Positions 1 through 64,000 of a stretch of DNA of 64,000 nucleotides are shown here, piece after piece. The notes beneath the pieces are model-generated. The model had not been told where the DNA came from and did no database searches. It saw only the letters and a program-made list of their open reading frames with translations. The DNA lies in the NCBI GenBank assembly GCA_964651655.1, contig CAZYVS010000001.1, positions 5,132 through 69,131 of the forward strand, read 5' to 3'. Made by a program: the position numbers and the translations under genes. Numbering within the stretch: position 1 is the stretch's first letter; every line of letters starts with the position of its first letter. The stretch comes from an uncultured Candidatus Saccharibacteria bacterium. GTDB lineage: Bacteria; Patescibacteriota; Minisyncoccia; Phycocordibacterales; Zambryskibacteraceae.

Positions 1-157
1 CCTCAATGGTAAAACCGGGTTTGGTATGGAGTTTAGTGAGTTTCCTTACACTTAATCACGGACCATTAGCGCTGGGCTTTTCTTTTTTTAATTTATTACC
101 GCATACGTTATAATTACGCGACCGCATTAAAGTAACGTATAACAATAAAACGCTATT

Positions 158-649
158 TTAGTAAACCTTCAAAAGTTTGAAGATGGGAGCAAGAAATGGG
201 TCAAAATGAGTGCCGTAAATGGTGGCGCCAAACAATCCGCCGGAGACAATGATAAAAAACAGACCTGTGATAACAAGAGGAATTAAGACGAATGGTTTCA
301 GGATAAAATGAAACCAAGTGGTCAAAGCTCGGCTTTGACCACTTTGATCGGAGTTTGGGTCGGTAAATTTGAAAACATAGGCAAAAGCAAGCATGCCGAA
401 TATTAACGCCGTAATAATAATAAAAAGCTTATATCTGTCCACTAGCATGTTTCCTCCCCTCAATTCAGTACTGAATTGGGCAGTGATAACTGTCGCTATT
501 GCTCCAAGTTCTCCAATAACAACAAGTGTCATCTTGATATGAAACCAATACGGCAAGGCTAAAATTTTCCTGATTCGCACAAGTTCAAAAACAACGTAAG
601 TCGTGAGAAAGGCGATAGGATAATGTATGACTAAGGGGTGAAGGTCCAT
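158..649 (-). CDS. hypothetical integral membrane protein
   Basis: 163-aa ORF that is hydrophobic throughout with several predicted TM helices. No recognisable motif. Confidence 0.4.
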   Translation of the reverse strand: MDLHPLVIHYPIAFLTTYVVFELVRIRKILALPYWFHIKMTLVVIGELGAIATVITAQFSTELRGGNMLVDRYKLFIIITALIFGMLAFAYVFKFTDPNSDQSGQSRALTTWFHFILKPFVLIPLVITGLFFIIVSGGLFGATIYGTHFDPFLAPIFKLLKVY

Positions 650-654
650 ATATT

Positions 655-2373
655 TTATTTTCTGATGCTTTCTAATTTTTCATGCTCTGCAAGACTTTGT
701 AAATGTCGAGTTTTTTCACCCTCAAACGCTTCCCTATCAAACCGATGATTGGCTATTAAAGAGGCGGCATGACTGGCGCCTAAGTAGTGAGGCATGATTA
801 CATAAGAAGCCCCCGCATGATAAAGCGCGTGTGTATCCGGAATATTGTGAGAAATTGTAACAAAGATACCTTCAGAGTTACGGCTTCGATAATGTGCGAG
901 CAAAGAAATATTGGTACGAAAATCCGGAATAGTGGACACAACCAGTTTGGCTTCGGAGAGATTTATTTCGTCCAGAAATTCGAGATCTTCCGCATCGCCG
1001 AAGCGGTATGGAACATGTTGCAATCTGGCGCGTTCAATGGCAGAAGGGTCATAATCTACCACCAGATAATTACCGGCGATCTGATTGGCTGTTTTGACGA
1101 AGTCATGCCCCACTCGATCGTAACCGAAAATAATAATCTCAAAATTTTCCCTTACATTATTTTCTGTCTTGCGTAATTTCCTAAACGTAATGAATTTCAG
1201 AACCGGTTTTAAGAAAGCATAAATATTGTCTGCATGTTGGATAAAGTAAGTCGAACCGATAATGGTAATCACCCCAACCAAGGTGACAAGAGAAACCGTC
1301 TCCAAATTAACGTGGCCGAGAGAAAACGCCAGCGCGATGAGAATAAGAGAAAACTCGCTGATTTGCGCCACCGTCAACCCGACCATGAAGGCGGTGCGGG
1401 TCCGATATCCAATGAGATTCATCAAAATAATTACAATCAAAGGATTACCAATCAAAACAAAGACGCTTAAGATTATGGCTGCGCCAAGGAGATTTGAAAA
1501 TTGGCCAAAAAGAATTTGTGAACCGAGTAAAACAAAGAAAAGCATAATAAAGAAATCTCGAAGCGGTTTCATCTTGGCGGCAATCTCGTAAGCGAAGGGA
1601 GAAGCCGCCAGAGTGATACCGGCCAGCAGCGCGCCAATTTCAACGGAAAAGCCTATGGTATAAAAAAGGGCCGACATACCCAATCCCCAAGCCAAAGAGA
1701 AAATAAACAGCACTTCCTGCGAACCGGCCACGAATCGGGAAAGGCCCGGTAAAACATATTTGCTGACAAGATAAAGAAAGACCGCCGCCAGCGCTCCCTT
1801 GCCCAAGAGCGTCGTTATTTCCATGAAAGCAAAGCGAGAAGGATCGCCTGTCGAGAGAGCGGCCGTGGCGCCCACAACCGTGATCATAAGGAGGAAAATG
1901 ACAGCCACAATGTCCTGGACAAGAAGAAGGCCGATGGATATCTTGCCATAAAGTTTGCCGAGGTCTCCCCTATCCGAAAGCAATTTAAGAACGATAATGG
2001 TGCTGGAAAAAGTAAGCGCGATGGCGATATAGATCGCCGAAAGTGTGTTAAAACCTAAAAATCGAACTAAGAAATAGCCAATGACGGAAGTGAAAATAAC
2101 TTGCCCGACTCCGGTAATAAAGGAGGGCTTTCCCACTTCTCGCATGACGTCTGGATTCAGAGTCAGTCCGACTATAAAGAGAAGCAGAGCAATGCCTATT
2201 TTAGAAAAAAATTCTATTTCTTCGCGAGAATAAAGAATATTTAACACGTATGGCCCCACAATAACGCCGGTAACGATATAACCGACAATCAGAGGCTGTT
2301 TAAAAAACTTTGTCACTAATGAAACAAGAGTGGCAATGATGATTATCAAAGAAATTTCGATAAAAATTACCAT
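655..2373 (-). CDS. monovalent cation:proton antiporter (CPA2/Kef-type) with C-terminal RCK/TrkA-N domain
   Basis: N-terminal roughly 400 aa is polytopic membrane sequence typical of Na+/H+ exchanger family. C-terminus has an 'IIIFGYDRVGHDFVK...VVDYDP...' Rossmann-like TrkA-N/RCK fold. Confidence 0.6.
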   Translation of the reverse strand: MVIFIEISLIIIIATLVSLVTKFFKQPLIVGYIVTGVIVGPYVLNILYSREEIEFFSKIGIALLLFIVGLTLNPDVMREVGKPSFITGVGQVIFTSVIGYFLVRFLGFNTLSAIYIAIALTFSSTIIVLKLLSDRGDLGKLYGKISIGLLLVQDIVAVIFLLMITVVGATAALSTGDPSRFAFMEITTLLGKGALAAVFLYLVSKYVLPGLSRFVAGSQEVLFIFSLAWGLGMSALFYTIGFSVEIGALLAGITLAASPFAYEIAAKMKPLRDFFIMLFFVLLGSQILFGQFSNLLGAAIILSVFVLIGNPLIVIILMNLIGYRTRTAFMVGLTVAQISEFSLILIALAFSLGHVNLETVSLVTLVGVITIIGSTYFIQHADNIYAFLKPVLKFITFRKLRKTENNVRENFEIIIFGYDRVGHDFVKTANQIAGNYLVVDYDPSAIERARLQHVPYRFGDAEDLEFLDEINLSEAKLVVSTIPDFRTNISLLAHYRSRNSEGIFVTISHNIPDTHALYHAGASYVIMPHYLGASHAASLIANHRFDREAFEGEKTRHLQSLAEHEKLESIRK

Positions 2374-4019
2374 TTCTTTTTCTTTATTACGACTTTAATA
2401 AAGGCGGTGAAGAGCGGATGCGGCGCCAGCGGTCGGGCCTTGAATTCCGGATGAAACTGTGTTGAAAGAAAGAAAGGATGAATATCTTTTGGTAATTCGG
2501 CTATTTCACAAAGACGCCCGTCCGGAGACAAACCGGAGAAAATCATCCCCGCTTTCTCAAGTCTTTCAACATAATTTGGATTAATTTCAAAGCGGTGCCT
2601 GTGCCTTTCGGAAATCTCGCGCCTCCCATAGGCTTCATAGGCAAGCGTTTTGAGCTTGAGCACTGCGGGATATGCGCCGAGACGCATGGTGCCGCCAAGT
2701 TTGCCGTCTTTTATTTTATTTTTTTGGTCCTCCATCACGTTGATAACGGGACAGGAAGTATTTTTATCTACTTCAGTGGTATGAGCGCCCTTAAGACCGG
2801 CGACCGAACGCGAATATTCAATCACTGCCAATTGCATACCATAACAAAGCCCGAGATACGGAATTTTATTTTCTCTGGCAAATTTAATGGTGCTGATAAT
2901 CCCTTCCACCCCATTGGCGCCAAAGCCGCCGGGCACTATCACTCCGTCAAATTTTTTAAGTTCGTTGATTTTGCGCTTACCTGTTTCGTATTCTTTGGCA
3001 TTGATCCATGTCAATTCAGGTTTAACATTTTGCCAATAGGCGGAAAATTTAACCGCCTCAATAACTGAAACGTAGGCATCGGAAAGCATAAAATCTCCGG
3101 TATCAAAATATTTACCTATCACTGCTATTTTGATTTTTTTCTTGGCAGATTCAGTTTTTGAGACAAATTTTTTCCAAGCAATCAAATCTTTTTTGCGCGG
3201 CCGCAAGTTAAAGTGGCTCAAAATTCTCTCACTCAAACCGTCACGTTCGAAGTTAATGGGCACGTCATAGATGCTTTCAATATCCGGAGCGGCAATAATA
3301 TCTTCGCTCAAGACTCCCGAAGCCAGGGCAATTTTTTCCTTTCGTTTCTGGTCAATGGAAACTTCTGACCGCGCGATAATCATATCTGGCTGAATACCGT
3401 ACGAATTAAGCTGGCGAATGGCGTTCTGGGTCAGTTTGGTTTTCATTTCACCGAGTTTGCCGGGAACCGGCAGATAAGAAACCATCACAAACATCACATT
3501 CTTAGGTTCACGAATTTTTAAAAGACGCGCCGCTTCCAAAAAAATCGAGTTTTGATACTCGCCCACCGTACCGCCTATCTCAACCACAGTAATATCGGCC
3601 TTGGTGTTTTTAACCGAGTGATGAAGACGGTTGAGAATTTCTTCGGTTACATGATAAACCGGCTCAACGCACTTGCCGTCGTAGCCTAGGGCGCGTTCTT
3701 TATCAATAACGTGTTTGAGTATCATACCGTTAGTAAGATAGTTATCCCCCGGCATGTCAGTATTAAGAAAGCGTTCATAATTACCCATGTCTTGATCTGT
3801 TTCTAAACCGGAGTCCAAGACAAAGACTTCTCCGTGTTCAACAGGGTTCATGGTGCCGGCATCGACATTTAAATAAGGGTCAGCTTTGATAAGACTGACC
3901 TTGAAACCTTTTGATTGAAGAATGACTCCGATAGAAGAGGTCGCGATACCCTTGCCGACTCCCGACATTACTCCTCCCACGACAAAGATATATTTATGTT
4001 CTCTCTTCCGTGTGTTCAT
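2367..4019 (-). CDS. pyrG: CTP synthase
   Basis: N-terminus 'KYIFVVGGVMSGVGKGIATSSIG...KADPYLNVDAGTMNP' is the canonical CTP synthase synthetase domain. C-terminal glutamine amidotransferase region has 'GLCYGMQ' with a Cys-His pair. 550 aa. Confidence 0.9.
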   Translation of the reverse strand: MNTRKREHKYIFVVGGVMSGVGKGIATSSIGVILQSKGFKVSLIKADPYLNVDAGTMNPVEHGEVFVLDSGLETDQDMGNYERFLNTDMPGDNYLTNGMILKHVIDKERALGYDGKCVEPVYHVTEEILNRLHHSVKNTKADITVVEIGGTVGEYQNSIFLEAARLLKIREPKNVMFVMVSYLPVPGKLGEMKTKLTQNAIRQLNSYGIQPDMIIARSEVSIDQKRKEKIALASGVLSEDIIAAPDIESIYDVPINFERDGLSERILSHFNLRPRKKDLIAWKKFVSKTESAKKKIKIAVIGKYFDTGDFMLSDAYVSVIEAVKFSAYWQNVKPELTWINAKEYETGKRKINELKKFDGVIVPGGFGANGVEGIISTIKFARENKIPYLGLCYGMQLAVIEYSRSVAGLKGAHTTEVDKNTSCPVINVMEDQKNKIKDGKLGGTMRLGAYPAVLKLKTLAYEAYGRREISERHRHRFEINPNYVERLEKAGMIFSGLSPDGRLCEIAELPKDIHPFFLSTQFHPEFKARPLAPHPLFTAFIKVVIKKKKW

Positions 4020-4079
4020 TGTTTTTATTATAACGGAAATATTGAAAAGCCTCCAACTTTCCTATATTGTGTAGTGCAT

Positions 4080-4150
4080 TGCCGGCTCGTCTAATGGTAG
4101 GACACATCCCTCTGGAGGATGTTATCGGGGTCCGAGTCCCTGGCCGGCAG
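4080..4150 (+). tRNA. tRNA-Gln (anticodon CTG)
   Basis: Hand-folded cloverleaf. Acceptor TGCCGGC/GCCGGCA. D-stem GTCT/GGAC. Anticodon stem CATCC/GGATG with loop CTCTGGA (anticodon CUG). T-stem CGGGG/CCCTG with loop TCCGAGT. No encoded CCA. Confidence 0.65.
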
Positions 4151-4166
4151 CCGGTAAAATAAATTT

Positions 4167-4631
4167 ATGACATCATACAAACACACCCAAATTGGGTATC
4201 TGATGCTCACAGTCTTACTAGCCGTACTGGTTTTTTTCGCATGGCTTCAAATTACAGCGAGGGCTGAACCCCCTTCGTACTACTCCGGCACGAATTTTGC
4301 CATTACTGCTATAATGGTATTAATCCTGTTTATCCTTGCATCGTTTGTTACGCTCTCAGTGTCGATTGATGAAAATTATCTTCGAATCAAATTTGGTTAT
4401 GGCATTTTTCGCAAACACTTTTTAATCAGTGAGATTGCCTCTGTCGAACAAGTAAAAAATCACTGGTACTACGGTTGGGGTATACGCGTGTGGTTCTGGC
4501 CATACATGTGGATTTATAATGTTTCCGGTTTTGACGCCGTTGAACTGGTTATGAAAAACGGAAGAGTGTATCGTATTGGAACAAATGTTCCCGGGGAATT
4601 GGAGGCCGCAATCAAGACTGCGTTAAAATAA
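4167..4631 (+). CDS. hypothetical small membrane protein
   Basis: 154-aa ORF with two or three hydrophobic helices. A strong hairpin follows it. Confidence 0.4.
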   Translation: MTSYKHTQIGYLMLTVLLAVLVFFAWLQITARAEPPSYYSGTNFAITAIMVLILFILASFVTLSVSIDENYLRIKFGYGIFRKHFLISEIASVEQVKNHWYYGWGIRVWFWPYMWIYNVSGFDAVELVMKNGRVYRIGTNVPGELEAAIKTALK

Positions 4632-4644
4632 CAATAACCAAAAA

Positions 4645-4677
4645 GGGACATCGGGTGTCTTTTACACCCGATGTCCC
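4645..4677. terminator. bidirectional intrinsic terminator hairpin between convergent genes
   Basis: Perfect 14-bp inverted repeat GGGACATCGGGTGT / ACACCCGATGTCCC with a 5-nt loop. A-run on the 5' side and T-rich on the 3' side. Sits between the convergent ORFs 4167..4631(+) and 4690..5202(-). Confidence 0.6.
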
Positions 4678-4689
4678 CTTGTAAGCCAA

Positions 4690-5202
4690 TTACTGAAGGC
4701 GCGGTAACAGAGAGTCTTCCTCATTATAGATGAGCTCGTCGCAGAAGAGGGATACGCCCCCTCTGTTAAAATTCCTCTTCCCGATATCAATCCTGATACC
4801 CCCATAATGTTGTGCGAGCATGAGAAACTCATCTATATCGTCCTTTCTGGAACTTGCCTCCGCAAGCATTCCAACCTCCACCCCACCTTCCAACCCTCTG
4901 ATTCTTGAAAGAGGCGGATAAAGGTTGAGTAGAAATCTTCTGTCGGTTTCGAGGTAAAAATAAATCTCTACCTCGACTATTCCGCGTGTTTCGTCAAAAA
5001 ACACATAGGGCGATTGGCCGAGCTCCCTCATTCTCCAGCACATAATCAACACTGGAGGAAGTTGGGGTAAGGGATATTCGATATCTATCACAGGAACAAC
5101 CTCTGTCGCCTCTTTTACGTGGCGCAAAAAGATTTTGTTGGCCTGACCCTCAAACCAAACCAGCGTTTTGCCGTCATTATCAAGAAAGCGAAACATAGAC
5201 AC
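4690..5202 (-). CDS. hypothetical protein
   Basis: 170-aa ORF, no recognisable motif. Lies immediately downstream of the glycogen gene cluster on the same strand. Confidence 0.35.
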   Translation of the reverse strand: MSMFRFLDNDGKTLVWFEGQANKIFLRHVKEATEVVPVIDIEYPLPQLPPVLIMCWRMRELGQSPYVFFDETRGIVEVEIYFYLETDRRFLLNLYPPLSRIRGLEGGVEVGMLAEASSRKDDIDEFLMLAQHYGGIRIDIGKRNFNRGGVSLFCDELIYNEEDSLLPRLQ

Positions 5203-5296
5203 CCCCTTGTTTAATTACCAACAATACCAGTGTTATTTCTATCTTAATACACCCTCTCATAATAATAAGTAAATTTCAAGAGAAATAAAAATATGT

Positions 5297-6796
5297 TCAA
5301 GTTCCCCTCTGTTCCGGTTGGCCGCCGCGCAGTTCGGCATATTTTTGTTTATATTGTGCTATCGTCTTCTCCACTTCTTCGTTAGGGATTTCTACTCGCA
5401 ATAAATCTATAGCATTAATAGTGTCATAAATATCAAGCTTGTTTTCCAATTTATACATGGCATCGCGCCAGAGTATGGCCTTTTCGTATTCACCTCGCCT
5501 AGCCGCTTCATGTTCAAGTTTTTTCATCATATCAATAAATGCGTCATACACACCTTGTTCTGCCCCGCCGCGGCCAATGGTGCGATCTTTGAACGGGATA
5601 CGCAGAATTGAGTGCTGCTCTTGCATCATGGTTCGGATACGTCCGGTGCGTTGCCAATTAAAGGCGGTTGATATTATTTTTTCATAAAGTTCGCGCGCTT
5701 CGTCAATAGTTTTTTCCGGCACATTGGGCACCATACGAATAGTTTCAAGAAGGCGGTAGGCCCCGTCCTCAATCATTTCCACGCTCCACCAAGGTTTGGC
5801 CGAGGCCCACCAGAAATGATCACTGGCTGTCGCGATGTCCATTTTCTTTTTTACTTCGGGGAAAATGATGTCGTTCTTATCCATCGCCTCCACTTCTCGG
5901 CGAACCAGATGAAAAAGTTTCCACTGCCATTTATGAATTTTATTTTCCGGATCATTCCAAGAAAGAAATTGGATACCGAGATCAATATCGTTTTTGCTTG
6001 AGGCCCAGGTGGAAGCGATGGGAAGAAGTTCCTCTATTTCGCGCTTATCTTCCAAAAGGTCGGAAATTTTAACTAAATTAAAATCTGTCGTATCAAGAAT
6101 ATTAAAAAGCATTTTTTCGAGTCCGGGTCTATGGTGCCCAAACGTCTCGCCGTCCATAGCGGTGATAATGTAGTGTAAACTCCCGGGCTCATTCTTCATC
6201 GCTTGATGGAGAGTTTCTTTGGAACGCACAACGGCGCTCATGATAAGATTGCTCAATCGCCGTTCACGGAAAAATACCAGAAGTTTTGAATCCTTAATTT
6301 TATAAATTTTCGTATAATTCACTCGGCCGGCTTCGCCCTTGGCGGCTATTTCATCAATAATAATCCATTCAAAGCCAAGCGATTCAATAATGGGAGTCAG
6401 GCGGTTGTCCCAGGCCATTTCGGGAGGAAAAAATCCGCGCGGGTGATACGCTTTGCCCCCGAGATAAAATAAACAAGCGCTATTATTAGTTTCAATCTGG
6501 CGACGGATATCTTCTTCTTCAAGCAACGGTAAAAAAGCGTGATACTTCGCGCTGCCGGTGAATTCAATTTTTCCTTCTTCGCCTCCTTTTTTGAGCATAC
6601 TTAAAAGGTCGTGATGCCGGTATTTATCAAACAGTTCCAGAAGCGCGCCATTGATATTTAAAGTGACGCGAGTCTTGGGAGATTCTGTCAGATGTGTCAG
6701 AATCGGCCGGTAACTCTGGACGACGATAGATTCAAGTATATCGGGTTGCTGATCAGCCGGTTGGTATATGTGTAAAAAATTGGCCCATTTCATCAA
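5297..6796 (-). CDS. glycoside hydrolase family 57-like alpha-glucan enzyme (branching enzyme / 4-alpha-glucanotransferase type)
   Basis: N-terminus 'ANFLHIYQP' resembles the GH57 'HxHQP' start. Length of about 500 aa fits. Co-oriented with glycogen synthase and alpha-glucan phosphorylase. Confidence 0.55.
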   Translation of the reverse strand: MMKWANFLHIYQPADQQPDILESIVVQSYRPILTHLTESPKTRVTLNINGALLELFDKYRHHDLLSMLKKGGEEGKIEFTGSAKYHAFLPLLEEEDIRRQIETNNSACLFYLGGKAYHPRGFFPPEMAWDNRLTPIIESLGFEWIIIDEIAAKGEAGRVNYTKIYKIKDSKLLVFFRERRLSNLIMSAVVRSKETLHQAMKNEPGSLHYIITAMDGETFGHHRPGLEKMLFNILDTTDFNLVKISDLLEDKREIEELLPIASTWASSKNDIDLGIQFLSWNDPENKIHKWQWKLFHLVRREVEAMDKNDIIFPEVKKKMDIATASDHFWWASAKPWWSVEMIEDGAYRLLETIRMVPNVPEKTIDEARELYEKIISTAFNWQRTGRIRTMMQEQHSILRIPFKDRTIGRGGAEQGVYDAFIDMMKKLEHEAARRGEYEKAILWRDAMYKLENKLDIYDTINAIDLLRVEIPNEEVEKTIAQYKQKYAELRGGQPEQRGT

Positions 6797-6804
6797 AATT
6801 TAAA

Positions 6805-8322
6805 TTAATACCGATTATGAATTTCAACGGCTCGTTGGAAAAGAGCGATATATTTTTTAGCCGAACTTATCCACGAAAAATCCGCTGCCATGGCTCGTTT
6901 TTGAAGCGCCCGCCAGTCTTTCTTGTCGCGGAAATTTTCAAAAGCGCGAACGAAAGAAATCATAAGCGATGAAGAGTCAAACCGTTCAAAAGTGAAGCCG
7001 GTACCGGTTTCTTTGTTGGGATTATAATCTTCAACGCTGTCGGCCAAACCGCCGGTTTTTCTGACAATCGGTATAGCGCCCATTCTCATTGCTTCCATCT
7101 GGACAAGTCCGCATGGTTCAAATTGCGACGGTACTAGTACCGCGTCAACCCCCGCAAAAACCAAATGAGGCAAGACATTATCAAACTTCAAGTGTGTTGC
7201 CACTTTTTCGGGATATTTGCTTTCAAGGTCATGAAAGAAACCCATAAACTCCCCCTCTCCCACCACGATAAGTTGTATCGGAAGTTCATTTAAAAGTGTT
7301 TCCATCACGTGAAGCAGTAGGTCCAGACCTTTTTGTTTAGTCAGACGACCGACGATACTTACAATAAACGCATTCTTGTCAATCGGCAGTCTAAAGCGTT
7401 CCTGCAGAGCGGTTCTATTTTTGCACCGCAGGTCAAGATGTTTGGAATCATAAGTCGATTCTATATTTGCATCGATTTCCGGATTCCAAAGGTCATAATC
7501 AATGCCATTCAGTATCCCGGACAAAACCGCGCGGCGTTCGCGCAAAAGATCGTCGAGAAGCTCGCCGTATTCTTCGGTCATAATTTCTTTGGCGTAGGTT
7601 GGCGACACGGTATTAATGACATCGGAATAAATAATTCCCCGGCGCATGCCATTTAAATGTTCAAGCCGAGGAGAATTAAACCCGGGTATGGACGAATGTC
7701 CGTCGTCAAAATCCATTTCCGAAACAAATTTATGGTCAAACATCGCCTGGAAATACAAATTATGAATGGTTAAAACGGAAGCGATTTTGGAAAGTACCGG
7801 ATCGTTTTTGTAAACGGTCTTGAGAAAATTGGCAACCAGTCCCGTCTGCCAATCGGAAGAAACGACAACATCCGGGGTCCAATTGGAATGCAATCGGACA
7901 AACTCTAGAGCACCCCGGCAAAGAAGAGCCCAGCGAACCGCGTCATCGGCGTAACCGTAAACATTGGCCCTTTGTTCGTAATATTCTTGATTTTCCAAAA
8001 AATAAGTGGTAACCGGGTCAGTATCTTTCTTCTTGGGATCATAACGCTTGACATTGCAAACAAGATGAGCCGGCTCGTTTTCATTTCCTGTCGGCACTTC
8101 AAGCCCCTTGAAATCAAGCTTTAATTTATATATGTTTTCGTCCACCGAAAGATACTTGGGAATTATTACTCGAGCGTCATGTCCCAGTTCGCGAAGAGCG
8201 CGCGGCAGAGAATAAATGACCGAACCGAGACCCCCCACTTTAACAAAAGGCGCCGCTTCGGTGGCAACAAAGAGGATTTTGAGACTTTTCTTGGTCTGGA
8301 AAATTCCCATTACACTTTTCAT
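6805..8322 (-). CDS. glgA: glycogen (starch) synthase, GT5 family
   Basis: N-terminal 'KILFVATEAAPFVKVGGLGSV' is the GlgA KxGGL motif region. C-terminal GT-B region 'QFEPCGLVQMEAMRMGAIPIVRKTGGLADSV' is present. Confidence 0.85.
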   Translation of the reverse strand: MKSVMGIFQTKKSLKILFVATEAAPFVKVGGLGSVIYSLPRALRELGHDARVIIPKYLSVDENIYKLKLDFKGLEVPTGNENEPAHLVCNVKRYDPKKKDTDPVTTYFLENQEYYEQRANVYGYADDAVRWALLCRGALEFVRLHSNWTPDVVVSSDWQTGLVANFLKTVYKNDPVLSKIASVLTIHNLYFQAMFDHKFVSEMDFDDGHSSIPGFNSPRLEHLNGMRRGIIYSDVINTVSPTYAKEIMTEEYGELLDDLLRERRAVLSGILNGIDYDLWNPEIDANIESTYDSKHLDLRCKNRTALQERFRLPIDKNAFIVSIVGRLTKQKGLDLLLHVMETLLNELPIQLIVVGEGEFMGFFHDLESKYPEKVATHLKFDNVLPHLVFAGVDAVLVPSQFEPCGLVQMEAMRMGAIPIVRKTGGLADSVEDYNPNKETGTGFTFERFDSSSLMISFVRAFENFRDKKDWRALQKRAMAADFSWISSAKKYIALFQRAVEIHNRY

Positions 8323-8337
8323 CGTATCACATGTTTA

Positions 8338-9993
8338 CTAAAGCACCAAGTAAGATTTCTTGAGATAATCATGAAGCATTCTCCCAGCGGTAAAGCTCGA
8401 TGCCACAATTTTTTGCGTGGCGCGCATTCGTTTGACCCACTCCGACGGCAACCCTTCAGTTCCTCTTTTATAAAAAAGAGGAATAATTTCTTTTTCAACG
8501 GTATCATAGATGGCCGTGGCTGTATCATCTCCGGGTAAAATAAAGCCGATATTCGACCAATTGACTTCATCTATCCAACCATCGGAAGTGCTGACTTGAA
8601 TCGCCCCATTTAAACCCGCTTTCATGCCGCTCGTCCCGCAAGCTTCAAAGCCCCTCTCCGGAGTGTTAAGCCAGACATCCGCTCCCAGCACCAATTCTTT
8701 GGCCACGGTTGTTGAATAATCTTCAAGATAAACGATTTTATTGTTAAAAACGGGATTTTTGATGATAGTTTTTATTTTTTCAATTGTTTTTAGCCCGGCT
8801 GTATCAGATTCATGCGCTTGACCGGAAATAATAAATTGCGCTTTGGAGTGACCGAAGCAGATTCGCTCCAAGCGAGCCAAGTCTGAGAAAAGCAATTCGG
8901 GACGCTTGTATCGAGCAAAGCGCCGGGACCATACTATAGTGCAAGCGTCCGCGTCAAGCGTCACTCCGGTCTTGGCGGCCACAAAATTTACCAGCCCTTC
9001 TCGTAAATCTCTTTTGATTTGCCAAATGGTTTCATCGGTCAATTGAGTTTTATCTTTGAGATTGATACGCCAAGCATCTGCCTGCCAACGCTTAACAAAC
9101 ACTCCATTGGTAATGGGAAAAAGGATGCTGTCCGGATGAGCCAGTTTCTCAAAGACCGTGTGTAAAATACTGACGCCATTTTGTCTTTGGGCGCAGTTCA
9201 ATAAAAACTGAGTCGTCGAAAAAATTTTTGCGATATTTTTATTTTCTCCAAGTTTGAAAATATCGTTAGCGGAAATGCCGTTCGCTTGACAATACGGTCC
9301 GACCAGCGCTCCGAATTTTTCTTCGCTCACGCTTAATCCCGACAAAGAAAAAATGGTGTGTTTGGTCGCCGCAATTTTTTCCTTGATAGAAGCGACGGCC
9401 GTCTTGATATCTTTCGTTTTATTGGCCGTTATTTTTTGCATTAGAAGTTCAAAAGCGGCAAAAGCGGTATGACCTTCGTTTAGATGATAAGCGCTTGGCG
9501 TTATACCGAGTTTGGAAAGAATTCTGACTCCTCCTATGCCCAACAATATTTCCTGTTTGGTTTGAATATTCGGATTTGAATCGTAAAGACGATTGGTAAT
9601 AGCTTTATTTTCCGGCGAATTTTCTGAAATATCCGTATCCAAAAGCAAAAGATACGCGCTTTTGCCGAAGCGGCGCGCCCAAACGCGCGCCCTGACAGTT
9701 TCCTCCCCATACGGCGCATCCGTTAAAACAGGCTTGCCGGCCCTTTCAATCACTGAAAAATCTTTTATACATTCGGTAGCCATTGAACCTTTATACTTGA
9801 GCCCAATAGCCACGAAAGGCAAACCTTCGTCAGCCGCTTCAAGAACAAAATCACCCGCCAGGACGCCCAGTCCGCCGGCATACATGGAAGAATCTTCGCC
9901 CAAGGCATATTCGGCGCAAAAAAACACCACCGGAGCGTTTTCCAAACGTTTGTACTCCGGCGCGGAGTTAAAAGTGATTGTTTTTACATCCAT
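8338..9993 (-). CDS. glgP: alpha-glucan phosphorylase (GT35, short form)
   Basis: 'AEYALGEDSSMYAGGLGVLAGDF' and 'HLNEGHTAFAAFELL' are glycogen phosphorylase signature stretches. The 551-aa short archaeal/CPR-type length fits. Confidence 0.8.
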   Translation of the reverse strand: MDVKTITFNSAPEYKRLENAPVVFFCAEYALGEDSSMYAGGLGVLAGDFVLEAADEGLPFVAIGLKYKGSMATECIKDFSVIERAGKPVLTDAPYGEETVRARVWARRFGKSAYLLLLDTDISENSPENKAITNRLYDSNPNIQTKQEILLGIGGVRILSKLGITPSAYHLNEGHTAFAAFELLMQKITANKTKDIKTAVASIKEKIAATKHTIFSLSGLSVSEEKFGALVGPYCQANGISANDIFKLGENKNIAKIFSTTQFLLNCAQRQNGVSILHTVFEKLAHPDSILFPITNGVFVKRWQADAWRINLKDKTQLTDETIWQIKRDLREGLVNFVAAKTGVTLDADACTIVWSRRFARYKRPELLFSDLARLERICFGHSKAQFIISGQAHESDTAGLKTIEKIKTIIKNPVFNNKIVYLEDYSTTVAKELVLGADVWLNTPERGFEACGTSGMKAGLNGAIQVSTSDGWIDEVNWSNIGFILPGDDTATAIYDTVEKEIIPLFYKRGTEGLPSEWVKRMRATQKIVASSFTAGRMLHDYLKKSYLVL

Positions 9994-10011
9994 CTTTGAG
10001 GATGGCGCGAA

Positions 10012-10482
10012 TCAGCGGACAATAAGACTTCCAACCATGCCCAGGGCGCGATGATTACCAATAGAACAGTAATACTCAAAAGTGCCAACTTTGTCTGCCA
10101 CAAAGGAAATCGTCTGTGTTTCTCCGACATTAAGCGTCCGAGTAGAAGCGTTAAATTCATCTATCTTCAAATTGTGCGTGCCCTTTGTATTCTTGACCGT
10201 AAGCTTGACAGTATCACCTCGGTTGACTGTGATAGTCGAGGGCGTAAAAGAGAAAGACGCGGCATCAATGCTGAATTCTTTAACATTATTGACGGCGCTT
10301 TCCTCCGTTACTTCTTCCACCACCTTCTCCGTGACCGGAGTTCCTCCTATCCCGCTTGTCGGGACCGGCATATTGTTATTGATCTCCGTCTCGGTCGGCG
10401 CTACCCCCTTGCTTTTAAACAAGAAAAAACCGCCCAGCACCAAAACGATGATAATAATAACTGTCACTAATGTGTTGTTCAT
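10012..10482 (-). CDS. membrane-anchored cupredoxin (plastocyanin/azurin-like blue copper protein)
   Basis: N-terminal TM helix. C-terminal domain has type-1 copper ligand spacing His ('GTHN') ... Cys-x2-His ('YCSIGNH') ... Met ('LGM'). Confidence 0.6.
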   Translation of the reverse strand: MNNTLVTVIIIIVLVLGGFFLFKSKGVAPTETEINNNMPVPTSGIGGTPVTEKVVEEVTEESAVNNVKEFSIDAASFSFTPSTITVNRGDTVKLTVKNTKGTHNLKIDEFNASTRTLNVGETQTISFVADKVGTFEYYCSIGNHRALGMVGSLIVR

Positions 10483-10520
10483 ATTGTTTAAAATTATGAT
10501 TTTATGTTTTATGCCGTTAA

Positions 10521-11462
10521 TTATACTTTAAGGTACTTTCGAATAGCAAGAGCGCTCGAAAGCGCGCCAATAAATATTCCCGAAGCTATAATGATGAAAG
10601 CAATTTCTAAAAAATGACGCAGATAATAAGAAAAGAGATTGAAGCCGACAAAAAAATCTTTAGTCGCGCCGCCCAGCCAATAAGTAATGGGCAGCAGGAG
10701 AAGTAGAGTCAGAATGCCCGCCACTACTCCGTAAATCACACCCACCACCACGAAGGGCCCCCGAATATAAGTGGTTGAGGCGCCCACTAGGCGCATGACG
10801 CTAATCTCATCTCTGGCCAGATAAATTGTCAGGCGGATAGTATTGAAAGCGATTAGCACGGAGATTACCGCCAGGAAAAACATGGCCACAAAACCAAGCC
10901 AGTCGGCGGACGCAATCACTTTGGTTAACCTGTCAATGGCAGTTTTGTTTTGAAAATAATTAATCCGATCAATGATAGAAAAACCGGCAGAGGAAAGCGC
11001 ATTATCACTTTCTAGGAATTCAGCCACCGAGGCATATTGTGAAGGATCTCTGGCTTTGATATTTAGGACGCCGCCTAAAGGATTCTCGCCAAGTTCGTCC
11101 AGGGCCGAGAGGATGGCCTGGTCGTTTGAATGTCTTTCTTTAAAGAGAGTCAGCGCTTCATCGCGAGAAACATAAGTGACCAAAAGGACTGCCGGTAAAG
11201 ATTCAACGGAATGTTTGATATTTAAAATGTCCTCCTCTTTAGCCGAAGTGATGAAAGTGACATTGATGTCTATCTTATTTTTTAATTCGGCCAGAGTGGT
11301 ATCTAAAATAGCACTGGAAAAGGAAATCAGACCGATAACCAGAAGCGTTACCATCATGATCAAAACAGAAGCCAGAGTGACCGTCGTGTCTCTCCAGAAA
11401 TTAAAAAAACCGGTGCGCAGAATTCTCTTTAAGTTTGTCCAGAACATTTGCTTTTTACTCAT
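10521..11462 (-). CDS. ftsX: cell division ABC transporter permease FtsX
   Basis: 313 aa with four TM segments, a large first periplasmic loop and a C-terminal FtsX-like permease fold. Immediately downstream of ftsE. Confidence 0.75.
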   Translation of the reverse strand: MSKKQMFWTNLKRILRTGFFNFWRDTTVTLASVLIMMVTLLVIGLISFSSAILDTTLAELKNKIDINVTFITSAKEEDILNIKHSVESLPAVLLVTYVSRDEALTLFKERHSNDQAILSALDELGENPLGGVLNIKARDPSQYASVAEFLESDNALSSAGFSIIDRINYFQNKTAIDRLTKVIASADWLGFVAMFFLAVISVLIAFNTIRLTIYLARDEISVMRLVGASTTYIRGPFVVVGVIYGVVAGILTLLLLLPITYWLGGATKDFFVGFNLFSYYLRHFLEIAFIIIASGIFIGALSSALAIRKYLKV

Positions 11463-11471
11463 AAAATTTAA

Positions 11472-12152
11472 CTAGACGAAATATTTTCCGGCTCTATCGT
11501 CACGCACTACCCGGCCGCGCTCCATGGCCACCACCCGCCGTTTCAACAAATCAATTATACCCTTATTATGGGTAGCCAGTATCACCGTGGTCCCCAAGTC
11601 GTTAATTTTTTTTAATATTTGAACTATGTCGTAAGTATTGGCCGGGTCAAGATTACCGGTCGGCTCATCGGCGATAATAATATCCGGCTCATTGACCAAG
11701 GCGCGAGCGATAGCCACCCGCTGTTTCTCTCCGCCGGACAACTCGCGGGGAAAATTCCAAACCTTCGGCGTTAAATCCACCAATTCAAGCACGTGCGGCA
11801 CATCGGATTCTATTTCTTCATCCGCTCGTCCGGCCGCTTCCATGGTGAAAGCGATATTTTCATACACGGTCTTATTGGGAAGCAGACGAAAGTCTTGGAA
11901 AACCATGCCCACCTTCCGACGAAAAACATCCGTTTCTTTTTTAGTTAGCTTGTGAATATCGGTGGATTCGTAATAAATCGCGCCTTCCGTCGGCTCTTCT
12001 TCTCCGAGAAAAAGTTTCAAAAGAGTGGTTTTGCCGGCGCCGGAGGGTCCAACAATAGAAACAAATTCTCTCGGCTCGATAGAGAGCGTCACTTCATCTA
12101 GGGCGACGGAACTGTCCGGATAAATTTTTGAAACGCGGTCAAAAACAATCAT
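11472..12152 (-). CDS. ftsE: cell division ATP-binding protein FtsE
   Basis: Walker A 'GPSGAGKTT', ABC signature '[15 protein letters not shown]' and Walker B '[12 protein letters not shown]'. 226 aa. Confidence 0.85.
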
Positions 12153-12268
12153 ATCGCATTATTTTAACACGCAATGATTTCCACAACAAGATGACGGGTT
12201 GTAAAAAAACAAAAAACATCATTAAGCGTTTTCTAGTATTTTTTAGCATTGCAATATACTACACACCC

Positions 12269-12286
12269 GGTATGATATATCATACC
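12269..12286. promoter_or_regulatory. 18-bp perfect palindrome GGTATGATATATCATACC (candidate operator), copy 1
   Basis: Self-complementary 18-mer overlapping the start of the YerC-like gene. An identical copy lies 465 bp downstream. Confidence 0.5.
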
Positions 12287-12703
12287 TTTATGAAGGTACG
12301 GGCAAAATCATTAACTAAAGAGCAGCGGATAGAAACGCTTGACACACTCTACACAGCTGCCGCCTCGGTACAAGGAAGGACGGCAGTGAAGCTTTTTTTA
12401 CGAGACTTGCTTACCGAGAGTGAACGTATTATGTTGGGACGTCGAATCATTATTGCCCGCAAACTCATTAGAGGAACCAGCCGTGACGATATAGCCGCGG
12501 AACTGCGGGTCGGTTACGATACTATCCACCGCGTTCATCGATGGCTTCACGACCAATTTCCCGGTTACGAACAAGCTGTCAAAGGGATGGAGAAAGAATT
12601 TGAAAAGCGTCGCGGAAAAAAATTGGGCGCAACAAGCGCGCTCTATCGTCTTAAGAAAAAGTATCCATTGCACTTTCTATTATTCCCTTGGCCGAAACAC
12701 TAG
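12272..12703 (+). CDS. TrpR-like / YerC-YecD family DNA-binding protein
   Basis: 'TESERIMLGRRIIIARKLIRGTSRDDIAAELRVGYDTIHRV' matches the Trp-repressor-like YerC/YecD helix-turn-helix core. The start is uncertain: ATG at 12272 or 12290. The ORF-track start at 12128 overlaps ftsE and is unlikely. The start region overlaps an 18-bp perfect palindrome. Confidence 0.55.
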   Translation: MIYHTFMKVRAKSLTKEQRIETLDTLYTAAASVQGRTAVKLFLRDLLTESERIMLGRRIIIARKLIRGTSRDDIAAELRVGYDTIHRVHRWLHDQFPGYEQAVKGMEKEFEKRRGKKLGATSALYRLKKKYPLHFLLFPWPKH

Positions 12704-12733
12704 CGTATACATTTCGTGTCTAGTTTTATTTGA

Positions 12734-12751
12734 GGTATGATATATCATACC
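12734..12751. promoter_or_regulatory. 18-bp perfect palindrome GGTATGATATATCATACC (candidate operator), copy 2
   Basis: Identical palindrome, here 20 bp including the flanking A/T. Lies 48 nt upstream of the ATG of ORF 12800..13363. Confidence 0.5.
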
Positions 12752-12799
12752 TCTGGACTATCTTGACTCAAACTTAATACTTTGTGGTATATTTAAATT

Positions 12800-13363
12800 A
12801 TGGACGGAAGCAAACAAATCGCCGTTGTTCTCGCCATCTTAGCAGCCGGAAGTATACTCTTCGTCGGCAACCGGGATATCTCTTCTTATTTCCCGTCATT
12901 CTCCTTCTCACTCCCCTCTTTAGAAATTTCCCGGAATAGTACCGACGCGACCCTATCGGTCGAGGCATGGAATATCTTTCAGAATTACCTAAAATTTGCT
13001 AAAAATCACGATCTTATCGGTATCCGCAGTCTCTCGCACCAAATCTCCGCGACCTGTAACGACCCTGCGAAAGAAAACGACTGTTTCGCTCTGATGGATA
13101 GCGTCTACTCCTTTGCCAGCCCTCTTAAATTGAGCGATTTTAACCATATCCAATCGGATGAACGCCAAATAGTTATGTACACGGACGGTCCCACGGTGGC
13201 TACCTTATATTTCACTAGAAATGCAGACGACACAAAAGTGCTCGGCATGAGATTTTGTTTCGAAGATGAAACAACTATCGGAACTTGTGTAATGATTGAC
13301 TCTCTTAAACAGGATTCAAACAACAACGGCTGGTGGGACAGCGTTGAATCCCTCTTCTATTAA
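12800..13363 (+). CDS. hypothetical membrane-anchored protein
   Basis: 187 aa with an N-terminal TM helix, then Cys-containing soluble domain. A candidate operator palindrome lies upstream. Confidence 0.4.
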   Translation: MDGSKQIAVVLAILAAGSILFVGNRDISSYFPSFSFSLPSLEISRNSTDATLSVEAWNIFQNYLKFAKNHDLIGIRSLSHQISATCNDPAKENDCFALMDSVYSFASPLKLSDFNHIQSDERQIVMYTDGPTVATLYFTRNADDTKVLGMRFCFEDETTIGTCVMIDSLKQDSNNNGWWDSVESLFY

Positions 13364-13381
13364 TTAACAAGGGCCACAGTT

Positions 13382-14338
13382 TTAGTTTCCTAACGTGATA
13401 AACGAATGTTCTGTAGTTGTAGCGCTGTTGTTTGCCTTATCGGAAACTTTCACCAAATAGTAATAAGTTGTGGAAGCCGTTAATTCAGAGAGATTGTAGG
13501 AATGGAAAGTCTTCCGGGTACCATTGTCCAATCTATTTGCCGAGGATACGTTCAGAGGTGTCGTCGTGCTGTACCAAAGTGTGGAAATGGCATTCTCATT
13601 AGTAAACCATGTTACGGAAGCCGTAGTGCTTGCTGTGCTGGTAGCCGAGAGGTCTCTTATAATTGGAGCCAACACATCAGGCGTAGTCGTCCCTAGCTTC
13701 CAGTCATCACCCTTCTTCTCTATACCTTTTGGTAATTTCTGACATTCGGGAACAATCGGTTTTACCCCATCATGTTTTCTTAGCCATCCTGGAGCAATTA
13801 AGTGTCCCGGAGGCACAGCGGCACATAGACGATGTTTCTTTTTGTCATTATCATTATCATTATCATCGTCCTCATCGTCATCTTCGAAAGCAATCTGATT
13901 ATCTTTTAAGAGTCTGTTCAATAACATTCGGGTCCTGGGACCAACCCAGCCCACTTGCTCAAGACCATTTTCCTTCTGAAGACGCTTGAGTGCCCTCTCT
14001 GTTGCCTTTCCAAAGTATCCTGTTATTAATCCTTCAGGATAAATATCCGGGTTCGCAGCAAGAAGCGCCTGTAAGGCTTCTACGGCCTCTCCCCGCGACC
14101 CAAGGCTTAAACTAATAAGAAAATCGTTAAACTGTGTAGTCACTTGAGTTTGTAGAGTCATTTGACTAGTTACTAGGGCGTCAATTTGTTTCTGTAGAGC
14201 TTGTATTTGCTGAAGGAGCACCGATATTGCATTAATCTGCGTCGTGCTGGTAGCAGACTGGGCCATACTAATAGAAGGTATGAACATGGCGCCCGCTGTA
14301 AGCAGACCGACTAAGGGGATAAGCGACTTTCGTTTCAT
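13382..14338 (-). CDS. secreted protein with peptidoglycan-binding domain and acidic low-complexity tract
   Basis: Signal peptide. PG_binding_1-like stretch 'GSRGEAVEALQALLAANPDIYPEGLITGYFGKATERALKRLQKENGL'. 'EDDDEDDDNDNDNDKKK' acidic run. Thr/Ser-rich C-terminus. Confidence 0.5.
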   Translation of the reverse strand: MKRKSLIPLVGLLTAGAMFIPSISMAQSATSTTQINAISVLLQQIQALQKQIDALVTSQMTLQTQVTTQFNDFLISLSLGSRGEAVEALQALLAANPDIYPEGLITGYFGKATERALKRLQKENGLEQVGWVGPRTRMLLNRLLKDNQIAFEDDDEDDDNDNDNDKKKHRLCAAVPPGHLIAPGWLRKHDGVKPIVPECQKLPKGIEKKGDDWKLGTTTPDVLAPIIRDLSATSTASTTASVTWFTNENAISTLWYSTTTPLNVSSANRLDNGTRKTFHSYNLSELTASTTYYYLVKVSDKANNSATTTEHSFITLGN

Positions 14339-14517
14339 TTGTGTAATTAATTTATAACTAATAAACCTGATACCATAGACGATTATACTGCTATATCCTT
14401 ACAGACTACTTTCTACTTTGAAAATATACGGACAAACCAGCCCAAGAGGCTCAACTTGCTTTCGTTCGCATCAACAAACACTTGTATATCCGCGGAAACT
14501 TTTTCTAAAGCTTGAAT

Positions 14518-15066
14518 CTACACCTCTAGATCCGCCTTAACACTGGCGCTGGCCGTCTTTTGCTCGGCCTTCTTTAGCCTGGCAATATGATTTTGGGTAG
14601 TGACTATAGCAGAACGCAGTTCTCCAAGATTTTTGTAATCAGGACCAAACAGAAATACTTTTACTTTGTTCTCGGAGATAACTTTTGCCATGCTATTATT
14701 TACTTGCGCAGTTGTCGAAGCCTGTTCTTGGGCTACCAACCTGATATCCGCGCCAATTCCACTATCTCTATCTGCGATAGCCAGAAGAGATTTAACTACC
14801 AAGGAAACTTTACTTTTCTGTTCATCTCCCTGGTGTCCCTCCGCTCGTGATGAAGAGGTGGCGTTCCCTTGAGTTGAGGTGGCAGGCTTGTTTTGAGACT
14901 GCGCGCTTCCTGTCGCACTGGCACTTACGGAAGTTTGTGACCCTCCTCCATATACATTGACCCCGGCACCAACATTGACTTCTACAGCTGAAGCTGTGGC
15001 TCCCCCAGCCAATAATACTGCCAAGGTGGCTACCGCTAAGCTAAACCTTTTGTGTTCTTTTTTCAT
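14518..15066 (-). CDS. hypothetical secreted protein
   Basis: Signal peptide, Ser/Thr/Gly-rich N-terminal half, then conserved C-terminal region. 182 aa. Confidence 0.4.
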   Translation of the reverse strand: MKKEHKRFSLAVATLAVLLAGGATASAVEVNVGAGVNVYGGGSQTSVSASATGSAQSQNKPATSTQGNATSSSRAEGHQGDEQKSKVSLVVKSLLAIADRDSGIGADIRLVAQEQASTTAQVNNSMAKVISENKVKVFLFGPDYKNLGELRSAIVTTQNHIARLKKAEQKTASASVKADLEV

Positions 15067-15180
15067 ATATTTATTAAGACGAATAAAAACTGATTTCCTT
15101 TCAGCTAATCAATACTCTATCATAATGTATTCCTTTACTAAACTGCGTGGCTAATTCTTCTAGATTCTCCTTATTTTCAT

Positions 15181-15897
15181 TCAAGGTTGAACCTTGATAA
15201 TCCGTTTTATAATTGTATGGATAAATTTTAATACCACGTTCTCCGTATCTATATAGTCATCATTTTGAACAGCAATAAACATTTTTTCTTCAGCGAGCAC
15301 TTTCACATTTGTACTTTCAACAGTGGCACCGGAAATAATACTTGGGCTAGATTCTGTCGCCACCGCCATAGGTCTTGATGTTTTAGGTTGAGGAATAGGC
15401 CGACCAAAAAGCTGAACAATATAAATGCTCTCTTGGCCATTATAGACACCGGGCGCAAGAGCTATGCCAATCTCGGTGAATTTATCGTTAAGAATATTGG
15501 CGCGATGTCCTTGAGAATTCATCCAGGCGCGCACCACATCTTCCGAATCTATAAAGTTAATTGCTAAATTTTCACCCGCATAGAGAAAATCATAACCGCC
15601 TTGGGAAAACCAGTACCAGGGAGATTTGCCTTCGGGACTAGTGTGAGCAAAGTAATTCTTCTGCGCCATATCATTGGCCTTTAATTGAGCGGCGGCGGTC
15701 AGAATGGGACTAAACTCCAGCGGATTCAAATTTTGAGAGAAACGATTTGAATTAGTCAGGTCGAATAAGACTCCGGTGATAACAGCTGAAAGTAAATTAG
15801 GACGATTTGCAATGAGAGATTTGGTGGAGAAGACCAATCCAAAAAGAACAACTGCTAGAAAAGCGATGCCTATGAGATTTCTAAGTCTCTTTCTCAT
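15181..15897 (-). CDS. CAP-domain (SCP/PR-1/YkwD-like) secreted protein
   Basis: N-terminal TM/signal. 'AHTSPEGKSPW...WMNSQGHRANILNDKFTEIGIA' matches CAP-domain His/Glu signature positions. Confidence 0.55.
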   Translation of the reverse strand: MRKRLRNLIGIAFLAVVLFGLVFSTKSLIANRPNLLSAVITGVLFDLTNSNRFSQNLNPLEFSPILTAAAQLKANDMAQKNYFAHTSPEGKSPWYWFSQGGYDFLYAGENLAINFIDSEDVVRAWMNSQGHRANILNDKFTEIGIALAPGVYNGQESIYIVQLFGRPIPQPKTSRPMAVATESSPSIISGATVESTNVKVLAEEKMFIAVQNDDYIDTENVVLKFIHTIIKRIIKVQP

Positions 15898-15921
15898 CCC
15901 TCTGATTGTACTTGAATATAA

Positions 15922-18708
15922 CTATCTTCCAAAGGGTCTCACGATCTGGGAAATACGTTTTTGTTTAAAAATATTTTTCAGCAGATCAATAAGTCCCTCT
16001 CTCGGCGGCGGGGGCGGATTGATTGGAGTATCGTCGATATTGTCAAGGTTAGTATGGATATCGTTATCGTCTAGTTTGGCTGGAGGAATTTTATTTCGCG
16101 CCGGAGTTTTGTCAATTGCGACAATGATAGCCGGGGCATTTGGATTCTTGGACCACGGAACCAGAGGCGGTATTTGGAGCGCGAGTGCCGGACATTCCAG
16201 CATATTTATCCAACGTAAAGTCGTCTGATACGCGATGCCGGTGGATGTATTCAGACCCCATGGAGCGAGAATTTCACGCGGATATTTCTCTTGAAAGGTC
16301 TTAAGCGCATTGTACGTAAGAGGACCATAGACGCCAGTTACCGGTAAACCGGCGCCCATTTCCCCGTTCAAGAACTCTTGTAATTTCATAACTTGTTCCA
16401 CGTCATTATCAGCGCCATGGCGGATAAATTTATCCATATAAAGACCGCAGCTTACCCCAAGAACTTCGCCCTTACTTTCCACCGTGACACGAGAAGAAGC
16501 GACACCCGAAGAAGCATCGGTGCTTAAGTCAGGGTCTTGAAGGTAATCTCCTCCCAAGGCCTCAACCCAAGCGGTATTCGTATAAACACCCGGAGTGGTG
16601 CTGGCATTAAAGATTGCCGTGTAGGTAATAGTAATCTCTTCATTCGGAAAAATTTCACCAAGTTCCCAATTATTTTTGGTTATAATCTTGCCGTTTTCAT
16701 CTTTAAGAACATCATAGAGAATTCCTTCAAAAGCGGAACCGCCTTTATTTTCAATCACAATCGTGTAGTCCACGGTGCTCGAAGCGGTAATATCTGTGCC
16801 GGTGGCGGAATTTGTTTTGGTTATATAAAGAGAGGGATAGGTGCTCGCTTTCGTAACGCTTTCGTAAGAAATTGATCTGCCGAATGACCGTAAGCGACGA
16901 GCCAAAAGAGAAACTGTATCGGAATTATCGGCCGGGTTACCGTCGGTTTCATTGGCTGAAACTTCAAACGCATGGTCAATCAGAGTATCTCCATATGGCA
17001 AACCGCCATTCACTTTTGCCCGATACGAAAATTCTTTTATCTCGCCGGGCAAAAGGTCTCCTACTTCCAGGGAGTATATTTCATTTTGGTCCCCGCCTTC
17101 AAAACTGATGTGTGGTGAGTCGAAACTTCCATTAAATCGTACATTATGAGCCGAGGCATCACCACGATTGGCGACTGTAGTATGGAAGATGGGTTCCGAG
17201 CCCGGGCCAAGAATCTCTGGTCCTTCCACTTGCGAAGCCACCCAGATGTCAGGTTGGCCGAATGAGACATTACCCGACCAATCTCCAAAGATGTTAATGA
17301 GCGCGATAATCCAGTTGGAACTTATAACATTGGTATTGGCAACATTCAAAACGTTTGCTCCGGCATAAGCATTACCGGTGTTGATAGAAGCCGTACCACC
17401 CGCGCTCGTTGCCTTGTTTTCTCCCGTGAGAGCGAATACTTTGACGTTATTTCCGATGTTAGCGGTATTATTAGTTTTCACGTCAATACCTCCCCCACCT
17501 CCGGCACCATCTTCGTTCGCCCCATCATTAGAAAAGAGTTCAATACCGGATGGCGTCTCGGTCCAACTTATTCCCTCCGGCGCATTGAAGACCGAACCGT
17601 TCCAGTTGCCGAAGATTCTAAAGACAACAAAGAATGTGGGAGCGTTGACAAGATTGGTGTTGATAATATTTGCGACGTTACTGCCAGCCACAGCATTGCC
17701 GGTTTCAATTAAACTTCCATCGCCTTCCGTTTCGTTATCTCCGGTGTTGGCCGAGGTTTCCACTTCATTTTCAACATTAGCTGAATTGGTATTGGAAATA
17801 TTTGCTCCGCCGACCGTAGAAAACGGGGTGAAGAAATTGGAGAAAAAGTCCGAGTTCGGGAAGATGAGGTCGCCGTTCCACCCGCCGAAGTTGTTGAAAG
17901 CGAAGAGTAGATAATTTGAGTTGATAATATTGGTATTGGCAACATTGACCACATTGGCGCCAGCGTAAGCGTTACCGGTGTTGATCGAAGCGCCATTACC
18001 ACCCAAAGCAAAGTTCTGCCCGGTTGAAGAACGCACGATAACCACGTTTGAAATTGTGGCATCATTTTCCGTCTCTACTTTAAGAGTGGAAGCAAGGCCG
18101 TCGCAAGTTGGAGTGCCGCAGGGATTGTCGGAATTTGGAGGTGCTTCAGAAGAAGTTATGGGCCGGAGATCAATATGTCCAAGTGACTGGAGAAAATTAT
18201 TAAGAAGATACAAGAAACCGTTTGATTCAACCAGATTAAGATTGACCACCGAGACCACATTGGCAGAAGCATAGGCGTCGCCTGTCGTAATTAGAGTCTC
18301 GTTCGTTGAGGAAGCGTTATTCTCTCCCGTCGCGGCAGTAGTGGTGGCCTCATTTTCTACCACGCCTTCGTTGTTAATTAAAACATTCTCGTTCTCCGCC
18401 GGCAGAGTCTCAACTTCAACTACATTTACGTTGACACTGCTCTCCGTGTCAGTTTCCGCCACAGCATCGCCAGTATCTATAATTACTTCTCCGTTTGAGA
18501 TAGCTTGCTCCTCTTCAAGTACTGGCTCTGGCACCGTCTCCTCTACTACTACCGGCGCCTCTTCAACACTTGGCGTCTCTTCTACAATATCCTCGGCCTG
18601 AACTTGTAAGGGATACACCGGCGCTAGAATTAACGACCAGATAACTACTCCGGCGGTTAAACGTTTAGCTGTCTCCCAAGTATTAGACTGTAAAGATTGA
18701 AAAAACAT
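15922..18708 (-). CDS. large secreted surface protein (928 aa) with repeated 'TGNAYAGANVxNVANTNxI' modules and C-terminal peptidoglycan-binding-like domain
   Basis: Signal peptide. At least four copies of an approximately 35-aa motif: 'TTGDAYASANVVSVVNLNLV', 'NTGNAYAGANVVNVANTNII', 'ETGNAVAGSNVANIINTNLV', 'NTGNAYAGANVLNVANTNVI'. C-terminal 'GVYGPLTYNALKTFQ' is a PG-binding-like stretch. Pro-rich tail. Confidence 0.6.
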   Translation of the reverse strand: MFFQSLQSNTWETAKRLTAGVVIWSLILAPVYPLQVQAEDIVEETPSVEEAPVVVEETVPEPVLEEEQAISNGEVIIDTGDAVAETDTESSVNVNVVEVETLPAENENVLINNEGVVENEATTTAATGENNASSTNETLITTGDAYASANVVSVVNLNLVESNGFLYLLNNFLQSLGHIDLRPITSSEAPPNSDNPCGTPTCDGLASTLKVETENDATISNVVIVRSSTGQNFALGGNGASINTGNAYAGANVVNVANTNIINSNYLLFAFNNFGGWNGDLIFPNSDFFSNFFTPFSTVGGANISNTNSANVENEVETSANTGDNETEGDGSLIETGNAVAGSNVANIINTNLVNAPTFFVVFRIFGNWNGSVFNAPEGISWTETPSGIELFSNDGANEDGAGGGGGIDVKTNNTANIGNNVKVFALTGENKATSAGGTASINTGNAYAGANVLNVANTNVISSNWIIALINIFGDWSGNVSFGQPDIWVASQVEGPEILGPGSEPIFHTTVANRGDASAHNVRFNGSFDSPHISFEGGDQNEIYSLEVGDLLPGEIKEFSYRAKVNGGLPYGDTLIDHAFEVSANETDGNPADNSDTVSLLARRLRSFGRSISYESVTKASTYPSLYITKTNSATGTDITASSTVDYTIVIENKGGSAFEGILYDVLKDENGKIITKNNWELGEIFPNEEITITYTAIFNASTTPGVYTNTAWVEALGGDYLQDPDLSTDASSGVASSRVTVESKGEVLGVSCGLYMDKFIRHGADNDVEQVMKLQEFLNGEMGAGLPVTGVYGPLTYNALKTFQEKYPREILAPWGLNTSTGIAYQTTLRWINMLECPALALQIPPLVPWSKNPNAPAIIVAIDKTPARNKIPPAKLDDNDIHTNLDNIDDTPINPPPPPREGLIDLLKNIFKQKRISQIVRPFGR

Positions 18709-19111
18709 ATTTGAAAATTTTATTTATAAACGCTAGTACAGGACTCACCACCGTGTGCAAAATCGAACTTTGCACACTACTGGTTTCTTCCCCGCTGACC
18801 TGCGCTTCGACGCTTGTCGAGGATTTAACGTTGGACAGATTTACTTCAACATTTTTTTCTATTACCGCATCCTCGCCGGCAGGCGCTGTTACAGTTTCAT
18901 CAATGTCGGTAACAACTTCCCCGTCAATTTCAGTGTAAATCTTTACATTGGCTTTACTCTCGCCTTGGATAATTTCTCCCCCCGAATTAACCAAATTACT
19001 ACCCGTAGAAGCTGATGATGAGACATTATTTATAATCTCCACGGCATAAAGCGGCCAGGCTATACCTAGCCCGAGAGCGACCGCAATAATTTTTGTAGAT
19101 AGACTTAACAT
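18683..19111 (-). CDS. hypothetical secreted protein
   Basis: Likely start 'MLSLSTKIIAVALGLGIAWPLYA' (signal/TM). Upstream extension in the ORF track overlaps a REP element and is unlikely to be coding. Confidence 0.4.
   Translation of the reverse strand: MLSLSTKIIAVALGLGIAWPLYAVEIINNVSSSASTGSNLVNSGGEIIQGESKANVKIYTEIDGEVVTDIDETVTAPAGEDAVIEKNVEVNLSNVKSSTSVEAQVSGEETSSVQSSILHTVVSPVLAFINKIFKYVFSIFTV
18753..18777. repeat. REP-like palindromic element (TGTGCAAAG...CTTTGCACA family), copy 1
   Basis: GTGTGCAAA-ATCGAAC-TTTGCACAC: 9-bp perfect arms. Intergenic. Confidence 0.6.
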
Positions 19112-19117
19112 CACTTG

Positions 19118-19140
19118 TGTGCAAAGCTCGGCTTTGCACA
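19118..19140. repeat. REP-like palindromic element, copy 2
   Basis: GTGTGCAAAGC-TCG-GCTTTGCACA, 10-bp arms. Directly upstream of ORF 18683..19111. Confidence 0.6.
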
Positions 19141-19267
19141 AACTTATTTCCCTCGAATTCCGCTCCATTTTGTTTCCCAAGGTTCGACCTTCAGAATTCC
19201 TAAGGTCGAACCTTTGATAATGGGGCGGCACCCGAAGGTCCCGTAGGACGGGACACTTCGAAAAAAA

Positions 19268-19858
19268 CTATCTTCGAACGCGAACGATGTTCGTGTTGAC
19301 AACATTTACAACTTCCGACCAAGCGCTTGCGTCACCTGTTTTAATTGACCCACCATTTCCGCCGTTGGCATCGCTGTCAGCGTCAGAGTGCCAGCCCTTG
19401 GCTTTGGCTTTGCTTTTAGCATCGCCCCCACTGGAAATGTTTCCTCCTGTCGATGCATTAGTTGTGACGGTGTTAGTCACATATGTGTCGTCATTATTCA
19501 CGTCAACATCAATGTCACCCTTGCACCCGCAAGGAGATTTAACCTTGACATCATTAGAGTTGACAACATTTGTCACATACGAATCTGCCCATGCATCACC
19601 AGTTGTGATTGAGCCGCCATTTCCACCGTTAGCGTCACTATCAGCGTCACCACCCCATTTGGCTTTGGCTTTGCTTTTAGCATCGCCCCCACTGGAAATG
19701 TTTCCTCCTGTCGATGCATTAGTTGTGACGGTGTTAGTCACATATGTGTCGTCATTATTCACGTCAACATCAATGTCACCGCTCTGGTGGGAGGCCAGTG
19801 CTGGTGAGGTAAAGCTCAAGAGAGCCACGATAGCAAAGATTGCTGTAATTTTCTTCAT
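19268..19858 (-). CDS. small secreted repeat protein (196 aa), paralog of the 15922..18708 module family, with internal tandem duplication
   Basis: Signal peptide. Two near-identical ~80-aa internal repeats: a 122-nt stretch at about 19394-19515 is repeated exactly at 19646-19767 (period 252 nt), beginning 'CTTGGCTTTGGCTTTGCTTTTAGCATCGCCCCCACTGGAAATG' in the first copy. C-terminal '...GGNGGSIKTGDASAWSEVVNVVNTNIVRVRR' is shared with neighbours. Confidence 0.55.
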   Translation of the reverse strand: MKKITAIFAIVALLSFTSPALASHQSGDIDVDVNNDDTYVTNTVTTNASTGGNISSGGDAKSKAKAKWGGDADSDANGGNGGSITTGDAWADSYVTNVVNSNDVKVKSPCGCKGDIDVDVNNDDTYVTNTVTTNASTGGNISSGGDAKSKAKAKGWHSDADSDANGGNGGSIKTGDASAWSEVVNVVNTNIVRVRR

Positions 19859-20051
19859 TTGTTTTCTTTACTTAATTAACTTGTAATTAATCAAAATTTT
19901 TCTTCGGTCCCTTAAGGGCTAACTGAAGAAAAATTTTGTTTTATCAACCTTGTCCCGCTAAAGGCGGGGCTTCTTGGATTCTTGGAACCCAAGAAGCAAG
20001 GGATGTTTCCCTCTCCCTCATTTCTTGGGTTCCAAGCAGATTTTTGAAGAA

Positions 20052-20882
20052 CTATCTTCGAACGCGAACGATATTGGTATTCACTGTGTTTGATACACCT
20101 GAATAGGCACTCGCGTTGCCGGTAACGACCGTGCCACCGTTGCCACCGTTAGCGGTACTGTTAGCATCACCACCATTTTTGGTTTTGGCCTTGCTCTTGG
20201 CATTGCCGCCTTGAGAGGCATTGTTGCCAGTTGAAGCCGAAGTGCTGACATTGTTGATGACAGTGGTGTTCTTGTTCTTGATGTCCACGTGAACATCACC
20301 GCCACAACATTTAGGCGGACAAGTCTTGACTTCAAATTTATATAAGAGTCCAGCTGGATTTGTACTTACGTTGTAAGTACCGACATTTTTTACTTCAATC
20401 CGTAGCGTATGATTCCCCGGTGTTACATTTGCCGTGAGATTATAAGGATCCTGTGTGGCGAGTGTGAAGTTCACGCTATTTATATCTCCCGCAACCGGCA
20501 CACCATCAATGAAGACCTCGTAGCTATTATCGGTGGCAATATCTAACTGCGCGGACAGTACCGTGCCAGAGACTGTAAAGTTCTGTTCGAACGCCACTAC
20601 TTCATTAGCCGCAGTCGCGCCGGATTTCCAAATCCAAGTCGCTCCCGGAATTGATGCCGTCCAAGCCGGGTGAACAGCCACCGCTGCTGGACTGCCTCCT
20701 ACAACAGTCGTGGTCAAGTCACTCACAGAAGTTTCAGTGACTGGGTTTGTGCATTCACAGGGAGGTGGAACAGGGTCGGCAAAAGCTGTTTTAATACCGA
20801 CTAGCAACATGGCGGACATGGCAATGATCGCCGCCATAATAATTATTTTGTGTAAATAATTATTTGTTTTATATGAATCCAT
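20052..20882 (-). CDS. small secreted repeat protein (276 aa), paralog of the same module family
   Basis: TM/signal. Cys-containing Ig-like middle region. C-terminal 'ASTGNNASQGGNAKSKAKTKNGGDANSTANGGNGGTVVTGNASAYSGVSNTVNTNIVRVRR' is nearly the same module and the same terminal RVRR as 19268..19858. Confidence 0.55.
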   Translation of the reverse strand: MDSYKTNNYLHKIIIMAAIIAMSAMLLVGIKTAFADPVPPPCECTNPVTETSVSDLTTTVVGGSPAAVAVHPAWTASIPGATWIWKSGATAANEVVAFEQNFTVSGTVLSAQLDIATDNSYEVFIDGVPVAGDINSVNFTLATQDPYNLTANVTPGNHTLRIEVKNVGTYNVSTNPAGLLYKFEVKTCPPKCCGGDVHVDIKNKNTTVINNVSTSASTGNNASQGGNAKSKAKTKNGGDANSTANGGNGGTVVTGNASAYSGVSNTVNTNIVRVRR

Positions 20883-20939
20883 ATTTTTAAGTTTATTAAT
20901 TATTAATTTTTATGATTATTAATATCTACATACGCAAAA

Positions 20940-20962
20940 GCCACACGAGAAAACCGTGTGGC
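20940..20962. terminator. hairpin with T-run (terminator-like)
   Basis: GCCACACG-agaaaac-CGTGTGGC followed by TTTTATTT on the + strand. Lies between mini-gene units. Confidence 0.35.
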
Positions 20963-21168
20963 TTTTATTTCTAACTTTTCTTTTGTGTGGGAAACTCGTT
21001 GCATATCGCAAACTCACATATCTTCCGGTTTCCCCTCGAAAGATATCGTCTCTGAATACCCCTGTATTTTATATTCAACCGTTTCCCTGTGTCAAACCTA
21101 CTTATCCACATTACGGACATCAGATTTTCATAATTGCGATATAATAGAAATGACTTAATTCTGTAAAG

Positions 21169-21248
21169 AAAAACTCCCAGAAGGGACGCTAGATGGGAAA
21201 CTGACCCCTTTCAGGGTAAGTAATCTAACGTCCCTTCTGGGAGTTTTT
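21169..21248. repeat. 80-nt structured element: 20-bp perfect inverted repeat with 40-nt internal hairpin-containing spacer
   Basis: AAAAACTCCCAGAAGGGACG ... CGTCCCTTCTGGGAGTTTTT. The spacer contains CTAGAT/ATCTAA and an ACCC-CTTTCA-GGGT inner stem. Located in an approximately 600-bp non-coding stretch. Confidence 0.5.
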
Positions 21249-21436
21249 GCATATATAATTCGTATGTATTTGGAAAGGGCTGATTTTTCTGTCAGAAGAA
21301 TACACTTATGACCTTTAGATGTCAAGGACTTTTCCAATCTGCATATTTTGACCCTTCAAAAATAACTCTGCATAATTTAAAAATAATCTGTCCTTTATCT
21401 TCTTACCCATACCCCCACACAAGACTTTTATAAAAA

Positions 21437-21466
21437 CGAAACGGGGGCGCGATTGGCCCCCGTTCG
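21437..21466 (-). terminator. intrinsic terminator of ORF 21480..21797
   Basis: ACGGGGGC / GCCCCCGT stem, extendable to 12 bp. Followed on the minus strand by TTTCGTTTTTAT. Confidence 0.5.
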
Positions 21467-21479
21467 AACCAGACACCAC

Positions 21480-21797
21480 TCATGTTCTCTCCCCTCTTTG
21501 GTAGAGAACGATTAATTTTCCATTTACCTTTCTGGAAATTAACTCGATATCGTTATCCCGAAAGGTCCAATAATTCACTTCCACCATACGAATCTTAGTC
21601 ACAACCCAAAGATCCGCTTTGGTGAAATGAAGTATTGCTACCGCAAGAAAAGGAGCGAGTAGAATGGTCTCACGTTGTTCCGGTTGTTCCGCCTTCATCT
21701 CTTCCTTCAGATCTTGCGGTATTTGAGAAACTTGCGCTGACACTACCGTTATGTCACCAATGGCGAGAAACAAGGCAATTATCACCATTTTTCTCAT
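21480..21797 (-). CDS. hypothetical small secreted protein
   Basis: 105 aa with an N-terminal signal peptide. Has its own downstream terminator. Confidence 0.35.
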   Translation of the reverse strand: MRKMVIIALFLAIGDITVVSAQVSQIPQDLKEEMKAEQPEQRETILLAPFLAVAILHFTKADLWVVTKIRMVEVNYWTFRDNDIELISRKVNGKLIVLYQRGERT

Positions 21798-21874
21798 ATG
21801 ACCTCCTTCCTTCTTTCTACCAATCTAAAACAAATAATACACTCGTATTTTATATTTACCACAAACAAAAAAGA

Positions 21875-21908
21875 GGGCCGAGGGCTGATAATCGCCAGCC
21901 CTCGGCCC
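21875..21908 (-). terminator. intrinsic terminator of ORF 21924..22226
   Basis: 13-bp perfect stem GGGCCGAGGGCTG / CAGCCCTCGGCCC. On the minus strand it is followed by TCTTTTTTGTTTG. Confidence 0.5.
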
Positions 21909-21923
21909 GTTCCCCATCCTCAT

Positions 21924-22226
21924 TCACACCTCCCCGAAATTAAGAGCTAACTGGACATGTACACTCTGTTTGGCGAGCGATTCCTCTTCCAAACAAGAAA
22001 TGTGATATAACCCACCCTTGTGACTTATGGCATTTCTGCCGGTTATGTCCACAAACTTCCGACACCATATGCATGGCGAGCTCTTAATGAAAAGCTCGTA
22101 GCAGTCGGGGTGCATCACCCCAATCGCCACTTCGACATGCCAATCAGACTCATCCACCTCCCTTATACATCTCGCGTAAGCGCAACAAGCCATAATATTA
22201 GCCTCCTTCCATTTTTGCTGAACCAA
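21924..22226 (-). CDS. hypothetical Cys/His-rich small protein
   Basis: 100 aa. Multiple Cys and His ('MACCAYARC', 'HPDCYE', 'CIWCRKF', 'HISC') suggest a metal-binding fold. Confidence 0.35.
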   Translation of the reverse strand: MVQQKWKEANIMACCAYARCIREVDESDWHVEVAIGVMHPDCYELFIKSSPCIWCRKFVDITGRNAISHKGGLYHISCLEEESLAKQSVHVQLALNFGEV

Positions 22227-22323
22227 TTTGAACTAAAATGTCTATTTTCATTATATACTTTATTATATAAAAGATTAAGCGGAGACAATATTGTCTCCGC
22301 TAGACCACCTCCTTTCTAACTCG

Positions 22324-22569
22324 TTAATACACGCTACCGGAGCGTCGCCGGGCCAACCTAGTCTGCGTAGACTTAAAGCGTTGCAGGATATCGCGGCGCC
22401 GGGTAAGCTTAACCTCTGAAATCTCAAGCCGTCTTGTTTCGAGCTTAAAATACCCGTTGTATCCGGAGTATCCTATGTTCGTATTCGGCACCGTTTGTCT
22501 GGCCTCATAAACTTTCCCATCTTTAACAAAAAAGATCTTGCATCCCAAGGGCCAATTCTGACGTTTCAT
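22324..22569 (-). CDS. hypothetical small protein, 'DGKVYE...RRRDILQRF' family, paralog A
   Basis: 81 aa. Strong SD 'GGAGGAAAAATG' and an upstream TATAAT. Shares motifs with ORF 22817..23059. Confidence 0.4.
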   Translation of the reverse strand: MKRQNWPLGCKIFFVKDGKVYEARQTVPNTNIGYSGYNGYFKLETRRLEISEVKLTRRRDILQRFKSTQTRLARRRSGSVY

Positions 22570-22670
22570 TTTTCCTCCGATCTTAACTTAAAAACCAAAA
22601 GTCTATTTTAATTATACACATATTGATTATACAAAAAAGAGACCGGATGGCCTCCGTATTGGATGGGGAA

Positions 22671-22697
22671 CCGAGAACCGGCATTGTCGGTTCTCGG
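22671..22697 (+). terminator. hairpin with T-run on plus strand
   Basis: CCGAGAACCG-gcattgt-CGGTTCTCGG followed by CTCCATTTTTTA. Confidence 0.35.
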
Positions 22698-22816
22698 CTC
22701 CATTTTTTAGGTAGGAAGGGGCTGGGATTCCCCCTGGCAAGGAGGTAGATATGAATCACCTCCTCTCTTAGCAAGTTCCGATACCCATTCCAACACCCAT
22801 GGGGTCGTCCATAAAT

Positions 22817-23059
22817 TCATCGTACCAACTTTCGTCGGTGCTTCCCAACCCCAAAGCGTTGCAGAATATCGCCACGTCTCGCTGGCTTAATCCGTTCTGT
22901 TTTGGGTTGTCTTTCAACTCGAACGGAGAAATCAGTGACACTCCAGTGATATAAAACGGAGAATTTGTGCTCATACACCCTCCCATCTGTTCCCTTACGA
23001 AACTCCTTACAGGGAGATGCCTCACTTTTTTCTTCTTCGTCATCCTTCTCCTCCTTCAC
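22817..23059 (-). CDS. hypothetical small protein, 'DGRVYE...RRGDILQRF' family, paralog B
   Basis: 80 aa. Shares 'DG[KR]VYE' and 'RRxDILQRF' with 22324..22569. The overlapping alternative frame 22768..23043 is not conserved at the paralogous locus. Confidence 0.35.
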   Translation of the reverse strand: MKEEKDDEEEKSEASPCKEFRKGTDGRVYEHKFSVLYHWSVTDFSVRVERQPKTERIKPARRGDILQRFGVGKHRRKLVR

Positions 23060-23261
23060 TTTCTATATTTCCTCCCCTCTTTTTTCCCATTCCACCAGTA
23101 TGCAACATCCAGCCAATACCACTGGATGTTGGCGCGCAGAACCCTCCAGAGCGCTCTCATGTTTCCTCCTCCTTTCCCTATATAATCCTTCATCTACGGC
23201 AGTCTAACCCCATAATACACCTGCACTTTCTTATCTGCTACTAGAGTTGAAGTGGGTTGAT

Positions 23262-23582
23262 TTATTTAACACGCAGACGAGCTGCGATAGCAAAGTGTAT
23301 AAAATATCTCTCAAGGTCTGACAGACTCGTCTTGTATTTGTTCTCTCCCCAAATAATATCGCAGAAAATTTCTCTAGCTCTTCCCACCTCTCGCAACCGA
23401 CCAAGCCATCTTCTATCTCTAAGAGTTAAGTCAAAGAGTTCTAAGGCTCTATTGGCCGCACTGAAAAAACCATTAGAATCCTTACCATCAAGTTTAGCCA
23501 CTCTCCCAACTTCACTACCGATGTTACCCATTTGCTCAATAAGAGAAAATTTGTCCCAACTTTCCTTAAGACTTTCTCGCAT
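23262..23582 (-). CDS. hypothetical all-alpha small protein (possibly MazG-like NTP pyrophosphohydrolase fold)
   Basis: 106 aa. Second gene of a two-gene minus-strand cassette with a 5-bp spacing. 'IEQMGNIGSEVGRVAK' and 'ALELFDLTL' loosely resemble MazG-like EExxE/ExxD helices. Confidence 0.3.
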   Translation of the reverse strand: MRESLKESWDKFSLIEQMGNIGSEVGRVAKLDGKDSNGFFSAANRALELFDLTLRDRRWLGRLREVGRAREIFCDIIWGENKYKTSLSDLERYFIHFAIAARLRVK

Positions 23583-23587
23583 AAAAC

Positions 23588-23953
23588 TTACTGTTTTACT
23601 CTAGTATTTACAATTGATATTATTTTTTTTCGTACGGCTTCATCTTCTACTCCACGGCTAGTATTACCCGAAAGTGGTTTCAGATTTATCATGGAGTCAA
23701 ACTCAATACATTGATTTCCAGTTTTATCAAGATTTAAATTGATACCCCAAGTATTGTCTCTTTTAGAACCCTTCGTTTCAAGTAATAAAGTCTCGAGGTC
23801 AGAGTGGAATTCTCCCCCCAAAGCCATAATTTCCTGTTCTACATCAATGACTGCTTTGATAATAGTGATAAATTGTTCATGAGCGAGAGTTTTGAGCGTT
23901 TCAAGAGTAATGCTATCCTCAACAATTTTAATCCTAGTTTTATCGTTATCCAT
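23588..23953 (-). CDS. hypothetical protein
   Basis: 121 aa. First gene of the two-gene cassette. No recognisable motif. Confidence 0.35.
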   Translation of the reverse strand: MDNDKTRIKIVEDSITLETLKTLAHEQFITIIKAVIDVEQEIMALGGEFHSDLETLLLETKGSKRDNTWGINLNLDKTGNQCIEFDSMINLKPLSGNTSRGVEDEAVRKKIISIVNTRVKQ

Positions 23954-23968
23954 GATTGATATTATACC

Positions 23969-25333
23969 TCACGATTTAAGTATTTTAATTTTCGCGCCAA
24001 TTTTGTTTAATCGCCCCACGATATCCTCATAACCGCGCTTGATGGCATAAACGTTTCGTAAGATTGACTTCCCTTCCGCCCCAAGCATGGCCACCATAAG
24101 CATCACCGCCGGCCGAAGCGCCGGAGGACAAACAATCTGCGCGCCCTTGAGACGAGACGGCCCGTCAACAAAAACGCGATGAGGGTCAGCCAAGCGAACG
24201 GTCGCTCCAAGGCGATTAAGCTCGATAAAGAAAACGGCTCTGTCCTCCCACATCCAATCATGTATCAGCGTGCTACCCTCAGCTTGCGTGGCGATCGGGA
24301 CAAAAAAGGGGAGGTTGTCGGTATTGATGCCCGGGTACGGCTGGGCGTGAATCTTGTCGTGAAGCGCTGTTAATTTGGAAGGTTTGATGATCAGATCAAT
24401 AAGTTTGGTCCGGCCATTGGCGGCTAAATATGTTTTGGATATATCGTAACGCAATCCCATTTTTTCAAGCTTAAGAAGTTCCAGTTTAAGAAAATCAATG
24501 GGCGCTCTTTTAATCACAAGTTTAGAATGGGTCACGATGGCCGCGGTGATAAAAAGCATGGCCTCTATAGGGTCCTCGCTGTTGGAATATTCAATATCCT
24601 TTTTGATATTTGGATTACCCTCTATCACAAGCCTCTTTGTCCCGATACCATCTATTTTTATTCCCAATTTCTGTAAAAAATAACATACCTCAAGCACCAT
24701 ATAATTCTGTTGGGCGAAATCTATAGTGGTTTGCTGCGGCCCGCCTGTCGGCGAGGCAGGCAGAACAGCCGCCCGCAAGATGGCGTTGGTGGTGCCGGTA
24801 TCAGACGCTTCATACATCACCACCTCTTTTTTCGCCCGCCCATTTTGTGTTTGTGAGATGTGGTAGAAGTTTTCCTTGGTTACGATTTTTAACCCCAAAT
24901 CTTCAAGCGCGTAGCGGTGAGCGGCGATAGTTCTCTCTCCCATTTGACAGCCACCGATGTGAGGTAATTTGAAAGATTTTAACCTGTTAGAAAGCGGTCC
25001 GATAAGCATCAGAGCAGAACGAATTTTGCCAGTGGAATGACTGTTGATTTGTGAGATAGAAAAGGTTTTCGGCGGTTCAATGGTGAGAGTATTTTTGTCA
25101 ATCCATACCACTCTGATACTCAAACTCTTGAAAATTTCTATAAATCGGTTGACTTCCTCGATTCGGGGAATATTTTTTAAAGTAGTTTGGCCGCGATTCA
25201 CAAGAGCGGCGGCAAAGAGATGGGTGGCGCCGTTTTTGGAAGCGTTAGTGGTAATAGAACCGGAAAGTTTGTGTCCGCCCTCTATTTCAAAGTCGTCTTT
25301 TTCATCCCGCCAATTAATCGAAGTGGGGGCCAT
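23969..25333 (-). CDS. murA: UDP-N-acetylglucosamine 1-carboxyvinyltransferase
   Basis: 454 aa. 'ITTNASKNGATHLFAAALVNRGQTTLKNIPRIEEVNRFIEIFKSLSI' and 'PHIGGCQMGERTIAAHRYALEDLG' (active-site Cys loop) match the MurA/EPSP-synthase fold. Confidence 0.85.
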   Translation of the reverse strand: MAPTSINWRDEKDDFEIEGGHKLSGSITTNASKNGATHLFAAALVNRGQTTLKNIPRIEEVNRFIEIFKSLSIRVVWIDKNTLTIEPPKTFSISQINSHSTGKIRSALMLIGPLSNRLKSFKLPHIGGCQMGERTIAAHRYALEDLGLKIVTKENFYHISQTQNGRAKKEVVMYEASDTGTTNAILRAAVLPASPTGGPQQTTIDFAQQNYMVLEVCYFLQKLGIKIDGIGTKRLVIEGNPNIKKDIEYSNSEDPIEAMLFITAAIVTHSKLVIKRAPIDFLKLELLKLEKMGLRYDISKTYLAANGRTKLIDLIIKPSKLTALHDKIHAQPYPGINTDNLPFFVPIATQAEGSTLIHDWMWEDRAVFFIELNRLGATVRLADPHRVFVDGPSRLKGAQIVCPPALRPAVMLMVAMLGAEGKSILRNVYAIKRGYEDIVGRLNKIGAKIKILKS

Positions 25334-25375
25334 CGTCCGTACAATATATCATACGGCGGGCAGATTTAAGGAGTC

Positions 25376-25795
25376 TTATGACCGACGCGAACCTTTGAGG
25401 GCCAGTAAGATTAAGACTAGGATGTAAATTAAATGGTCGTCTATCAGAGGATTATTTTCTGGTGGCAGAACGGCCAAATACATCAGGAAGAGCATGACAC
25501 TGCCGGCGACAGCGCCCCAAAAAACAAACCGATTAAATAACAAAGTCAAACCAACGAAGAGAAGTCCCGTCATAAACAGCCAGTCAACAGCCGCCACCCC
25601 GGCCAATCCCTTAAAAAGAGGTTCCAACGGCCCGCGGGTGGCATTCAAGAGAAACCCGGATGTCGGCGAACCTCCGCTCAACCAAGCATTCTCCGATTTG
25701 GTGGCAAATCCGAGCCCTAGTAACTTATCAACAAAAGCCCAAAGAAAAATCAAACCCATCGCCAGACGCAAAACTAACCAAGTGATTTTTTTCAT
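25376..25795 (-). CDS. DoxX-family membrane protein
   Basis: 139 aa with four TM helices. 'LRLAMGLIFLWAFVDKL' is the typical DoxX N-terminus. Confidence 0.55.
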   Translation of the reverse strand: MKKITWLVLRLAMGLIFLWAFVDKLLGLGFATKSENAWLSGGSPTSGFLLNATRGPLEPLFKGLAGVAAVDWLFMTGLLFVGLTLLFNRFVFWGAVAGSVMLFLMYLAVLPPENNPLIDDHLIYILVLILLALKGSRRS

Positions 25796-25807
25796 ACCCC
25801 TATCCTA

Positions 25808-26620
25808 TTACTGAACCCAAGTGACGAAGGTGAAAACTTTTTCTCCCCTACCTAAATCACGAACATGGAGCGAGTTTCTGCCTCGCGCGTCTTGTCTGAT
25901 TGCCCTTCCCCAGGCCGACGGATTATCAAGATTAATATCTTGGAGGTCCACTCCGTTAATACCCATAATGCCTGCGAACCTGCCCGGACCGGAAGTTGTT
26001 TGCCCTATGGTAGTGGTACCGTCAAGATGGGCATAAATAGTTTCTATCTGTTCGAAATCGTGCTCGTTGGGATGTTCATTAGAAGGCGGGCCGTCCGGGT
26101 TGCTGGTATAGTCCATGCAACTGCCTAAATTAGCGTTGTCGAAGTTCTCGTCTTGATGGTCAAGACCAAAGTCGTGAGCTATTTCTTGACACATAACCAA
26201 CCTGCGCCAGGCGGGAGTATTATAGGTACTTGTGTTGAAGTAAGTATCATTAACCTTGGAAATAGCTTTGGTAATGTGCAAACCGGAAACCCAAATTTGA
26301 GCGAGACCCAGCCAGCCGGTATTACCATAACGCTCCGAACAAACTTCAATTTGTCCGGTTTTCGCCTTACAAGTGCGCGGCCTGGTGCTGCCGGTAACTT
26401 TCGTTAAATCAAGTATCGAGGATGCGCTCCAATCGCTGATAGCTTCATCTAAATACGAGTCCCACGTAGAAGAAACGTTATCCCCAACCTTTAGGGTAAA
26501 TGGGTTACTCGTCCGCGCCCAGTGATAACCTCCCCATGAATGGTTTGCCGAGGCGGTTGATGGTAAACCGCTGAAAGAAAGCGCTAAAACCGCGAAAATT
26601 GCTATTTTTTTCAACTGCAT
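25808..26620 (-). CDS. secreted zinc metalloprotease (metzincin-type HExxHxxGxxH)
   Basis: Signal peptide. 'CQEIAHDFGLDHQDE' gives HEIAHDFGLDH, the HExxHxxGxxH motif plus Asp. Confidence 0.55.
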   Translation of the reverse strand: MQLKKIAIFAVLALSFSGLPSTASANHSWGGYHWARTSNPFTLKVGDNVSSTWDSYLDEAISDWSASSILDLTKVTGSTRPRTCKAKTGQIEVCSERYGNTGWLGLAQIWVSGLHITKAISKVNDTYFNTSTYNTPAWRRLVMCQEIAHDFGLDHQDENFDNANLGSCMDYTSNPDGPPSNEHPNEHDFEQIETIYAHLDGTTTIGQTTSGPGRFAGIMGINGVDLQDINLDNPSAWGRAIRQDARGRNSLHVRDLGRGEKVFTFVTWVQ

Positions 26621-26836
26621 ATTCGTAATTATTTTAATTGAATCTTAATACTTAATAATATACAGTATACACCATATCTCAATCGGCGCTAGGCTTGGAA
26701 TTAGTCAGTCTCTTTTACCGATTACGTTATTTCTTGCCTATAGGCATAAGATAACGTATTGACATTTATACCAAGCGAACTGGAAGCGGGATGCGGTATA
26801 TAACTTTTTGTTATAACACGTGGTAGAATTAACATT

Positions 26837-27253
26837 ATGTGGATAGGTTATGCCCTTTTATCAGCCGTCTTCGCCGCCGCTGTCGCCATTTTAGGCAAAA
26901 TCGGTTTGAAAAATATTGATTCAACTCTGGCCACCACTATCAGAGCGGCGGTAATGGCAATTTTCCTTCTTGGCGCATCGGTCGTATTGCAAAAATTTTC
27001 ACTCATCAAAACGGTCGGCAGCGAGACTCTGACATTTATCATTTTCTCCGGTGTGGCCGGAGCACTCTCGTGGCTTTTCTATTTTCTAGCGCTTAAGAAC
27101 GGCCCGGCTACCGCCGTCGCCGCCCTTGACAGATTAAGTGTTGTCTTTGTGGTTATCCTGGCCGCAATGTTTCTCGGTGAAGCTCTGACTCTGAAATCCG
27201 TCTCCGGCCTAATTTTACTTGTTCTTGGAGCAATCTTGCTGGTTTGGAAGTAA
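26837..27253 (+). CDS. EamA-like / small DMT-superfamily transporter
   Basis: 138 aa with four TM helices and Gly/Ala-rich helix packing typical of single EamA domain proteins. Confidence 0.45.
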   Translation: MWIGYALLSAVFAAAVAILGKIGLKNIDSTLATTIRAAVMAIFLLGASVVLQKFSLIKTVGSETLTFIIFSGVAGALSWLFYFLALKNGPATAVAALDRLSVVFVVILAAMFLGEALTLKSVSGLILLVLGAILLVWK

Positions 27254-27255
27254 TT

Positions 27256-28092
27256 TTAATTTTTCAAATTTTCCTCGAGAAAAATCAATACCTTGGCCCA
27301 GGCATCTTTGGTTTCATTCGGCGCATGATTCACGCCCGACGGATTGGCAAAGGCGTGTCCGACTCCCGGGTAAATATAAATTTCGTTCTTAACACCCAAA
27401 GTGTTGAGGGACGACTCAAAGGAATGCACCGTTTCAACCGGTATTGATTGATCCTGGTCCCCAAAGATGCCGAGCACCGGCCATTTGATAGGTTTAAGTT
27501 TGTCCGTTGCCGTGGCTAGACCACTGCCATAATAGACAACCGTTGCGTCAAGTTTGGCACCGGAAATCGCCAGTTCCACAGACTGCTTTCCGCCAAAACA
27601 CCAACCGAGCGAAGCCACCTTGAGAGCGCCCGCTTGGCGCAGAAAACTTACCGCCGCTTTCAAATTCTCCAAAGCCTTGACTTGATCAAGTTCAGCTGTT
27701 TGAGTTCGCGCTTCGTCCGGAGTGGTCGCCACCTTACCAAAGAGATCCACGGCAAGCACTCTATAACCTTCTTTTGCCAACTCTTTGGCCATATCTTTTA
27801 TCTGGTCATTAAGACCCCACCACTCGTGGATCATTACCACTCCGGGATATTCACCTTCTTTTTCCGGATAAACATAGAATCCTTGCGTGTTAGTAAAATA
27901 GGTAACATCTTCTTCAACGGTCGCTATGCCGTCCTTTGAAAGCATTTCCACATTTTTCATTTCTCCTGTATCTTTTTTCATATAAATTAAGACCGCTACA
28001 CCGACAATAATAATGAGTATTATAATATTTTTTATCATAACTATTATTTTATCATTCCTAACACGGCTTTGAGAGCTGAGGGTAACTCCCAC
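27256..28092 (-). CDS. dienelactone hydrolase family protein (membrane-anchored)
   Basis: N-terminal TM. 'PGVVMIHEWWGLNDQIKDMAKELAKEGYRVLAVDLFGK' and 'LGWCFGG' (nucleophile elbow) match the DLH fold. The true start is probably an internal Met, because of the overlap with the next gene. Confidence 0.65.
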   Translation of the reverse strand: MGVTLSSQSRVRNDKIIVMIKNIIILIIIVGVAVLIYMKKDTGEMKNVEMLSKDGIATVEEDVTYFTNTQGFYVYPEKEGEYPGVVMIHEWWGLNDQIKDMAKELAKEGYRVLAVDLFGKVATTPDEARTQTAELDQVKALENLKAAVSFLRQAGALKVASLGWCFGGKQSVELAISGAKLDATVVYYGSGLATATDKLKPIKWPVLGIFGDQDQSIPVETVHSFESSLNTLGVKNEIYIYPGVGHAFANPSGVNHAPNETKDAWAKVLIFLEENLKN

Positions 28093-28619
28093 ACAGCAGG
28101 GTCTTCTTCGTTGAAATGTCCTTTGTTATGTTCCACAATTATCTTGGCACCAACTCTGTTTTTCCAAGATTCTTGATTTTCCGGTAAAACATATGGGTCA
28201 TTATCTGAAAAAATTGCTACTGCTTTATTGACAGCATTTCGTATCTTGTCATCATTGAGTGGGGTATTCACCCACGGCCCAGCGATTCGTTCTTCCTCCT
28301 CAGTTTCTAGATTACGAAGATTATAAAATCCGGCCACAAAGACAGCTCCACCGATCTTAACACCCTCCGGCAAAGTTTCGAGATATCTAATGATAGTTTG
28401 ACAACCGATACTATGTCCGACAAAAAATGTATTGGAATCAGGCATACCAACTACTTGTTTTAGAAATGATACCCAAGTTTCTATTTTGGGCTCTGCTGTA
28501 TTGGGCATCGCTGGCACAAAAACCTCAAATCCCTTTGCTTCCAGCTCTTTTTTGATCCATGGAAACCACGCCTCATCCGGACGTCCTCCCCAACCGTGTA
28601 CTATAAAAACTCTTTTCAT
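28044..28619 (-). CDS. alpha/beta hydrolase (YdeN / RBBP9-like serine hydrolase)
   Basis: 'RVFIVHGWGGRPDEAWFPW' and 'FVGHSIGCQTI' (GHSxG nucleophile elbow). 191 aa. Confidence 0.6.
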   Translation of the reverse strand: MKRVFIVHGWGGRPDEAWFPWIKKELEAKGFEVFVPAMPNTAEPKIETWVSFLKQVVGMPDSNTFFVGHSIGCQTIIRYLETLPEGVKIGGAVFVAGFYNLRNLETEEEERIAGPWVNTPLNDDKIRNAVNKAVAIFSDNDPYVLPENQESWKNRVGAKIIVEHNKGHFNEEDPAVWELPSALKAVLGMIK

Positions 28620-29053
28620 AAATCTAAGCTCTTCTTATCATAACCATAGTTCTCTTCATCTACCAGATCAATTTTAGTTGTTCGGAGTATATACCAGGAA
28701 TCTCCTTGCAAAATATCTTCATTTTCTTTTGGTTCTGGATAATCCCTTTTGGTTAAATGTTTGATAGCTAGATCATGTCTTGCTCCATCAATCTTTTCTG
28801 CTTTACCGGAAAATTGTATACCTAAATTTGGCTCCTTACTCTTGTTACTCACAGTAATAGTCCCCGCTACCTGACTATTTTCAATCAAAGCCTTCGAGTG
28901 TCGCACATCCGGATCAGACATCCAGTAGATATTTAAATCTTCATCGTAAACATAGACTAGATCGGCTACCCATAAACCACTCTCGTCTTGCGTCGCCAAA
29001 CTCATCAAGTGTCCCTTATCTAAAACTTCTAATATTTTAGTTTTTATATCCAT
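28616..29053 (-). CDS. pyridoxamine 5'-phosphate oxidase-like FMN-binding split-barrel protein
   Basis: 145 aa. 'GHLMSLATQDESGLWVADLVYVYDEDLNIYWMS' pattern is typical of the PNPOx-like family. Confidence 0.55.
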   Translation of the reverse strand: MDIKTKILEVLDKGHLMSLATQDESGLWVADLVYVYDEDLNIYWMSDPDVRHSKALIENSQVAGTITVSNKSKEPNLGIQFSGKAEKIDGARHDLAIKHLTKRDYPEPKENEDILQGDSWYILRTTKIDLVDEENYGYDKKSLDL

Positions 29054-29383
29054 TTAATTATCTTTCAAGGAAATTACTTGTATTCCTTTATCATCAATAT
29101 CTTCTCTGGGCCAAAACTTTGTCAAATCATCAATCTTCCACTTGCCGATATATCCAACTTTTTTCTCCAATTGTCTGCCTGTATAATTTTTTGTCCCAGG
29201 ATCCCATTCTCTAAGCACTAAAATATCTCCTTCAGCAATATCGAAGTCATTTAAACGCCACTCAAATGTCTTCCTGCCATCAAGGATGGCTTGAAAATAT
29301 TCCGGCCAAACTTTTTTTTCTATTTTTAACATATTATTTGGGCTGACCTCCTCGGTCTCATAAATTATACCGTTAAGCTTCAT
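29054..29383 (-). CDS. ASCH / DUF3850-like domain protein
   Basis: 109 aa. 'KVWPEYFQAILDGRKTFEWRLNDFDIAEGDILVLRE' matches the ASCH beta-barrel consensus (K-x-W-x-x-F-x-x-I-x-x-G-x-K-x-x-E-x-R-x-N-D). Confidence 0.5.
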   Translation of the reverse strand: MKLNGIIYETEEVSPNNMLKIEKKVWPEYFQAILDGRKTFEWRLNDFDIAEGDILVLREWDPGTKNYTGRQLEKKVGYIGKWKIDDLTKFWPREDIDDKGIQVISLKDN

Positions 29384-29430
29384 AAGGATTTTTGATTACT
29401 TTTATTCTACCGTTTTGACGTTCCTTGGAA

Positions 29431-30072
29431 TCATTTATTTTTATACTTTTCGGGTAAGAAACTGTACTCAAGGAAAGTTGTACTTAATAAGTCAGATCCA
29501 TTTCTGGGTGACGCTAAACGTGCAATGTAAAACCTCATCCCATCTACAATCTCTTTGAAGGAATAAATCTGCTCATCTAACGTTTTCTGGTCGACTATTT
29601 TTTTTGCTTCTGATTTCTTTATTGTGTTATTAGTAATATTTTGAACCCTCATCACAGCATGACCGTGCAGCAGAAGGTTTCGCATTTTCCGAAAGTTTTT
29701 TAACCGAGAGATGAGATTTTTATACTTTTCTCTTTCCTGCAAATCCTCTTCTTTGAAGTCAAAATTAAAAGTGTAAAGAAAGACTGACGTCTTATCAATA
29801 AAGTTTATGCTGTCTAGGTGCTTGAATATGTCTAGATCCGGGCTGAACGAATGATCGCGCACTAACTCACGGAAAAAGGCATTCATGCCACTTTCTAAAA
29901 TCAAGTGGAGTGAGATTAGTGAATCGACGATATCTTCTTCGGTAAGTTCAGTGTTATTAAGAAGAGGTACGATCCTTTTCACATTCACAGACCAAACTAT
30001 ATGTTGCTCATCAGTGATGGATATAAGTGTTCCGTATTGTAGGTTTGCACCTTCTGAATCTTGTGTGTACAT
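29431..30072 (-). CDS. hypothetical protein with HEPN-like R-x4-HGH motif (Abi-like?)
   Basis: 213 aa. 'FRKMRNLLLHGHAV' fits the HEPN Rx4-6H consensus seen in Abi/Swt1-type RNases. Otherwise unrecognised. Confidence 0.3.
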   Translation of the reverse strand: MYTQDSEGANLQYGTLISITDEQHIVWSVNVKRIVPLLNNTELTEEDIVDSLISLHLILESGMNAFFRELVRDHSFSPDLDIFKHLDSINFIDKTSVFLYTFNFDFKEEDLQEREKYKNLISRLKNFRKMRNLLLHGHAVMRVQNITNNTIKKSEAKKIVDQKTLDEQIYSFKEIVDGMRFYIARLASPRNGSDLLSTTFLEYSFLPEKYKNK

Positions 30073-30117
30073 AACGATGGTTGTTTATGAGGATTCAATG
30101 TTTCTCGGACTCCGAAC

Positions 30118-30366
30118 CTATCTCAAGATGAATAAAGCAAATTTCTTTTCTCGCCTCCATCCTTTAATCTCCGCTTCTCTTTGCCGTGCCTCTTTCAATG
30201 TCTTAAAAGCTTCTTGGTACTTCAATATAACTGGTCTACGCAGTTTTGTGTAATGTGCACCCCACTTCGAATCATTATGTTGTTCTACTCTCCTAACAAG
30301 ATTATTCGTACAACCGACATAGAGAGATTTATCTGCACATTCTAAGATATAGACGAAATACGACAT
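30118..30366 (-). CDS. GIY-YIG nuclease superfamily small protein (UPF0213/YhbQ-like), copy 1
   Basis: 82 aa. 'YFVYILECADKSLYVGCTNNLVRRVEQHN' matches the GIY-(10)-YVG-x-T-x-N-x-x-RR-x-x-H GIY-YIG core. Confidence 0.75.
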   Translation of the reverse strand: MSYFVYILECADKSLYVGCTNNLVRRVEQHNDSKWGAHYTKLRRPVILKYQEAFKTLKEARQREAEIKGWRREKKFALFILR

Positions 30367-30467
30367 GAGAACTTTAGGCCCTTCACTTTCGTTCAGGGAC
30401 TTCTTCTCTCCTGTATATGCTGGCCGCAGGCACTGATGAGCCTTCGTCCAGCGAAGGTGAAGAAGTG

Positions 30468-30538
30468 CTGCGGGGGTAGGAGTCGGACCTACATACGCAG
30501 CTTCAAAGGCTGCTGTCCTGCCGTTAGACGACCCCGCA
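30468..30538 (-). tRNA. tRNA-Gln (anticodon TTG)
   Basis: Hand-folded on the minus strand. Acceptor TGCGGGG/CCCCGCA. D-stem GTCT/GGAC. Anticodon stem GCAGC/GCTGC with loop CTTTGAA (anticodon UUG). T-stem GTAGG/CCTAC with loop TCCGACT. Lies between two GIY-YIG genes. Confidence 0.7.
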
Positions 30539-30540
30539 AA

Positions 30541-30786
30541 TTATTGCAGAAATAGGGTTTTGAGAAACTTTCTACCATTTGCTGTCTTAAGCTGTTTTTC
30601 CCTTTTTCTAGCTTCAGTAAGGTTATCATATTGCTCATGGTAAATCATTACCCATGGTTTATGTCTCTTGGTATAGAAATGCTTACCAGAATTATGTTCA
30701 GCAAGTCTTCTGTCTAAGTTATTGGTCATTCCCACATAACTCTTTTGAACTGAACAACTCTTTAAAACATAAATGTAATAAACCAT
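30541..30786 (-). CDS. GIY-YIG nuclease superfamily small protein (UPF0213/YhbQ-like), copy 2
   Basis: 81 aa. 'YYIYVLKSCSVQKSYVGMTNNLDRRLAEHN' GIY-YIG core. Stop codon is 2 nt before the 5' end of tRNA-Gln(TTG). Confidence 0.75.
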   Translation of the reverse strand: MVYYIYVLKSCSVQKSYVGMTNNLDRRLAEHNSGKHFYTKRHKPWVMIYHEQYDNLTEARKREKQLKTANGRKFLKTLFLQ

Positions 30787-30798
30787 AATAAAAAGGCG

Positions 30799-30920
30799 TG
30801 TCCTACCCGCCTCGCGTCGACTCGCCCTGAATTGGGCGAAGTGAGCAAGTCCCCGCGAGTCGAGGCGGGCCGTTAGACCAGCTTCGACTAGATGTCGAAT
30901 CTAGGCGAGCGACCCCGCAA
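30799..30920 (-). pseudogene. disrupted partial copy of tRNA-Gln(TTG) 5' region carrying two palindromic-element insertions
   Basis: Minus strand reads TTGCGGGGTCG-[31-nt insert with CTAGAT/ATCTAG stem]-GTCTAACGGC-[approx 62-nt GC-rich palindromic insert CCGCCTCGACTCGCGGGG...GCGAGTCGACGCGAGGCGG]-GTAGGACA. Compare with the intact tRNA TGCGGGGTCGTCTAACGGCAGGACA. Sits immediately upstream of GIY-YIG copy 2. Confidence 0.5.
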
Positions 30921-31005
30921 ATTACACCTTGATAGTACGAATTATTTCCACTTTTAGCAAATTTAATTGATGATTTTAGAATTCAGATTCTGATATAATA
31001 GAATT

Positions 31006-31221
31006 ATGGATGATAACGTCCATTATAAATTCTCAAGTCATTTGTGCGGTCATTGTGGCGGACCGGCGCCGGATTGGAAGTGCCCGAAGTGCGGTCTGAC
31101 TTCTTACGTCTTTGACCCCGACCATTTTAAAAAATGTAAGCGCACGGGAAAAATGGAAGCTCTCTGTCAAAAATGCGATGAAGCCGAATCCCAATGTGTC
31201 TGTCCGATACAAAATAATTAA
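31006..31221 (+). CDS. small Cys-rich zinc-ribbon protein
   Basis: 71 aa with CxxC pairs ('CGHCGG', 'CPKCG', 'CQKCD', 'CVCP'). Confidence 0.4.
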   Translation: MDDNVHYKFSSHLCGHCGGPAPDWKCPKCGLTSYVFDPDHFKKCKRTGKMEALCQKCDEAESQCVCPIQNN

Positions 31222-32267
31222 ACGGATTTAATACAATCGGCCAACGCAATCTCCAGAGCCAATTCCGGAATAGAGGTGCGGCCGGAATCTTCATAGGCAG
31301 TAATAAATGACAGTAGAACTTCGGCGGTCAGATCTGAACCGGCTTTTGCCGCTAATTTCTGAAGGAAGACGAAATCATCTTCGGAAACTTGTTTTTTAAT
31401 ATAATCATCCATACCCGCTTTAAGCCGAAGCAAGAAAAGAAAGCGCAGCCGTTCAAGGATAAGCTTGGCAAAAAGCTTCATCTCGGCATTGGCCGCTACG
31501 GCGTTCTGGATTGCCCTCATCCCCTTTTCGATATCTTTGTCAATAATTGATTCAAGTATATTTCTAACCAACTCCGCTTTCGGTGCGCCTGTCACTATTT
31601 CCACTTCTTCGCGAGTAATTTTTTTATTGTTTGTTGAGGAAAACACTTTTTCCAAAATTCCATGTGCATCACGAAAGGAACCGTCACCCAAAATAGCCAC
31701 TAGCTCCGCCGCCGCCGGCTCCAGAGTAAAGCCTTCCTTTTTCGCCACCGAGAGAGCAAAAGTTTTGAGCATCACTTGATTTGGTTGTCTGAAAGAAAAA
31801 GTCTGACAACGAGAAACTACCGTCTCCGGCACCTTTTCTAATTCGGTTGTCGCCAACACAAACACGACATGTTGCGGCGGTTCCTCAAGAGTTTTGAGAA
31901 AAGCGTTCCAGGCATCCTTGGTAAGCATATGCACCTCATCAATAATATAAACCTTGTAATGTGAATCAAAGGGCAGAGTGTTGACGGATTCTCGAATCTC
32001 GCGGACATCATCAATACCACGATTAGAGGCGGCGTCCATCTCGACCAAATCGTTGGCTGAAGTGCCAATCTCTCGTGATAAGATTCTCGCCATCGAAGTC
32101 TTGCCGGTACCGCGCGAACCGGAGAAGAGATAAGCGTGCGAAATATTACCGAGTTTGATTGCTCCTTCCAAAACTCTGACGATATGATCTTGACCGATAA
32201 CATCCTTAAAATGTTGCGGACGATATTTGCGATACAGCACGCCTCCGGTTTTAGTATCTTTCTTCAT
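31218..32267 (-). CDS. dnaX: DNA polymerase III subunit gamma/tau (short form)
   Basis: 'YRKYRPQHFKDVIGQDHIV...HAYLFSGSRGTGKTSMARIL' clamp-loader AAA+ N-terminus. 'IIDEVHMLT' Walker B. SRC motif 'TVVSRCQ'. Confidence 0.85.
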   Translation of the reverse strand: MKKDTKTGGVLYRKYRPQHFKDVIGQDHIVRVLEGAIKLGNISHAYLFSGSRGTGKTSMARILSREIGTSANDLVEMDAASNRGIDDVREIRESVNTLPFDSHYKVYIIDEVHMLTKDAWNAFLKTLEEPPQHVVFVLATTELEKVPETVVSRCQTFSFRQPNQVMLKTFALSVAKKEGFTLEPAAAELVAILGDGSFRDAHGILEKVFSSTNNKKITREEVEIVTGAPKAELVRNILESIIDKDIEKGMRAIQNAVAANAEMKLFAKLILERLRFLFLLRLKAGMDDYIKKQVSEDDFVFLQKLAAKAGSDLTAEVLLSFITAYEDSGRTSIPELALEIALADCIKSV

Positions 32268-33280
32268 ACCGGTATTATACGATTTTTTATGAATTCGGAT
32301 ATAATTGCCTCTACCTCACTCGCGTTATTGGTATTCATTAGTTTAACGCGCAAATCTCCTATTCCATCAATGCCAGATAAATAGGCCTTAAAATGTTTTT
32401 TCATCACAGCAAAACTTTTATGCTCGCCGAGTAATTCTTCAAACAATTTTATATGCTTCACCAACACTCGTAACTTTTCTTCTATAGAAGGGGGTTTGTC
32501 CAAGTCGGCAAACAACCACGGATTACCGAAGATGGCGCGTCCAAACATTATTCCGTTACAACCCGTTTCTTCAATCCGCATTCTTGCTTCTTTTAAATTT
32601 CTTACATCACCATTACCCAAGATTAAAGTTTCTTTGCCGGAAGCATTTCGAATCTCGACGGCGCGTTTGACAAATTCCCACCGGGCCGATACCTTGGACA
32701 TCTCTTTCCTAGTGCGAGCATGGATAGTCACTACGGCCACATCTTCTTCAAGAATTTCTGGTAACCAATTTTCAAGCTCTGGTTTGTTATAGCCGATACG
32801 AGTCTTCACAGATACCGGTAGTGAGCCCGCGCCTTCTTTGGCTGCGTTGATAAGTTCTCTAGCCAGCAACACATTCTTCATAAGCGAAGCTCCGGCGCCT
32901 TGTTTCTCCACATTTTTGTCCGGGCAACCCATATTGATGTCAACTCCGTCAAAGCCGAGCTCGCGTGCGAGCTCGGCGGCTTTCTTCATATTTTCGGGCA
33001 CAGAGGTAAAAAATTGCGCTACTATTGGTCGTTCCGCTTCACTATATTCAAGACTTTTCAAAAGCTTTTTTCTGCCTGCTTCAGGCGCTAATGCTAAACC
33101 ATCAGCGGAAACAAACTCTGTCCACATCACATCGGGCCCGCCTCGCCTCGGCTCGCCATCGCGAGTCGAGGCGGACTTACTCACTTCTGCAATAATACGT
33201 CGAAAAGCCGCGTCCGTCACATCGGCCATGGGCGCCAGTACAAAAATTGGTTTACTTAATTTTCCCCAAAATCCAAGCAT
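32264..33280 (-). CDS. dus: tRNA-dihydrouridine synthase
   Basis: 'FVLAPMADVTDAAFRRI', 'NMGCPDKNV' (catalytic Cys) and 'VSVKTRIGYN' match the Dus TIM-barrel. Contains an in-frame insertion 'SKSASTRDGEPRRGGP' encoded by a GC-rich palindromic element. Confidence 0.85.
   Translation of the reverse strand: MLGFWGKLSKPIFVLAPMADVTDAAFRRIIAEVSKSASTRDGEPRRGGPDVMWTEFVSADGLALAPEAGRKKLLKSLEYSEAERPIVAQFFTSVPENMKKAAELARELGFDGVDINMGCPDKNVEKQGAGASLMKNVLLARELINAAKEGAGSLPVSVKTRIGYNKPELENWLPEILEEDVAVVTIHARTRKEMSKVSARWEFVKRAVEIRNASGKETLILGNGDVRNLKEARMRIEETGCNGIMFGRAIFGNPWLFADLDKPPSIEEKLRVLVKHIKLFEELLGEHKSFAVMKKHFKAYLSGIDGIGDLRVKLMNTNNASEVEAIISEFIKNRIIPV
33137..33195. repeat. GC-rich palindromic element (CGCCTCG...GCGAGTCGAGGCGG family) inserted in-frame in dus
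   Basis: CGCCTCGCCTCGGCTCGCC-atc-GCGAGTCGAGGCGG, followed by GGACTTACTCACTTC. A related copy lies at 30805..30880 (CCGCCTCGCGTCGACTCGCC...GGCGAAGTGAGCAAGTCC...GCGAGTCGAGGCGGG). Confidence 0.55.
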
Positions 33281-33318
33281 ATATCCACTCTCTACTATTT
33301 ACTGTTTACTGTCTACTA

Positions 33319-34134
33319 TTATTTAAACTTGTAGAATACTTTATTTGTCGTGCGCAAGTCCAGATACAAAACTTTTTTAAGAAAATCCTTCTGAGCTTTG
33401 ATAGAATCATCAGAGAGAAAAGCCTCTAGATTCGAGTGCAACAAAACAGGATCATCCCCTCTTCTCCATATCAATTGTCCGCCATTAGGCAAAAGCAAAT
33501 TATAATCGTCCGCGGTTATCTTCATAGCCGTTGGCTGAAGATTTAATGTTGGCAAAATTTTTATAAATCCCAAAAGCGACTCAAAGTTCTCCGCAGGAAT
33601 AAGTTGCTTGCCTATAGGATTGCCGATCGGCTCTTCCGTACTATAGACAAAGTAAACTCCGTTTGAAAAAGAGGGGGCGGGCGCAAAGATAAATCCTCCC
33701 TTATCCACAAAGAAACATTCATCTTCAATACAATACAGAGCGAAGGGCATACGCTCTTCAACATTTATGACAAGAGTTTGAAATTTGTCTAGGTTTAAAT
33801 CAACAGATCGAAGTCTTGGAAATTTTTCAATGAGACTTTGCTTAATAGCGCGCCGCGGATAGATAAACGCATTGGCGCGAGGAATCATCCAAAGATAATG
33901 ATTGTCAATCAAACTTTGAACAGCTTGGGTCATCTCTTCCCTATCTGCTACATTTTCTCCAGTTATCATTACCGCTGTAATCAGAAATTTTTCCAAACGA
34001 GAAAGATAAATCAGCGTAAAAACTATAGTCAAGACGCCAATTAGAACAAGGGCAAATTTTATACGCCTTCTTTTTTTCTTTTTCTGATAAAATCCGGCCG
34101 AATTTATAACCCTGCCGCTCGAAACTATTTTCAT
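33319..34134 (-). CDS. ftsQ: cell division protein FtsQ/DivIB-like (POTRA domain)
   Basis: Basic N-terminus then TM ('IKFALVLIGVLTIVFTLIYL'). POTRA-like stretch 'LRSVDLNLDKFQTLVINVEERMPFALY...FVDKGGFIFA'. Confidence 0.55.
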   Translation of the reverse strand: MKIVSSGRVINSAGFYQKKKKRRRIKFALVLIGVLTIVFTLIYLSRLEKFLITAVMITGENVADREEMTQAVQSLIDNHYLWMIPRANAFIYPRRAIKQSLIEKFPRLRSVDLNLDKFQTLVINVEERMPFALYCIEDECFFVDKGGFIFAPAPSFSNGVYFVYSTEEPIGNPIGKQLIPAENFESLLGFIKILPTLNLQPTAMKITADDYNLLLPNGGQLIWRRGDDPVLLHSNLEAFLSDDSIKAQKDFLKKVLYLDLRTTNKVFYKFK

Positions 34135-34180
34135 AAAGAAAGTATATCAAACCTCTCAATAGACCATACAAGCCCTCTTA

Positions 34181-34205
34181 CTGTGCAAAGCTCGACTTTG
34201 CACAG
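34181..34205. repeat. REP-like palindromic element, copy 3
   Basis: CTGTGCAAAG-CTCGA-CTTTGCACAG, 10-bp perfect arms. Immediately 3' of the REP-associated transposase gene. Confidence 0.65.
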
Positions 34206-34868
34206 TTATGGCAATAGTTCTTTGGTAATTTCCTTAGCTGGACTACTGGAAACAAATTTTTTATACGACGAAATGCTTTTTTCTTTAGTATAACGATCCG
34301 TTATAATATCCGTTACTAATAATCCTTCAAACCTATTTTTATCAATACAATCTTGATAACTTGACCATGGATAGAGATGCTCTTTTCCCGTCCATCCTTT
34401 TATTTCGCATGGATGTTTATGAATGTATGCCGAGGTATGCATTAATTGTCTGTCTTCGCCAATATGGACACTTTTATACGGACCTTGAAATAAGTGCCCG
34501 CTTTTTTCATGTCTAGTATTAAAATACTTTGTATATGCAGTCAAAACCCTGTGCATATATTTAGAAATGCCATTATCAACTAATTCACGAATAATTATAT
34601 GAAAATGGTTTGGCGCTAAACAGAAAACTACTAGTTCCACAATCCTCTTTTTTAGGATATCATTCTTTAACTCATCCGTAATGTGCAAAGTCGATCTTTG
34701 CACATTTTGGCGTATTTCTCTGCTTATATTTTTTATAACCACTTCTCCTTGAAAAGCCATGAGGAGAAATAAAAATCTTAAGCGATCTTGATCTGTTTCA
34801 AAGATTGGTTGTTTTTGCATTCCCCTGTTAAAGACATGCAAATATTCTCCGGGCGCATGAAATCGCAT
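34206..34868 (-). mobile_element. IS200/IS605-family Y1 transposase, REP-associated tyrosine transposase (RAYT)-like
   Basis: 220 aa. 'YLHVFNRGMQKQPIF' N-terminus. HUH motif 'NHFHIIIRE'. Catalytic-Tyr region 'TAYTKYFNTRHEKSGHLFQGPYKSVHI'. Flanked on both sides by REP-like palindromes of one family and carries one copy in-frame. Confidence 0.7.
34680..34706. repeat. REP-like palindromic element, copy 4 (inside the RAYT ORF, in frame)
   Basis: AATGTGCAAAG-TCGAT-CTTTGCACATT, 11-bp perfect arms. It encodes 'NVQRSTLHI' within the transposase. Confidence 0.6.
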
Positions 34869-34894
34869 ACCTCTATTGTATACCTATATTTATT

Positions 34895-34917
34895 TGTGCA
34901 AAGTCGAGCTTTGCACA
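34895..34917. repeat. REP-like palindromic element, copy 5
   Basis: TGTGCAAAG-TCGAG-CTTTGCACA. Immediately upstream of the RAYT start. Confidence 0.65.
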
Positions 34918-34989
34918 GTTTTAACAAAGAAGTCCCGCACAGAGTTTGTACATTTCTGTACGAGACTTCTGTGTGGGACCACGATGCAA

Positions 34990-35268
34990 TTAAGGACCTT
35001 TCCATGTTTTCAACATTATCCCTGAGATGGATGCTCTGACATCGTCAGCCTTTCTGCGTCCATTCTGATACGAATATTCCTGGTCCGACGCGAGACGAGT
35101 TACAACGCGATCAAGTGCTTCCTCGGTTCCTTCGGGGAACGCCTTGCGATCGACGTGAGCTAACTCTTCATTAATGACCTCGCGCACTCTTCGTTCATAC
35201 GGTTTCTCTTTCGTTTCCTGGTCTGCCATGACCGTTCTCCTTTCGTTACTTCGATAGAATCCCAACAC
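34990..35268 (-). CDS. hypothetical small protein
   Basis: About 80-92 aa and charged. Overlaps the next small ORF by 23 nt (operon-like). Confidence 0.3.
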   Translation of the reverse strand: MLGFYRSNERRTVMADQETKEKPYERRVREVINEELAHVDRKAFPEGTEEALDRVVTRLASDQEYSYQNGRRKADDVRASISGIMLKTWKGP

Positions 35269-35482
35269 TTTGCATGATTGCTAAAGTTTCTTCTGCCCCT
35301 TCTTCGCGGAGCTTCTGTTTTACAATCTCCTCCGCCGTCACCGTCGGTTCTTTCCAGACTTTTCGGTCCTCGAGAAAAGTACTAATCAGTCTCACGACTC
35401 GTTTCCTATCTTTCGCCGACAGTCGCACCTCCAAACTATGTAAAAGATCCTTCAAGAACAATGAGTCAGATTCATTGAGCAT
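35246..35482 (-). CDS. hypothetical small protein
   Basis: 78 aa and helical/charged. Upstream partner of 34990..35268. Confidence 0.3.
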   Translation of the reverse strand: MLNESDSLFLKDLLHSLEVRLSAKDRKRVVRLISTFLEDRKVWKEPTVTAEEIVKQKLREEGAEETLAIMQSVGILSK

Positions 35483-35564
35483 ATTTACCTCCCCTAATAA
35501 ACAGTTTTTTACTTTCTGGATGTGATTATATATTAAATAAAAAATATGTCAAATAAAAATTACT

Positions 35565-36830
35565 TTACTTTTTTATCTCCGACAGACCGTTCATGTATGG
35601 TACTAGTACTTCCGGAAGTTTTATGGAACCGTCGGCTTGTTGAAAATTTTCTACCAGAGAAACAAGGAGACGCGGAGTGGGAGCGGCAGTGGCATTGAGA
35701 GAGTGGGCATATTGAAGTCTTCCCTCACCATCTTTATATCGAGTATTTAAACGCCTGGTTTGAAAGTCGTGGAAATAAGAAGCGGAGCCAATTTCTCTAT
35801 AAGTGTTCTCGCCCGGCACCCAGAGTTCGATATCATATTTTTTAACCTGACCGAGACCCAGGTCCCCCCCGCAATTTATAACTGTGCGGTACGGAATTTG
35901 AAGAGATTCAATAAATTCTTCAGTATTGCGATTTAATTCTTCATGATATTTTACCGACTCGTCGTGATTCGCTTCGCAAAGAATCACTTGCTCAAATTTG
36001 AAAAATTCATGCACTCGAACCAAACCCTTTACATCTTTGGAATGACTGCCGATTTCCCGGCGAAAGCAGGACGAGAAAGCCAGAATTTTTTTCGGTAATT
36101 CTTCTTTAGAAATCGTTTCGTCTTGGAAAAGCCCCATAATCGCCACTTCCGCCGTACCGGCCAAATATTTTTCATCTTGAACTTTATAAAGGTCGTCCTC
36201 ACTTTGTGGCAACCAACCAGTACCCAGAAGCGGTTCGCGGCGAACCAAGGAGGGAGCAAAGTAGAGAGAAAAACCACGCGAGACGAAAAAGTCAAGCGCA
36301 TAGCGCCAAACGGCAAAGGAAAGCATGGCCCCCGAACCTTTGAGAAAATATCCTCGAAAACCGGCCACTTTCGTTCCCCGTTCGAAATCAGCCATACCAA
36401 GAGCGGTCATAAGTTCCATGTGACTCTTAAGTTCAAAATCAAATTTAGGAATGTTACCCCATCTTCTTATTTCTTCATTATCGGCATCGCTATCACCTTC
36501 CGGCACCGACCTGTCGGGAATGTTCGGCACCTTAAGCATCAGTGCCCGCCATTCGCGCATTATTTCTTTTAATTCTTCTTCATCTCGTTCTAGTTCGCTT
36601 TTGAGCGTCTTCATTTTTCCAAGAATGGCCTCACGCTCTTCGGAACTAGCTTTTACTATCTTATTGTTGGCTACATTTTGATCAGCGCGTTTCTCTTCCA
36701 CCCGCCCGAGAAAAACCTTCCGTTTATTGTCAATTTCAACAAGTCTATCAAGGTCAATCTCCACTCGCTTAGATTTTGCCGCTTTGGCTATCAACTTTTT
36801 ATTTTCCCTGATAAATTTAATATCGAGCAT
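35565..36830 (-). CDS. serS: seryl-tRNA synthetase
   Basis: N-terminal coiled-coil 'MLDIKFIRENKKL...'. Class II motifs 'FRREIGSHSKDVKGLVRVHEF' (motif 2) and 'GSASYFHDFQTRRL' (motif 3 region). Confidence 0.9.
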   Translation of the reverse strand: MLDIKFIRENKKLIAKAAKSKRVEIDLDRLVEIDNKRKVFLGRVEEKRADQNVANNKIVKASSEEREAILGKMKTLKSELERDEEELKEIMREWRALMLKVPNIPDRSVPEGDSDADNEEIRRWGNIPKFDFELKSHMELMTALGMADFERGTKVAGFRGYFLKGSGAMLSFAVWRYALDFFVSRGFSLYFAPSLVRREPLLGTGWLPQSEDDLYKVQDEKYLAGTAEVAIMGLFQDETISKEELPKKILAFSSCFRREIGSHSKDVKGLVRVHEFFKFEQVILCEANHDESVKYHEELNRNTEEFIESLQIPYRTVINCGGDLGLGQVKKYDIELWVPGENTYREIGSASYFHDFQTRRLNTRYKDGEGRLQYAHSLNATAAPTPRLLVSLVENFQQADGSIKLPEVLVPYMNGLSEIKK

Positions 36831-36902
36831 AAATTAGCTTTTTGCTTCTAGCTATTAGCTATTAGCTTAAATACATAATACAAGAATGCTATTATAAATG
36901 AA

Positions 36903-37760
36903 ATGATACAAAATCTGTCACCCAGAGACTTTCCGGAACTTCTCAAAGAAATACCGGATCCTCCCGCGCGATTGCGCTATGAAGGCGCATTGCCAAAAGC
37001 TGGCAACAAACTCCTGGCCATAGTCGGTTCAAGAAAATATACAAGCTATGGAAGAGAGGTGTGCGAATCCATAATCTCCGGGCTTGCCGGTTCTCCTATT
37101 ACAATCGTTTCCGGCCTGGCCCTCGGCATTGATTCCATCGCTCACCGCGCCAGTCTGCGCGCCGGACTTCAAACTATCGCCATCCCGGGTTCCGGTCTTG
37201 ATAGAAAAGTCCTGCATCCCCACTCTCATGTCAATCTCGCTAATGAAATTGTAGAAAGTGGCGGAGGATTGATTTCGGAATATGACGACACCATGCCTTC
37301 GGGCGCCTGGGCCTTCCCGAGGAGAAACAGAATCATGGCGGGAATGTGTCATACCACTTTGGTTATTGAGGCCGAGAGAAAATCCGGGACACTCATCACT
37401 TCGCGACTGGCTACCGAATACAATCGAGAGGTTGGCTGTGTCCCCGGTCCGGTAAATTCTCCCACCTCGGACGGAGCGCATATGCTTATCCGCCTCGGCG
37501 CGGCGCTGATACGCGACGCCAATGATGTGCGAGAACTTCTGGGATTAAAAAGAATGGATGAAAATCCAACTCTTGTAGATATTGAAGAATTGAGTGATGA
37601 AGAAAAAATTTTTATACAAATTTTGGAAAAGTCATGTCCGCGAGATGAACTTATTCGCCAATCAAAACTCGACATAGGCACCGCCAGCGCCACCCTCTCA
37701 CTTCTAGAAATCAAAGGTTTGATTATCGAAGAACTAGGCGAGGTTAGAAGAACGTTTTAA
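36903..37760 (+). CDS. dprA: DNA processing protein A
   Basis: 'KLLAIVGSRKYTSYGREV...IVSGLALGIDSIAHRASL...IAIPGSGLD' matches the DprA/Smf Rossmann domain. C-terminal winged-helix-like tail. Confidence 0.85.
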   Translation: MIQNLSPRDFPELLKEIPDPPARLRYEGALPKAGNKLLAIVGSRKYTSYGREVCESIISGLAGSPITIVSGLALGIDSIAHRASLRAGLQTIAIPGSGLDRKVLHPHSHVNLANEIVESGGGLISEYDDTMPSGAWAFPRRNRIMAGMCHTTLVIEAERKSGTLITSRLATEYNREVGCVPGPVNSPTSDGAHMLIRLGAALIRDANDVRELLGLKRMDENPTLVDIEELSDEEKIFIQILEKSCPRDELIRQSKLDIGTASATLSLLEIKGLIIEELGEVRRTF

Positions 37761-37845
37761 CTCTATTTATACAAAAAACCGCCCATACCTCCCAATAGAC
37801 GGTTCATAATTTGCTACTCGTATATTCTTGCCTTTTTCAAAAATT

Positions 37846-37998
37846 TTTCTTTTTCCTTGGAGTTAATTCTGGATCTGGGCCAACGAGGTGCCGCCATTTG
37901 GGATTAAGATAACAAATCCCCATTACCACAAGGGCAAGAACACCTATAGCTAGTGCTGGTAAAACTACAACCGATAACAATTCCCTTAGAGTATCCAT
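37846..37998 (-). CDS. possible 50-aa membrane peptide (not in ORF track)
   Basis: Hand translation gives MDTLRELLSVVVLPALAIGVLALVVMGICYLNPKWRHLVGPDPELTPRKKKNF, with a single TM helix. Short and unsupported by other evidence. Confidence 0.2.
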
Positions 37999-38100
37999 AC
38001 TTGGAAATCCTCCTCTATCTGGTTCTTGTCGATTTACATTCTAATATCAATTTACGCTAATTTCTACAAGTAATCAAATCTATGTTTAATCAAAGAAAAA

Positions 38101-38128
38101 GGGGCGAGTCAAAAGTTCGACTCGCCCC
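38101..38128 (-). terminator. intrinsic terminator of ORF 38151..38804
   Basis: GGGGCGAGTC / GACTCGCCCC 10-bp perfect stem. On the minus strand it is followed by TTTTTCTTTG. Confidence 0.55.
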
Positions 38129-38150
38129 ATCTGGGGCTCGCAACGAGCAC

Positions 38151-38804
38151 TCAGTCTGCCAAGCGCGGTTCGTAGAGATTTCGCGCCTGAACGATCAAGT
38201 GCACTTGCTCGAGCTTGAGCGGAGAATGATCCGGTGCCTTAAGAACGCCCTCACCGAGCGTATGGTTGTCGCCGAAGATCCGAGCCCTCTCGGTGTAGAG
38301 ACCGTTGAGCTTGTGTCGCGTCCCGAACATCGGTTGGGACTTCACGTTCTTCGGCTCCTGCTTTGTACCGAGACAGAGCAAGCTTGCTTGTTGAATCTCG
38401 TCCCATGTATGCGGGATCGGAACAGCGAAGATGTCGCCCTGTCGTTTCGAGGCCACTCGGAAAGCTTGCTCGAATTTCGTGATGACCTCCGGCTTCAGCG
38501 CGGCGTAGAACGAATCGTCGCCTTCTCGCTGAAAAGCACGAAACGGCTCGTCTCGCAAACGGACCAGGAACGGACGTTCGTCGGTGCCTCCAAACCAGTA
38601 CTGCGTTTCGGACCCACCGCTTATGATACGGAGCAGAAACTGCTCGCCGTTCATGAGAGGGAAGAACTCCGACTCGGGGTTGTCTGGCAGAACGATGTCT
38701 GTACTTTCTCGGAAAGGCGGAGCGTGTGCACCCCCCTTGTAGCCGAACTGGAGCTTAGCCATTCCGGCTTTCTTCGGAACAGTTCTCATCTTGAAGAGTT
38801 TCAT
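38151..38804 (-). CDS. hypothetical protein (in GC-rich island)
   Basis: 217 aa. Local GC is clearly higher than the surroundings. No recognisable motif. The overlapping 370-aa plus-strand ORF is Arg-rich and looks like an antisense artefact. Confidence 0.45.
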   Translation of the reverse strand: MKLFKMRTVPKKAGMAKLQFGYKGGAHAPPFRESTDIVLPDNPESEFFPLMNGEQFLLRIISGGSETQYWFGGTDERPFLVRLRDEPFRAFQREGDDSFYAALKPEVITKFEQAFRVASKRQGDIFAVPIPHTWDEIQQASLLCLGTKQEPKNVKSQPMFGTRHKLNGLYTERARIFGDNHTLGEGVLKAPDHSPLKLEQVHLIVQARNLYEPRLAD

Positions 38805-38819
38805 CTCATGCCTCCTTTC

Positions 38820-39053
38820 TTAGGCGTGGAGTTGGGGAGCGATCGGGAAGAACAGTTTCGTCCTGCACGCAGGACAGAAGACATAATCACCCGGACCGCT
38901 CGGGTCGGTCTTGTAACAATGACTGCAAAAAGCAACACCGCACGAAGGACAGTTGTAGTCGCAATTCTGCTCTCCTACTTTCGCCCCACAATTAGGGCAA
39001 TCGCGAGGAGAAACAACAACCAGCTCTTTCTGCATCGGTTTCTCCTTTCTCAA
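38820..39053 (-). CDS. small zinc-ribbon protein (in GC-rich island)
   Basis: 77 aa. 'CPNCGAKVGEQNCDYNCPSCGVAFCSHCYKTDPSGPGDYVFCPACRTKL' has multiple CxxC pairs. Confidence 0.45.
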   Translation of the reverse strand: MRKEKPMQKELVVVSPRDCPNCGAKVGEQNCDYNCPSCGVAFCSHCYKTDPSGPGDYVFCPACRTKLFFPIAPQLHA

Positions 39054-39415
39054 AGGACTGTTTTACCGCAATTTTCTAATCGCAGAGCCTACCGGACACC
39101 ATGTCCGATATTGCCGCTTATCGTAGCATGTATTGGTTATGCAGTCAAGGTTCATCGCGTACACTTTTGGCGGGTTTTCGTTTATAAAAAATAATACCAA
39201 ATACTTGCGATCGCAAATAAATGGTAGGACCGGAGTCCCAAAAGACGATCTTTTGGGACATAAAATTTTGCTCTCAATAAATCAAATTTAACGACTACGT
39301 TATAATCTCACGACCGTGAATTAATAACGTATTAATTTATTACACAACTTAAAATCAGAAAAACTTTTTAATAATAAATTTGCAAATAGAAAGTTTCTGT
39401 AGTATCTGTTAAGCA

Positions 39416-41656
39416 ATGCGTTTACTTATAGTAGAGTCGCCGTCGAAGGCCAAGACTATCGAAAAATATCTTGGTAAAGATTTTCGCGTGGTGGCTTCTA
39501 TCGGTCATATCAGAGACCTTCCTAAATCAAATAGAGCCGCCATTGATATACCGGCCGGCTTCGTGCCGCATTACGAAGTGGTGAAAGGAAAGGAGAAAGT
39601 AATTTCCGAAATTAAATCACTGGTAAAAAAGGCCGACGAAGTCTTGCTTGCCACCGACCCAGACCGCGAGGGTGAGGCCATTGCCTGGCACGTAGAAGAA
39701 ACGGTTGGGCTCAAGAATCCAAAACGCGTTGTTTTTTACGAAATTACCAAAGAAGCCGTGGAGGAAGCTATTGAACACCCGAGAGAAATCGATACCAATT
39801 TGAGAGAAGCGCAAGAAGCCAGAAGAGTGCTGGATCGCCTAGTAGGCTACGATCTCTCTGGACTTATCTGGAAAAAAGTGCGTTACGGTCTGTCGGCCGG
39901 CAGAGTGCAATCCCCCGCCCTTAGAATTATCATGGAACGCGAAAGAGAAATTCGCGCGTTTGAGTCAATCACTTTCTGGAAAATTTTTGCAAATTTGGAA
40001 TCCAAAGTCAGACCTTTAAAAGATTCTCAAGGTCTGACCTTTGAATGTTCGGTTGAGCCTACAGACCAGAAAGAAGTGGAAAACATTCTTGAAGCAGGCA
40101 GAAATGGTTCGTGGCAAATAACAGATATTAAAGAAACGAAGGTGGCGCGCGCTCCGCGCGCGCCCTTCATCACCTCAACTCTGCAACAGGCGGCCAGCTC
40201 CCGACTTGGCCTCGCACCGTCTCGCACCATGTACTTTGCCCAAAGACTCTATGAAGCTGGACATATTACTTATATGCGCACAGATTCTACAAATCTTGGA
40301 GCAGCCGCGCGCAAGGAGGTTGAAGAATTGATAAAGAAAAAATACGGAGAAAGTTATTTTGAATCGCATGTTTTTACTAAAAAATCAAAAAACGCCCAAG
40401 AAGCCCACGAAGCCATCAGACCTACGCACATGAAAGTGGAAATGGCCGGAGTGAGCGACGGGGAGAAGAAACTCTACGGTTTAATCTGGCAAAGAACCAT
40501 ATCCAGCCAGATGAAATCAGCGGAAATTATGCGCACGAAGGTGGTGGCGAATATACAAGAAGTTGAGCTTCCACTTGGAAGCTCAACTTCCAAGCGAGAT
40601 TTAATACCTGATTTCTGGCTCAATGGTTCGCGCATCATCTTCGACGGCTGGCTTAAGGCGGACCGCCTATCGGCCGGCGAAGATATTGTCTTACCGAAAC
40701 TTGATATCGGCGAACCATTAAAACTGATAGACATGAATGTTGAGCAAAAAGAAACCCAACCGCCAGCCAGATACTCGGAAGCGGGTCTGGTTAAGGAACT
40801 TGAGAAACGCGGTATCGGTCGACCTTCCACTTATGCTTCTATTATCAAAACTTTGGATGATCGCGGATATGTAGAAAAAAGGGCTAAAGCGCTCTATCCA
40901 ACTGATACCGGCGAGGTAGTCAGCACTTTTCTCGAAGAACATTTTCCTACTTATATCAGCGACTCCTTCACCGCCGAAATGGAAGACGAATTGGATGATA
41001 TTGCCAACGGCGCACGTACCTATAGGAAAACCCTGTCAGACTTTTATACACCATTTCTAAAAGCGGTGGTAGAAAAAGAAAAAGTTCCAAAAGTCACCAA
41101 TCTTGGCCAGGCGCCAGAGGACTTGAAGTGTCCTGTCTGTGGAGCTAACATGATTATCAAGCTTGGCCGAGGCGGCAAGTTCCTGTCATGTGAAAAGTAT
41201 CCGGAGTGTCAGGGAGCCCGCACCATGGAAGGTAAAGAGCTTGAGGGGCCTAAAGATACCGGAGAAATCTGTCCAAAATGTGGCAAGGGAAATCTGACCA
41301 CTCGCGAGGGTAAGTTTGGAATGTTCACCACCTGTTCGCGTTTTCCAAAATGCAAATTTGTTAAAAAGGATAAAGAACAAGAAAAGGCGAACTCCACCGG
41401 AGTAGAATGTCCGATTTGTAAAAATGCCCTGCCTGCCGGCAGGCAGGGCTTCATATCGGAAAGACGCGGACGGTTCGGAGTTTTCTACAGCTGTTCAAAT
41501 TATCCCGATTGCAAATATGCCATCAAGGCCAAGCCCACCGGGGAAGTTTGTAAACTCTGCGATAGTTTAATGATGGAAGGCACTAAAACTATTCCAGAAA
41601 GATGCTCAAATAAAAAATGCCCAAATCACAATCCGCACAAAACCAGCCAGATGTAA
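39416..41656 (+). CDS. topA: DNA topoisomerase I
   Basis: TOPRIM 'MRLLIVESPSKAKTIEKYLG'. Active-site region 'GHITYMRTDS'. C-terminal tandem C4 zinc ribbons ('CPVCGANM...CEKYPEC', 'CPKCGKGNL...CSRFPKC', 'CPICKN...CSNYPDC'). Contains an in-frame 32-nt perfect palindrome. Confidence 0.9.
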   Translation: MRLLIVESPSKAKTIEKYLGKDFRVVASIGHIRDLPKSNRAAIDIPAGFVPHYEVVKGKEKVISEIKSLVKKADEVLLATDPDREGEAIAWHVEETVGLKNPKRVVFYEITKEAVEEAIEHPREIDTNLREAQEARRVLDRLVGYDLSGLIWKKVRYGLSAGRVQSPALRIIMEREREIRAFESITFWKIFANLESKVRPLKDSQGLTFECSVEPTDQKEVENILEAGRNGSWQITDIKETKVARAPRAPFITSTLQQAASSRLGLAPSRTMYFAQRLYEAGHITYMRTDSTNLGAAARKEVEELIKKKYGESYFESHVFTKKSKNAQEAHEAIRPTHMKVEMAGVSDGEKKLYGLIWQRTISSQMKSAEIMRTKVVANIQEVELPLGSSTSKRDLIPDFWLNGSRIIFDGWLKADRLSAGEDIVLPKLDIGEPLKLIDMNVEQKETQPPARYSEAGLVKELEKRGIGRPSTYASIIKTLDDRGYVEKRAKALYPTDTGEVVSTFLEEHFPTYISDSFTAEMEDELDDIANGARTYRKTLSDFYTPFLKAVVEKEKVPKVTNLGQAPEDLKCPVCGANMIIKLGRGGKFLSCEKYPECQGARTMEGKELEGPKDTGEICPKCGKGNLTTREGKFGMFTTCSRFPKCKFVKKDKEQEKANSTGVECPICKNALPAGRQGFISERRGRFGVFYSCSNYPDCKYAIKAKPTGEVCKLCDSLMMEGTKTIPERCSNKKCPNHNPHKTSQM
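40559..40594. repeat. perfect 15+15-bp palindrome (GAAGTTGAGCTTCCA-CT-TGGAAGCTCAACTTC), extended by CAAG to complete an overlapping CTTGGAAG/CTTCCAAG hairpin, inside topA in frame
   Basis: Encodes 'EVELPLGSSTSK'. A related core CACTTGGAAGCTCAAC(C/T)TCCAAG recurs inside miaA (47481..47503), which also encodes 'PLGSSTSK'. Confidence 0.6.
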
Positions 41657-43161
41657 ACATCCTCGACAAAATCGTGAGAAGCATGTCGGGTTCTTCCGCC
41701 GAGGAGATAGCAATGGTAAAGAAAGCTTTTGCCTTCGTCGAGCGGGCGCACCTTGAACACAAAAGACTTTCGGGTGAACCGTATCTCAAACATTTATCGG
41801 AAACGGCCCAAATCTTGACGGATCTGGGAGCGGGAGGAGCCACGATAGCGGCCGGATTACTCCACGATACCATCGAGGACGTCGGTATAAAAAGAGAAGA
41901 AATCGTCAAAGAATTTGGGGAAGAAATTGCTTTTCTCGTCGAAGGCGTAACCAAACTCGGACATCTCAAGTACAGGGGCATCGATCGTCACAACGAGAGT
42001 CTGCGAAAACTTTTCGTCGCCATGTCGGAGGACATCAGGGTGCTTCTTATTAAACTTGCAGACCGCCTGCACAACATGAGAACGCTCTCTTATGTGCCAA
42101 AAGATAAACAAAGACGAATAGCGGCTGAAACGCTTGAAATTTATGCGCCTATCGCCTACCGGTTAGGCATTAGGAAAATTAATCGCGAACTTGAGGACCT
42201 TTCTTTCCCCTATGTTTATCCCAAGGCCTATGAAGAAATGACGAAGGCGCTCAAAGAGCGGCATCAAGATAGAATTGAAAGTTTAGAGAAATTCTCCCAC
42301 TCTGTTATCAAAACACTCGTGAAAGAAGGACTGACTACGGCTAAGACAGAGTATCGAGTGAAGGGTCTTTATAGTCTCTACAAAAAATATCTTAGGTATG
42401 ACAAAGACTTGGAAAAAATTTACGATGTTAATGCCATACGCATTATGGTAGATTCCGTTGCCGATTGTTATCAAGCGCTGGGAGCCATACACGGACGTTG
42501 GAGACCCCTGCCTCATCGCATTAAAGATTATATCGCTTTCCCAAAACCGAACGGCTATCAAGCTCTGCATACGACCGTCTTTGTCGGCGATGGCAATATT
42601 GTGGAAGTTCAAATCAAGACCCACGAAATGTACCGGTATTCCGAATACGGTGTGGCTTCCCACCTTTTGTACAAAGCAGACAAGCAGGGCAAAAAAATTT
42701 TGGATTGGATATACGCTCTCTTGCCCAAACTAAGAAGAACCGGCAACCCAAGCGCTCTTCAGGAAAAAGATGTGCCCAAATGGATTTCGGAATTGGCATC
42801 ATACCGAGGACCGGCAAAAAATCAACGCCTCTTCCGCGAACGATTGGCCAGCGATTTTTTCAATTATCGCATATTTGTTTTTTCGCCCAAGGGCGACGTG
42901 GTAGACCTGCCGATCGGCTCAACACCCATTGACTTCGCCTATTCGATACACTCCAATATCGGCGACCACATGACAGGCGCTAAGGTCAATGGCAAATTAG
43001 TCGCGCTAGATACGGAGCTTCACAACGGAGATATTGTCTTTATCATGACAAGCGAAACCGCCAAGCCCAATCGCAAATGGCTCGATATGACCAAAACCTC
43101 AATGGCGCGCCGCCATATCCGTCGCGAACTTATCAAGCTAAGAGAATCGGAAAACTCTTAA
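41617..43161 (+). CDS. rel: bifunctional (p)ppGpp synthetase/hydrolase, RelA/SpoT family (short, no ACT domain)
   Basis: HD domain 'HLEHKRLSGEPYLKHLSETAQIL...GLLHDTIEDV'. Synthetase 'GLYSLYKKY...NAIRIMVDSVADCYQALGAIHGRWRP...DYIAFPKPNGYQALHTTV'. TGS 'GDVVDLPIGSTPIDFAYSIHSNIG'. The start may be an internal Met, since 41617 overlaps the topA end. Confidence 0.85.
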   Translation: MPKSQSAQNQPDVNILDKIVRSMSGSSAEEIAMVKKAFAFVERAHLEHKRLSGEPYLKHLSETAQILTDLGAGGATIAAGLLHDTIEDVGIKREEIVKEFGEEIAFLVEGVTKLGHLKYRGIDRHNESLRKLFVAMSEDIRVLLIKLADRLHNMRTLSYVPKDKQRRIAAETLEIYAPIAYRLGIRKINRELEDLSFPYVYPKAYEEMTKALKERHQDRIESLEKFSHSVIKTLVKEGLTTAKTEYRVKGLYSLYKKYLRYDKDLEKIYDVNAIRIMVDSVADCYQALGAIHGRWRPLPHRIKDYIAFPKPNGYQALHTTVFVGDGNIVEVQIKTHEMYRYSEYGVASHLLYKADKQGKKILDWIYALLPKLRRTGNPSALQEKDVPKWISELASYRGPAKNQRLFRERLASDFFNYRIFVFSPKGDVVDLPIGSTPIDFAYSIHSNIGDHMTGAKVNGKLVALDTELHNGDIVFIMTSETAKPNRKWLDMTKTSMARRHIRRELIKLRESENS

Positions 43162-44084
43162 AGGCTAAAATTGGCGACCGAATAGAGAGATTCGTCGTCT
43201 CCGCTACCAGTCAGAGACGGCGCCTCCGCTGTCGAAAAGTTTTGTTCCGGTTGATTCTTGATTTTCTCGTCAGAAATAATTCTATCCAACAAGGCGCGCA
43301 GATCGTCTTTGTTGAAGAAATCAATCGTCACCCGGCCGCCTTCTTCCTTTTTTTCTATCCGCACCCGAGTGCCAAGTTTTTCTTTGAATTGATCTTCAAT
43401 GTCTATCAGTTCCTGGTCAATAAGTTTGCGAGCGCGCTCCACCGCAATATGGCGAGCAATACCTTCGGCTTCCCTGACATTGAGTTTTTTAAAAATAATT
43501 TCTTTGAAAAGAGTCTCCTGCTCCTGCGGTCGGTCTATCAGCATCATCAGCGGACGGGTGTGGCCTTCGGTAATCTTGTTTTCCGAGAGCGCATTAATAA
43601 TGTAATCCGGAAGCGTAAGAATGCGCAAAGAATTTGAAACATATTCGCGGCTCTTGCCGACTTTCTTGCCTATCTCATGGTGTTTGAAATTAAATTCTTT
43701 TACCAATCGATCAAAGGCTCGCGCCCGGTCCACCGGACTAAGATCCTCGCGTTGGATATTCTCGATGATAGCGAGCTCAAGTTTCATCAAATCCGTTTCT
43801 TCACCGGTGCGGATAAGTACCGGCACTTGCGCGAGACCGGCTAGGCGAGCGGCGCGAAGGCGCCGCTCGCCGGCTACCAATTCGTACTCTACGCCGATAC
43901 CGCCGTCTTCTTTTATTATTTCATTACGCGTCACGACCAGAGCCTGAAGCACGCCATATTGGCGAATTGAATCCGCGAGACTTCTTAATTGAACCTCGTC
44001 AAATCCGCGGCGCGGTTGAAATGGGTTTGGTTTGATTTTATCCACCTCTATCCAGAAAATGGAATCGTTATAGAATCGTGACAT
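43158..44084 (-). CDS. parB: ParB/Spo0J-family partition protein
   Basis: 'KPNPFQPRRGFDEVQLRSLADSIRQYGVLQALVV' is the ParB N-terminal CTPase/nuclease-like box. 'GLAQVPVL' follows. HTH region present. Confidence 0.8.
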   Translation of the reverse strand: MSRFYNDSIFWIEVDKIKPNPFQPRRGFDEVQLRSLADSIRQYGVLQALVVTRNEIIKEDGGIGVEYELVAGERRLRAARLAGLAQVPVLIRTGEETDLMKLELAIIENIQREDLSPVDRARAFDRLVKEFNFKHHEIGKKVGKSREYVSNSLRILTLPDYIINALSENKITEGHTRPLMMLIDRPQEQETLFKEIIFKKLNVREAEGIARHIAVERARKLIDQELIDIEDQFKEKLGTRVRIEKKEEGGRVTIDFFNKDDLRALLDRIISDEKIKNQPEQNFSTAEAPSLTGSGDDESLYSVANFSL

Positions 44085-44191
44085 GAAGTTATTATAACCT
44101 ACAACTCACAACCTACAACAAACAACGGATTAGATTGTCTAAGCTTAAATTCTATTGTATGTTGTAAGTCGTTGGTTGTTAGTTAATATTT

Positions 44192-44276
44192 GCCGGGATG
44201 GCGGAATTGGTAGACGCACACGACTCAAAATCGTGCGGAGCAATCCATGAGAGTTCAATTCTCTCTCCCGGCACCA
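44192..44276 (+). tRNA. tRNA-Leu (anticodon CAA)
   Basis: Type II tRNA. Acceptor GCCGGGA/TCCCGGC plus A-CCA. Anticodon stem CACGA/TCGTG with loop CTCAAAA. Long variable arm. T-stem GAGAG/CTCTC with loop TTCAATT. Confidence 0.8.
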
Positions 44277-44297
44277 AAAATATGTATAATTAGATGA

Positions 44298-47021
44298 ATG
44301 GGTTCTGCAACAGAAATTGCGTGGCACACAAAACCGGTCTCAAAAGTTTTAGAGATATTAAAATCGAGTGAACACGGACTCTCAAGCATTGAGGTAAAAC
44401 ATAGGCTTGAAGAGAATGGGCCAAATGTTTTGCCGGAGTCAAGGCCGGATAATGTTGCTCTTATCTTTCTGCGGCAATTTCAGAGTCCATTAATTTATAT
44501 TCTCCTGGCCGCAGCTTTGGCGGTATTTTTTATAGGAGAGAAAACCGATGGTATTGTTATTATCACAGTTCTCATTTTGAATGCCGTTGTCGGCTCTATT
44601 CAAGAAGGTCGGGCCAGAAATACTCTCCTGGCCTTAAAGCAATACGTGGAAACAAAGGCGGTAGTTTTGCGGGACGACAAAGAAATTATTATTGCCGATT
44701 CGCAGGTGGTGGTAGGAGACATTATCTTACTCCAAGGAGGCGAAAAAATAGCGGCCGATGCAAGAATCATATCCGCACAAAATCTCAAGATTGACGAATC
44801 TTCTCTTACCGGAGAATCAGGGGCGGTGCATAAAACGTCTGACACCTTGGATAATCCAAATCTGACTGCGCAAGAAGAACGCAACATGCTATTCAAAGGC
44901 ACTCACGTGGTCGCCGGCAATGGCAAGGCCATAGTGGTAAGAACCGGGGTGGAAACAATTATCGGTAAAATAGCCAAGGAAGTATCTTTAATTGAGAAAG
45001 AGATCCCGCTTAAAACCAACATTCGCAACCTCTCAAGAATAATTATTCTAATTACGGTGGGTGTCAGCGCTCTTTTATTTATCGTCGGTATTATCTCCGG
45101 CAAATCTATAATTGAGATGCTTGTCTTTGTTATTTCAATTTCGGTTTCCATCATTCCAGAGGGCCTGCCAGTTGCTATTACCGTCATATTGGCCACCGGA
45201 GTTTGGAGGATGAGTAAGAGAAACGCCCTAATTAAACGTCTGCAAGCGGTAGAAGCGCTCGGACAAGCAAAAGTCATCGCAGTCGATAAGACGGGAACCA
45301 TTACCAAAAATGAAATGGTGGTTCAAACCATTCATGTGGACGGTCAGATGTTTGAGATTGACGGAGTCGGATATGAACCGAAGGGTGATATAAGAATCAA
45401 CAAACAAATTATAAATCCGCCCAATCACCCGGAACTTCTACTTTGTGGTAAAATCGCCGCTCTCTCGGCCAGCGCCAGAGTCATGCTTCAAGAAAAAACT
45501 ACGGAATGGAAAATCTCCGGCGACCCAACGGAAGCGGCCATGGTGGTGCTCGCCAGAAAGTTGGGTTTCAATAGAGATGATCTGGAACACGAATCACCGC
45601 TCATGGCAGAGATACCTTTCGACTACAACACTAAATATCATGCGACTCTACATAAAGATAAGGAAACAAATTTCTTAGCAGTAGCCGGCGCGCCCGAAGT
45701 AATTTTAGAAAATTCAAATAAAATTTGGCAAGATAACAAAGAAATAGGCCTCTCTCCCGAACGCAAAGAAGAATTGATATCTATATTCTTCGACATTTCA
45801 AGAAGAGGGCTTAGAGTTCTGGCACTGGCTTCAAGTTCGCGCGGCTCTGACGATTTAAATCAGGAAGATGTAATGAATCTGACCTTTACCGGATTCTGCG
45901 GTCTCAAGGATGCCTTGCGTCTCGAAGTTAAGGAAGCCACCAAACGCGCCATAGCGGCCGGCATGAGAGTGGTGATGATCACCGGCGACCATCAAACCAC
46001 GGCAGAAGCCATAGCCAAGGAAGCGGGTATTTATAAAACCGGTGATACCAGCCTGACCGGTGTTGAGATAGATAAATTTTCGGACGGCGTGCTTAAAGAA
46101 TACTTGACCAAGACTTCGGTATTTGCCAGAGTCACACCGGAACACAAACTCCGCATTATCAATGCTTATAAAGCCAGAGGAGAAATTATTGCTATGACCG
46201 GCGACGGAGTAAATGACGCGCCATCTCTGGTGGCGGCAGATCTTGGAGTGGCAATGGGTAAGATTGGTACAGAAGTGGCTAAGGAAGCTTCTGATATTGT
46301 CCTCTTGGATGATAATTTCGGCAGTATCGTTTCGGCAATAGAGGAAGGCAGAAACATTTACAAAACAATCACAAAAGTAGTTCTTTATCTTCTGTCTACC
46401 AGTCTGGGTGAACTGCTGGTGATTACGGGAGCCATTTTTGTAGGTCTGCCCTTACCACTTTTACCGGCACAGATCATATGGTTAAACTTCGTCACGGACG
46501 GATTCTTCACTGTCGCTCTTGCCATGGAGCCGAAGGAGCACGGCTTGTTGAGCAAAACATTTAAGAAGCCGGGGAGATATCTGGTGGATACTTTGATGGG
46601 GCAGAGAATATTGCTTATGGCGTTACCAATGCTTGTGATAACTCTTGTGTTGTTTCAAAATTATTTTGAAACAGATTTGGCCAAGGCGTGGACAATCTCT
46701 CTCACTGTCCTCGCCGTCTTTCAATGGTTTAATGCTTGGAATTGCCGTTCCGAAAATAAGTCAATCTTTCAGGCAAATATTTTCGAAAACAGATTTATGG
46801 CGGGCGCTACCTTGGCGGCTTTATCGTTCCAGATACTCGCCGTCTATAATCCCTTGTTCCAAAGATTTTTGCATACCGTACCACTTGCTCTTTCCGATTG
46901 GTTGGTTATTATTGCCCTGGCAACTTCTATTATCTGGGTAGAAGAAGTTAGAAAATTTTTATGGCGCAACAAAAAATCCTCGTTATCGTTGGTCCCACCG
47001 CTTCAGGTAAGTCAAGCCTAG
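44298..47021 (+). CDS. cation-transporting P-type ATPase (type IIA/IIB-like)
   Basis: 'DKTGTITKN' phosphorylation motif. 'MITGDHQTTAEAIA' and 'MTGDGVNDAPSLVAADLGVAMG' hinge motifs. Ten TM helices. 907 aa. Confidence 0.85.
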   Translation: MGSATEIAWHTKPVSKVLEILKSSEHGLSSIEVKHRLEENGPNVLPESRPDNVALIFLRQFQSPLIYILLAAALAVFFIGEKTDGIVIITVLILNAVVGSIQEGRARNTLLALKQYVETKAVVLRDDKEIIIADSQVVVGDIILLQGGEKIAADARIISAQNLKIDESSLTGESGAVHKTSDTLDNPNLTAQEERNMLFKGTHVVAGNGKAIVVRTGVETIIGKIAKEVSLIEKEIPLKTNIRNLSRIIILITVGVSALLFIVGIISGKSIIEMLVFVISISVSIIPEGLPVAITVILATGVWRMSKRNALIKRLQAVEALGQAKVIAVDKTGTITKNEMVVQTIHVDGQMFEIDGVGYEPKGDIRINKQIINPPNHPELLLCGKIAALSASARVMLQEKTTEWKISGDPTEAAMVVLARKLGFNRDDLEHESPLMAEIPFDYNTKYHATLHKDKETNFLAVAGAPEVILENSNKIWQDNKEIGLSPERKEELISIFFDISRRGLRVLALASSSRGSDDLNQEDVMNLTFTGFCGLKDALRLEVKEATKRAIAAGMRVVMITGDHQTTAEAIAKEAGIYKTGDTSLTGVEIDKFSDGVLKEYLTKTSVFARVTPEHKLRIINAYKARGEIIAMTGDGVNDAPSLVAADLGVAMGKIGTEVAKEASDIVLLDDNFGSIVSAIEEGRNIYKTITKVVLYLLSTSLGELLVITGAIFVGLPLPLLPAQIIWLNFVTDGFFTVALAMEPKEHGLLSKTFKKPGRYLVDTLMGQRILLMALPMLVITLVLFQNYFETDLAKAWTISLTVLAVFQWFNAWNCRSENKSIFQANIFENRFMAGATLAALSFQILAVYNPLFQRFLHTVPLALSDWLVIIALATSIIWVEEVRKFLWRNKKSSLSLVPPLQVSQA

Positions 47022-47875
47022 CTGTTCGATTAGCAAAAAAATTCAACGGAGAGATAATTTCCGCCGACTCGCGACAAGTCTATAAAGGTCTCGATATTGG
47101 TACGGGTAAAATCACTAAACAAGAGATGCGGGGCGTGCCACATCACCTGCTCAACGTTGCCAATCCTAAAAAACAATTCTCGGTGTCAGAATACAAAACT
47201 CTGGCTGAAAATAACTTACGATATATCGTAAGTTGTGGAAAATTGCCTATAGTTGTTGGGGGAACGGGTTTTTACATAGATACCCTTACCGGAAGAATTA
47301 ACTTTCCTAACGTGCCGCCGGACAAGAAACTTCGAGAGAAACTTTCTCAAAAATCTATTGAGACACTTTTTGAAATGTTGATGAAAAAAGATCCGACTAG
47401 AGCCAAAACAATCGACAAATATAACAAGGTTCGTCTGATCCGCGCTCTAGAGATTATCAAGAAAATTGGCTCCATTCCCCCACTTGGAAGCTCAACCTCC
47501 AAGTCTCGGTACCGCTTCATATTTATCGGATTAAAGCCAGATGACCTCGACAAAAGAATTTACAAAAGATTACTTATAAGATTTAACGGTATAATTCGTG
47601 AAGGCAAAAAACTGCATAAACAAGGACTGTCATACAAACGTATGTATGAACTTGGGCTTGAATACCGATATATTGGTATGTATTTGCAAAATAAAATCTC
47701 TAAAAAAGAAACAATGGATAAACTTTATTTGGCAATCAAACACTACGCCAAGCGGCAAATGACCTGGTTTAAGCGAAATAAAGAAATTAGATGGTTTACC
47801 ATGAGCTCTGTCGAAGGGTTCAAACCGGAAACATACAAAGAGATAGAAAAATATACTGGACGTATGCTAGGATGA
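46961..47875 (+). CDS. miaA: tRNA dimethylallyltransferase
   Basis: '[45 protein letters not shown]' P-loop N-terminus, typical of MiaA. Contains an in-frame 'PLGSSTSK' element. Confidence 0.85.
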   Translation: [304 protein letters not shown]

Positions 47876-47882
47876 CGTCACT

Positions 47883-47955
47883 GGGCGATTAGTTAAGTGG
47901 TATAACTTCGGTCTCCACCCCGTCGCTCGCGAGCGACGGGGTCCAAAACCGATAT
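47883..47955 (+). pseudogene. partial tRNA-Trp copy (5' portion, nt 1 to about 45) with 28-nt insertion in the anticodon loop
   Basis: GGGCGATTAGTTAAGTGGTATAACTTCGGTCTCC is identical to the 5' half of the intact tRNA-Trp at 48209. A perfect 24-nt palindrome CCCCGTCGCTCGCGAGCGACGGGG (47908..47931) follows. Then comes ...AAAACCGATAT, abutting the ATG of GIY-YIG copy 3. Confidence 0.55.
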
Positions 47956-47957
47956 AT

Positions 47958-48218
47958 ATGTATTACGTATATATTCTAAAAAATCTCAAAACAAAGAATT
48001 TGTATATAGGATACACCCGAAATTTAAGACGTAGAATAAATGAGCATCAGAGCGGAAAGGTATACACAACAAAACGATTAGGACGTGATGTGGACCTCGT
48101 TTACTACGAAGCTTATAAAAATGAGGATGATGCAAGAGATAGGGAGAAAAGTTTTAAAAATTCTGGTTCCGTGTACAATGGACTAGTTAAACGAATAAAA
48201 CGCAGTAGGGGCGATTAG
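47958..48218 (+). CDS. GIY-YIG nuclease superfamily small protein (UPF0213/YhbQ-like), copy 3
   Basis: 86 aa. 'YYVYILKNLKTKNLYIGYTRNLRRRINEHQ' GIY-YIG core. The 3' end overlaps the first 10 nt of the intact tRNA-Trp. Confidence 0.75.
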   Translation: MYYVYILKNLKTKNLYIGYTRNLRRRINEHQSGKVYTTKRLGRDVDLVYYEAYKNEDDARDREKSFKNSGSVYNGLVKRIKRSRGD

Positions 48219-48282
48219 TTAAGTGGTATAACTTCGGTCTCCAAAACCGATATCGGGGGTTCGATTCCCTCATCGCCCGCCA
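48209..48282 (+). tRNA. tRNA-Trp (anticodon CCA)
   Basis: Acceptor GGGCGAT/ATCGCCC plus G-CCA. D-stem GTTA/TAAC. Anticodon stem TCGGT/ACCGA with loop CTCCAAA. T-stem GGGGG/CCCTC with loop TTCGATT. Confidence 0.8.
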
Positions 48283-48283
48283 A

Positions 48284-48457
48284 TCAGATTTTCTTTTCCT
48301 TGTAGATGGTGTGCTTGCGCGCTATGGGGTTGTATTTTTTGAACTCAAGTTTGCGCTCGACGGATTTTCGATTTTTGCGCGAATAATAAGTGTGGCCTTT
48401 ACCGACCCCTTTTTCGTCTCCCACCGAGACTAGTTTTATGAGATGCAATTGCGACAT
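48284..48457 (-). CDS. rpmG: 50S ribosomal protein L33
   Basis: Hand translation (minus strand): MSQLHLIKLVSVGDEKGVGKGHTYYSRKNRKSVERKLEFKKYNPIARKHTIYKEKKI. It matches the L33 pattern (...KNxR...KLELKKYDP..RKH..YKE.K). 57 aa and not in the ORF track. Confidence 0.7.
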   Translation of the reverse strand: MSQLHLIKLVSVGDEKGVGKGHTYYSRKNRKSVERKLEFKKYNPIARKHTIYKEKKI

Positions 48458-48469
48458 GGAAAGAAATGG

Positions 48470-48724
48470 TTACTTAGCGGCATAAATCTCAGCTCCTTCC
48501 TTCACCGGCTGAGAAACCTTTATAGCCACTTCTTCACCTTTCTTGCCAGACTTGACAGATTTGTGATCAAGTTGCATAGAAGCAACCGTGTCCGTAAATT
48601 CTTGATCCCCGCGTCTTATATTGACCTGGCTCCCAACTTTGAGAGCCTTATTCAATCTAACCACCGCCACGCCAAGCTTGTCGTAGAAATGCACCACCTT
48701 GCCGATTGGTTTTTCCTTTAACAT
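48470..48724 (-). CDS. small stand-alone beta-barrel protein resembling the C-terminal domain of translation factors (IF2 C2 / EF-Tu domain 2-like)
   Basis: 84 aa. 'GKVVHFYDKLGVAVVRLNKALKVGSQVNIRRGDQEFTDTVASMQLDHKSVKSGKKGEEVAIKV' resembles in pattern the C-terminus of this window's own IF2 ('GKQIVGGRVLSGQIKHGANVKIIRRG...VKELQQSKIAIDSVNEDVEFGAMIE'). Confidence 0.35.
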   Translation of the reverse strand: MLKEKPIGKVVHFYDKLGVAVVRLNKALKVGSQVNIRRGDQEFTDTVASMQLDHKSVKSGKKGEEVAIKVSQPVKEGAEIYAAK

Positions 48725-48840
48725 GACATAAATGCTACACAGTCTATTAAATTTTGCAAGTCACTAGAAAGTGAACGTGTAGAGAAGGATGCCCAGAAAA
48801 AGTGACGCAAAACAAGCAAAAAAACCGATAGTTTCTATCG

Positions 48841-50349
48841 TCATATGCAGCAACTTAATTGGGAAATGTCTTTGGTGAATGACAGCGCGACAATTTTTAT
48901 GGATTCCGACAGCGTCGGGAACATCGGCAAGGAATTTGTTACATCGTCAATCGTGTTTTTGTTCTTGACCAGTATCATGGCTTCGGCGATAAGCTCGCCA
49001 GCATTCGGCGCGAGAATATGCACGCCAAGAATTTGTTTCGTTTTCGGATGAATCGCCATTTTTATCATTCCCTCGGTACGGTGCATGATAATCGCTTTTG
49101 GCACATCCTCGAACGAAACCGTGCGGCAGGCACATACCCCCATTTGCTTCATCTGCTCGTCCTCGGTAAAACCGACACCGGCAAGCTGGGGGTCGGTAAA
49201 AATAGTGTAGGGCACGGTATTATAGTCAATCGATTTGAGCGTTTGCCCTGAGCGAGCGTCAGCGAGTCGAAGGGCGTTTTCCGCGGCCAGCGTTCCTTCT
49301 CGTCCGGCGGTCGGTTCAAGACGCAAGGGTCCGCTCGTAACATCGCCGACTGCAAAAATATGCGGTTGCGAAGTTTGGAAGTGCTGATTGACTACAACAG
49401 CTTTCTTTGCATCAATGTTAACCCCGGCTTTATCTAATCCAAGGCCGCCAGTATTCGGGGTTTTACCTGCGGCAAGAAGAATCTCGTCAGCAGATGTTTC
49501 TTCTGGTTTGCCGCCAACGGTGTAAGAAACGACTTTTTTATCTTTTTCCTTTCGGGCACTTTTTACTTCGACATTTGTTTTTATGATTATGCCCTCCTTC
49601 TGTAGTAATTCCTGAAGGCGGTCTGTGAATGCCTTTTCGGCGGGCGGAAATAATGAGGGCCCGCGCTGGAGAATCGTTACTTTTGTGCCGAAACGCGAGA
49701 ACATTTGCCCGAATTCAAGTCCCAGAGGGCCCGCACCAACCACGATCAATTCTTTCGGCTGATTTTGCAGACGCAATGCTTCAATATGAGTGATAAATCC
49801 AACTTCGCGAATACCCTCAATCGGCGGAACATTAGCAGTTGAACCAGCGGCGATAATAAATTTTTCCGCACTCAGTTTTTCCTTGCCCGCCGAAGCTTTA
49901 GCGAAGGAGGGTCCGTTGACTTCAATTTTGTTTTGAGAAACAAATTTTGCCTTTCCTTCGATAACGGTGACATTCTCAAGATACTTTAAAACTTTTTCAT
50001 ATTTTTCAACCCGCAACTTTTCAACCAGCGATAATTCATCTTGCACAACTTTCTGAAAATCAAAATTTTTCACTTCAAGCTCAACACCGGCAACACCGTG
50101 ATGTTTGGCATAATGCAAAATTTCGCCAGCGTAAAGAAGCGTCTTTGACGGCACACACCCGACATTGACGCAAGTGCCACCAAGCGGCAGTCCGGAGTTA
50201 ATGAGTGCCGTTTTTGCTTTAAGTTCGTTGGCGCGGATGGCGGCGGCAAATGCCCCCGCCCCGCCGCCGATAATTATAAGGTCAAATTTTTTCACCCCGT
50301 TAGAAATTTGGGCTCTCTCATCTTTAAATTTTGTCTCGTTTTTCGCCAT
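48841..50349 (-). CDS. merA: class I pyridine nucleotide-disulfide oxidoreductase, mercuric reductase (MerA core)-like
   Basis: FAD motif 'DLIIIGGGAGAFAAA'. Redox-active 'GGTCVNVGCVPSK' (the MerA-type CVNVGC rather than the LpdA CLNVGC). C-terminal vicinal 'SCCI' Cys pair is characteristic of MerA. No NmerA metal-binding domain. Confidence 0.55.
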   Translation of the reverse strand: MAKNETKFKDERAQISNGVKKFDLIIIGGGAGAFAAAIRANELKAKTALINSGLPLGGTCVNVGCVPSKTLLYAGEILHYAKHHGVAGVELEVKNFDFQKVVQDELSLVEKLRVEKYEKVLKYLENVTVIEGKAKFVSQNKIEVNGPSFAKASAGKEKLSAEKFIIAAGSTANVPPIEGIREVGFITHIEALRLQNQPKELIVVGAGPLGLEFGQMFSRFGTKVTILQRGPSLFPPAEKAFTDRLQELLQKEGIIIKTNVEVKSARKEKDKKVVSYTVGGKPEETSADEILLAAGKTPNTGGLGLDKAGVNIDAKKAVVVNQHFQTSQPHIFAVGDVTSGPLRLEPTAGREGTLAAENALRLADARSGQTLKSIDYNTVPYTIFTDPQLAGVGFTEDEQMKQMGVCACRTVSFEDVPKAIIMHRTEGMIKMAIHPKTKQILGVHILAPNAGELIAEAMILVKNKNTIDDVTNSLPMFPTLSESIKIVALSFTKDISQLSCCI

Positions 50350-50479
50350 AACTTTATTGTTAGATTATTTTTTTGAGCTTGTCTGTATCCATACTTGAAT
50401 TCATATTCAAATGATAGCAAAATAAGAATCAATCTGAAATAACCAGTGTTTACACTGAGCGAGCCTTAGCGAGTCGAAG

Positions 50480-50563
50480 TGCGCCGGGCAGGATTCGAAC
50501 CTGCGTAGGCCTAAGGCCGACAGATTTACAGTCTGTTGCGATTGACCGCTCCGCCACCGACGC
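50480..50563 (-). tRNA. tRNA-Tyr (anticodon GTA)
   Basis: Minus-strand type II tRNA. Acceptor GCGTCGG/CCGGCGC with one G-U pair. Anticodon stem ACAGA/TCTGT with loop CTGTAAA. Long variable arm. T-loop TTCGAAT. Confidence 0.75.
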
Positions 50564-50599
50564 AATTTAACCATCCTAATTGAAATTAACGCAATTTGC

Positions 50600-50735
50600 A
50601 AAAATCCAACATTGTGCTAACGTTAGGAGCGGATCCATTGGCGAGGGTGAATTCCCGTCACACGTCATCCTTGCCTCTCCCGGGGGTGCACCAGAGGGGG
50701 GTCGCCGCGATACGCCTCCAGCGGTGGCCCCTCTT
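50600..50735 (-). ncRNA. candidate small structured RNA, possibly SRP (4.5S-like) RNA
   Basis: Minus-strand transcript would read ...CUCUGGUGCACCCCCGGGAGAGGCAAGGAUGACGUGUGACGGGAAUUCACC... It resembles the E. coli 4.5S 3'-strand core ...AAGGCAGAUGACGCGUGUGCCGGGAUG... and the 5' CUCUG. A GC stem plus U7 on the plus strand (50686..50750) suggests an RNA end. I could not identify a clean GNRA-capped helix 8 by eye. Confidence 0.25.
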
Positions 50736-50738
50736 TTT

Positions 50739-53414
50739 TTATTTTAGGACCGGTTCTTTTTTCGTGATTATCGCGCCCACATGACCCGAGTATCTGCTCC
50801 TTTTAACATCGAAAGTAAATTGACCGTCTTTAACATTAACCAAAACCATACCCCCAGAAAGCACTTTATTTGAAATCATCATGGAGGCTACGGGATTTAG
50901 AATTTTGTCTTGAATCAGACGCTTTAATGGTCTGGCTCCGTATTGTGGATCATATCCTTCTTTGGCCAATAATTCCGAAACTGATTCCGTGGTAGAAAGA
51001 TCGATTTCCTTATCCTTCAGGCGTTTCTTAATAATATCAATTTGAATATTGACTATCTCTTGGACTGCTTCTTTTGAAAGAATGTCGAAGATAATAATAT
51101 CGTCAAGACGATTAAGAAATTCGGGTCGGAAATGTTCCTTAAGGGTTGAGAGCACTTTTTCCTTCACGTCTTCATAAGTTTCCTTCTCACCATTACTGAA
51201 TCCGATGGTTTGCATCTTGTCTATATATTGGGCTCCGACATTGGAAGTCATAATAATAACCGTATTTTTGAAATTAATGACTCTGCCCTTGGCATCGGTC
51301 AAACGACCGTTATCAAGAATCTGCAATAAAATGTTGAACACTTCTGGGTGAGCTTTTTCTATCTCATCAAAGAGAATCACAGAATATGGTCTGTGTCTCA
51401 CCGATTCGGCGAAACTCGAACCTTCTTCAAAGCCGACATACCCCGGCGGTGCGCCGATTAATTTTGAGACGGAATGTTTTTCCATAAACTCCGACATATC
51501 CACGCGGATGAGCGCTCGTTCGTCATCAAACATAAATTCGGTTAGAGCTTTGGTCAATTCTGTCTTCCCCACTCCGGTCGGACCGAGAAAAATGAAAGAA
51601 CCGATAGGACGATTGGGGTCGGAAATACCGGCGCGCGAACGTTTGATAGTATCGGAAATTTTTCTGACTACCTCATTTTGACCCACAATGCGCCTTTTGA
51701 GAAATTCTTCCATTCTGGAAAGTTTGATGGCTTCCTCTTCAAGCATTCTGGCCACCGGAACGCCGGTCCAACGGCTAACCACCAAAGCGATGTCCGAGGC
51801 GGTAATTTCCTCTTTCAAGATCCGTCGCGAACTCTGTAGTTTTTTGAGACGTTTGTTTTTCAAATCTAACTCCTTTTCTAAAGAAGGAATTCTGCCATAA
51901 CGAAGTTCGGCCGCTTGAGATAAATCGGCGCGCGCTTCCGCCGCTTCCGCTTCAATTCGCAAGGCTTCAAGAGATTTTTTAATCTCTTTTATTTCTCCCA
52001 CAGTCTCCTTCTCATTTTTCCATTTGAGTTCAATTTCGCCCGTATCCTCTTTCAAATCGGCAATCTCTGTGTTGATAGTCTTGAGCCGAGTTTTAACCTT
52101 AAAATTTTTGGTTTCTTTTTTAAGCGCCTCTTTCTCTATTTCAAGCTTCATAATTTTTGATTGCGCGTCTTGAAGAACCGGGGGCATATTTTCAAGAGAA
52201 ATTTTTAAAAACGACGCCGCTTCATCAATCAAATCAACCGCTTTATCCGGTAAGAATCGATCGGTAATATAACGCGAGGACAAGGCGACAGCCGCTTGGA
52301 TAGCGTCATCGGTAATATGCACTCCATGATAAAGCTCGTAGCGCTCTTTGAGGCCGCGTAAAATTGTCATAGCATCCTCAAGAGACGGTTCCTGAACGTA
52401 AACCGGCTGGAAACGACGGGTCAGAGCCGGATCTTTCTCAATATGTTTTTGATATTCGCGCAGAGTGGTCGCGCCAATGGCTCGCAGTTCACCCCGAGCC
52501 AGGGAAGGTTTGAGCATATTGGAAGCATCCATTGATCCTTCCGCGGCTCCCGCGCCGACAATGGTATGAATTTCATCAATAAAAAGGATTATCTTGCCGT
52601 CAGACTTCTCGATTTCTTTGATAATATTTTTTAGCCGCTCCTCAAATTCTCCGCGATATTTGGTGCCGGCGATCAAGAGACCGATATCAAGAGAAACCAA
52701 TTCCTTATCCTTCAAAGACTCCGGTACGTTGCTACTTGCCATGCGTAAAGCGAGACCTTCGGCAATAGCCGTTTTACCGACTCCGGCTTCACCTATAAGA
52801 ATAGGATTATTCTTGGTACGACGGGAAAGAATCTGAATGATTCGCGAAACTTCATCGTCCCGACCGATGACCGGGTCAAGTTTGTTGGCTTTGGCCAGTT
52901 GAGTCAAAGAGCGAGTATATTTGGAAAGCGATTTGAATTTTTTGGTTTCTTTCGGTTCGACGGGACCGGCTTTTTTTAGCTCCTCCAACACCTTCAGAAC
53001 CGTTTGCCTGTCAATTTTAAATTTAAGCAACAGCTCGCGCGCCTCGCCCGGGACGTCCAAGACGGCAATAAAGAGATGCTCGGTTGAAACAAATTCATCT
53101 CCCAAAGATTGCGCCACCTTGCTCGACGACTCAATAGTATGGGCCAGTTCCGGAGTCAGATAAATTTGATAAGAAGGAGAAATAGTTTGGCTGGTTTCCG
53201 GACTTTCTATCACATCAAGCACCGAATCTGTCAGGAGAATCGTATCAATATTCATTTTGTCCAAAATCGAGATAGCCATGCTTTCCTCTTGCAATAAAAG
53301 CGCGGCCAAAAGATGCATGGGATTAACGTGATTTTGCCCGCGCTCAATGGCCAGCTCATGCGCCCGGCGGATGACATCTTTGGCTTTGGTAGTGAAATGA
53401 TTAAATGGTTGCAT
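50739..53414 (-). CDS. clpB: ATP-dependent chaperone ClpB
   Basis: Clp N-domain. Two AAA+ modules ('[15 protein letters not shown]', '[17 protein letters not shown]'). Long middle coiled-coil. 891 aa. Confidence 0.9.
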
Positions 53415-53439
53415 AGTTATTTATCACACACTCGCTTCG

Positions 53440-54432
53440 CTATTTTACCATAGGCTTGCAAATTTTACAAAATATTTTGACAGCCTGTTTGATATCGTCT
53501 AGAGAAGTAAAGCGGCCGAAGGAGAAACGTACCGGCGTGCTTGGCGGTTCAGGCTTGTTTGAGTTGCACGCGGGTCCAGCGGAGACTAGGATACCAGCCC
53601 GATCAAGAGCAAGGACAAGAAATTCTGGAAGAATACCTGGCACTAAGATATGAACAACATTGGGTAGACTTCTGGTAATGAGTGCTTGGGGTAAGGACTG
53701 CTGAATCAACTCCACAAATTCAACACTCAACAAATCTAGACGTTTACGCTCTAATGTTCTATCGCGGACAGCTATTTCGAGCGCTTTGGCAAATCCTGCA
53801 ATTAACGGCACGACTGGAGTACCTAGCGGCGGAAGATCGAGCTTAACACCTTTTTTAACGACTAACGCTCCGATACCTTTCGGTCCATAAAGTTTCGCCG
53901 AGTCGAGAGTCAAAAGATCACACGAGAGAGCCTCAAGTCCGACGTTAAAATACGCCGCAGTCTGTGAGGCATCAATGTGTAGAAGTGGGAACTCGGTATT
54001 GCCCTTCTTCCTTTCCTGACGTATTTTGCGACCGAGCTTATTATCTGTCGTAACACTTGAGATAAGGGTAGTCTCCGCACCTGCCTTGCCGGCAGGCAGG
54101 CCCGTAATACCTTTGGCGGCCTCCGATACCGATGGGTGAGAATCTTGTCCAACAACAATGCGTCCTGGTTTTACTCCCCTTACCGCCCAGGTATTGGCCT
54201 CTGTCCCACCAGAAGTAAAGATGATTGCCTCTTTTGCTACGCCCAAGATTCGAGCAATTTTCGTGCGGTACTCATCTACGTCTTTTTTAATCCTCACCCC
54301 CTCCTCGTAAATAGCGTTGGGATTATAAAAATCTTTCGACCAATATTTCTCCATAACTTTTTTCACTTCGGGCAAGACCGGCGTAGCAGAAGCGTAATCA
54401 AGAAAAATTCTATTTTTGTCGGATTGATTCAT
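53440..54432 (-). CDS. class V aminotransferase / cysteine desulfurase-like protein (short)
   Basis: 'IFTSGGTEANTWAV', 'HIDASQTAAYFNV' and PLP-Lys region 'DSAKLYGPKGIGALVVKKG'. 330 aa. Confidence 0.65.
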   Translation of the reverse strand: MNQSDKNRIFLDYASATPVLPEVKKVMEKYWSKDFYNPNAIYEEGVRIKKDVDEYRTKIARILGVAKEAIIFTSGGTEANTWAVRGVKPGRIVVGQDSHPSVSEAAKGITGLPAGKAGAETTLISSVTTDNKLGRKIRQERKKGNTEFPLLHIDASQTAAYFNVGLEALSCDLLTLDSAKLYGPKGIGALVVKKGVKLDLPPLGTPVVPLIAGFAKALEIAVRDRTLERKRLDLLSVEFVELIQQSLPQALITRSLPNVVHILVPGILPEFLVLALDRAGILVSAGPACNSNKPEPPSTPVRFSFGRFTSLDDIKQAVKIFCKICKPMVK

Positions 54433-54498
54433 TATGCCGACATTTTATAGATACAGGCTGTTTTTGCAACATTTTTATGATATGGTTAGAACTTAATT

Positions 54499-56031
54499 AT
54501 GATTAAATCTAGACAAACAAGAGAAAAAGAAACCCGTCCGCCGGTAGTGGCCATCTTAGGACACATTGACCATGGCAAATCAACGCTCATCGACTATATT
54601 AGAAAAACCAGCGTGACCGGGACAGAGGTCGGAGGCATTACTCAACACATTAGCGCTTATGAGATTACGCGCACCACAAACGATGGACGGGAGAAACACA
54701 TAACATTTCTTGACACTCCCGGTCATGAGGCCTTCAGCAGTATTCGCGCTCGTTGTACAAATGTGGCGGATATGGCGGCGCTCATAGTCAGCGCCGAAGA
54801 TGGTGTCAAACCCCAAACGCTTGAAGTCTTCAAACAAATCAAGGAATGCGCTTTGCCCTATTTGGTGGTCATTACAAAAATTGACAAATCTTCGGCCGAT
54901 GTTCCACGCACTAAACAAAATTTAGCTGAAAATGAAATCTATGTGGAAGGTTACGGCGGCGATACGCCAGTGGTGGCGTTGTCGGTTAAAACCGGAGAGG
55001 GAGTGGATGAATTTTTAGAAATGATCGGCCTCATTTCCGAACTTGAAGAAAAGACGGCCGATCGAGATATGTTGGGTTCCGGAATTATTATAGAAAGCAA
55101 GCATGATGCTAAAAGAGGCATAGTCGCGGTAGGTATTATAAAAAATGGCACAATACGCCCGGGCTTATTTGCCGCCGCTAAAGCGGGACAAGCCGCCAGT
55201 ATCGGTACTATAGCTCCGATACGTTTTCTTCTTGACGCGGAAGGAAAGATGGCTGATGAACTCTCGTTCTCCAGTCCCGTACAAATTGCCGGCTGGGATA
55301 AAATGCCGACGATAGGAGAAGAATTTAAAACATTTCTTAAGAAAGACGAAGCGCTCGCCTTTGCCACGACAATCTCTAAAAAAACCATTTCACCAAACCG
55401 GACACAATTTGAGACCGACAAAAATATTTTTGCCCTGCCATTGATAATTAAGGCAGACACTACCGGCAGCTTAGAAGCCATAACCGGAGAACTTAGAAAA
55501 CTTTCAAGAGAACGGATCGCGCCGCAAATTATCCTTTCCAATGTCGGCAGTATTAACGAAAACGATGTCAAATCCGCTATGGCCACTGCCGGCGCGGTCA
55601 TAATCGGCTTTAATGCTAAAGTGGAATCTAGAGTCGCTCTCTTGGCCGAACGTTCCGGCATTACTATTCTGACATTTAATATTATTTATGAACTTACAGA
55701 TAAGGTGAAGGAATTACTATCTTTAAGGGAGCCGAGAGTTGAGATAGAAACAATCATCGGCACTTCTAAAGTGCTAAAACTATTCGGCATCACTAAAGGC
55801 AAACAAATTGTGGGCGGGCGCGTGTTGTCGGGTCAAATCAAACACGGCGCTAATGTTAAAATTATCAGACGCGGAACGGAACTTGGCGCCGGTAAAGTTA
55901 AAGAACTCCAGCAGTCTAAAATCGCCATCGATTCGGTAAACGAGGATGTTGAATTCGGCGCAATGATTGAATCTAAAATAGAAATTGCCACAGGCGACAT
56001 CCTGAAAGCAGTCGCTACCTCCATAAAATAA
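54499..56031 (+). CDS. infB: translation initiation factor IF-2 (short form, G domain onward)
   Basis: 'RPPVVAILGHIDHGKSTLIDYIR', 'DTPGHEAF' and 'VITKIDK' GTPase motifs. C-terminal beta-barrels. Followed by rbfA. Confidence 0.85.
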   Translation: MIKSRQTREKETRPPVVAILGHIDHGKSTLIDYIRKTSVTGTEVGGITQHISAYEITRTTNDGREKHITFLDTPGHEAFSSIRARCTNVADMAALIVSAEDGVKPQTLEVFKQIKECALPYLVVITKIDKSSADVPRTKQNLAENEIYVEGYGGDTPVVALSVKTGEGVDEFLEMIGLISELEEKTADRDMLGSGIIIESKHDAKRGIVAVGIIKNGTIRPGLFAAAKAGQAASIGTIAPIRFLLDAEGKMADELSFSSPVQIAGWDKMPTIGEEFKTFLKKDEALAFATTISKKTISPNRTQFETDKNIFALPLIIKADTTGSLEAITGELRKLSRERIAPQIILSNVGSINENDVKSAMATAGAVIIGFNAKVESRVALLAERSGITILTFNIIYELTDKVKELLSLREPRVEIETIIGTSKVLKLFGITKGKQIVGGRVLSGQIKHGANVKIIRRGTELGAGKVKELQQSKIAIDSVNEDVEFGAMIESKIEIATGDILKAVATSIK

Positions 56032-56357
56032 TGAGAGAGATCAAGAGAGAGAAAATGAGAGAAATAATCCATCGCTTAGCGGCGGAGTTTGTCAGAAACG
56101 AAGCCGGCGATACTTCGCTTCTGACTATCACCAGAGTGGAAATTTCGCCCACCGGGAAAGAGTCAAAAATATATTTTACCACCCTTCCGGAAAACCTAGA
56201 AAACACTGCTTTAAAATTTTTAATAAGAAAAACTCCAGAGTTTAATGTATACGTGAGAAATAAATCTCGTCTCGGTATGGTGCCGCATATTGATTTTAAA
56301 ATCGACTACGGCGAACGCCATCGCCAGAAACTCGACGAATTAAGCGAGGAACATTAA
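56031..56357 (+). CDS. rbfA: ribosome-binding factor A
   Basis: 108 aa. 'RLAAEFVRNEAGDTSLLTITRVEISPTGKESKIYFT' matches the RbfA KH-like fold. Canonical infB-rbfA order. Confidence 0.8.
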   Translation: MREIKREKMREIIHRLAAEFVRNEAGDTSLLTITRVEISPTGKESKIYFTTLPENLENTALKFLIRKTPEFNVYVRNKSRLGMVPHIDFKIDYGERHRQKLDELSEEH

Positions 56358-56369
56358 TATATCACTGTC

Positions 56370-56440
56370 GCGAGTATGGTCTAACGGTATGACACGACCT
56401 TCCCAAGGTTGAAACCGGGGTCCGACTCCCCGTACTCGCA
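56370..56440 (+). tRNA. tRNA-Gly (anticodon CCC)
   Basis: Acceptor GCGAGTA/TACTCGC. Anticodon stem CGACC/GGTTG with loop TTCCCAA. T-stem CGGGG/CCCCG with loop TCCGACT. Confidence 0.75.
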
Positions 56441-56461
56441 CAAAAATCACGAAGTCCAATT

Positions 56462-56537
56462 TGGTGCGCCCTGAAGGGATCGAACCTTCGACCTTATCCT
56501 TAAGAGGGATCTGCTCTACCAGCTGAGCTAAGGGCGC
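56462..56537 (-). tRNA. tRNA-Lys (anticodon CTT)
   Basis: Minus strand. GCGCCCT...AGGGCGC-A-CCA. D-arm GCTC/GAGC. Anticodon loop CTCTTAA. T-arm GAAGG-TTCGATC-CCTTC. One G-A mismatch at 27-43. Confidence 0.75.
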
Positions 56538-56601
56538 ATATAAATCAAAGTATCACAAAAAAGCGATAATTTTTCAATTATGATAAAGTGATATCCGCTA
56601 T

Positions 56602-56673
56602 GGCCTAGTGGCGAAGGGGTAACGCGGCTGTCTGCAAAACAGCTACACGCCGGTTCGAGTCCGACCTAGGCCT
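56602..56673 (+). tRNA. tRNA-Cys (anticodon GCA)
   Basis: Acceptor GGCCTAG/CTAGGCC. Anticodon stem GCTGT/ACAGC with loop CTGCAAA. T-loop TTCGAGT. One mismatch in the T-stem. Confidence 0.65.
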
Positions 56674-56697
56674 CAAGCTATGATGATGTAGCTTTAT

Positions 56698-56779
56698 GCC
56701 CGGGTGGCGTAATTGGCAGCCGCGTCCGACTTAAGATCGGATACCGAAAGGTGTGTGGGTCCAAATCCCACCCCGGGCA
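56698..56779 (+). tRNA. tRNA-Leu (anticodon TAA)
   Basis: Type II. Acceptor GCCCGGG/CCCGGGC. Anticodon stem TCCGA/TCGGA with loop CTTAAGA. Long variable arm. T-stem GTGGG/CCCAC. Confidence 0.75.
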
Positions 56780-56781
56780 CT

Positions 56782-56866
56782 GCCGAGGTGGCGAAATTGG
56801 TAGACGTACTTGCCTTAGGAGCAAGCGGGGTAACCCATGGGAGTTCAAATCTCCCCCTCGGCACCA
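56782..56866 (+). tRNA. tRNA-Leu (anticodon TAG)
   Basis: Type II. Acceptor GCCGAGG/CCTCGGC plus A-CCA. Anticodon stem CTTGC/GCAAG with loop CTTAGGA. T-loop TTCAAAT. Confidence 0.8.
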
Positions 56867-56888
56867 AACCTGATATAGTATGCGATAA

Positions 56889-58811
56889 ATGAAAAAGGAA
56901 GAAAATAAAATATTCGAGGGTAATATCCGCGTCACAAGCAAAGGCGTCGGCTACTTCCCTATCTCGGATGATTCAGAAGATTATGAAATTCAGCCGGACA
57001 ACTTAAAAACTGCTCTTGATCACGATAGGGTTAAAATCGCGCTTTTAGACAAAGAAGTTTTTGGACGCAAACAAGCCGAAGTACTGGAGATAACGGAGCG
57101 GCACAAAACAAAATTTGTCGGCACTCTTGAGAAAGATGGAGACATATTTTTCCTCGTACCTGATGACAAAAGAATGTATAGAGATATAGTTGTGCCCCTT
57201 GACTCCGCTCGGGGCGCCTACGACGGAGATAAAGTCCAGGTCAAGATTACAGAATGGCTCGACCCGGCCAAAAGCCCACAAGGAGAAGTGGTTCGAGTCA
57301 TTGGACGCGCCGGAGAACATAACGCCGAGATGCTAGGCATTGTTTACGAAAGCGGCTTTGAAGTGGACTTTCCTCCTGAAGTGGAAAAGGAGGCACAGGA
57401 GTGGAAAAAGAAATATAAAAAGGAAGACTTACTCAAAGATCGAAAAGACTTCCGCGAAACCACGACCTTTACCATCGACCCGGCGGATGCCAAGGACTTC
57501 GACGATGCCCTGTCTTTCAAAGAACTGCCAAACGGTAATTATGAAATCGGTATTCATATCGCTGATGTCTCACATTTTGTGGTAGAAAAGACAGCACTGG
57601 ACAAAGAAGCACTCAAGCGCGGCACGTCTATCTATCTTGTGGACCGCACTATTCCAATGCTTCCGGAAGTGCTTTCCAACGATCTATGCTCTCTTAATGC
57701 CAACGAACCCAAATACGCTTTTTCAGTTGTCTTCGTGGTAGACAAATCGGCCAAAGTTAAAGAACGTTGGTTTGGTAAGACGCTTATAACATCTGATAAA
57801 CGATTTACCTACGAAGAAGCACAGGAGATTATGGACCAAGGGACAGGAATATTTGTTGATGAACTTAAAACTTTGAATGAACTTGCTAAAATACTTCGAG
57901 AAGAAAGATTTAAAAACGGCGCGATTGATTTTGAAACCGAGGAAGTGAAATTTGAACTTGACCACTTGGGCAAACCGATTCGAGTATATAGAAAAGAGCG
58001 TAAAGATACCCATAAACTAATCGAGGAATTCATGCTTCTGGCTAATCGCGAAGTGGCAACCTTTATGCACACTATCAATGGTAAAAATAGTCATGCGGCG
58101 TTCGTTTATCGCATCCACGATGCTCCGGATAGGGAAAAAATTGTAAATCTTGCTACCTTCGTCAAAGCACTCGGTTTCGAACTCAAAAACAAGGATGGAG
58201 AAACCACCGCGGAAGATATCTCCAGGATGCTTCGTTCAGTTGATGGCAGTCCGGCAGAAATGCTTATAAAGACAGCGGCCATCAGAGCCATGTCCAAAGC
58301 CATTTATTCAACTTCGAATATTGGCCATTTCGGACTGGCTTTTGAATATTACACCCACTTCACTTCTCCCATTCGCCGTTATCCGGATTTGATGGTTCAC
58401 AGATTGCTTCTGCGTTTCTTGACCAAGGGTAAAATTGAGCAGGATGAAATCATTAAGTATCAAAAGCTTTGCGCTGATTCAAGCGAGCGTGAACTTGAAG
58501 CGGCTCAAGCTGAACGAGCCTCTATCAAATACAAACAGGTGGAATACATGCAGGAACATATCGGCGAAGAATTCGACGCCATTATTTCCGGCGTTTCGGA
58601 ATGGGGTATTTATGTTGAGGAGATTAATACCAAAGCGGAAGGCATGGTCAAACTGCGAGACTTGAAGGATGATTTTTACGAACTGAACGAGAAACTCTAT
58701 GCTATAGTGGGTAAAAACACCGGCAAAAAATATTCTCTCGGTGATAAAGTCCGTGTTAAACTCATCGCCTCCGACCCAGAACGAAAAACTCTTGACTTTA
58801 TATTTGTTTAA
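56889..58811 (+). CDS. rnr: ribonuclease R (RNase II family 3'-5' exoribonuclease)
   Basis: RNB catalytic motif 'FTIDPADAKDFDDALS'. Cold-shock/OB N-terminus. C-terminal S1 domain 'GEEFDAIISGVSEWGIYVE'. 640 aa. Confidence 0.9.
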   Translation: MKKEENKIFEGNIRVTSKGVGYFPISDDSEDYEIQPDNLKTALDHDRVKIALLDKEVFGRKQAEVLEITERHKTKFVGTLEKDGDIFFLVPDDKRMYRDIVVPLDSARGAYDGDKVQVKITEWLDPAKSPQGEVVRVIGRAGEHNAEMLGIVYESGFEVDFPPEVEKEAQEWKKKYKKEDLLKDRKDFRETTTFTIDPADAKDFDDALSFKELPNGNYEIGIHIADVSHFVVEKTALDKEALKRGTSIYLVDRTIPMLPEVLSNDLCSLNANEPKYAFSVVFVVDKSAKVKERWFGKTLITSDKRFTYEEAQEIMDQGTGIFVDELKTLNELAKILREERFKNGAIDFETEEVKFELDHLGKPIRVYRKERKDTHKLIEEFMLLANREVATFMHTINGKNSHAAFVYRIHDAPDREKIVNLATFVKALGFELKNKDGETTAEDISRMLRSVDGSPAEMLIKTAAIRAMSKAIYSTSNIGHFGLAFEYYTHFTSPIRRYPDLMVHRLLLRFLTKGKIEQDEIIKYQKLCADSSERELEAAQAERASIKYKQVEYMQEHIGEEFDAIISGVSEWGIYVEEINTKAEGMVKLRDLKDDFYELNEKLYAIVGKNTGKKYSLGDKVRVKLIASDPERKTLDFIFV

Positions 58812-58856
58812 GTATACAACACTGTATCGGCGGTGGGTTTTTCTTTTTATATAAAT

Positions 58857-58884
58857 GCTAACATACGATATATCGTATGTTAGC
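58857..58884. terminator. 28-bp perfect palindrome between convergent rnr and smc (bidirectional terminator candidate), related to the YerC-operator palindrome
   Basis: GCTAACATACGATA|TATCGTATGTTAGC. The central ACGATATATCGT resembles the GATATATC core of the palindromes at 12269 and 12734. Confidence 0.45.
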
Positions 58885-59000
58885 TAGACACGGAGCAAAT
58901 GTAGGACAGAAAAACGTCACGGACGCCGACGGGCGGAGTGGAGTGTGCGTTTTGAGCACAAAACGATAGCGCGTTTTTCTGAACTATATTTGCGGAGTAT

Positions 59001-61103
59001 TTATTTCGCCACTTCAACAGCCTGGTCAAAAGAAATGGAAAGCAATTTAGAAATGCCGTCTGAACCCATAGTGACACCATAGATCACACCGGCGCGAGAC
59101 ATCGTCTCTCGATTATGAGTAATGAGAATAAGTTGCGAATGTTTCGACAAAGTTTCAACCAAGTCTCCGTATTTTTTAGAATTAGATTCATCGAGTGCCG
59201 CATCTGTCTCATCAAGGATAATGAACGGCGGCGGATTGACTTGAGAAACCGCGAAGATAAGAGCGATGGAAGTCAAGGCCCGCTCCCCGCCCGAGAGCAT
59301 GACGAGCCCGCGGATTTTTTTCTTAGGCAAGCTGACTTTAATGTCAAGACCCTCCTCAATTTCTTTTTCGACCTCCTCAAGGTCAGACCTTTCTAAATCC
59401 TCGAGGTTTGACCTTTTCCCGGTCTCTTTCGTCAAAACGAGACAAGCCTCTCCCCCGCCAAACATTGAAACAAAAAAGTTGCCGAATTCTTGGTTGATTT
59501 TTTCCAATCCGGAACTAAATTCAGATGCCAGACGCGTTTCCAATTCTTTAATAAGTTCGGCAAGAGTATCGGCCGATTTTTCCAGATCAAGTAATTCGCG
59601 CGCCAGAAACGCATCGCGTTCGGAAGTTTCTTTGTATTCCTTGTGAATATCGTCCATACCGGAAACATTGAAATCCTCAAGTCGAATTTTAAGCTTCTCA
59701 ATAATGCGTTTAGTGGCTTCCTGTTCTTCGCGGTTAACAGGCACGGAGACATCGCCTCCGCGTTCGTATTTGGACACGACAGGACCAACAAGATGGCCGA
59801 TCTCCTGAAGTTCTCTTCTGCACTCATCCTCAATCAGATTTAGGGAATCCTCGCGCAATTTCAGAAGGTTGAGTTTTGAACCAAGCTCATTTTCAAGAGA
59901 TTTAGTACGAAAAACTGCTTTCTCCGCCTCAGAAATTTTATGCTCTTTCTTTTTGATTATTATAAGTTTTTCTTCGAACTCTATTTGCTCTTTCTTAAGC
60001 TCTTTGATTCTCGCATGGGTTTTAGAAATAAATTTAGAATCTGTGGCATGTTTTCTTTCTGTTATGAAACTCCCTATTTTATCCTTGACTACACTAAGGT
60101 CTTGAAGGTGTTTTATATCTTCGTACAATTCTTCAACCTCTTTCAGTCTTACAGTCTTTAGCTCATCTGAAACAGAAAGTTTTTTCTCATTCTCGATCAG
60201 ACGTTCTTCGGCGATGATAAAACCGTCTATCTTGCCAATCTCCCGAGTCAATTCATCCTTCTCTTTTTGTATAGTGCTTAGTCCTGATTCTAATTCTATC
60301 AATTTCTTTGCTTCCTTCGACTCTTTAGAAAGATTTTCAAGTTCTATCTTCAGCGGCTCTTTCTCTTCTATTAACTTTTTTCTTGCAACGGAAATATAAT
60401 GCTCTTCATTTTGAAAATATTTTCTAGCTACCGAAAGAAGTTCTTGACGTTGGACTTCTGTTTTCTCTATTTTCTCTACTTGTTTTTTCAGAAACTTAAG
60501 GTGCGGCGCAATTTCCTTTCGCAAAGCTTCCACTTGCTGGATATTTTCAAAAGTCTTCTTGAGTTTGCGTTCGCTCTCCAGACGTTTGTATTGATAAAGT
60601 CTCAATCCCAAGGCGTCTTCTATCATCTCTTTCCGGTCCTTAGGACTGGCGCTAAGAATTTTGTCAGCTTCGCCTTGAGAAATAATATGATGGCCGGAGG
60701 CGCCGATATGAGTTCGAGCCAAAAGTTCCAAAATATCCCTAAGACGAACCTGACTGCCGTTGATACGATATTCGTTGAGTCCGTCTCTGTGAACTATGCG
60801 TTCAATTATCACTTCCAAAAAATCTACATCAAAGATTTTTTGAGTGTTATCAAAAGTGACCTTGACAGAGGCCCGATGGGCGCGCGGCTCGCTCACCGCC
60901 CCATTCCAGATCAAATCTTCCCCGCGTTTGCCGCGCATACTTTTGATAGATTGTTCTCCAAGCGCAAAACGAAAAGCCTCGGCCACGTTGGATTTGCCGG
61001 AACCGTTCGGGCCGACTATGGCCGCGATGGGCGAATCAAATTCAAAAACATTCTTTCTGGCAAAAGATTTAAATCCCGTAAGTTCTATACTTTTTAAATA
61101 CAT
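59001..61103 (-). CDS. smc: SMC-family chromosome segregation ATPase (short, 700 aa)
   Basis: N-terminal Walker A 'IVGPNGSGKSNVAEAFRFALGE'. Long coiled-coil (Glu/Lys/Leu heptads). C-terminal signature and Walker B 'LSGGERALTSIALIFAVSQVNPPPFIILDETDAALD'. No obvious hinge of canonical length. Confidence 0.75.
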   Translation of the reverse strand: MYLKSIELTGFKSFARKNVFEFDSPIAAIVGPNGSGKSNVAEAFRFALGEQSIKSMRGKRGEDLIWNGAVSEPRAHRASVKVTFDNTQKIFDVDFLEVIIERIVHRDGLNEYRINGSQVRLRDILELLARTHIGASGHHIISQGEADKILSASPKDRKEMIEDALGLRLYQYKRLESERKLKKTFENIQQVEALRKEIAPHLKFLKKQVEKIEKTEVQRQELLSVARKYFQNEEHYISVARKKLIEEKEPLKIELENLSKESKEAKKLIELESGLSTIQKEKDELTREIGKIDGFIIAEERLIENEKKLSVSDELKTVRLKEVEELYEDIKHLQDLSVVKDKIGSFITERKHATDSKFISKTHARIKELKKEQIEFEEKLIIIKKKEHKISEAEKAVFRTKSLENELGSKLNLLKLREDSLNLIEDECRRELQEIGHLVGPVVSKYERGGDVSVPVNREEQEATKRIIEKLKIRLEDFNVSGMDDIHKEYKETSERDAFLARELLDLEKSADTLAELIKELETRLASEFSSGLEKINQEFGNFFVSMFGGGEACLVLTKETGKRSNLEDLERSDLEEVEKEIEEGLDIKVSLPKKKIRGLVMLSGGERALTSIALIFAVSQVNPPPFIILDETDAALDESNSKKYGDLVETLSKHSQLILITHNRETMSRAGVIYGVTMGSDGISKLLSISFDQAVEVAK

Positions 61104-61147
61104 ATTACTTGTGGTGAGCTTGCCCCGCCGTGGCGGGGCGAGTCGAA

Positions 61148-61837
61148 CTACTTCCAGCCTTTGGCCTCAAGGGCCTGGCGAGCGGCTTCTTGCTCTGCGT
61201 CTTGTTTGGATTTGCCTTCTCCTTTGCCATAGACTTCCTCGTTTACATAGACTCCGACCACAAAGCGTTTGTCGTGGTCGGGGCCCGATTCGCGTATAGT
61301 TTTGTAGATAGGAGTCATACTCATATACTCTTGGGCTTTTTCTTGGAAACGACTTTTGGCGTCTATCCAATCGCCGGTAGCAAGAATATTCTCCACAAGT
61401 GGCGCGATATGGGTCAGAATGAAATTCTTGGCGATATCATACCCCCGGTCAAGATAGATGGCGCCGATAATGGCTTCCAAAGTGTTAGCCAGAATATACT
61501 GTCGCGCTCGGCCGGTGTCTTTTAATTCTCCTTTTGAGAGCAGAAGAAATTCGTTGGCGCCGAGAGTTTGGGCTACTTGGCTGCAAGTATCGGCATTGAC
61601 CAGCGCCGATCGCAAGGCGGTCAACTCCCCCTCATCTGAATGTTTAAGGCGTTCGTACAAATATCCGGTAATGGCCAATTCCAAAACCGCATCTCCCAGA
61701 AATTCCAGTCGTTCATTATGTTCCAGAGCCAGATCGCGATTTTCATTGATATATGAACGATGAGTAAAAGCTTGCTTTAACAAATTTTTGTCTTTAAATA
61801 CCACTCCGGCTCTTTTTTCAAATTTATCGAAATTCAT
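61148..61837 (-). CDS. rnc: ribonuclease III
   Basis: 'FTHRSYINENRDLALEHNERLEFLGDAVLELAITGYLYERL' RNase III signature. C-terminal dsRBD 'RFVVGVYVNEEVYGKGEGKSKQDAEQEAARQALE'. Confidence 0.9.
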   Translation of the reverse strand: MNFDKFEKRAGVVFKDKNLLKQAFTHRSYINENRDLALEHNERLEFLGDAVLELAITGYLYERLKHSDEGELTALRSALVNADTCSQVAQTLGANEFLLLSKGELKDTGRARQYILANTLEAIIGAIYLDRGYDIAKNFILTHIAPLVENILATGDWIDAKSRFQEKAQEYMSMTPIYKTIRESGPDHDKRFVVGVYVNEEVYGKGEGKSKQDAEQEAARQALEAKGWK

Positions 61838-61887
61838 ATAATTTATGGTGAGTTTATTTATGGTGAGCTTGTCGAATTATCGAACCA

Positions 61888-62808
61888 CTATTTAGATTCG
61901 GCTAATTTTGTTATGGCTTTGGTTACTATAGGCAGAATATCATCATAAAAATTTAAATCCAAGATGTCCGCAAGCTTAAACCAGCGCACATCATCCAAAC
62001 CGCCTTGCTCCTCTTTTTTCTCAAGCGTCAGTTCTTGGTACGACGCTTCAGCCAGAAAGTAGGCAACGTGTTTCAAGATCTTACCCTTCTCTGGATGATA
62101 GGTCGAATACGCGTTCTCTCCAAGCCGTTCAAGAATATCGATGGGTATGCCGAGTTCTTCTTGCGCCTCGCGACGAAGACCTTCTTCCTCGCTTTCTTGG
62201 CCCTCAAGTTTGCCTTTGGTCAGGGTCCAGTGACCGAAGACATCATGCACCAGCGCCATATAAATATTATTCTCATGGCGAGCAAAGACCACCGCGCCGG
62301 CTAAACGCTCAACTGGTAATTTGTCGAGCGGCACATTGCCGTATTTCTTTTTTGGTTTCGGCTGGTCGAATTTGCCAGGCTCTCCCATCTCTTTGTAAAC
62401 GGCTCCGAGCACTCCATTGATAAACTTGCCGGAAGTGTCGCCGCCAAAAGTTTTGGCCAGTTCAATAGCTTCGTTGATAGCTACTTTCGGCGGCACTTCC
62501 TTGCGGTCCGCGAACAAAAGTTCGGCCAAACCGATGCGTAAAATATTTCTGTCAACAACGGAGATTTTATTAATCGGCCAATCCGGCGCCGCTTTTTCTA
62601 TCAAAACATCGAGGTTTTTCTTTTTCTCCAACACTAGTTTCAAAAGATTGTTCATAAACGGCCTATCGTTCGTGCCCGGCGCAAATTCTTGAACCGTGCG
62701 CTCAAAGATCGGAAAAATATCTCCAGTTTTAGCGCCTTCAAAATCCCATTCAAAGAGAGTCTGGAGAACAATTGACCTAGATAAATGTCGGTTGGACATA
62801 AAGAACAA
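61888..62808 (-). CDS. nusB: NusB-like N-terminal domain fused to C-terminal NUDIX hydrolase domain
   Basis: Residues about 1-140 'LSRSIVLQTLFEWDF...ISVVDRNILRIGLAELLF...EAIELAKTFGGDTSGKFINGVLG' match the NusB fold. Residues about 170-300 carry a Nudix box 'GKLEGQESEEEGLRREAQEELGI'. Confidence 0.7.
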   Translation of the reverse strand: MFFMSNRHLSRSIVLQTLFEWDFEGAKTGDIFPIFERTVQEFAPGTNDRPFMNNLLKLVLEKKKNLDVLIEKAAPDWPINKISVVDRNILRIGLAELLFADRKEVPPKVAINEAIELAKTFGGDTSGKFINGVLGAVYKEMGEPGKFDQPKPKKKYGNVPLDKLPVERLAGAVVFARHENNIYMALVHDVFGHWTLTKGKLEGQESEEEGLRREAQEELGIPIDILERLGENAYSTYHPEKGKILKHVAYFLAEASYQELTLEKKEEQGGLDDVRWFKLADILDLNFYDDILPIVTKAITKLAESK

Positions 62809-62822
62809 AAGAACTTAAAAAA

Positions 62823-63026
62823 CTACTTGACTTTTTTCGCCTGTTTTTCCAGTTTAGCCGTTAAATCAATAACTTTTCTACCGCGATAAGTGCCGGTCGC
62901 TTTCGAAAGCCGATGCCGTAAATGAAAATTGCCCGACTCATCCTTGGATAAAGCGGGTTTTGAGAGCGCGTGATGAGAACGCCTGTTTCTGGTATGAGAC
63001 CTCGTATGCCTCATTCGTACTGTCAT
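62823..63026 (-). CDS. rpmF: 50S ribosomal protein L32
   Basis: 'TRNRRSHHALSKPALSKDESGNFHLRHRLSKATGTYRGRKVI' matches the L32 pattern (RRSH.AL....L..C..CG..HL.H.....G.YRGR.V). Confidence 0.8.
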   Translation of the reverse strand: MTVRMRHTRSHTRNRRSHHALSKPALSKDESGNFHLRHRLSKATGTYRGRKVIDLTAKLEKQAKKVK

Positions 63027-63114
63027 AACCCCACTCTATCACCAACTTTTCCAAAAGAAAAGCCCCGCACTCGCTGCGCGTCAGGTCAACGCGAAACGAG
63101 TGAGGGAACTTTGG

Positions 63115-63708
63115 TCACCATCTCTTCGGATAGGCGGCAACGGCGGCCCTCTGCTCATCCGTGAGCTCTTTTGGCTTCCACCCACGAATGATGTCGAAGT
63201 AGCGTTCGCAGACTTTAGGATTATCGACAGCGGCCCATGTTAACACCGCCTTGGTCGCTAGGAGATGGAAAGGTACCGTGCCCTTCTCCTCAATCTCGCA
63301 CAGCCAATCTTCAGCGGTAACCATTTTGAGAGGGCCAAGAACCTCGTCCGGATCATCCCTGTCTACAGTCTCAAAAGTCCTCAGGCACTGTTCCGGCACA
63401 TACACCGGAAAAGCAACCTTGAGATGAATACCGCCCGGGTGGTACTCATCAGGCCCACACCTGACAAGTATAGGCGTCGGCGACAGTATCTTCATCGCAA
63501 ACACCCTGCCACCCCGCGCCTCACTGAAGACACCGTTGAGAAGGGTCTCCAGAATGGATTGACCATTTTTTCCACCTTCCGTGATATGCCGGATGGAAGT
63601 CTTACCTTCACTTTCTATCAGATAAGTCATCCGAGCAATCTCCAGTAAGCCGCTCTTACCATCAATCTTCACGATCGGGGTAGAGACACTATGACTCGTA
63701 ATCTCCAT
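63115..63708 (-). CDS. hypothetical protein
   Basis: 197 aa. No recognisable motif. Not DUF177/YceD-like despite sitting upstream of rpmF. Confidence 0.35.
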   Translation of the reverse strand: MEITSHSVSTPIVKIDGKSGLLEIARMTYLIESEGKTSIRHITEGGKNGQSILETLLNGVFSEARGGRVFAMKILSPTPILVRCGPDEYHPGGIHLKVAFPVYVPEQCLRTFETVDRDDPDEVLGPLKMVTAEDWLCEIEEKGTVPFHLLATKAVLTWAAVDNPKVCERYFDIIRGWKPKELTDEQRAAVAAYPKRW

Positions 63709-63750
63709 GATAATTCTCCCTTCTGTAGTCTACCCAAGATTATACTACAT

Positions 63751-64000
63751 TTATTTACCTTTTGTCAACCGCGTTAAAAAACTCCGACGATGAATAATTG
63801 TCGGGCCGAATTTTCGAATGGCTTGTCGATGCTCGAGGGTGCCATAACCCTTGTGTTTCTGAAAATTAAATTCCGGAAATTTCTTTGAAAGTTTGACCAT
63901 CTTTTTGTCTCGGATCACTTTAGCCACGATGGAGGCCAGAGACACAATCGGGATTTTCTCATCCCCTCTTACCACTGTAAGTTGATGAATAAATTCTTCC
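63751..64000 (-). CDS. rnhB: ribonuclease HII, C-terminal part (gene runs off the window end)
   Basis: 'HKGYGTLEHRQAIRKFGPTIIHRRSF' is the RNase HII C-terminal signature. The N-terminus lies beyond position 64000. Confidence 0.6.
   Translation of the reverse strand, partial: EEFIHQLTVVRGDEKIPIVSLASIVAKVIRDKKMVKLSKKFPEFNFQKHKGYGTLEHRQAIRKFGPTIIHRRSFLTRLTKGK

What the first reader, a model, noticed from the sequence alone, without database searches (positions are those of the whole stretch)
12269..12751. TrpR/YerC-like regulator bracketed by two identical 18-20-bp perfect palindromes (candidate auto-regulated two-gene regulon)
GGTATGATATATCATACC occurs exactly twice in 64 kb. One copy overlaps the start codon and -10 region of the YerC/TrpR-family gene. 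The other lies 48 nt upstream of the next gene (12800..13363, a membrane-anchored Cys-containing protein). A perfect palindrome of this length, duplicated at two consecutive promoters, is a textbook dimeric-repressor operator arrangement. The YerC/YecD family has no well-defined regulon, so this gives a direct hypothesis for its binding site and target. A related palindrome (ACATACGATATATCGTATGT core) at 58857-58884 may be a third site, or merely a terminator.
Basis: partly seen in the sequence, partly recalled or inferred. Interest (0 to 1): 0.55.

Follow-up and report, generated by a model that had tools for sequence, protein, structure and literature searches.

The report
Self-bracketed TrpR-like repressor gene
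A small DNA-binding regulator gene of an uncultured, tiny-genome (CPR/Patescibacteria) bacterium carries its own 18-22-bp palindromic binding site at both ends; this layout recurs in about 85% of related genomes, apparently undescribed, and it gives a directly testable operator for a widespread regulator of unknown function.

Summary
GGTATGATATATCATACC occurs exactly twice in 64 kb (12269-12286 and 12734-12751; 0.01 expected). The two copies flank a 137-aa Trp_repressor-fold gene (12290..12703).

Comparative data support the autoregulation idea but not the "two-gene regulon":
- In 66 of 79 related Patescibacteria loci the orthologue has the same word (at least 12 nt, median 19) just upstream of its start and just after its stop.
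- The palindrome core differs between species and between paralogues, but it matches between the two copies of one locus.
- The core co-varies with residues that align to the TrpR DNA-contact residues Arg69 and Ala80.
- The upstream copy always overlaps the -10 or -35 element of a leaderless promoter. This points to autorepression.
- The downstream copy belongs to the regulator gene, not to the next gene. The next gene is convergent in 53 of 68 loci, and no promoter geometry accompanies the copy.
- Homologues of the 12800 gene appear only beside the closest relatives.
- A second, divergent TrpR-like subfamily is bracketed in the same way (11 of 11 loci).

The role of the 3' copy is inferred, not shown. 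It could be a looping partner or a roadblock/terminator.

The "third" palindrome at 58857, and a fourth inside miaA, have a different core (TACGATATATCGTA). They probably belong to a paralogue encoded elsewhere in the genome.

Verdict: a new variant of a known kind. Interest is moderately high.

The parts
12249..12254 (+). -35-like hexamer TTGCAA of the regulator's promoter. The support is weak.
   Evidence: The consensus scan finds TTGCAA-16-TATGAT. TTGC is kept at the same spacing in the 90%-identical relative L104.
12269..12286 (.). Upstream 18-bp perfect palindrome GGTATGATATATCATACC. It is the inferred operator and overlaps the -10 element and the transcription start of the regulator gene.
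   Evidence: It is the only invariant block in the alignment of upstream regions from relatives. A cognate palindrome sits at the same place in orthologues.
12278..12283 (+). -10-like hexamer TATCAT, 6 nt before the ATG, giving leaderless geometry. The alternative -10 is TATGAT at 12271-12276.
   Evidence: 60 of 79 orthologues have such a hexamer 4-10 nt before the start, against 12% at random positions; 17 of 29 unit-first genes in the window share this geometry and only 3 have an SD-like motif.
12290..12703 (+). TrpR-fold HTH regulator gene, 137 aa, with the stop codon included. It belongs to a long-form subfamily with a conserved C-terminal extension (..ATSALYRLKKKYPLHFLLFPxPK).
   Evidence: PF01371 at 46.8 bits. 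Alignments A1 and A2. AF2 model with pLDDT 85, all-alpha, with extra helices at 93-131. The closest PDB entries are 3FRW, 3KOR and 3G1C.
12732..12753 (.). Downstream 22-bp perfect palindrome GAGGTATGATATATCATACCTC, starting 29 nt after the stop. It is the second cognate site and belongs to the regulator gene's 3' end.
   Evidence: It is conserved in relatives while the flanks diverge. The same-core copy follows the stop in most orthologues. As RNA it forms a 9-bp stem with a 4-nt loop and has no T-tract.
12765..12793 (+). Promoter of the next gene: TTGACT, 17 nt, then TATATT with an upstream TG (TGGTATATT), 6 nt before the ATG at 12800. The palindrome does not overlap it.
   Evidence: Read from the sequence. 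The extended -10 and the spacing are conserved in L104.
12800..13363 (+). 187-aa lineage-specific gene encoding a protein with an N-terminal hydrophobic helix. It is context only and not a conserved partner of the regulator.
   Evidence: It has no Pfam, NCBIfam, PADLOC or PHROGs match. Homologues appear only in L104 and L116, at 67% identity.
58857..58884 (.). 28-bp perfect palindrome with core TACGATATATCGTA, between convergent RNase R-like and SMC genes. It is related in type but is probably the site of a paralogous regulator.
   Evidence: The same core brackets other TrpR-like genes: L047 in subfamily 2 and L054 in subfamily 1.
47213..47234 (.). 22-bp perfect palindrome AACTTACGATATATCGTAAGTT inside the miaA-like ORF. 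It has the same core as the palindrome at 58857.

Best explanation
The 137-aa protein is a dimeric TrpR-fold helix-turn-helix repressor. Its cognate site is the roughly 20-bp palindrome centred on ATATAT.

The upstream copy lies on the -10 element and transcription start of the gene's own leaderless promoter. Bound protein would therefore occlude RNA polymerase, giving negative autoregulation. This step is inferred from position, from conservation and from protein-DNA co-variation.

The second copy, placed just after the stop codon, is part of the same self-contained module. It is not the operator of the next gene. I think its most likely role falls into one of two options:
(a) It is a second operator that cooperates with the first by looping out the roughly 465-bp gene, with the family-specific C-terminal helices providing the dimer-dimer contact.
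(b) It is a protein roadblock or hairpin that ends transcription and shields the gene from convergent transcription.
The evidence does not separate these two roles, and both are inference.

The effector of the regulator, if there is one, is unknown.
For: Family:
- PF01371 is matched above its cut-off.
- The profile finds the YerC/HisR-type structures 3FRW, 3KOR and 3G1C and E. coli TrpR.
- Top fold matches are all TrpR-like, but with weak E-values of 0.05-0.5.

Site conservation:
- About 75 of 79 orthologues have an ATATAT-centred palindrome just upstream of the start.
- The palindrome is the only invariant block in close relatives.

Promoter overlap:
- The distance from palindrome centre to ATG is bimodal.
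- At about 12-20 nt the right arm supplies the -10 element (TATCAT or TAGTAT, then N6, then ATG).
- At about 27-33 nt the palindrome's TTGATA is the -35 element, with a 16-17-nt spacer to a -10 that lies 6-7 nt before the ATG.
- 60 of 79 loci have such a -10, against 12% at control positions.
- Leaderless geometry is the norm in the window.

Specific recognition:
- Asp77, which aligns with TrpR Ala80, pairs with TG at -5/-4 in 34 of 34 cases.
- Non-Asp residues pair with a non-G base in 35 of 36 cases.
- There are at least 5-7 independent switches on a tree built without the HTH region.
- Arg66, which aligns with TrpR Arg69, goes with the TTGATA class in 12 of 13 cases, against 3 of 21 in the ATGATA class.
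- Paralogues within one genome always have different cores.

Bracket:
- The up and down regions share a word of at least 12 nt in 66 of 79 loci (median 19). Mismatched-locus controls give 25 of 237 (median 8).
- The shared half-site has a median of 10 nt, which makes a 20-bp core, the size of TrpR and HisR operators.
- A second, divergent PF01371 subfamily is bracketed in 11 of 11 loci.

Self-containment:
- Only 5 further cognate sites (at most 2 mismatches) occur in 319 kb of flanks. Three of those lie within 250 bp of the gene.
Against: - No binding or expression data exist; every functional step is inferred.
- Many copies are perfect palindromes far longer than any dimer footprint, up to 62 bp. 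The outer arms differ between the two copies of a locus. Operator function alone does not explain this.
- There is no significant helical phasing between the two copies (best Rayleigh p 0.04, uncorrected).
- T-tracts follow only 16 of 63 downstream copies, and not the window's copy.
- Oligomerisation beyond a dimer was not testable.
- A regulator whose only strong sites flank its own gene has no evident output.
- The exact 18-mer also brackets a different TrpR-like subfamily that has another recognition helix (TRQT). It also precedes unrelated XRE-type genes in other bacteria. The base-to-residue rule therefore holds only within the subfamily.
Confidence: 0.6

Rival explanations
1. The two palindromes are operators at two consecutive promoters, and the regulator controls itself and the next gene (12800..13363) as a two-gene regulon.
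For: In the window and in the closest relatives (L104 and L116, 90% identical regulator) the 187-aa gene follows co-directionally. Its palindrome sits 48 nt upstream, and the promoter is conserved. A site centred near -57 could in principle act as an activator or as an upstream repressor site.
Against: - The downstream copy keeps its position relative to the regulator's stop, whatever follows it.
- The next gene is convergent in 53 of 68 loci.
- Downstream copies are not enriched for promoter geometry: 17-21%, against 36% for upstream copies.
- In the window the palindrome ends 11 nt upstream of the -35, so it does not occlude the promoter.
- The 187-aa gene is absent from all other loci.
Confidence: 0.15
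2. The palindromes act mainly as nucleic-acid structures, not as protein sites. They would be DNA cruciforms or RNA hairpins serving as bidirectional terminators or insulators around a gene that is transcribed against its neighbours. Their identity within a locus would come from duplication or gene conversion.
For: - The copies are perfect palindromes, often much longer than a protein footprint.
- 11 downstream copies have arms of the form A-tract, stem, T-tract.
- In many convergent pairs the palindrome fills the whole intergenic gap.
- The regulator is antisense to both neighbours in 41 of 68 loci, against a background of 22% (p about 1e-11).
- The (AT)3 centre favours cruciform extrusion; this point is from my own knowledge.
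Against: - Bases at -4 to -6 co-vary with HTH residues aligned to TrpR contact positions.
- Only the roughly 20-bp core is shared by the two copies, while the outer arms differ.
- Paralogues keep distinct cores.
- With a leaderless start the upstream copy is not transcribed.
- Mismatches in imperfect copies are not G-T biased.
- The stems are AT-rich, 47 of 63 downstream copies lack a T-tract, and the window hairpin region folds at only z = -1.6.
- Gene conversion between 20-bp repeats is inefficient; this point is from my own knowledge.
Confidence: 0.12
3. The module is the master copy of a genome-wide palindrome system. The protein would bind dispersed copies of its palindrome for chromosome organisation or global control, in the manner of ParB/KorB. 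Alternatively the palindrome is a proliferating mini-element whose cognate gene is flanked by it, in the manner of REPIN-RAYT.
For: - One groundwater population (ERZ1292625, six contigs, about 430 kb, coverage 12-13) carries at least 10 exact copies of the 18-mer. Two bracket a subfamily-2 regulator. Eight are intragenic and in frame.
- In Dus, TsaD-like and UvrB-like genes the site sits in a 10-17-aa insertion that orthologues lack, including the window's own Dus.
- The window has two orphan palindromes of another core, one of them intragenic.
Against: - For subfamily 1 the flanks are almost free of further sites (319 kb), and the 64-kb window has none.
- The protein has no nuclease, transposase or ParB-type domain.
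- Neighbouring genes are syntenic within clades (secA, obg, gatB), which indicates vertical descent.
- No homologues were found in viral contigs, and there are no PADLOC or PHROGs hits.
- The metagenome scan is subject to ascertainment bias and to chance hits in a very large database.
Confidence: 0.13

Closest known systems
E. coli TrpR (Trp repressor) with its trp, aroH and trpR operators
   Same: - It has the same fold family (PF01371). Residues 36-83 align with TrpR 38-86 at hhalign probability 93%.
- It is presumed to be a dimeric HTH protein.
- Its operator is an 18-20-bp palindrome that overlaps the promoter.
- TrpR autoregulates through a site at its own gene; this point is from my own knowledge and from PMC9413887.
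- The co-varying residues map to the TrpR contact residues Arg69 and Ala80.
   Different: - It scores below the TrpR equivalog cut-off (23.8 against 67.25 bits).
- It has about 40 extra C-terminal residues with an invariant tail.
- Its operator sequence is unrelated to TGTACTAGTTAACTAGTACA.
- It has a second site after its stop codon.
- No trp or aro regulon is evident.
- It is confined to Patescibacteria in the loci fetched.
HisR (YerC/YecD), the histidine repressor of Firmicutes (PMC9413887)
   Same: - It provides the closest solved structures: 3FRW, 3KOR and 3G1C, at E 7e-9 to 2e-6.
- Its operators are 20-bp palindromes with lineage-specific consensus sequences.
- It often has a site upstream of its own gene.
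   Different: - The window protein scores below the YerC/YecD cut-off (23.8 against 42.2 bits).
- HisR proteins are shorter than 100 aa, whereas this one has 137.
- The HisR motif cacTTTAnnnnnnTAAAgtg is different.
- HisR sites lie at his biosynthesis and transport genes. Here the sites flank the regulator gene itself.
Phage lambda CI with OR and OL flanking the cI-rex operon (recalled from memory)
   Same: A repressor gene is bracketed by two sets of its own operators. In lambda, cooperative looping between them tightens repression and autoregulation. This is a 'works like' analogy for option (a).
   Different: - The fold is different.
- In lambda the distance is about 2.4 kb and each side has three sites.
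- Octamerisation is demonstrated for CI. For this protein oligomerisation is untested.
REPIN-RAYT systems, also called REPtrons (recalled from memory)
   Same: A single-copy, vertically inherited gene is flanked by its cognate palindromes. The palindrome type co-evolves with the protein, and different paralogues carry different palindromes. In some lineages dispersed copies exist.
   Different: - There is no HUH/Y1 transposase domain.
- The copy number is tiny: 2 in this 64-kb window.
- Dispersed copies were seen only in some lineages, and there mostly inside genes.
ParB/KorB-type proteins with parS/OB palindromes (recalled from memory)
   Same: An HTH protein binds 14-16-bp perfect palindromes that can lie next to or inside its own operon and inside other genes. 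One site doubles as an autoregulatory operator.
   Different: - There is no ParB N-terminal or CTPase domain.
- There is no adjacent parA gene.
- The fold is different.

Membership tests
Pfam PF01371 Trp_repressor superfamily | The profile HMM score is above the gathering cut-off. | tested here: met
   46.8 bits against a cut-off of 27, E 3.1e-12, covering residues 16-99. hhalign to E. coli TrpR gives probability 93%.
TrpR proper (NCBIfam TIGR01321 equivalog) | The equivalog HMM score is above its cut-off. | tested here: not met
   23.8 bits against a cut-off of 67.25.
TrpR proper | The operator resembles TGTACTAGTTAACTAGTACA, and the regulon consists of trp and aro genes. | tested here: not met
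   The site is GGTATGATATATCATACC. The flanking genes are ftsE/ftsX and a lineage-specific gene. The nearby EPSP-synthase-family gene is murA, not aroA.
YerC/YecD = HisR (NCBIfam TIGR02531) | The family HMM score is above its cut-off. | tested here: not met
   23.8 bits against a cut-off of 42.2.
YerC/YecD = HisR | The protein is about 100 aa. Its sites (cacTTTAn6TAAAgtg) lie at his biosynthesis and transport genes, and histidine is the co-repressor. | tested here: not met
   The protein has 137 aa with a C-terminal extension. The motif is different, and the sites flank its own gene. The co-repressor was not testable.
Autoregulated palindrome-binding HTH repressor (functional class) | A cognate palindrome overlaps the core promoter of the protein's own gene and is conserved across orthologues. 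| tested here: met
   Binding itself is not testable with these tools.
Autoregulated palindrome-binding HTH repressor (functional class) | Co-variation between recognition residues and operator bases. | tested here: met
   Asp77 pairs with TG in 34 of 34 cases. Arg66 pairs with TTGATA in 12 of 13 cases. There are at least 5 independent switches.
REPIN-RAYT | The gene encodes an HUH/Y1 transposase. | tested here: not met
   Only PF01371 and generic HTH hits were found.
REPIN-RAYT | The gene is flanked by its cognate palindromes, and there are many dispersed copies. | tested here: inconclusive
   Flanking is met in 66 of 79 loci. Dispersal is absent from the window and from 319 kb of flanks, but it is present in one groundwater population for subfamily 2.
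Looped two-operator repression (lac, gal or lambda type) | The protein forms tetramers or higher oligomers that bridge two operators. | not testable with these tools
   Only a monomer model could be built. Two operators 446-586 bp apart are present. No phasing signal is expected or seen at that distance.
Intrinsic (Rho-independent) terminator | A G+C-rich stem is followed by a T-tract. | tested here: not met
   The scan reports no terminator at 12732-12753. The stem is AT-rich with no T-tract, and the region folds at z = -1.57. Only 16 of 63 downstream copies in relatives have a T4+ run.

The most novel reading that the evidence does not exclude
The bracketed gene is the home copy of a previously unrecognised protein-palindrome system of Patescibacteria. 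Each long-form TrpR-like paralogue would co-evolve with its own ATATAT-centred palindrome. In some lineages that palindrome spreads through the chromosome, including as in-frame 'GMIYHT' insertions in housekeeping genes such as dus, uvrB and tsaD. It would act either as a set of chromosome-level binding sites or as a REPIN-like mini-element served by an HTH protein rather than by a transposase.
Probability: 0.15. Interest if true: 0.85.

Novelty: new variant of a known kind. Interest (0 to 1): 0.62.

Why it matters
CPR/Patescibacteria have very few transcription factors, and none of those known to me has a defined site. Nothing turned up in six full-text searches.

This long-form TrpR-like family is widespread. 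The profile finds 417 clusters (50% identity) at E <= 1e-10, and genomes carry 1-3 paralogues. It is also unusually conserved, at 60-85% identity across the class.

The analysis yields several things that can be tested directly:
- base-resolution operator predictions for dozens of orthologues;
- a residue-to-base specificity rule (Asp77 with TG, Arg66 with TTGATA);
- a leaderless promoter architecture;
- a conserved "operator at both ends of the gene" layout whose logic (looping, roadblock or insulation) is open.

All of these can be tested in vitro or in E. coli without cultivating the organism. The work also corrects start-codon calls that begin inside the palindrome.

Tried and rejected
- RNA-hairpin reading. 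Mismatches in imperfect copies are not G-T biased. With a leaderless start the upstream copy is not transcribed. Rfam has no hit in the window apart from tRNAs.
- Intrinsic terminator at 12732-12753. There is no T-tract, the scan is negative, and z is -1.57.
- Helical phasing of the two copies. The Rayleigh test over periods 9.5-12 bp gives a best p of 0.04, uncorrected, which is not convincing.
- Downstream copy as a promoter or operator. It shows no enrichment of -10 hexamers at the right spacing on either side.
- Mobile element, phage or defence origin. There are no relatives in viral contigs and no PADLOC or PHROGs hits. Neighbours are syntenic housekeeping genes.
- Link to aromatic amino-acid genes through the EPSP-synthase-family gene that carries a quasi-site at its promoter. 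The gene is murA, not aroA.
- The match at 24435 (TTGGATATATCGTA) is not palindromic and was dismissed as chance.
- A second regulator copy or a subfamily-2 gene in the window. None was found by tblastn.
- Fold search. The top hits are all TrpR-like, but the E-values are weak (0.05-0.5) because a monomer model of an intertwined dimer was used. It counts only as consistency.
- The metagenome scan for the exact 18-mer was meant as a regulon test. It is confounded by database size and ascertainment, and only the within-genome counts are usable.
- Source organism. The look-ups returned no name, only SRA-run assemblies with the same locus.
Full report
OBSERVATION.
The 18-mer GGTATGATATATCATACC is present at 12269-12286 and 12734-12751. 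Nothing else in the 64-kb window matches it, even at up to 3 mismatches, against 0.01 expected from shuffles. The second copy is really a 22-bp perfect palindrome at 12732-12753.

The gene between the copies is 12290..12703. It encodes 137 aa and starts MKVRAK, which is the start shared by all homologues. The upstream palindrome ends 3 nt before that ATG. It contains an in-frame ATG at 12272, which some gene callers wrongly use (P0002 'MIYHTFMKVR'; P0001 is called even longer, at 170 aa).

The protein matches Pfam PF01371 Trp_repressor at 46.8 bits against a cut-off of 27. It scores below the NCBIfam cut-offs for both TrpR (23.8 against 67.25) and YerC/YecD (23.8 against 42.2). A profile of the family finds the YerC/HisR-type structures 3FRW, 3KOR and 3G1C (E 7e-9 to 2e-6) and, more weakly, E. 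coli TrpR.

The AF2 model has pLDDT 85. It is all-alpha, with three helices (residues 93-131) beyond the TrpR core. Fold search returns only TrpR-like proteins at the top, but with weak E-values.

The family has an invariant C-terminal tail, KKKYPLHFLLFPxPK.

THE SITE IS CONSERVED, AND ON BOTH SIDES OF THE GENE.
I fetched 80 loci that encode relatives. All come from Patescibacteria MAGs (Kaiserbacteria, Adlerbacteria, Nomurabacteria, Paceibacterota and others), at 56-84% identity, and several genomes hold 2-3 paralogues.

Nearly every locus has a perfect palindrome centred on ATATAT immediately upstream of the start codon. Unexpectedly, the same palindrome core recurs just after the stop codon.

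Using a strict definition (a perfect palindrome of at least 12 bp centred on ATATAT), the 81 sources divide as follows:
- both copies: 53
- upstream only: 9
- downstream only: 8
- none: 11

An unbiased test asked for the longest word shared by the 150 nt upstream of the start and the 200 nt downstream of the stop. It gives at least 12 nt in 66 of 79 loci (median 19). When the upstream region is paired with another locus's downstream region, it gives 25 of 237 (median 8).

Further measurements:
- The two copies share a median of 10 nt per half-site, which makes a 20-bp core.
- The centres are 446-586 bp apart.
- The downstream centre lies a median of 24.5 nt after the stop.

In close relatives the palindrome is the only invariant block of both intergenic regions. 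A second, divergent PF01371 subfamily (about 144 aa, starting 'MPHVSRK...', 28-36% identical) is bracketed in the same way in 11 of 11 loci.

THE CORE CO-EVOLVES WITH THE PROTEIN.
The cores fall into classes: TATGATATATCATA, CTTGATATATCAAG, CCATATATGG, TATCATATATGATA and TTCATATATGAA. Paralogues within one genome always differ.

Within the subfamily two rules hold:
- Residue 77 is Asp exactly when positions -5/-4 are TG (34 of 34). Non-Asp residues go with a non-G base at -4 in 35 of 36 cases.
- Arg66 accompanies the TTGATA class in 12 of 13 cases, against 3 of 21 in the ATGATA class.

On a neighbour-joining tree built without the HTH region, these states change at least 5-7 times. The tree rests on a short protein and is poorly resolved.

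hhalign places residue 66 on TrpR Arg69 and residue 77 on TrpR Ala80, with Thr78 on Thr81 and Arg81 on Arg84. PMC9413887 lists these TrpR residues as DNA-contacting. This is the strongest available evidence that the encoded protein itself reads the palindrome.

The rule is specific to the subfamily. Subfamily 2 uses the same 18-mer with a different helix, TRQT.

THE UPSTREAM COPY SITS ON THE CORE PROMOTER.
In the window, 17 of 29 genes that begin a transcription unit have a TATAAT-like hexamer ending 4-10 nt before the ATG, and only 3 have an SD-like motif. Leaderless mRNAs therefore appear to be the norm.

60 of 79 regulator genes have such a hexamer, against 12% at random positions. The distance from palindrome centre to ATG is bimodal:
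- At about 12-20 nt the right arm provides the -10 element. In the window this is TATCAT at 12278-12283, then N6, then ATG. Many others have TAGTAT, N6, ATG.
- At about 27-33 nt the palindrome's TTGATA is the -35 element, with a 16-17-nt spacer to a -10 that lies 6-7 nt before the ATG.

An alternative promoter in the window, TTGCAA-16-TATGAT, also lies within the palindrome. In either case a bound dimer would occlude RNA polymerase. By established principle that means negative autoregulation. This is an inference; nothing was measured.

THE DOWNSTREAM COPY IS NOT THE NEXT GENE'S OPERATOR.
Several results point the same way:
- The next gene is convergent in 53 of 68 loci.
- The regulator is antisense to both neighbours in 41 of 68 loci, against a background of 22% (p about 1e-11).
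- Neighbours are housekeeping genes and are syntenic within clades: secA downstream, obg and gatB upstream, plus grpE/dnaK and murA. This argues for vertical descent and against mobility.
- Downstream copies are not enriched for promoter geometry.
- In the window the palindrome ends 11 nt upstream of the -35 of the next gene's promoter (TTGACT-17-TATATT, N6, ATG).
- The 187-aa gene has homologues only beside the two closest relatives.

The function of the 3' copy remains open:
- T-tracts follow only 16 of 63 copies, and 11 have A-tract/T-tract arms.
- The window copy has neither, and it folds unremarkably.
- Helical phasing is not significant.
- In many convergent pairs the palindrome fills the whole gap between the two genes.

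I favour one of two roles. Either it is a looping partner for the promoter operator, with the extra C-terminal helices as a candidate bridging surface, as with lambda CI at OL/OR. Or it is a protein roadblock or hairpin that ends transcription and insulates an autoregulated gene from its convergent neighbour.

OTHER COPIES.
In 319 kb of flanks, cognate cores with at most 2 mismatches are almost absent. There are 5, and 3 of them lie within 250 bp of the gene.

The one match in the window is a quasi-palindrome at 25335-25354 on the leaderless promoter of murA. Chance expectation is 0.18 per window at up to 3 mismatches, so this is only a lead.

The palindromes at 58857 (28 bp, between convergent RNase R-like and SMC genes) and at 47213 (22 bp, inside miaA) share the core TACGATATATCGTA. 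That core brackets other paralogues, L047 in subfamily 2 and L054 in subfamily 1. All Asp77-type proteins pair with TG, not CG. I therefore assign these two sites to a paralogue encoded outside the window.

They break down as follows:
- 10 flank subfamily-1 genes.
- About 14 flank subfamily-2 genes.
- 17 precede two unrelated XRE-type small genes in contigs of other bacteria.
- 48 lie in frame inside ORFs of at least 150 aa, encoding GMIYHT in 36 cases and YDISY in 12.

Much of this is ascertainment in a very large database. One groundwater population is different. Six contigs (about 430 kb, coverage 12-13, 54-57% G+C) hold at least 10 exact copies. Two bracket a subfamily-2 regulator, and eight are intragenic.

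In Dus, TsaD-like and UvrB-like proteins the site sits in a 10-17-aa insertion that orthologues lack, including the window's own Dus. In UvrC and MurA it arose by substitution. This keeps alive a more novel reading, a dispersed palindrome system, for some lineages.

WHAT REMAINS UNEXPLAINED.
- Each copy is often a perfect palindrome far beyond the shared core, up to 62 bp, with arms that differ between the two copies of a locus.
- There is a strong antisense orientation bias.
- The binding partner of the invariant C-terminal tail is unknown.
- The output of a regulator whose strong sites flank only its own gene is unknown.

COMPARISON AND NOVELTY.
The module works like an autoregulated TrpR- or HisR-type repressor with a 20-bp palindromic operator. 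It belongs to the PF01371 superfamily. It fails the equivalog tests for both TrpR and YerC/HisR, it carries a C-terminal extension, and its operator sits at both ends of its gene.

The point is in any case not applicable to this protein.

Six full-text searches found no description of this family or layout. I rate it a new variant of a known kind, with interest 0.62.

Noticed in passing
window, all unit-first genes (e.g. 2367..4019, 43158..44084, 44298..47021): Leaderless-looking promoters are the norm. 17 of 29 genes with an upstream gap of at least 60 nt have a TATAAT-like hexamer ending 4-10 nt before the ATG, often a perfect TATAAT followed by N6-7 and ATG. Only 3 have an SD-like motif.
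   Followed up: partly
window 47213-47234 and 58857-58884: Two perfect palindromes of 22 and 28 bp share the core TACGATATATCGTA. One lies inside miaA. The other lies between convergent RNase R-like and SMC genes. The same core brackets other TrpR-like paralogues (L047, L054), so a cognate regulator is probably encoded elsewhere in this genome.
   Followed up: partly
window 58812-59000: The convergent intergenic region is highly structured as RNA: -71.3 kcal/mol, z = -8.0. Besides the palindrome hairpin there is a branched element of about 105 nt at 58890-58997. It has no Rfam match.
   Followed up: partly
window 25335-25354 (minus strand): The quasi-palindrome CCGTATGATATATTGTACGG has 2 mismatches to the 16-mer core. 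It sits 5 nt (GGACG) before the ATG of murA, on that gene's leaderless promoter. In addition, murA is the convergent neighbour of the regulator in L010, L024 and L030, and it carries an intragenic exact 18-mer in L180. This could be a weak operator or chance (0.18 expected per window).
   Followed up: partly
L083, L094, L107, L109, L110, L113, L127, L147 (ERZ1292625 contigs, coverage 12-13): One groundwater population carries at least 10 exact copies of the 18-mer in about 430 kb. Eight are intragenic and in frame. In Dus, TsaD-like and UvrB-like genes the site lies in a 10-17-aa insertion that orthologues lack.
   Followed up: partly
L095, L108, L111, L119, L120, L131, L132, L154, L155, L179, L188; L088, L124, L130, L135, L193, L196: The same exact 18-mer lies 17-56 nt upstream of two families of small XRE-type HTH genes in contigs of unrelated bacteria, some of them next to putative outer-membrane-receptor-like ORFs (not annotated with a tool). 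This looks like convergent use of the palindrome as an operator.
   Followed up: no
L089, L090, L113, L123, L165, L174, L082: Subfamily-2 regulators are followed co-directionally by argS, which has a TGnTATACT-N8-ATG promoter. In L113 the argS ORF itself carries an intragenic copy of the palindrome.
   Followed up: no
window 12128/12272 vs 12290; P0001, P0002, L104, L138, L197: Automatic gene calls start the regulator inside or upstream of the palindrome (170-aa or 'MIYHT..' forms), because GGT ATG ATA TAT CAT ACC is in frame. The conserved start is MKV(R/K).
   Followed up: yes
window 7129-7142: CGGTACTAGTACCG is a 14-bp perfect palindrome that contains the GTACTAGT core of the E. coli trp operator. 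I did not examine it.
   Followed up: no
window 22278-22301, 41426-41449, 47917-47942, 461-478: These are other perfect palindromes of 18-26 bp that are not centred on ATATAT. The G+C-rich one at 47917 starts 42 nt after the miaA stop (47875). I did not examine them further.
   Followed up: no

What the first reader, a model, noticed from the sequence alone, without database searches (positions are those of the whole stretch)
15922..20882. Paralogous family of three adjacent secreted proteins sharing a novel 'STGxN...GGNGGxxxTGNAxAxxxVxNxVNTNxV' module, one with a perfect intragenic tandem duplication
A 928-aa surface protein carries at least four module copies plus a PG-binding-like tail. Two small secreted proteins of 196 and 276 aa end in the same module and in an identical C-terminal 'NIVRVRR'. 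The 196-aa gene contains a 122-nt segment repeated exactly at a 252-nt period. Such a repeat implies recent slipped duplication and likely copy-number (phase or size) variation. I could not place the module in any family I know. The cluster is flanked by REP elements, has own-terminator units, and looks like a variable cell-surface or adhesin locus.
Basis: seen in the sequence. Interest (0 to 1): 0.6.

Follow-up and report, generated by a model that had tools for sequence, protein, structure and literature searches.

The report
Conserved Patescibacteria surface-protein operon, unannotated module
A candidate-phyla-radiation bacterium (Zambryskibacteria) carries a widely conserved but undescribed gene cluster for a wall-anchored surface protein and small secreted proteins that share an uncatalogued beta-hairpin module; the exact 122-base repeat is a gene-conversion patch in an old two-repeat gene, not a fresh duplication.

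Summary
The three ORFs, the shared module, the identical C-terminus (VNTNIVRVRR) and an exact 122-nt repeat are real. The repeat spacing is 261 nt, not 252.

The module matches nothing in Pfam, NCBIfam or PDB sequences. It is nevertheless widespread: 3,251 cluster representatives match it, and relatives occur in 224 species genomes. The 80 best loci listed are all Patescibacteria.

The genes form a conserved operon: small two-repeat secreted protein, then a mid protein with a degenerate module, then the large protein. The large protein has a signal peptide, 4.5 modules, two Ig-like DUF11/CLIPPER-type domains and a PG-binding domain. In 64 of 70 loci found through the large protein, a small-family gene lies directly upstream.

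Coevolution analysis and AlphaFold2 agree that the module is a long kinked beta-hairpin with a variable tip loop.

The two-repeat layout of the 196-aa gene is ancestral (64 of 73 homologues). The 122-nt identity, next to flanks only 75% identical, is a gene-conversion tract. Similar tracts recur in other lineages.

Independent assemblies break exactly at the repeat edges, so the repeat is real.

Size variation is possible but unproven: single-repeat hybrids occur in relatives.

My best reading is a wall-anchored scaffold onto which the small module proteins dock. That step is inferred.

Interest is moderate.

The parts
20052..20882 (-). p276: a secreted protein with a signal peptide, a lectin-like beta-sandwich domain, a Cys-rich linker (CPPKCCGG), one module, and the C-terminus VNTNIVRVRR.
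   Evidence: ORF. A 261-aa form from M16 and the 276-aa form are both in public collections. Module HMM hits. The C-terminus is 61% identical to p196.
20319..20660 (-). N-terminal beta-sandwich domain of p276 (aa 75-188). It is weakly similar to the CE2_N domain and to the N-terminal region of rhamnosidases, which suggests carbohydrate binding.
   Evidence: Pfam CE2_N E 2.4e-4, below the cut-off. NCBIfam rhamnosidase aa 131-244, E 6.9e-7. PDB 3w5m, E 0.006. Relatives carry CE2_N-like, DUF642, PA14 or Ice_binding domains in front of the module.
20055..20288 (-). The single module of p276 (aa 199-276).
   Evidence: The third, 62%-identical copy of the 122-nt repeat family lies at 20179-20300.
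19268..19858 (-). p196: a secreted two-repeat module protein with a signal peptide (ALA|S), repeat 1, a CGC linker and repeat 2, ending in RVRR.
   Evidence: ORF. It has 72 homologues, nearly all about 200 aa long with two repeats. 64 of 73 have a central CxC linker.
19535..19780 (-). p196 repeat 1 (aa 27-108).
   Evidence: Alignment A1; HMM hits.
19271..19519 (-). p196 repeat 2 (aa 114-196).
   Evidence: Alignment A1; HMM hits.
19659..19780 (.). Exact 122-nt tract, copy in repeat 1. It encodes GDIDVDVNNDDTYVTNTVTTNASTGGNISSGGDAKSKAKAK.
   Evidence: The Logan contig L090 ends at 19751, exactly 30 nt into this copy.
19398..19519 (.). Exact 122-nt tract, copy in repeat 2. I read it as a gene-conversion tract.
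   Evidence: The NCBI contig L086 starts at 19519, and the Logan contig L089 ends at 19427, 30 nt into the copy.
18683..19111 (-). Mid gene (142 aa from the ATG at 19111; the mechanical ORF runs to 19231). It has a signal peptide, one degenerate module (VEIINNVSSSASTGSN...GEIIQGESKANVKIYTEI), a variable linker and a conserved tail, INKIFKYVFSIF. It overlaps the p928 start by 26 nt.
   Evidence: Alignment A4 of 12 orthologues. The same 26-nt overlap occurs in L001. A similar ORF abuts the large gene in 67 of 85 loci; about 50 of these are mid-type, and the rest are small-family genes that abut the large gene directly. The module HMM gives 12 bits.
19118..19140 (.). REP-like palindrome TGTGCAAAGCTCGGCTTTGCACA, just upstream of the start of the mid gene.
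18754..18776 (.). REP-like palindrome with one mismatch, inside the variable 3' part of the mid gene and about 45 nt upstream of the p928 ATG.
15922..18708 (-). p928: the large exported scaffold protein.
   Evidence: ORF. It is 100% identical to an NCBI entry named 'MAG: peptidoglycan-binding protein [Candidatus Zambryskibacteria bacterium]'. The AF2 model has mean pLDDT 80.
17269..18498 (-). Module array of p928: a half module (aa 71-101) and four full modules (aa 108-177, 209-280, 303-372, 409-480).
   Evidence: HMM hits of 18-89 bits each. pLDDT is mostly above 90. No Pfam family covers this region in any homologue.
16474..17253 (-). Two Ig-like beta-sandwich domains of the DUF11/CLIPPER/CARDB type (aa 486-606 and 625-745).
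16189..16407 (-). PG_binding_1-like helical domain (aa 768-840).
15181..15897 (-). CAP/YkwD-family secreted protein gene directly downstream. This position is conserved in Zambryskibacteria-like relatives.
   Evidence: Pfam CAP E 6.6e-20. Synteny in L001, L007, L010 and L086-L089.

Best explanation
This is a conserved cell-envelope operon of Paceibacteria-type Patescibacteria.

Shown:
- The large protein has an N-terminal signal sequence, an array of four and a half copies of an uncatalogued module of about 74 aa, two Ig-like DUF11/CLIPPER-type domains, and a PG_binding_1-type domain.
- The small proteins carry the same module with a longer tip loop: two copies in p196, one copy behind a lectin-like domain in p276, and one degenerate copy in the mid protein.
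- The small proteins lack the hydrophobic capping hairpin that follows every module in the large protein.
- The module is a long kinked beta-hairpin. Its tip loop is the variable Gly/Asn/Asp/Lys-rich insertion of the small proteins.
- The genes are syntenic across hundreds of species, and the small subunit diverges much faster than the scaffold.
- The 122-nt exact repeat is a recent gene-conversion tract between the two ancient repeats of p196.

Inferred:
- The large protein is held on the cell's own peptidoglycan by its C-terminal domain and presents the module array outwards, as in the fibrillar-adhesin layout.
- The small module proteins dock onto that array, or polymerise from it, through homotypic module contacts on the uncapped A-x-A face.
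- The result would be a heteromeric surface layer or fibril whose variable tips and lectin-like cargo meet the environment or a host cell.
For: Module homology.

No curated family or solved relative.

Abundance and taxonomy:
- 3,251 representatives match at E<=1e-3, and 918 at E<=1e-30. The best 150 listed carry mostly 5 module stretches each (range 4-9).
- 224 species genomes encode a relative. The 80 best loci kept are all Patescibacteria.

Synteny:
- The order small gene, mid gene, large gene holds in Zambryski-, Kaiser- and other Parcubacteria. In a Levybacteria locus the small gene lies directly upstream of the large gene, with no mid gene.
- 64 of 70 loci found through the large protein have a small-family gene directly upstream on the same strand.
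- A mid gene with a KYVFSIF-type tail abuts or overlaps the start of the large gene.

Structure:
- The AF2 module region has pLDDT above 90 and is all-beta.
- Mean-field DCA on 1,053 modules gives an antiparallel ladder with i+j about 62, pairing columns 6-27 with columns 34-54. It also shows the hairpin of columns 55-74 contacting A42/A44.
- The CLIPPER literature describes the order distal domain, stalk, anchor as typical of fibrillar adhesins (10.1101/2025.04.25.650565).

Cargo fusions: CE2_N-like, DUF642, PA14 and Ice_binding domains sit N-terminal to the module in relatives.

Fast-evolving small subunit.

Gene conversion:
- Mosaic of 100% and 75% identity in the window.
- Within-protein repeat identity is 0.61, against 0.50 between orthologous repeats.
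- Significantly long identical tracts occur in 5 of 12 genes tested.

The repeat is real: contigs from three other assemblies stop at its edges or exactly k-1 bases inside it.
Against: - No experiment and no complex prediction supports docking or polymerisation.
- The p196 model is poor (pLDDT 60), so its fold and any exposed face are inferred from the large-protein modules.
- The orientation is assumed. The PG-binding domain could bind a host wall instead of the cell's own wall.
- The window's own protein misses the Pfam thresholds for DUF11 (no hit) and PG_binding_1 (22 against 23 bits).
- I could not run a fold search on the isolated module region, so a distant structural relative cannot be excluded.
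- Six of 70 loci lack an upstream small gene.
Confidence: 0.5

Rival explanations
1. A recent slipped or unequal duplication created the repeat in p196, and the gene is a phase- or size-variable contingency locus whose repeat number changes frequently.
For: - The two 122-nt tracts are exact and lie in frame, 261 nt apart. That is long enough for homologous recombination to delete or add a unit.
- Single-repeat hybrids exist in relatives. L092 equals the L001 small gene with the 297 nt between two copies of a 30-nt exact tract removed.
- P0165 against P0140 shows the same pattern at protein level.
Against: - The two-repeat layout is ancestral: 64 of 73 family members have it, and positional orthology of the repeats holds.
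- The rest of the unit is only 75% identical and has a 3-nt indel. This excludes a recent whole-unit duplication.
- There are no short-unit repeats that could shift the reading frame.
- No variant of the window's own gene was found.
- The hybrids sit on short contigs and may be assembly jumps across the identical tract.
Confidence: 0.15
2. The exact repeat is an assembly artefact. Two similar but non-identical segments were homogenised, or a single copy was duplicated by the assembler.
For: - p196's exact sequence is absent from the 15-billion-protein collection, although its neighbours on the same 160-kb contig are present.
- All four other contigs that carry p928 stop 350-812 nt upstream of its start; two of them (L086, L089) stop at or inside the repeat.
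Against: - The stops fall exactly where a true repeat makes a de Bruijn graph branch. L086 starts at 19519, the edge of copy 1.
- The Logan contigs L089 and L090 (Logan assembles with k=31, from my own knowledge) end at 19427 and 19751. Each is 30 nt, or k-1, inside a copy, entered from a unique flank. They come from different runs.
- Two repeats are the family norm.
- Long identical inter-repeat tracts occur in other lineages from other assemblies.
Confidence: 0.05
3. The small module proteins act on their own, for example as soluble lectins, effectors or ice- or mineral-binding proteins. In this reading they share ancestry with the large protein's distal domain but do not assemble with it. 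The large protein would be a host adhesin whose PG-binding domain grips a host cell wall.
For: - Lectin-like and Ice_binding domains are fused to the module in relatives.
- The small proteins evolve rapidly.
- A study of three archaea-associated Paceibacteria found highly expressed secreted proteins with PG-binding domains and proposed a role in host attachment (PMC10936435). Homology of those proteins to p928 was not verified.
Against: - Tight, same-strand synteny holds in 64 of 70 loci, and the mid gene overlaps the large gene, which suggests translational coupling. Both point to a shared assembly.
- The capping hairpin is systematically lost only in the small proteins.
- The poor stand-alone model of p196 is what one expects of a subunit that needs a partner.
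Confidence: 0.25

Closest known systems
Fibrillar adhesins with DUF11/CLIPPER stalks (Pfam PF01345 and PF24346; 10.1101/2025.04.25.650565)
   Different: There are only two stalk domains. The window protein itself gives no PF01345 hit. The distal region is an uncatalogued hairpin-module array. The same module is also encoded as separate small secreted proteins in the operon. The isopeptide residues were not examined.
Streptomyces chaplins: long, wall-anchored ChpA-C and short, secreted ChpD-H (from my own knowledge)
   Same: The logic is the same. One beta-rich domain occurs in multiple copies in wall-anchored long proteins and in one or two copies in small secreted proteins encoded nearby, and together they build a surface layer.
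   Different: There is no sequence relationship: Pfam Chaplin gives no hit. The anchor is a PG_binding_1 domain rather than a sortase signal. The module is polar and Asn/Gly/Thr-rich rather than hydrophobic. Assembly is not shown here.
Curli CsgA/CsgB (Curlin_rpt, PF07012; from my own knowledge)
   Same: Both have imperfect strand-turn-strand repeats rich in Asn/Gln and Gly (here G-x-N-x-A). Both pair a surface-bound protein with a secreted subunit that carries the same repeat. The basic end of the last repeat is reminiscent of CsgB R5.
   Different: There is no HMM match. No CsgEFG-type secretion genes are present. Patescibacteria are generally described as having a Gram-positive-like envelope without an outer membrane (from my own knowledge). 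The hairpins are much longer, about 22 residues per arm. Amyloid formation was not tested.
Concerted evolution of intragenic repeats in bacterial surface proteins, such as the repeats of the alpha C / Rib family and M proteins (from my own knowledge)
   Same: Repeats within one gene are more alike than orthologous repeats between lineages, and they contain long identical DNA tracts. Recombination between them can change the repeat number.
   Different: There are only two repeats, the homogenisation is partial, and no copy-number change has been shown for this gene.

Membership tests
Pfam PF01345 DUF11 / CLIPPER (and PF24346 DUF7507 / CLIPPER_2) | Profile HMM match above the gathering score. 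| tested here: not met
   The window's p928 gives no hit at E<=1. The 76%-identical P0004 scores 58.7 bits against a cut-off of 24.6 at aa 483-595, and DUF7507 scores 25.1 bits against 27. The family assignment therefore rests on homologues and on fold.
Pfam PF01345 DUF11 / CLIPPER | CnaA-like Ig beta-sandwich fold. | tested here: met
Pfam PF01345 DUF11 / CLIPPER | Intramolecular Lys-Asn isopeptide bond with a catalytic acidic residue. | not tested
   I had no access to the model coordinates. The survey paper notes that some DUF11 domains lack the bond.
Pfam PF01471 PG_binding_1 | Profile HMM match above the gathering score. | tested here: inconclusive
   22.0 bits against a cut-off of 23, E 1.9e-4, at aa 771-809. 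Several homologues are listed with PF01471. P0120 scores 25.2 bits.
Pfam PF01471 PG_binding_1 | Helical PG-binding fold. | tested here: met
Pfam PF01471 PG_binding_1 | Binding to peptidoglycan. | not testable with these tools
   This needs a sacculus pull-down.
Known functional-amyloid or matrix repeat families (Curlin_rpt PF07012, Chaplin PF03777, TasA/camelysin PF12389) | Profile HMM match of the module or of the small proteins. | tested here: not met
   None of these families is listed at E<=1 for the six proteins or for any of the 54 isolated modules.
Any solved structure, by sequence | Profile match to a PDB chain. | tested here: not met
   Profile A1 gives only two chance-level hits on Gly-rich linkers. 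Profile A3 gives none at E<=10.
Any solved structure, by fold, for the module region | Structural neighbour of the module array. | tested here: inconclusive
Contingency (phase-variable) locus by slipped-strand mispairing | A contiguous tract of short repeat units whose number alters the reading frame or the promoter spacing. | tested here: not met
   Tandem Repeats Finder reports only trivial arrays of score 31-44. The repeat unit is 261/264 nt and in frame, and the exact copies are 139 nt apart.
REP / RAYT system (side observation) | A repeated extragenic palindrome together with a Y1 (IS200-like) transposase gene flanked by copies of it. | tested here: met
   The palindrome occurs 5 times against 0.02 expected. 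The ORF 34206..34868 hits Y1_Tnp at E 9.4e-10 and has copies at 34182, 34682 and 34895. I did not examine RAYT-specific motifs.

The most novel reading that the evidence does not exclude
The hairpin module is the building block of a so far unrecognised self-assembling surface polymer, a fibril or an S-layer-like coat, of Paceibacteria. A peptidoglycan-anchored scaffold with 4.5 capped modules would nucleate or hold uncapped one- and two-module subunits. The fast-evolving tip loops and lectin-like cargo of those subunits would mediate contact with host cells or with phages. Gene conversion and recombination between the two repeats would reshape the exposed loops and occasionally the subunit length.
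Probability: 0.25. Interest if true: 0.7.

Novelty: new variant of a known kind. Interest (0 to 1): 0.45.

Why it matters
Patescibacteria make up a large share of bacterial diversity and mostly live attached to other cells, yet their envelope proteins are almost entirely uncharacterised. This operon is conserved in hundreds of species and carries a domain that no curated library describes. It also has an unusual scaffold-plus-subunit gene layout.

It is therefore a concrete, testable candidate for a major surface structure, and possibly a host-contact structure, of this group. The module deserves a family definition.

The finding is also a caution for annotation. The repeat breaks short-read assemblies at this gene. 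The gene's product is missing from a 15-billion-protein collection. And the exact repeat, which looks like a fresh duplication, is in fact a gene-conversion tract.

Tried and rejected
- Pfam and NCBIfam scans of all six cluster proteins, and a Pfam scan of 54 isolated modules, gave no family for the module.
- Searches of PDB sequences with profiles A1 and A3 found nothing.
- AF2 of p196 with 48 homologues gave only pLDDT 60. Foldseek of that model against the PDB gave no hit.
- The search for homologous proteins with the module profile returned a single hit, so that search was wasted.
- Three literature searches found no description of this family. One paper on Paceibacteria reports highly expressed secreted PG-binding-domain proteins, but I could not verify homology.
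- I considered p182a (14518..15066) as a further module carrier and rejected it (E about 1).
- I considered the hairpins after p276 and p196 as REP copies and rejected that. They are unique in the window.
- I considered the antisense ORFs, for example 19287..19886 (+), and rejected them. All 72 homologues support the minus-strand frame.

Full report
**What is in the sequence.**
All genes of the region lie on the minus strand. In order of transcription they are:
- p276 (20052..20882);
- p196 (19268..19858);
- a mid gene (ORF 18683..19231, probable start ATG at 19111);
- p928 (15922..18708);
- a CAP/YkwD gene (15181..15897);
- two further envelope-type genes.

p928 is 100% identical to an NCBI entry called 'MAG: peptidoglycan-binding protein [Candidatus Zambryskibacteria bacterium]'. 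The window is therefore from a Patescibacteria (CPR) genome.

**The shared module is real.**
- I built a 74-column profile (A3) from 54 module copies taken from p928 and its homologues; it contains no small-protein sequence.
- The profile hits p928 five times: a half copy at aa 71-101 and full copies at aa 108-177, 209-280, 303-372 and 409-480.
- It also hits both repeats of p196 and the C-terminus of p276. In a six-frame ORF set of the whole window it hits no other ORF.
- Profile-profile comparison of the small-protein family with the module gives 98.5% probability, E 2.6e-15.
- p196 and p276 are 61% identical over 94 aa. Both end in VNTNIVRVRR.
- The mid protein carries one degenerate copy (12 bits), which is conserved among its orthologues.

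**The repeat.**
- The 122-nt segments 19398-19519 and 19659-19780 are identical.
- The spacing is 261 nt, not 252.
- They are the first halves of two 87/88-codon protein repeats. The second halves align at a 264-nt offset and are only 75% identical.

**The duplication is old; the identity is new.**
- p196 has 72 homologues, nearly all about 200 aa long.
- 64 of 73 family members have two repeats joined by a CxC linker.
- Repeat 1 resembles the repeat 1 of other proteins (0.50) more than their repeat 2 (0.45). The duplication therefore predates the divergence of the family.
- The two repeats inside one protein are still more alike (0.61). That is concerted evolution.
- At the DNA level, significantly long identical inter-repeat tracts (30-125 nt, P<=0.0025 by column shuffling) occur in 5 of 12 genes from different lineages.
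- The window's 122-nt tract next to 75%-identical sequence is thus a gene-conversion patch, not a slipped duplication.

**The repeat is not an assembly artefact.**
- Contigs that carry p928 or p276 in other assemblies stop at the repeat.
- The NCBI contig L086 starts at 19519, the edge of copy 1.
- Logan contigs from two other runs end at 19427 and 19751. Each is exactly 30 nt inside a copy, entered from its unique flank.
- That is what k=31 unitigs do at a true repeat. (That Logan assembles with k=31 is from my own knowledge.)
- The repeat does break short-read assemblies.
- p196's exact sequence is absent from the protein collection, although its neighbours are present.

**Size variation.**
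- No variant of the window gene was found.
- In relatives there are single-repeat hybrids. L092 is the L001 small gene with the 297 nt between two copies of a 30-nt exact tract removed. P0165 against P0140 shows the same pattern.
- These are either real recombinant alleles or assembly jumps. Reads are needed to decide.

**The family and the operon.**
- The module profile finds 3,251 representatives at E<=1e-3 in 1.84 billion clusters. Of these, 918 score E<=1e-30. The best 150 listed are 524-1183 aa long and mostly have five module stretches.
- A scan of one genome per species found 224 relatives of p928. The 80 best loci kept are all Patescibacteria: Zambryski-, Kaiser-, Taylor-, Nomura-, Yonath-, Adler- and Giovannonibacteria and Paceibacterota.
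- In 64 of 70 of these loci with enough upstream sequence, a small-family gene lies directly upstream on the same strand.
- An ORF abuts or overlaps the start of the large gene in 67 of 85 loci. About 50 of these are mid genes of 110-260 aa, many with a KYVFSIF-type tail; in the others a small-family gene abuts directly.
- The 26-nt overlap between the mid gene and the large gene is the same in the window and in L001.
- The same order is seen in Kaiserbacteria. In a Levybacteria locus the small gene directly precedes the large gene.

**Domain assignment of p928.**
- AF2 with 116 homologues gives mean pLDDT 80, and above 90 in the modules.
- Pfam families in homologues all map C-terminal of about aa 483: DUF11 twice, DUF7507, CARDB and PG_binding_1.
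- The order signal peptide, distal region, Ig-like stalk, anchor is the fibrillar-adhesin layout described for DUF11/CLIPPER proteins (10.1101/2025.04.25.650565).
- The signal peptides (p928 ...VQA|ED, p196 ...ALA|SH, p276 ...AFA|DP) are read from the sequence, not predicted by a tool.

**Shape of the module.**
- Mean-field DCA on 1,053 module copies (Meff 934) gives a clear antiparallel ladder with i+j about 62. Examples are 12-51, 16-47, 14-49, 18-43, 27-36 and 23-39.
- Columns 6-27 pair with columns 34-54. This is a hairpin of about 22 residues per arm, kinked where the two TG motifs meet, with its tip at columns 28-33.
- That tip is where the small proteins carry their long, variable Gly/Asn/Asp/Lys-rich insertion.
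- Columns 55-74 (SNxxxxxxNxFGxWxG) form a second, hydrophobic hairpin that contacts the A42/A44 face.
- The small proteins lack this part and end right after the first hairpin with a basic tail.
- The AF2 secondary structure agrees with this topology.

**Further clues to function.**
- p276-like proteins in relatives place CE2_N-like, DUF642, PA14 or Ice_binding domains in front of the module. p276's own N-domain weakly resembles the N-terminal region of a rhamnosidase. The module thus behaves like a handle attached to sugar-binding-type cargo.
- The small subunit diverges far faster than the scaffold. In the closest relatives, L008 and L007, the large protein is 77% and 75% identical but the small one is only 44% and 40% identical.

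**Interpretation.**
- Shown: homology of the module, a conserved operon, the domain layout, the hairpin topology, an ancient duplication with recurrent conversion, and a real repeat.
- Inferred: the large protein sits on the cell's own wall with the module array outwards. The uncapped small module proteins dock on it or polymerise from it. This would give a heteromeric surface layer or fibril with variable tips.
- This logic resembles long and short chaplins, or CsgB and CsgA, but there is no sequence relationship to either.
- I put about 0.5 on the whole statement. I put much more on the descriptive part and about 0.35 on the docking step.

**Rivals.**
- A recently duplicated, phase-variable gene: 0.15.
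- An assembly artefact: 0.05.
- Independent action of the small proteins, or anchoring to a host wall: 0.25.

**Novelty and score.**
- The proteins are in public databases as hypothetical proteins, with some spurious names such as 'SKN1 domain-containing protein' and 'molybdenum cofactor biosynthesis enzyme'.
- I found no curated family and no paper that describes the module or the operon.
- The large protein fits a known kind, the wall-anchored fibrillar-adhesin-like protein.
- The module and the scaffold-plus-subunit arrangement are a new variant of that kind.
- Interest is 0.45.

Noticed in passing
window 34182-34917 (palindromes at 34182, 34682, 34895; ORF 34206..34868 minus strand); also 18754-18776 and 19118-19140: A 23-nt palindrome, TGTGCAAAG-N5-CTTTGCACA, occurs 5 times in the window against 0.02 expected. 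Three copies flank or lie inside an ORF that hits Pfam Y1_Tnp (IS200-like, E 9.4e-10). This looks like a REP / RAYT pair in a CPR genome. If the true start lies after the internal copy, the gene is about 155 aa long and is flanked by the palindrome on both sides.
   Followed up: partly
window 18754-18776: One REP-like palindrome lies in frame inside the variable linker of the mid gene (codons SVQSSILHTV), about 45 nt upstream of the p928 start codon. It could be an in-frame REP insertion or a regulatory hairpin for p928.
   Followed up: partly
window 47883-47917 and 48209-48243: An exact 35-nt copy of the 5' part of tRNA-Trp lies 326 nt upstream of the tRNA gene, directly after a miaA-like IPP-transferase gene (46961..47875). 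It may be a remnant of a rearrangement or an integration.
   Followed up: no
window 19268..19858 (minus) and 19287..19886 (plus): The exact p196 protein is missing from a collection of about 15 billion proteins, although all its neighbours on the same 160,554-nt contig are present. A longer antisense ORF (199 aa) covers the gene, but it is not in the collection either. The gene seems to have been missed or assembled differently elsewhere.
   Followed up: partly
L092 (893 nt) versus L001 7999-9170: A short contig from another sample carries a single-repeat hybrid of the two-repeat small gene. The 297 nt between two copies of a 30-nt exact tract are missing. P0165 against P0140 shows the same pattern. 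It is either a recombinant allele or an assembly jump.
   Followed up: partly
window 18683..18730 (C-terminus of the mid protein) and orthologues in L001, L007, L009, L010, L012, L022, L027, L028, L053, L057, L068: The mid proteins share a strongly conserved aromatic/hydrophobic C-terminal tail, (F)xxKIFKYVFSIF(K)F, of unknown role. The low-confidence C-terminal tail of p928 contains a similar LLKNIFKQ stretch.
   Followed up: partly
window 13382..14338 and 14518..15066 (minus strand): Downstream of the CAP gene lie a 182-aa secreted hypothetical protein and a 318-aa protein with PG_binding_1 (E 2.5e-11) and a Pur_ac_phosph_N-like domain. The whole stretch 13.4-20.9 kb therefore encodes envelope proteins. 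A strong terminator-like hairpin sits at 14444-14429.
   Followed up: partly
L001 4934-6304; L006 556-6795: In some related loci, genes for TasA/camelysin-like (Peptidase_M73), signal-peptidase-like (Peptidase_S24), sortase and subtilisin-like (Peptidase_S8) proteins lie a few kb upstream of the small gene. None of them is present next to the cluster in this window.
   Followed up: no
window 49238-49276 and 50445-50483; 22375-22412 and 22853-22890: Two further short direct repeats (39 nt at 85% identity and 38 nt at 76% identity) of unknown meaning. The second pair lies in a region of small ORFs with no family match.
   Followed up: no

What the first reader, a model, noticed from the sequence alone, without database searches (positions are those of the whole stretch)
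18753..34917. REP-like palindrome family (TGTGCAAAG-N3-7-CTTTGCACA) with its cognate REP-associated tyrosine transposase
Five copies of a 23-27-nt hairpin with 9-11-bp perfect arms lie at 18753, 19118, 34181, 34680 and 34895. Three of them bracket or sit inside the only HUH/Y1 transposase gene in the window (34206..34868: 'HFHIII', 'GHLFQGPY'). That pairing is the hallmark of RAYT/REP systems, in which a domesticated IS200-like enzyme mobilises REP hairpins. The other two copies sit at the boundaries of the secreted-protein gene cluster.
Basis: partly seen in the sequence, partly recalled or inferred. Interest (0 to 1): 0.6.

Follow-up and report, generated by a model that had tools for sequence, protein, structure and literature searches.

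The report
Hairpin repeats with their own transposase-like gene
An ultra-small (candidate phyla radiation) bacterium carries a transposase-derived gene surrounded by, and containing in frame, copies of a 23-base DNA hairpin that also sits elsewhere in the genome; it is a new variant of the known REP/RAYT system, and gene and hairpin change together across many related bacteria.

Summary
Five copies of TGTGCAAAG-N5-CTTTGCACA lie at 18754 (one mismatch), 19118, 34182, 34682 and 34895; shuffles give none. Three belong to the only Y1/HUH gene (34206-34868, minus strand): one upstream, one in frame inside it, one abutting the stop codon.

In 52 protein-selected loci with an exact flanking palindrome, the upstream copy is in 48 of 50, the downstream in 34 of 45 and the internal in 32 of 52. 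The palindrome sequence differs between lineages but matches among the copies of one locus. The encoded peptide changes with it (VQSSTLH, VKHSVFN, VQHSMLN).

The upstream hairpin overlaps the -35 region or spacer of a conserved promoter whose -10 box ends about 6 nt before the ATG.

Solo copies are few (at most 9 exact per genome), mostly intergenic, yet often in frame inside housekeeping genes.

In-frame REPs, also within RAYT genes, are published for other phyla. I rate this a new variant of a known kind, of moderate interest.

The parts
34206..34868 (-). 220-aa Y1/HUH tyrosine-transposase-like gene (RAYT-like). HUH is at N87-H88-F89-H90, GHLFQG at 124-129, the catalytic Tyr in Y148-IHKHP, and WSS at 168-170.
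34895..34917 (.). Upstream (U) hairpin copy, ending 26 nt before the ATG. Its 3' arm on the coding strand carries the -35-like hexamer TTTGCA (34902-34897).
   Evidence: Promoter-like match. The same placement recurs in homologous loci.
34875..34880 (-). -10-like box TACAAT, ending 6 nt before the ATG at 34868. This suggests a leaderless or near-leaderless transcript.
   Evidence: A -10 box with at least 5 of 6 matches ends 5-9 nt before the ATG in 67 of 91 homologous genes, against 78 of 347 control ORFs.
34680..34706 (.). Internal (I) hairpin copy (core 34682-34704, 11-bp stem), read in frame as N-V-Q-R-S-T-L-H-I (residues 55-63).
   Evidence: It sits at the same codon position in homologues and co-varies with the flanking copies.
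34180..34206 (.). Downstream (D) hairpin copy (core 34182-34204, 11-bp stem), abutting the stop codon. Its loop is the reverse complement of the loop of the U copy.
19118..19140 (.). Solo hairpin copy, ending 6 nt upstream of the ATG (19111) of a small minus-strand ORF.
18754..18776 (.). Solo hairpin copy with one arm mismatch. It lies in the 3' part of the same small ORF, read in frame as V-Q-S-S-I-L-H, 46 nt before the start of the 928-aa ORF at 15922-18708.
18683..19111 (-). Small ORF bracketed by the two solo copies. It has a hydrophobic N-terminus and no Pfam match.

Best explanation
This is a REPtron-type system of candidate-phyla-radiation (Patescibacteria) bacteria.

The enzyme and its sites. 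A chromosomal HUH/Y1 enzyme, seen once per locus and related to IS200-type transposases and closest in fold to E. coli TnpA_REP/RAYT, has a cognate 23-nt hairpin: a 9-10 bp stem, a TCG/CGA loop and a TGT...ACA foot. By analogy with TnpA_REP, the enzyme would bind the hairpin folded on single-stranded DNA and cut and rejoin DNA next to it. That would copy or replace hairpins at a low rate. This step is inferred, not shown.

Where the hairpins sit. They occupy three fixed places at the gene:
- over the -35 region or spacer of its promoter (U);
- in frame at codons 55-63 (I);
- just after the stop codon (D).
A few solo copies lie elsewhere, mostly between genes but also in frame in loops of housekeeping proteins.

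Co-evolution. Enzyme and hairpin change together, and all copies at a locus are kept matched. The internal copy therefore dictates which amino acids are encoded there.

Likely role of U. I think it most likely that U lets the enzyme repress its own leaderless-type promoter. That too is inferred.

What is shown: the anatomy, the conservation, the co-variation and the fold. What is inferred: binding, cleavage, mobility and autoregulation.
For: Presence and significance of the five copies.

The protein:
- Pfam Y1_Tnp.
- Invariant HUH histidines and Tyr in 84 homologues.

Family-wide anatomy:
- 3630 homologues, the named ones from CPR/Patescibacteria.
- Among 52 protein-selected loci with an exact flanking palindrome, U is present in 48 of 50, D in 34 of 45 and I in 32 of 52.
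- More than 15 different arm sequences occur, each shared by the copies of its own locus.

Co-evolution:
- Protein distance correlates with arm difference, rho 0.46, reached by 0 of 999 permutations.
- Two paralogues (63% identical) on one contig each have their own variant.
- Internal hairpin: 80.8% of cells are paired against 65% in shuffles and 31-48% in slid controls; 115 cells change on both sides against 47.

Domesticated rather than selfish behaviour:
- One gene in the window.
- The downstream neighbour gene is conserved beside it in three relatives, at 61-64% identity, while the Y1 protein is 85-89% identical.

Solo copies:
- The exact palindrome scan gave 90 loci, about 13 of them lone hits in non-CPR genomes; at most 9 exact copies occur in any one genome.
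- 27 of 73 solo copies lie inside ORFs, where 87.6% would be expected by chance (P 5e-24).
- A TrmD alignment shows the hairpin-coded peptide within a segment 8 residues longer than the loop of most homologues.

Promoter overlap.

DNA level rather than RNA level: G.T and A.C mismatches are equally frequent on the coding strand.
Against: - No biochemical evidence: binding, cleavage and mobility are all inferred from homology.
- Copy number is far below that of classical REPs.
- The canonical 5' GT[AG]G tag is absent; the flanks read AAAN...NTTT.
- The protein scores 30.4 bits against NCBIfam's RAYT equivalog model, whose cut-off is 80.
- A profile of the family finds no TnpA_REP by sequence in the PDB.
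- Its motifs (NHFH, FQ, YIHKNP, SS) resemble subclass 2.1 of Quentin et al. 2018, for which no REPs were found (PMC6006769).
- A perfectly symmetric site is equally compatible with a double-stranded operator bound by a dimer. The covariation test cannot separate the two.
- Gene neighbourhoods differ between distant homologues. That could mean occasional movement of the whole unit.
- I could not count copies in the source genome beyond the 64-kb window.
Confidence: 0.72

Rival explanations
1. It is an autonomous IS200/IS605-type insertion sequence. U and D would be its left-end and right-end hairpins, the whole unit would transpose, and the solo hairpins would be relics or miniature derivatives.
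For: Hairpins sit at both ends of a Y1 gene, as in IS200/IS605. Gene neighbourhoods differ between distant homologues. One contig carries two copies.
Against: - The window holds one copy, and 97 of the 98 loci with the gene hold one.
- The two copies in L116 are only 63% identical and have different hairpins.
- The neighbouring gene is conserved in relatives and is more diverged than the Y1 gene itself.
- The Tyr motif is Y---NP/HP (class 2), not the Y---Q of IS200 (PMC6006769).
- The protein is 220 aa with a WSS tail.
- The fold is closer to TnpA_REP than to IS608 or ISDra2 TnpA.
- U and D are the same symmetric palindrome, with random loop orientation, unlike distinct left and right ends on one strand.
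Confidence: 0.08
2. The palindromes are host cis-elements, such as double-stranded operators or roadblocks, bound by a dimeric regulator. That regulator could be the Y1 protein itself, having lost transposition. The system would then be purely regulatory or structural, and the copies would spread by ordinary mutation and recombination.
For: - The site has perfect two-fold symmetry, and G.T versus A.C mismatches are symmetric.
- U is fixed over the -35 region or spacer of a conserved promoter.
- Copy number is low.
- The protein is very strongly conserved.
Against: - Copies lie in frame inside unrelated housekeeping genes. In TrmD the hairpin-coded peptide lies in a segment 8 residues longer than the loop of close homologues. 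That calls for an insertion or copying mechanism.
- The catalytic HUH and Tyr residues are invariant, which argues that catalysis is retained.
- Arms of 9-10 bp run contiguously up to a 3-nt loop. This is hairpin geometry, not two half-sites with a spacer.
- Solo copies have no promoter elements at a fixed offset.
Confidence: 0.14
3. The hairpins act in RNA, as terminators, mRNA stabilisers or translational attenuators, and are only coincidentally near the Y1 gene.
For: They form stable RNA hairpins of -12 to -17 kcal/mol. Many solo copies lie downstream of genes, in tandem or convergent intergenic regions. The flanks are A-rich on the 5' side and T-rich on the 3' side.
Against: - There is no wobble bias: G.U is not favoured over A.C on the coding strand.
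- The terminator scan finds no T-run.
- No Rfam family matches.
- Co-variation with the protein and paralogue-specific variants are not expected for RNA elements unrelated to it.
- U lies upstream of the likely transcription start.
Confidence: 0.04

Closest known systems
REPtron: RAYT/TnpA_REP with REP or BIME repeats (E. coli YafM/RayT, PDB 4ER8; Nunvar 2010; Ton-Hoang 2012; Bertels and Rainey)
   Same: - A low-copy HUH/Y1 gene flanked by its own palindromic repeats, which also occur elsewhere in the genome, mainly between genes.
- Enzyme and repeat co-evolve, and paralogues have their own repeat families.
- The Tyr motif is Y---NP in the family consensus (YIHKHP in this window).
- The protein evolves slowly.
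   Different: - No GT[AG]G tag.
- The stem is short and perfectly symmetric, with a conserved TCG loop.
- At most 9 exact copies were found per genome, rather than tens to hundreds.
- The protein falls below NCBIfam's RAYT cut-off and is not detectably similar to TnpA_REP by sequence.
- It carries an extra ~33-aa segment between helix A and helix B that holds an in-frame REP.
- The host is CPR; I found nothing published on such a system there.
TnpA_Y1 subclass 2.4 / Bertels group 4 (Quentin et al. 2018, PMC6006769)
   Same: REP copies lie inside the tnpA_REP gene without breaking the reading frame. 'Double-foot' symmetric REPs occur.
   Different: [quoted passage not shown] Here the copy lies N-terminal to HUH, at one fixed codon position, and co-varies with the flanking copies. 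The motifs also differ: WQ and YIxNNP there, FQ and YIHKNP here.
TnpA_Y1 subclass 2.1 / TIRYT (Quentin 2018; Di Nocera 2013)
   Same: The motif signature NH[YF]H, FQ and Y[IV]H-NP, a proximal tail with SS, and a length of about 220-240 aa.
   Different: No REPs were found for subclass 2.1 (long terminal inverted repeats in some members), and it has a C-terminal HTH/DnaA_C-like domain. Here there are clear REP hairpins and no Pfam HTH match. Assignment by phylogeny was not done.
IS200/IS605 TnpA (IS608, ISDra2)
   Same: An HUH/Y1 fold that recognises subterminal hairpins on single-stranded DNA, with hairpins at both ends of the gene.
   Different: Those proteins have a Y---Q motif, are about 150 aa long, occur in many identical copies, and have distinct left and right ends on one strand. 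None of this is seen here.
Intragenic REPs and Rickettsia palindromic elements (Ogata 2000; Di Nocera 2013, PMC3733652)
   Same: Palindromic repeats inserted in frame into housekeeping genes and tolerated in protein loops. Host genes of the same kinds recur (DNA ligase, UvrC, tRNA synthetases).
   Different: RPEs are 100-150 bp long and have no known transposase. Here the unit is about 23-31 nt, encodes only 7-10 residues, and has a cognate Y1 gene.

Membership tests
RAYT / TnpA_REP (class 2 TnpA_Y1) | HUH motif and catalytic Tyr in a Y---NP motif | tested here: met
   NHFH at residues 87-90. The Tyr motif is Y148-IHKHP in the window and YIHKNP in the family consensus. H88, H90 and Y148 are invariant in 84 sequences.
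RAYT / TnpA_REP (class 2 TnpA_Y1) | Gene flanked by its own palindromic repeats (REPtron) | tested here: met
   Window. Among 52 protein-selected loci with an exact flanking palindrome, U is present in 48 of 50 and D in 34 of 45.
RAYT / TnpA_REP (class 2 TnpA_Y1) | The same repeats dispersed in the genome, mainly extragenic | tested here: met
   Two solo copies in the window. Up to 9 exact copies per MAG. Only 37% of solo copies lie inside ORFs, against 87.6% coding sequence.
RAYT / TnpA_REP (class 2 TnpA_Y1) | High copy number of REPs (tens to hundreds) | tested here: not met
   At most 9 exact copies per genome in GTDB representatives. About 1 solo copy per 40 kb of flank. The MAGs are incomplete and only exact matches were scanned.
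RAYT / TnpA_REP (class 2 TnpA_Y1) | 5' GT[AG]G tetranucleotide at the hairpin foot | tested here: not met
   The flanks of 125 copies give AAAN, with no GTAG enrichment. The conserved foot is TGT...ACA, inside the stem.
RAYT / TnpA_REP (class 2 TnpA_Y1) | Single or low copy and vertically inherited | tested here: inconclusive
   One gene in the window, and one per locus in 97 of 98 loci. Synteny with a more diverged neighbour holds in three relatives. Whole-genome copy numbers and a species-tree comparison were not possible.
RAYT / TnpA_REP (class 2 TnpA_Y1) | Enzyme and repeat co-evolve; paralogues have their own repeat family | tested here: met
   Mantel rho 0.46, reached by 0 of 999 permutations. 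L116 paralogues: TGTTCAACAC versus TGGTCAACAC.
RAYT / TnpA_REP (class 2 TnpA_Y1) | Passes the curated sequence model (NCBIfam NF047646, REP_Tyr_transpos) | tested here: not met
   30.4 bits against a cut-off of 80.
RAYT / TnpA_REP (class 2 TnpA_Y1) | Fold of TnpA_REP | tested here: met
RAYT / TnpA_REP (class 2 TnpA_Y1) | Binds and cleaves its REP hairpin on single-stranded DNA | not testable with these tools
   Needs biochemistry.
IS200/IS605 TnpA (subclass 1.1) | Y---Q motif, core-only protein of about 150 aa, several near-identical copies per genome | tested here: not met
   The motif is YIHKHP/NP and the protein is 220 aa with a WSS tail. No duplicate copies were seen; the only paired genes are 63% identical.
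TnpA_Y1 subclass 2.4 | In-frame REP inside the gene, between HuH and Y; WQ and YIxNNP motifs | tested here: not met
   An in-frame REP is present, but N-terminal to HUH (residues 55-63, with HUH at 88-90). The motifs are FQ and YIHKNP (PMC6006769).
TnpA_Y1 subclass 2.1 / TIRYT | NH[YF]H, FQ, Y[IV]HLNP and SS motifs; C-terminal HTH domain; no REPs | tested here: inconclusive
   The motifs fit. Pfam finds no HTH, and REPs are present. No phylogeny against reference sequences was done.

The most novel reading that the evidence does not exclude
The internal hairpin may be a self-referential specificity module. Residues 55-63 are encoded by the hairpin and lie in a family-specific surface insertion. 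If they help the enzyme recognise that same hairpin, one change in the DNA palindrome would alter both the site and its reader. That would explain why the three copies and the peptide change together across the family.

A weaker version: the enzyme uses the U and I copies to excise, invert or replace the promoter-proximal 200 nt, acting as an on/off switch.
Probability: 0.07. Interest if true: 0.9.

Novelty: new variant of a known kind. Interest (0 to 1): 0.55.

Why it matters
- It extends REP/RAYT systems to the candidate phyla radiation. Two full-text searches found no paper describing one in these very small, densely coding genomes.
- It is a clean natural example of a DNA secondary structure constraining a protein sequence. 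The amino-acid pairs Q..L-H, K..F-N and K..F-D co-vary because their codons base-pair.
- The many lineage-specific pairs of enzyme and hairpin, including two paralogues in one genome, form a ready-made panel for working out how HUH/Y1 enzymes read hairpins. That is useful for HUH-tag and single-strand DNA editing tools.
- The fixed overlap of one hairpin with the gene's own promoter gives a testable model for how a domesticated transposase is kept at a low level.
- In-frame copies in essential genes show how repeats persist where there is almost no intergenic space.

Tried and rejected
- Rfam at gathering thresholds: only tRNAs, nothing at the hairpins.
- Terminator scan around the gene: none of the hairpins qualifies, because no T-run follows.
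- RNA-level structure: G.T versus A.C mismatches on the coding strand are symmetric, 17 vs 16, 15 vs 16 and 9 vs 7. I therefore dropped the mRNA-element reading.
- A fixed relative orientation of the U, I and D copies, as for left and right IS ends or REP inverted pairs: loop orientation is random, with same and inverted about equally frequent.
- A GTAG or CGTC tag at the hairpin foot: absent.
- Variable extension of the palindrome as a target-duplication signature: it is largely explained by the conserved AAAN/NTTT flanks.
- Solo copies as portable -35 elements: no -10 box at a fixed offset next to 139 solo flanks.
- Sequence search of the PDB with two family profiles: only weak hits to ISDra2 TnpA and none to TnpA_REP. 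Only the fold comparison places the protein.
- Own-variant versus other-variant solo copies in the protein-selected loci: roughly 8-fold denser (9 in 359 kb against 73 in 22.8 Mb). The control is contaminated by related variants, so I use this only qualitatively.
- Homologues of the small ORF between the two solo copies: my two local tblastn attempts used the wrong reading frame and I did not pursue it.
- One script printed junk because of an empty pattern; it was rerun correctly.

Full report
**1. The observation**

The pattern TGTGCAAAG-N3-7-CTTTGCACA occurs exactly four times, at 19118, 34182, 34682 and 34895; 100 shuffles gave none. A fifth copy with one mismatch lies at 18754. The 9-mer half-site occurs nowhere else in the 64 kb.

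All loops are 5 nt, made of TCGA plus one extra base on one side. That extra base gives each otherwise symmetric copy an orientation. The copies at 34180-34206 and 34680-34706 have 11-bp stems. As single strands the hairpins are predicted to be stable: -8 to -12 kcal/mol as DNA and -12 to -17 as RNA.

The only Y1 gene is the 220-aa ORF at 34206-34868 on the minus strand. It matches Pfam Y1_Tnp with E 9e-10. On the coding strand:
- one hairpin ends 26 nt before the ATG (U);
- one is read in frame as NVQRSTLHI, residues 55-63 (I);
- one abuts the stop codon (D).

The other two copies lie 341 nt apart and bracket one small ORF with a hydrophobic N-terminus. They do not mark the two ends of a gene cluster. 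The window is chromosomal: it also encodes SerRS, Dus, a DNA polymerase III subunit and ten tRNAs.

**2. The protein**

A database search found 3630 homologues at E <= 0.001. Every one of the best 120 that a source names comes from CPR/Patescibacteria (Zambryskibacteria, Nomurabacteria, Paceibacteria, Parcubacteria).

- 4ER8_A by Foldseek, E 4.5e-6;

By sequence the family is remote. It scores 30 bits against NCBIfam's RAYT model, whose cut-off is 80. Profiles of the family find no TnpA_REP in the PDB.

Residues 39-76 form a family-specific segment between the first helix and the strand that precedes HUH. The hairpin-coded residues lie at the end of a helix and in a loop of lower confidence.

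**3. Anatomy across the family**

A scan of one genome per species for the exact palindrome gave 90 loci. About 13 are lone hits in unrelated bacteria with random loops, roughly the number expected by chance. The rest are CPR genomes. Several of them repeat the window's three-copy spacing of about 215 and about 500 nt.

To avoid selecting on the hairpin, I then fetched loci by protein similarity alone:
- 80 metagenome loci at 41-89% identity;
- three distant homologues looked up individually.

Most of these loci carry a U copy (centre 30-50 nt before the ATG), an I copy (centre at nt 175 of the gene) and a D copy (5-35 nt after the stop). Among the 52 non-redundant loci with an exact flanking palindrome, U is present in 48 of 50, D in 34 of 45, I in 32 of 52, and all three in 24. 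Some divergent subclades have only U and D.

**4. Co-variation**

The palindrome differs between lineages, yet the copies at one locus share it. Examples are TGTGCAAAG, TGTTAAACAC, TGTCAAACAC, TGTTCAACAC, TGAGCAACAT, TGTCCAAAG, TGGTCAAAG, TGTCCTAAG, TGTTGGACAC, TGTTAGACC and GACTAGACAC, among others. Three features stay constant: the TGT...ACA foot, the TCG/CGA loop and the 23-nt size.

Supporting tests:
- Protein distance correlates with the difference between flanking arms, rho 0.46, reached by 0 of 999 permutations.
- One contig holds two paralogues, 63% identical and 2.6 kb apart. One uses TGTTCAACAC and the other TGGTCAACAC.
- A codon-anchored alignment of 65 distinct internal regions was scored against a 10-bp stem:
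  - 80.8% of cells are paired, against 65% in shuffles (0 of 500 reach the observed value) and 31-48% when the partner columns are slid;
  - 115 cells change on both sides, against 47 in shuffles.

The protein follows the DNA. The peptide is VQ..LH with GTGCAA/TTGCAC, VK..FN with GTTAAA/TTTAAC, VK..FD with GTCAAA/TTTGAC, and VQ..LN or VQ..LD likewise. The loop flips between homologues, turning SST (AGT TCG ACT) into SRT (AGT CGA ACT).

G.T and A.C mismatches are equally common on the coding strand. This argues for a DNA-level constraint rather than an RNA-level one.

**5. Promoter overlap**

In the window a -10-like TACAAT (34880-34875) ends 6 nt before the ATG. A -35-like TTTGCA (34902-34897) lies in the 3' arm of the U hairpin.

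Across the family, a -10 box with at least 5 of 6 matches ends 5-9 nt before the ATG in 67 of 91 genes (36 are a perfect TATAAT). The figure for control ORFs is 78 of 347 (odds ratio 9.6, P 3e-19).

The 3' end of the U hairpin lies 14-17 nt before that box in 32 loci, so its arm sits at the -35 position; in some variants the arm reads TTGACA or TTGAAC. In 17 loci it lies 0-3 nt before the box, over the spacer.

This suggests a leaderless-type promoter with the cognate hairpin built into it, and hence autoregulation. It is an inference from consensus matches, not a demonstration. Solo copies show no -10 box at a fixed offset.

**6. Solo copies**

Exact copies number at most 9 per genome. In the protein-selected loci there is about one own-variant solo copy per 40 kb of flank.

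Of 73 solo copies in CPR loci, 27 lie inside ORFs, where 87.6% would be expected by chance (P 5e-24). The intergenic ones lie mostly between tandem or convergent genes. The flanks read AAAN-[23 nt]-NTTT and carry no GTAG.

The intragenic copies are in frame in genes confirmed by Pfam: LigA, MetRS, MnmA (five genomes, at the same site), TsaD, UvrC, TruB, TrmD, KsgA, an RsmI-like methylase and a dihydroorotate dehydrogenase-family protein. Two reading frames dominate: VQS[SR][TA]LH and CAK[SFL][ND]FAQ. This palindrome has no stop codon in any of the six frames.

An alignment of the TrmD protein with 120 homologues shows the hairpin-coded peptide within a segment 8 residues longer than the loop that most homologues have there. 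A solo copy of another variant lies in frame in a 2475-aa ORF.

Next to the hairpins, arms are sometimes duplicated in tandem, even inside coding sequence. Examples are VQSVQSVQSSTLH in L010, VQSSTLHTLH in L067 and VQPSVLNMLN in L119. I cannot explain this.

**7. Domesticated or selfish?**

The window has one gene, and 97 of the 98 loci that hold the gene have one. In three relatives the 271-aa downstream neighbour is conserved beside it at 61-64% identity, while the Y1 protein is 85-89% identical. The gene therefore sits at a stable position and evolves more slowly than its neighbour, as Bertels et al. 2017 reported for some RAYT groups (PMC5581495). Gene neighbourhoods do differ between distant homologues.

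**8. Comparison with what is known**

The architecture is that of a REPtron. Quentin et al. 2018 described in-frame REPs inside tnpA_REP genes for subclass 2.4. [quoted passage not shown] Di Nocera et al. 2013 described intragenic REPs in repair and translation genes of other phyla (PMC3733652). So neither feature is new in kind.

What differs here:
- The host clade. Two full-text searches found no description of RAYT/REP in CPR.
- A motif signature like subclass 2.1, for which no REPs had been found.
- A short, fully symmetric hairpin without a GTAG tag.
- Very low copy number.
- An internal copy at a fixed position N-terminal to HUH, kept matched to the flanking copies through many changes of sequence.
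- A flanking copy embedded in the gene's own promoter.

**9. Mechanism and verdict**

I take this to be a domesticated RAYT-like enzyme that recognises its hairpin on single-stranded DNA. It would occasionally copy or replace hairpins, which keeps U, I, D and the solo copies matched. It probably limits its own expression through U. Binding, cleavage, mobility and autoregulation are all inferred.

The main rival keeps the same parts but makes the Y1 protein a non-mobilising hairpin or operator binder. The symmetric site cannot exclude that reading. The segment in TrmD that close homologues lack and the intact catalytic residues argue against it.

The most novel reading still open is that the hairpin-coded peptide helps recognise the hairpin. 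I give that a low probability.

It is a new variant of a known kind, with interest 0.55.

Noticed in passing
window 15183-15195, 19179-19214, 40001-40044, 59379-59415: A second small palindrome family, AAGGTC(N)GACCTT. It mostly occurs as doublets about 10 nt apart, for example CCAAGGTTCGACCTTCAGAATTCCTAAGGTCGAACCTTTGA at 19177. There are 11 matches with up to 2 mismatches, against 1.9 expected. One doublet lies 38 nt from the solo hairpin at 19118.
   Followed up: partly
L033 (TsaD), L066 (UvrC), P0214 (TrmD): The peptide GGSAFGGK/GGSALGR recurs in loops of unrelated housekeeping proteins of other CPR genomes. It could be encoded by the GC-rich palindrome TCCGCC-TTT-GGCGGA (back-translated, not checked in the DNA), which would make it a second in-frame palindromic element. 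The same TrmD loop carries still other short inserts: PHVRHVG in P0124 and P0146, and NPPAGGG.
   Followed up: no
L010:2191-3276, L067 (gene 678-1349), L119, and flanks of many solo copies: One hairpin arm is tandemly duplicated directly next to the palindrome, also inside coding sequence (VQSVQSVQSSTLH, VQSSTLHTLH, VQPSVLNMLN). An extra half-site lies within 14 nt in 18 of 250 flanks. The mechanism is unexplained; slippage or aberrant cleavage and rejoining are possibilities.
   Followed up: partly
L116:3982-4636 (+) and 7303-7953 (-): Two Y1 paralogues, 63% identical and arranged convergently 2.6 kb apart. Each has its own palindrome variant, and only the first has the internal copy.
   Followed up: yes
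loci L091-L176, 347 control ORFs: 22% of ordinary ORFs of at least 150 aa in these CPR contigs also have a -10-like box with at least 5 of 6 matches ending 5-9 nt before the first ATG. This hints that leaderless transcripts may be common in these organisms.
   Followed up: no
L039:4459-5115 (Zambryskibacteria MHWZ01) and proteins P0011, P0050, P0056, P0101, P0108: Some close homologues are called as products of 169-177 aa. In L039 the reading frame is interrupted within the region that aligns to the full protein. These may be truncated or decaying copies, or a different start may have been called.
   Followed up: no
window 47213-47234 and 58857-58884: Two perfect palindromes share the core ACGATATATCGT: AACTTACGATATATCGTAAGTT and GCTAACATACGATATATCGTATGTTAGC. 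That is two matches against 0.2 expected.
   Followed up: partly
window 56370-56866: A cluster of five tRNA genes (Gly, Lys, Cys, Leu, Leu) within 500 nt.
   Followed up: no
L083:1613-2746: A solo hairpin copy lies in frame (CAKSNFAQ) in a 377-aa ORF that looked like a reverse transcriptase on reading its sequence. Pfam was not run on it.
   Followed up: no
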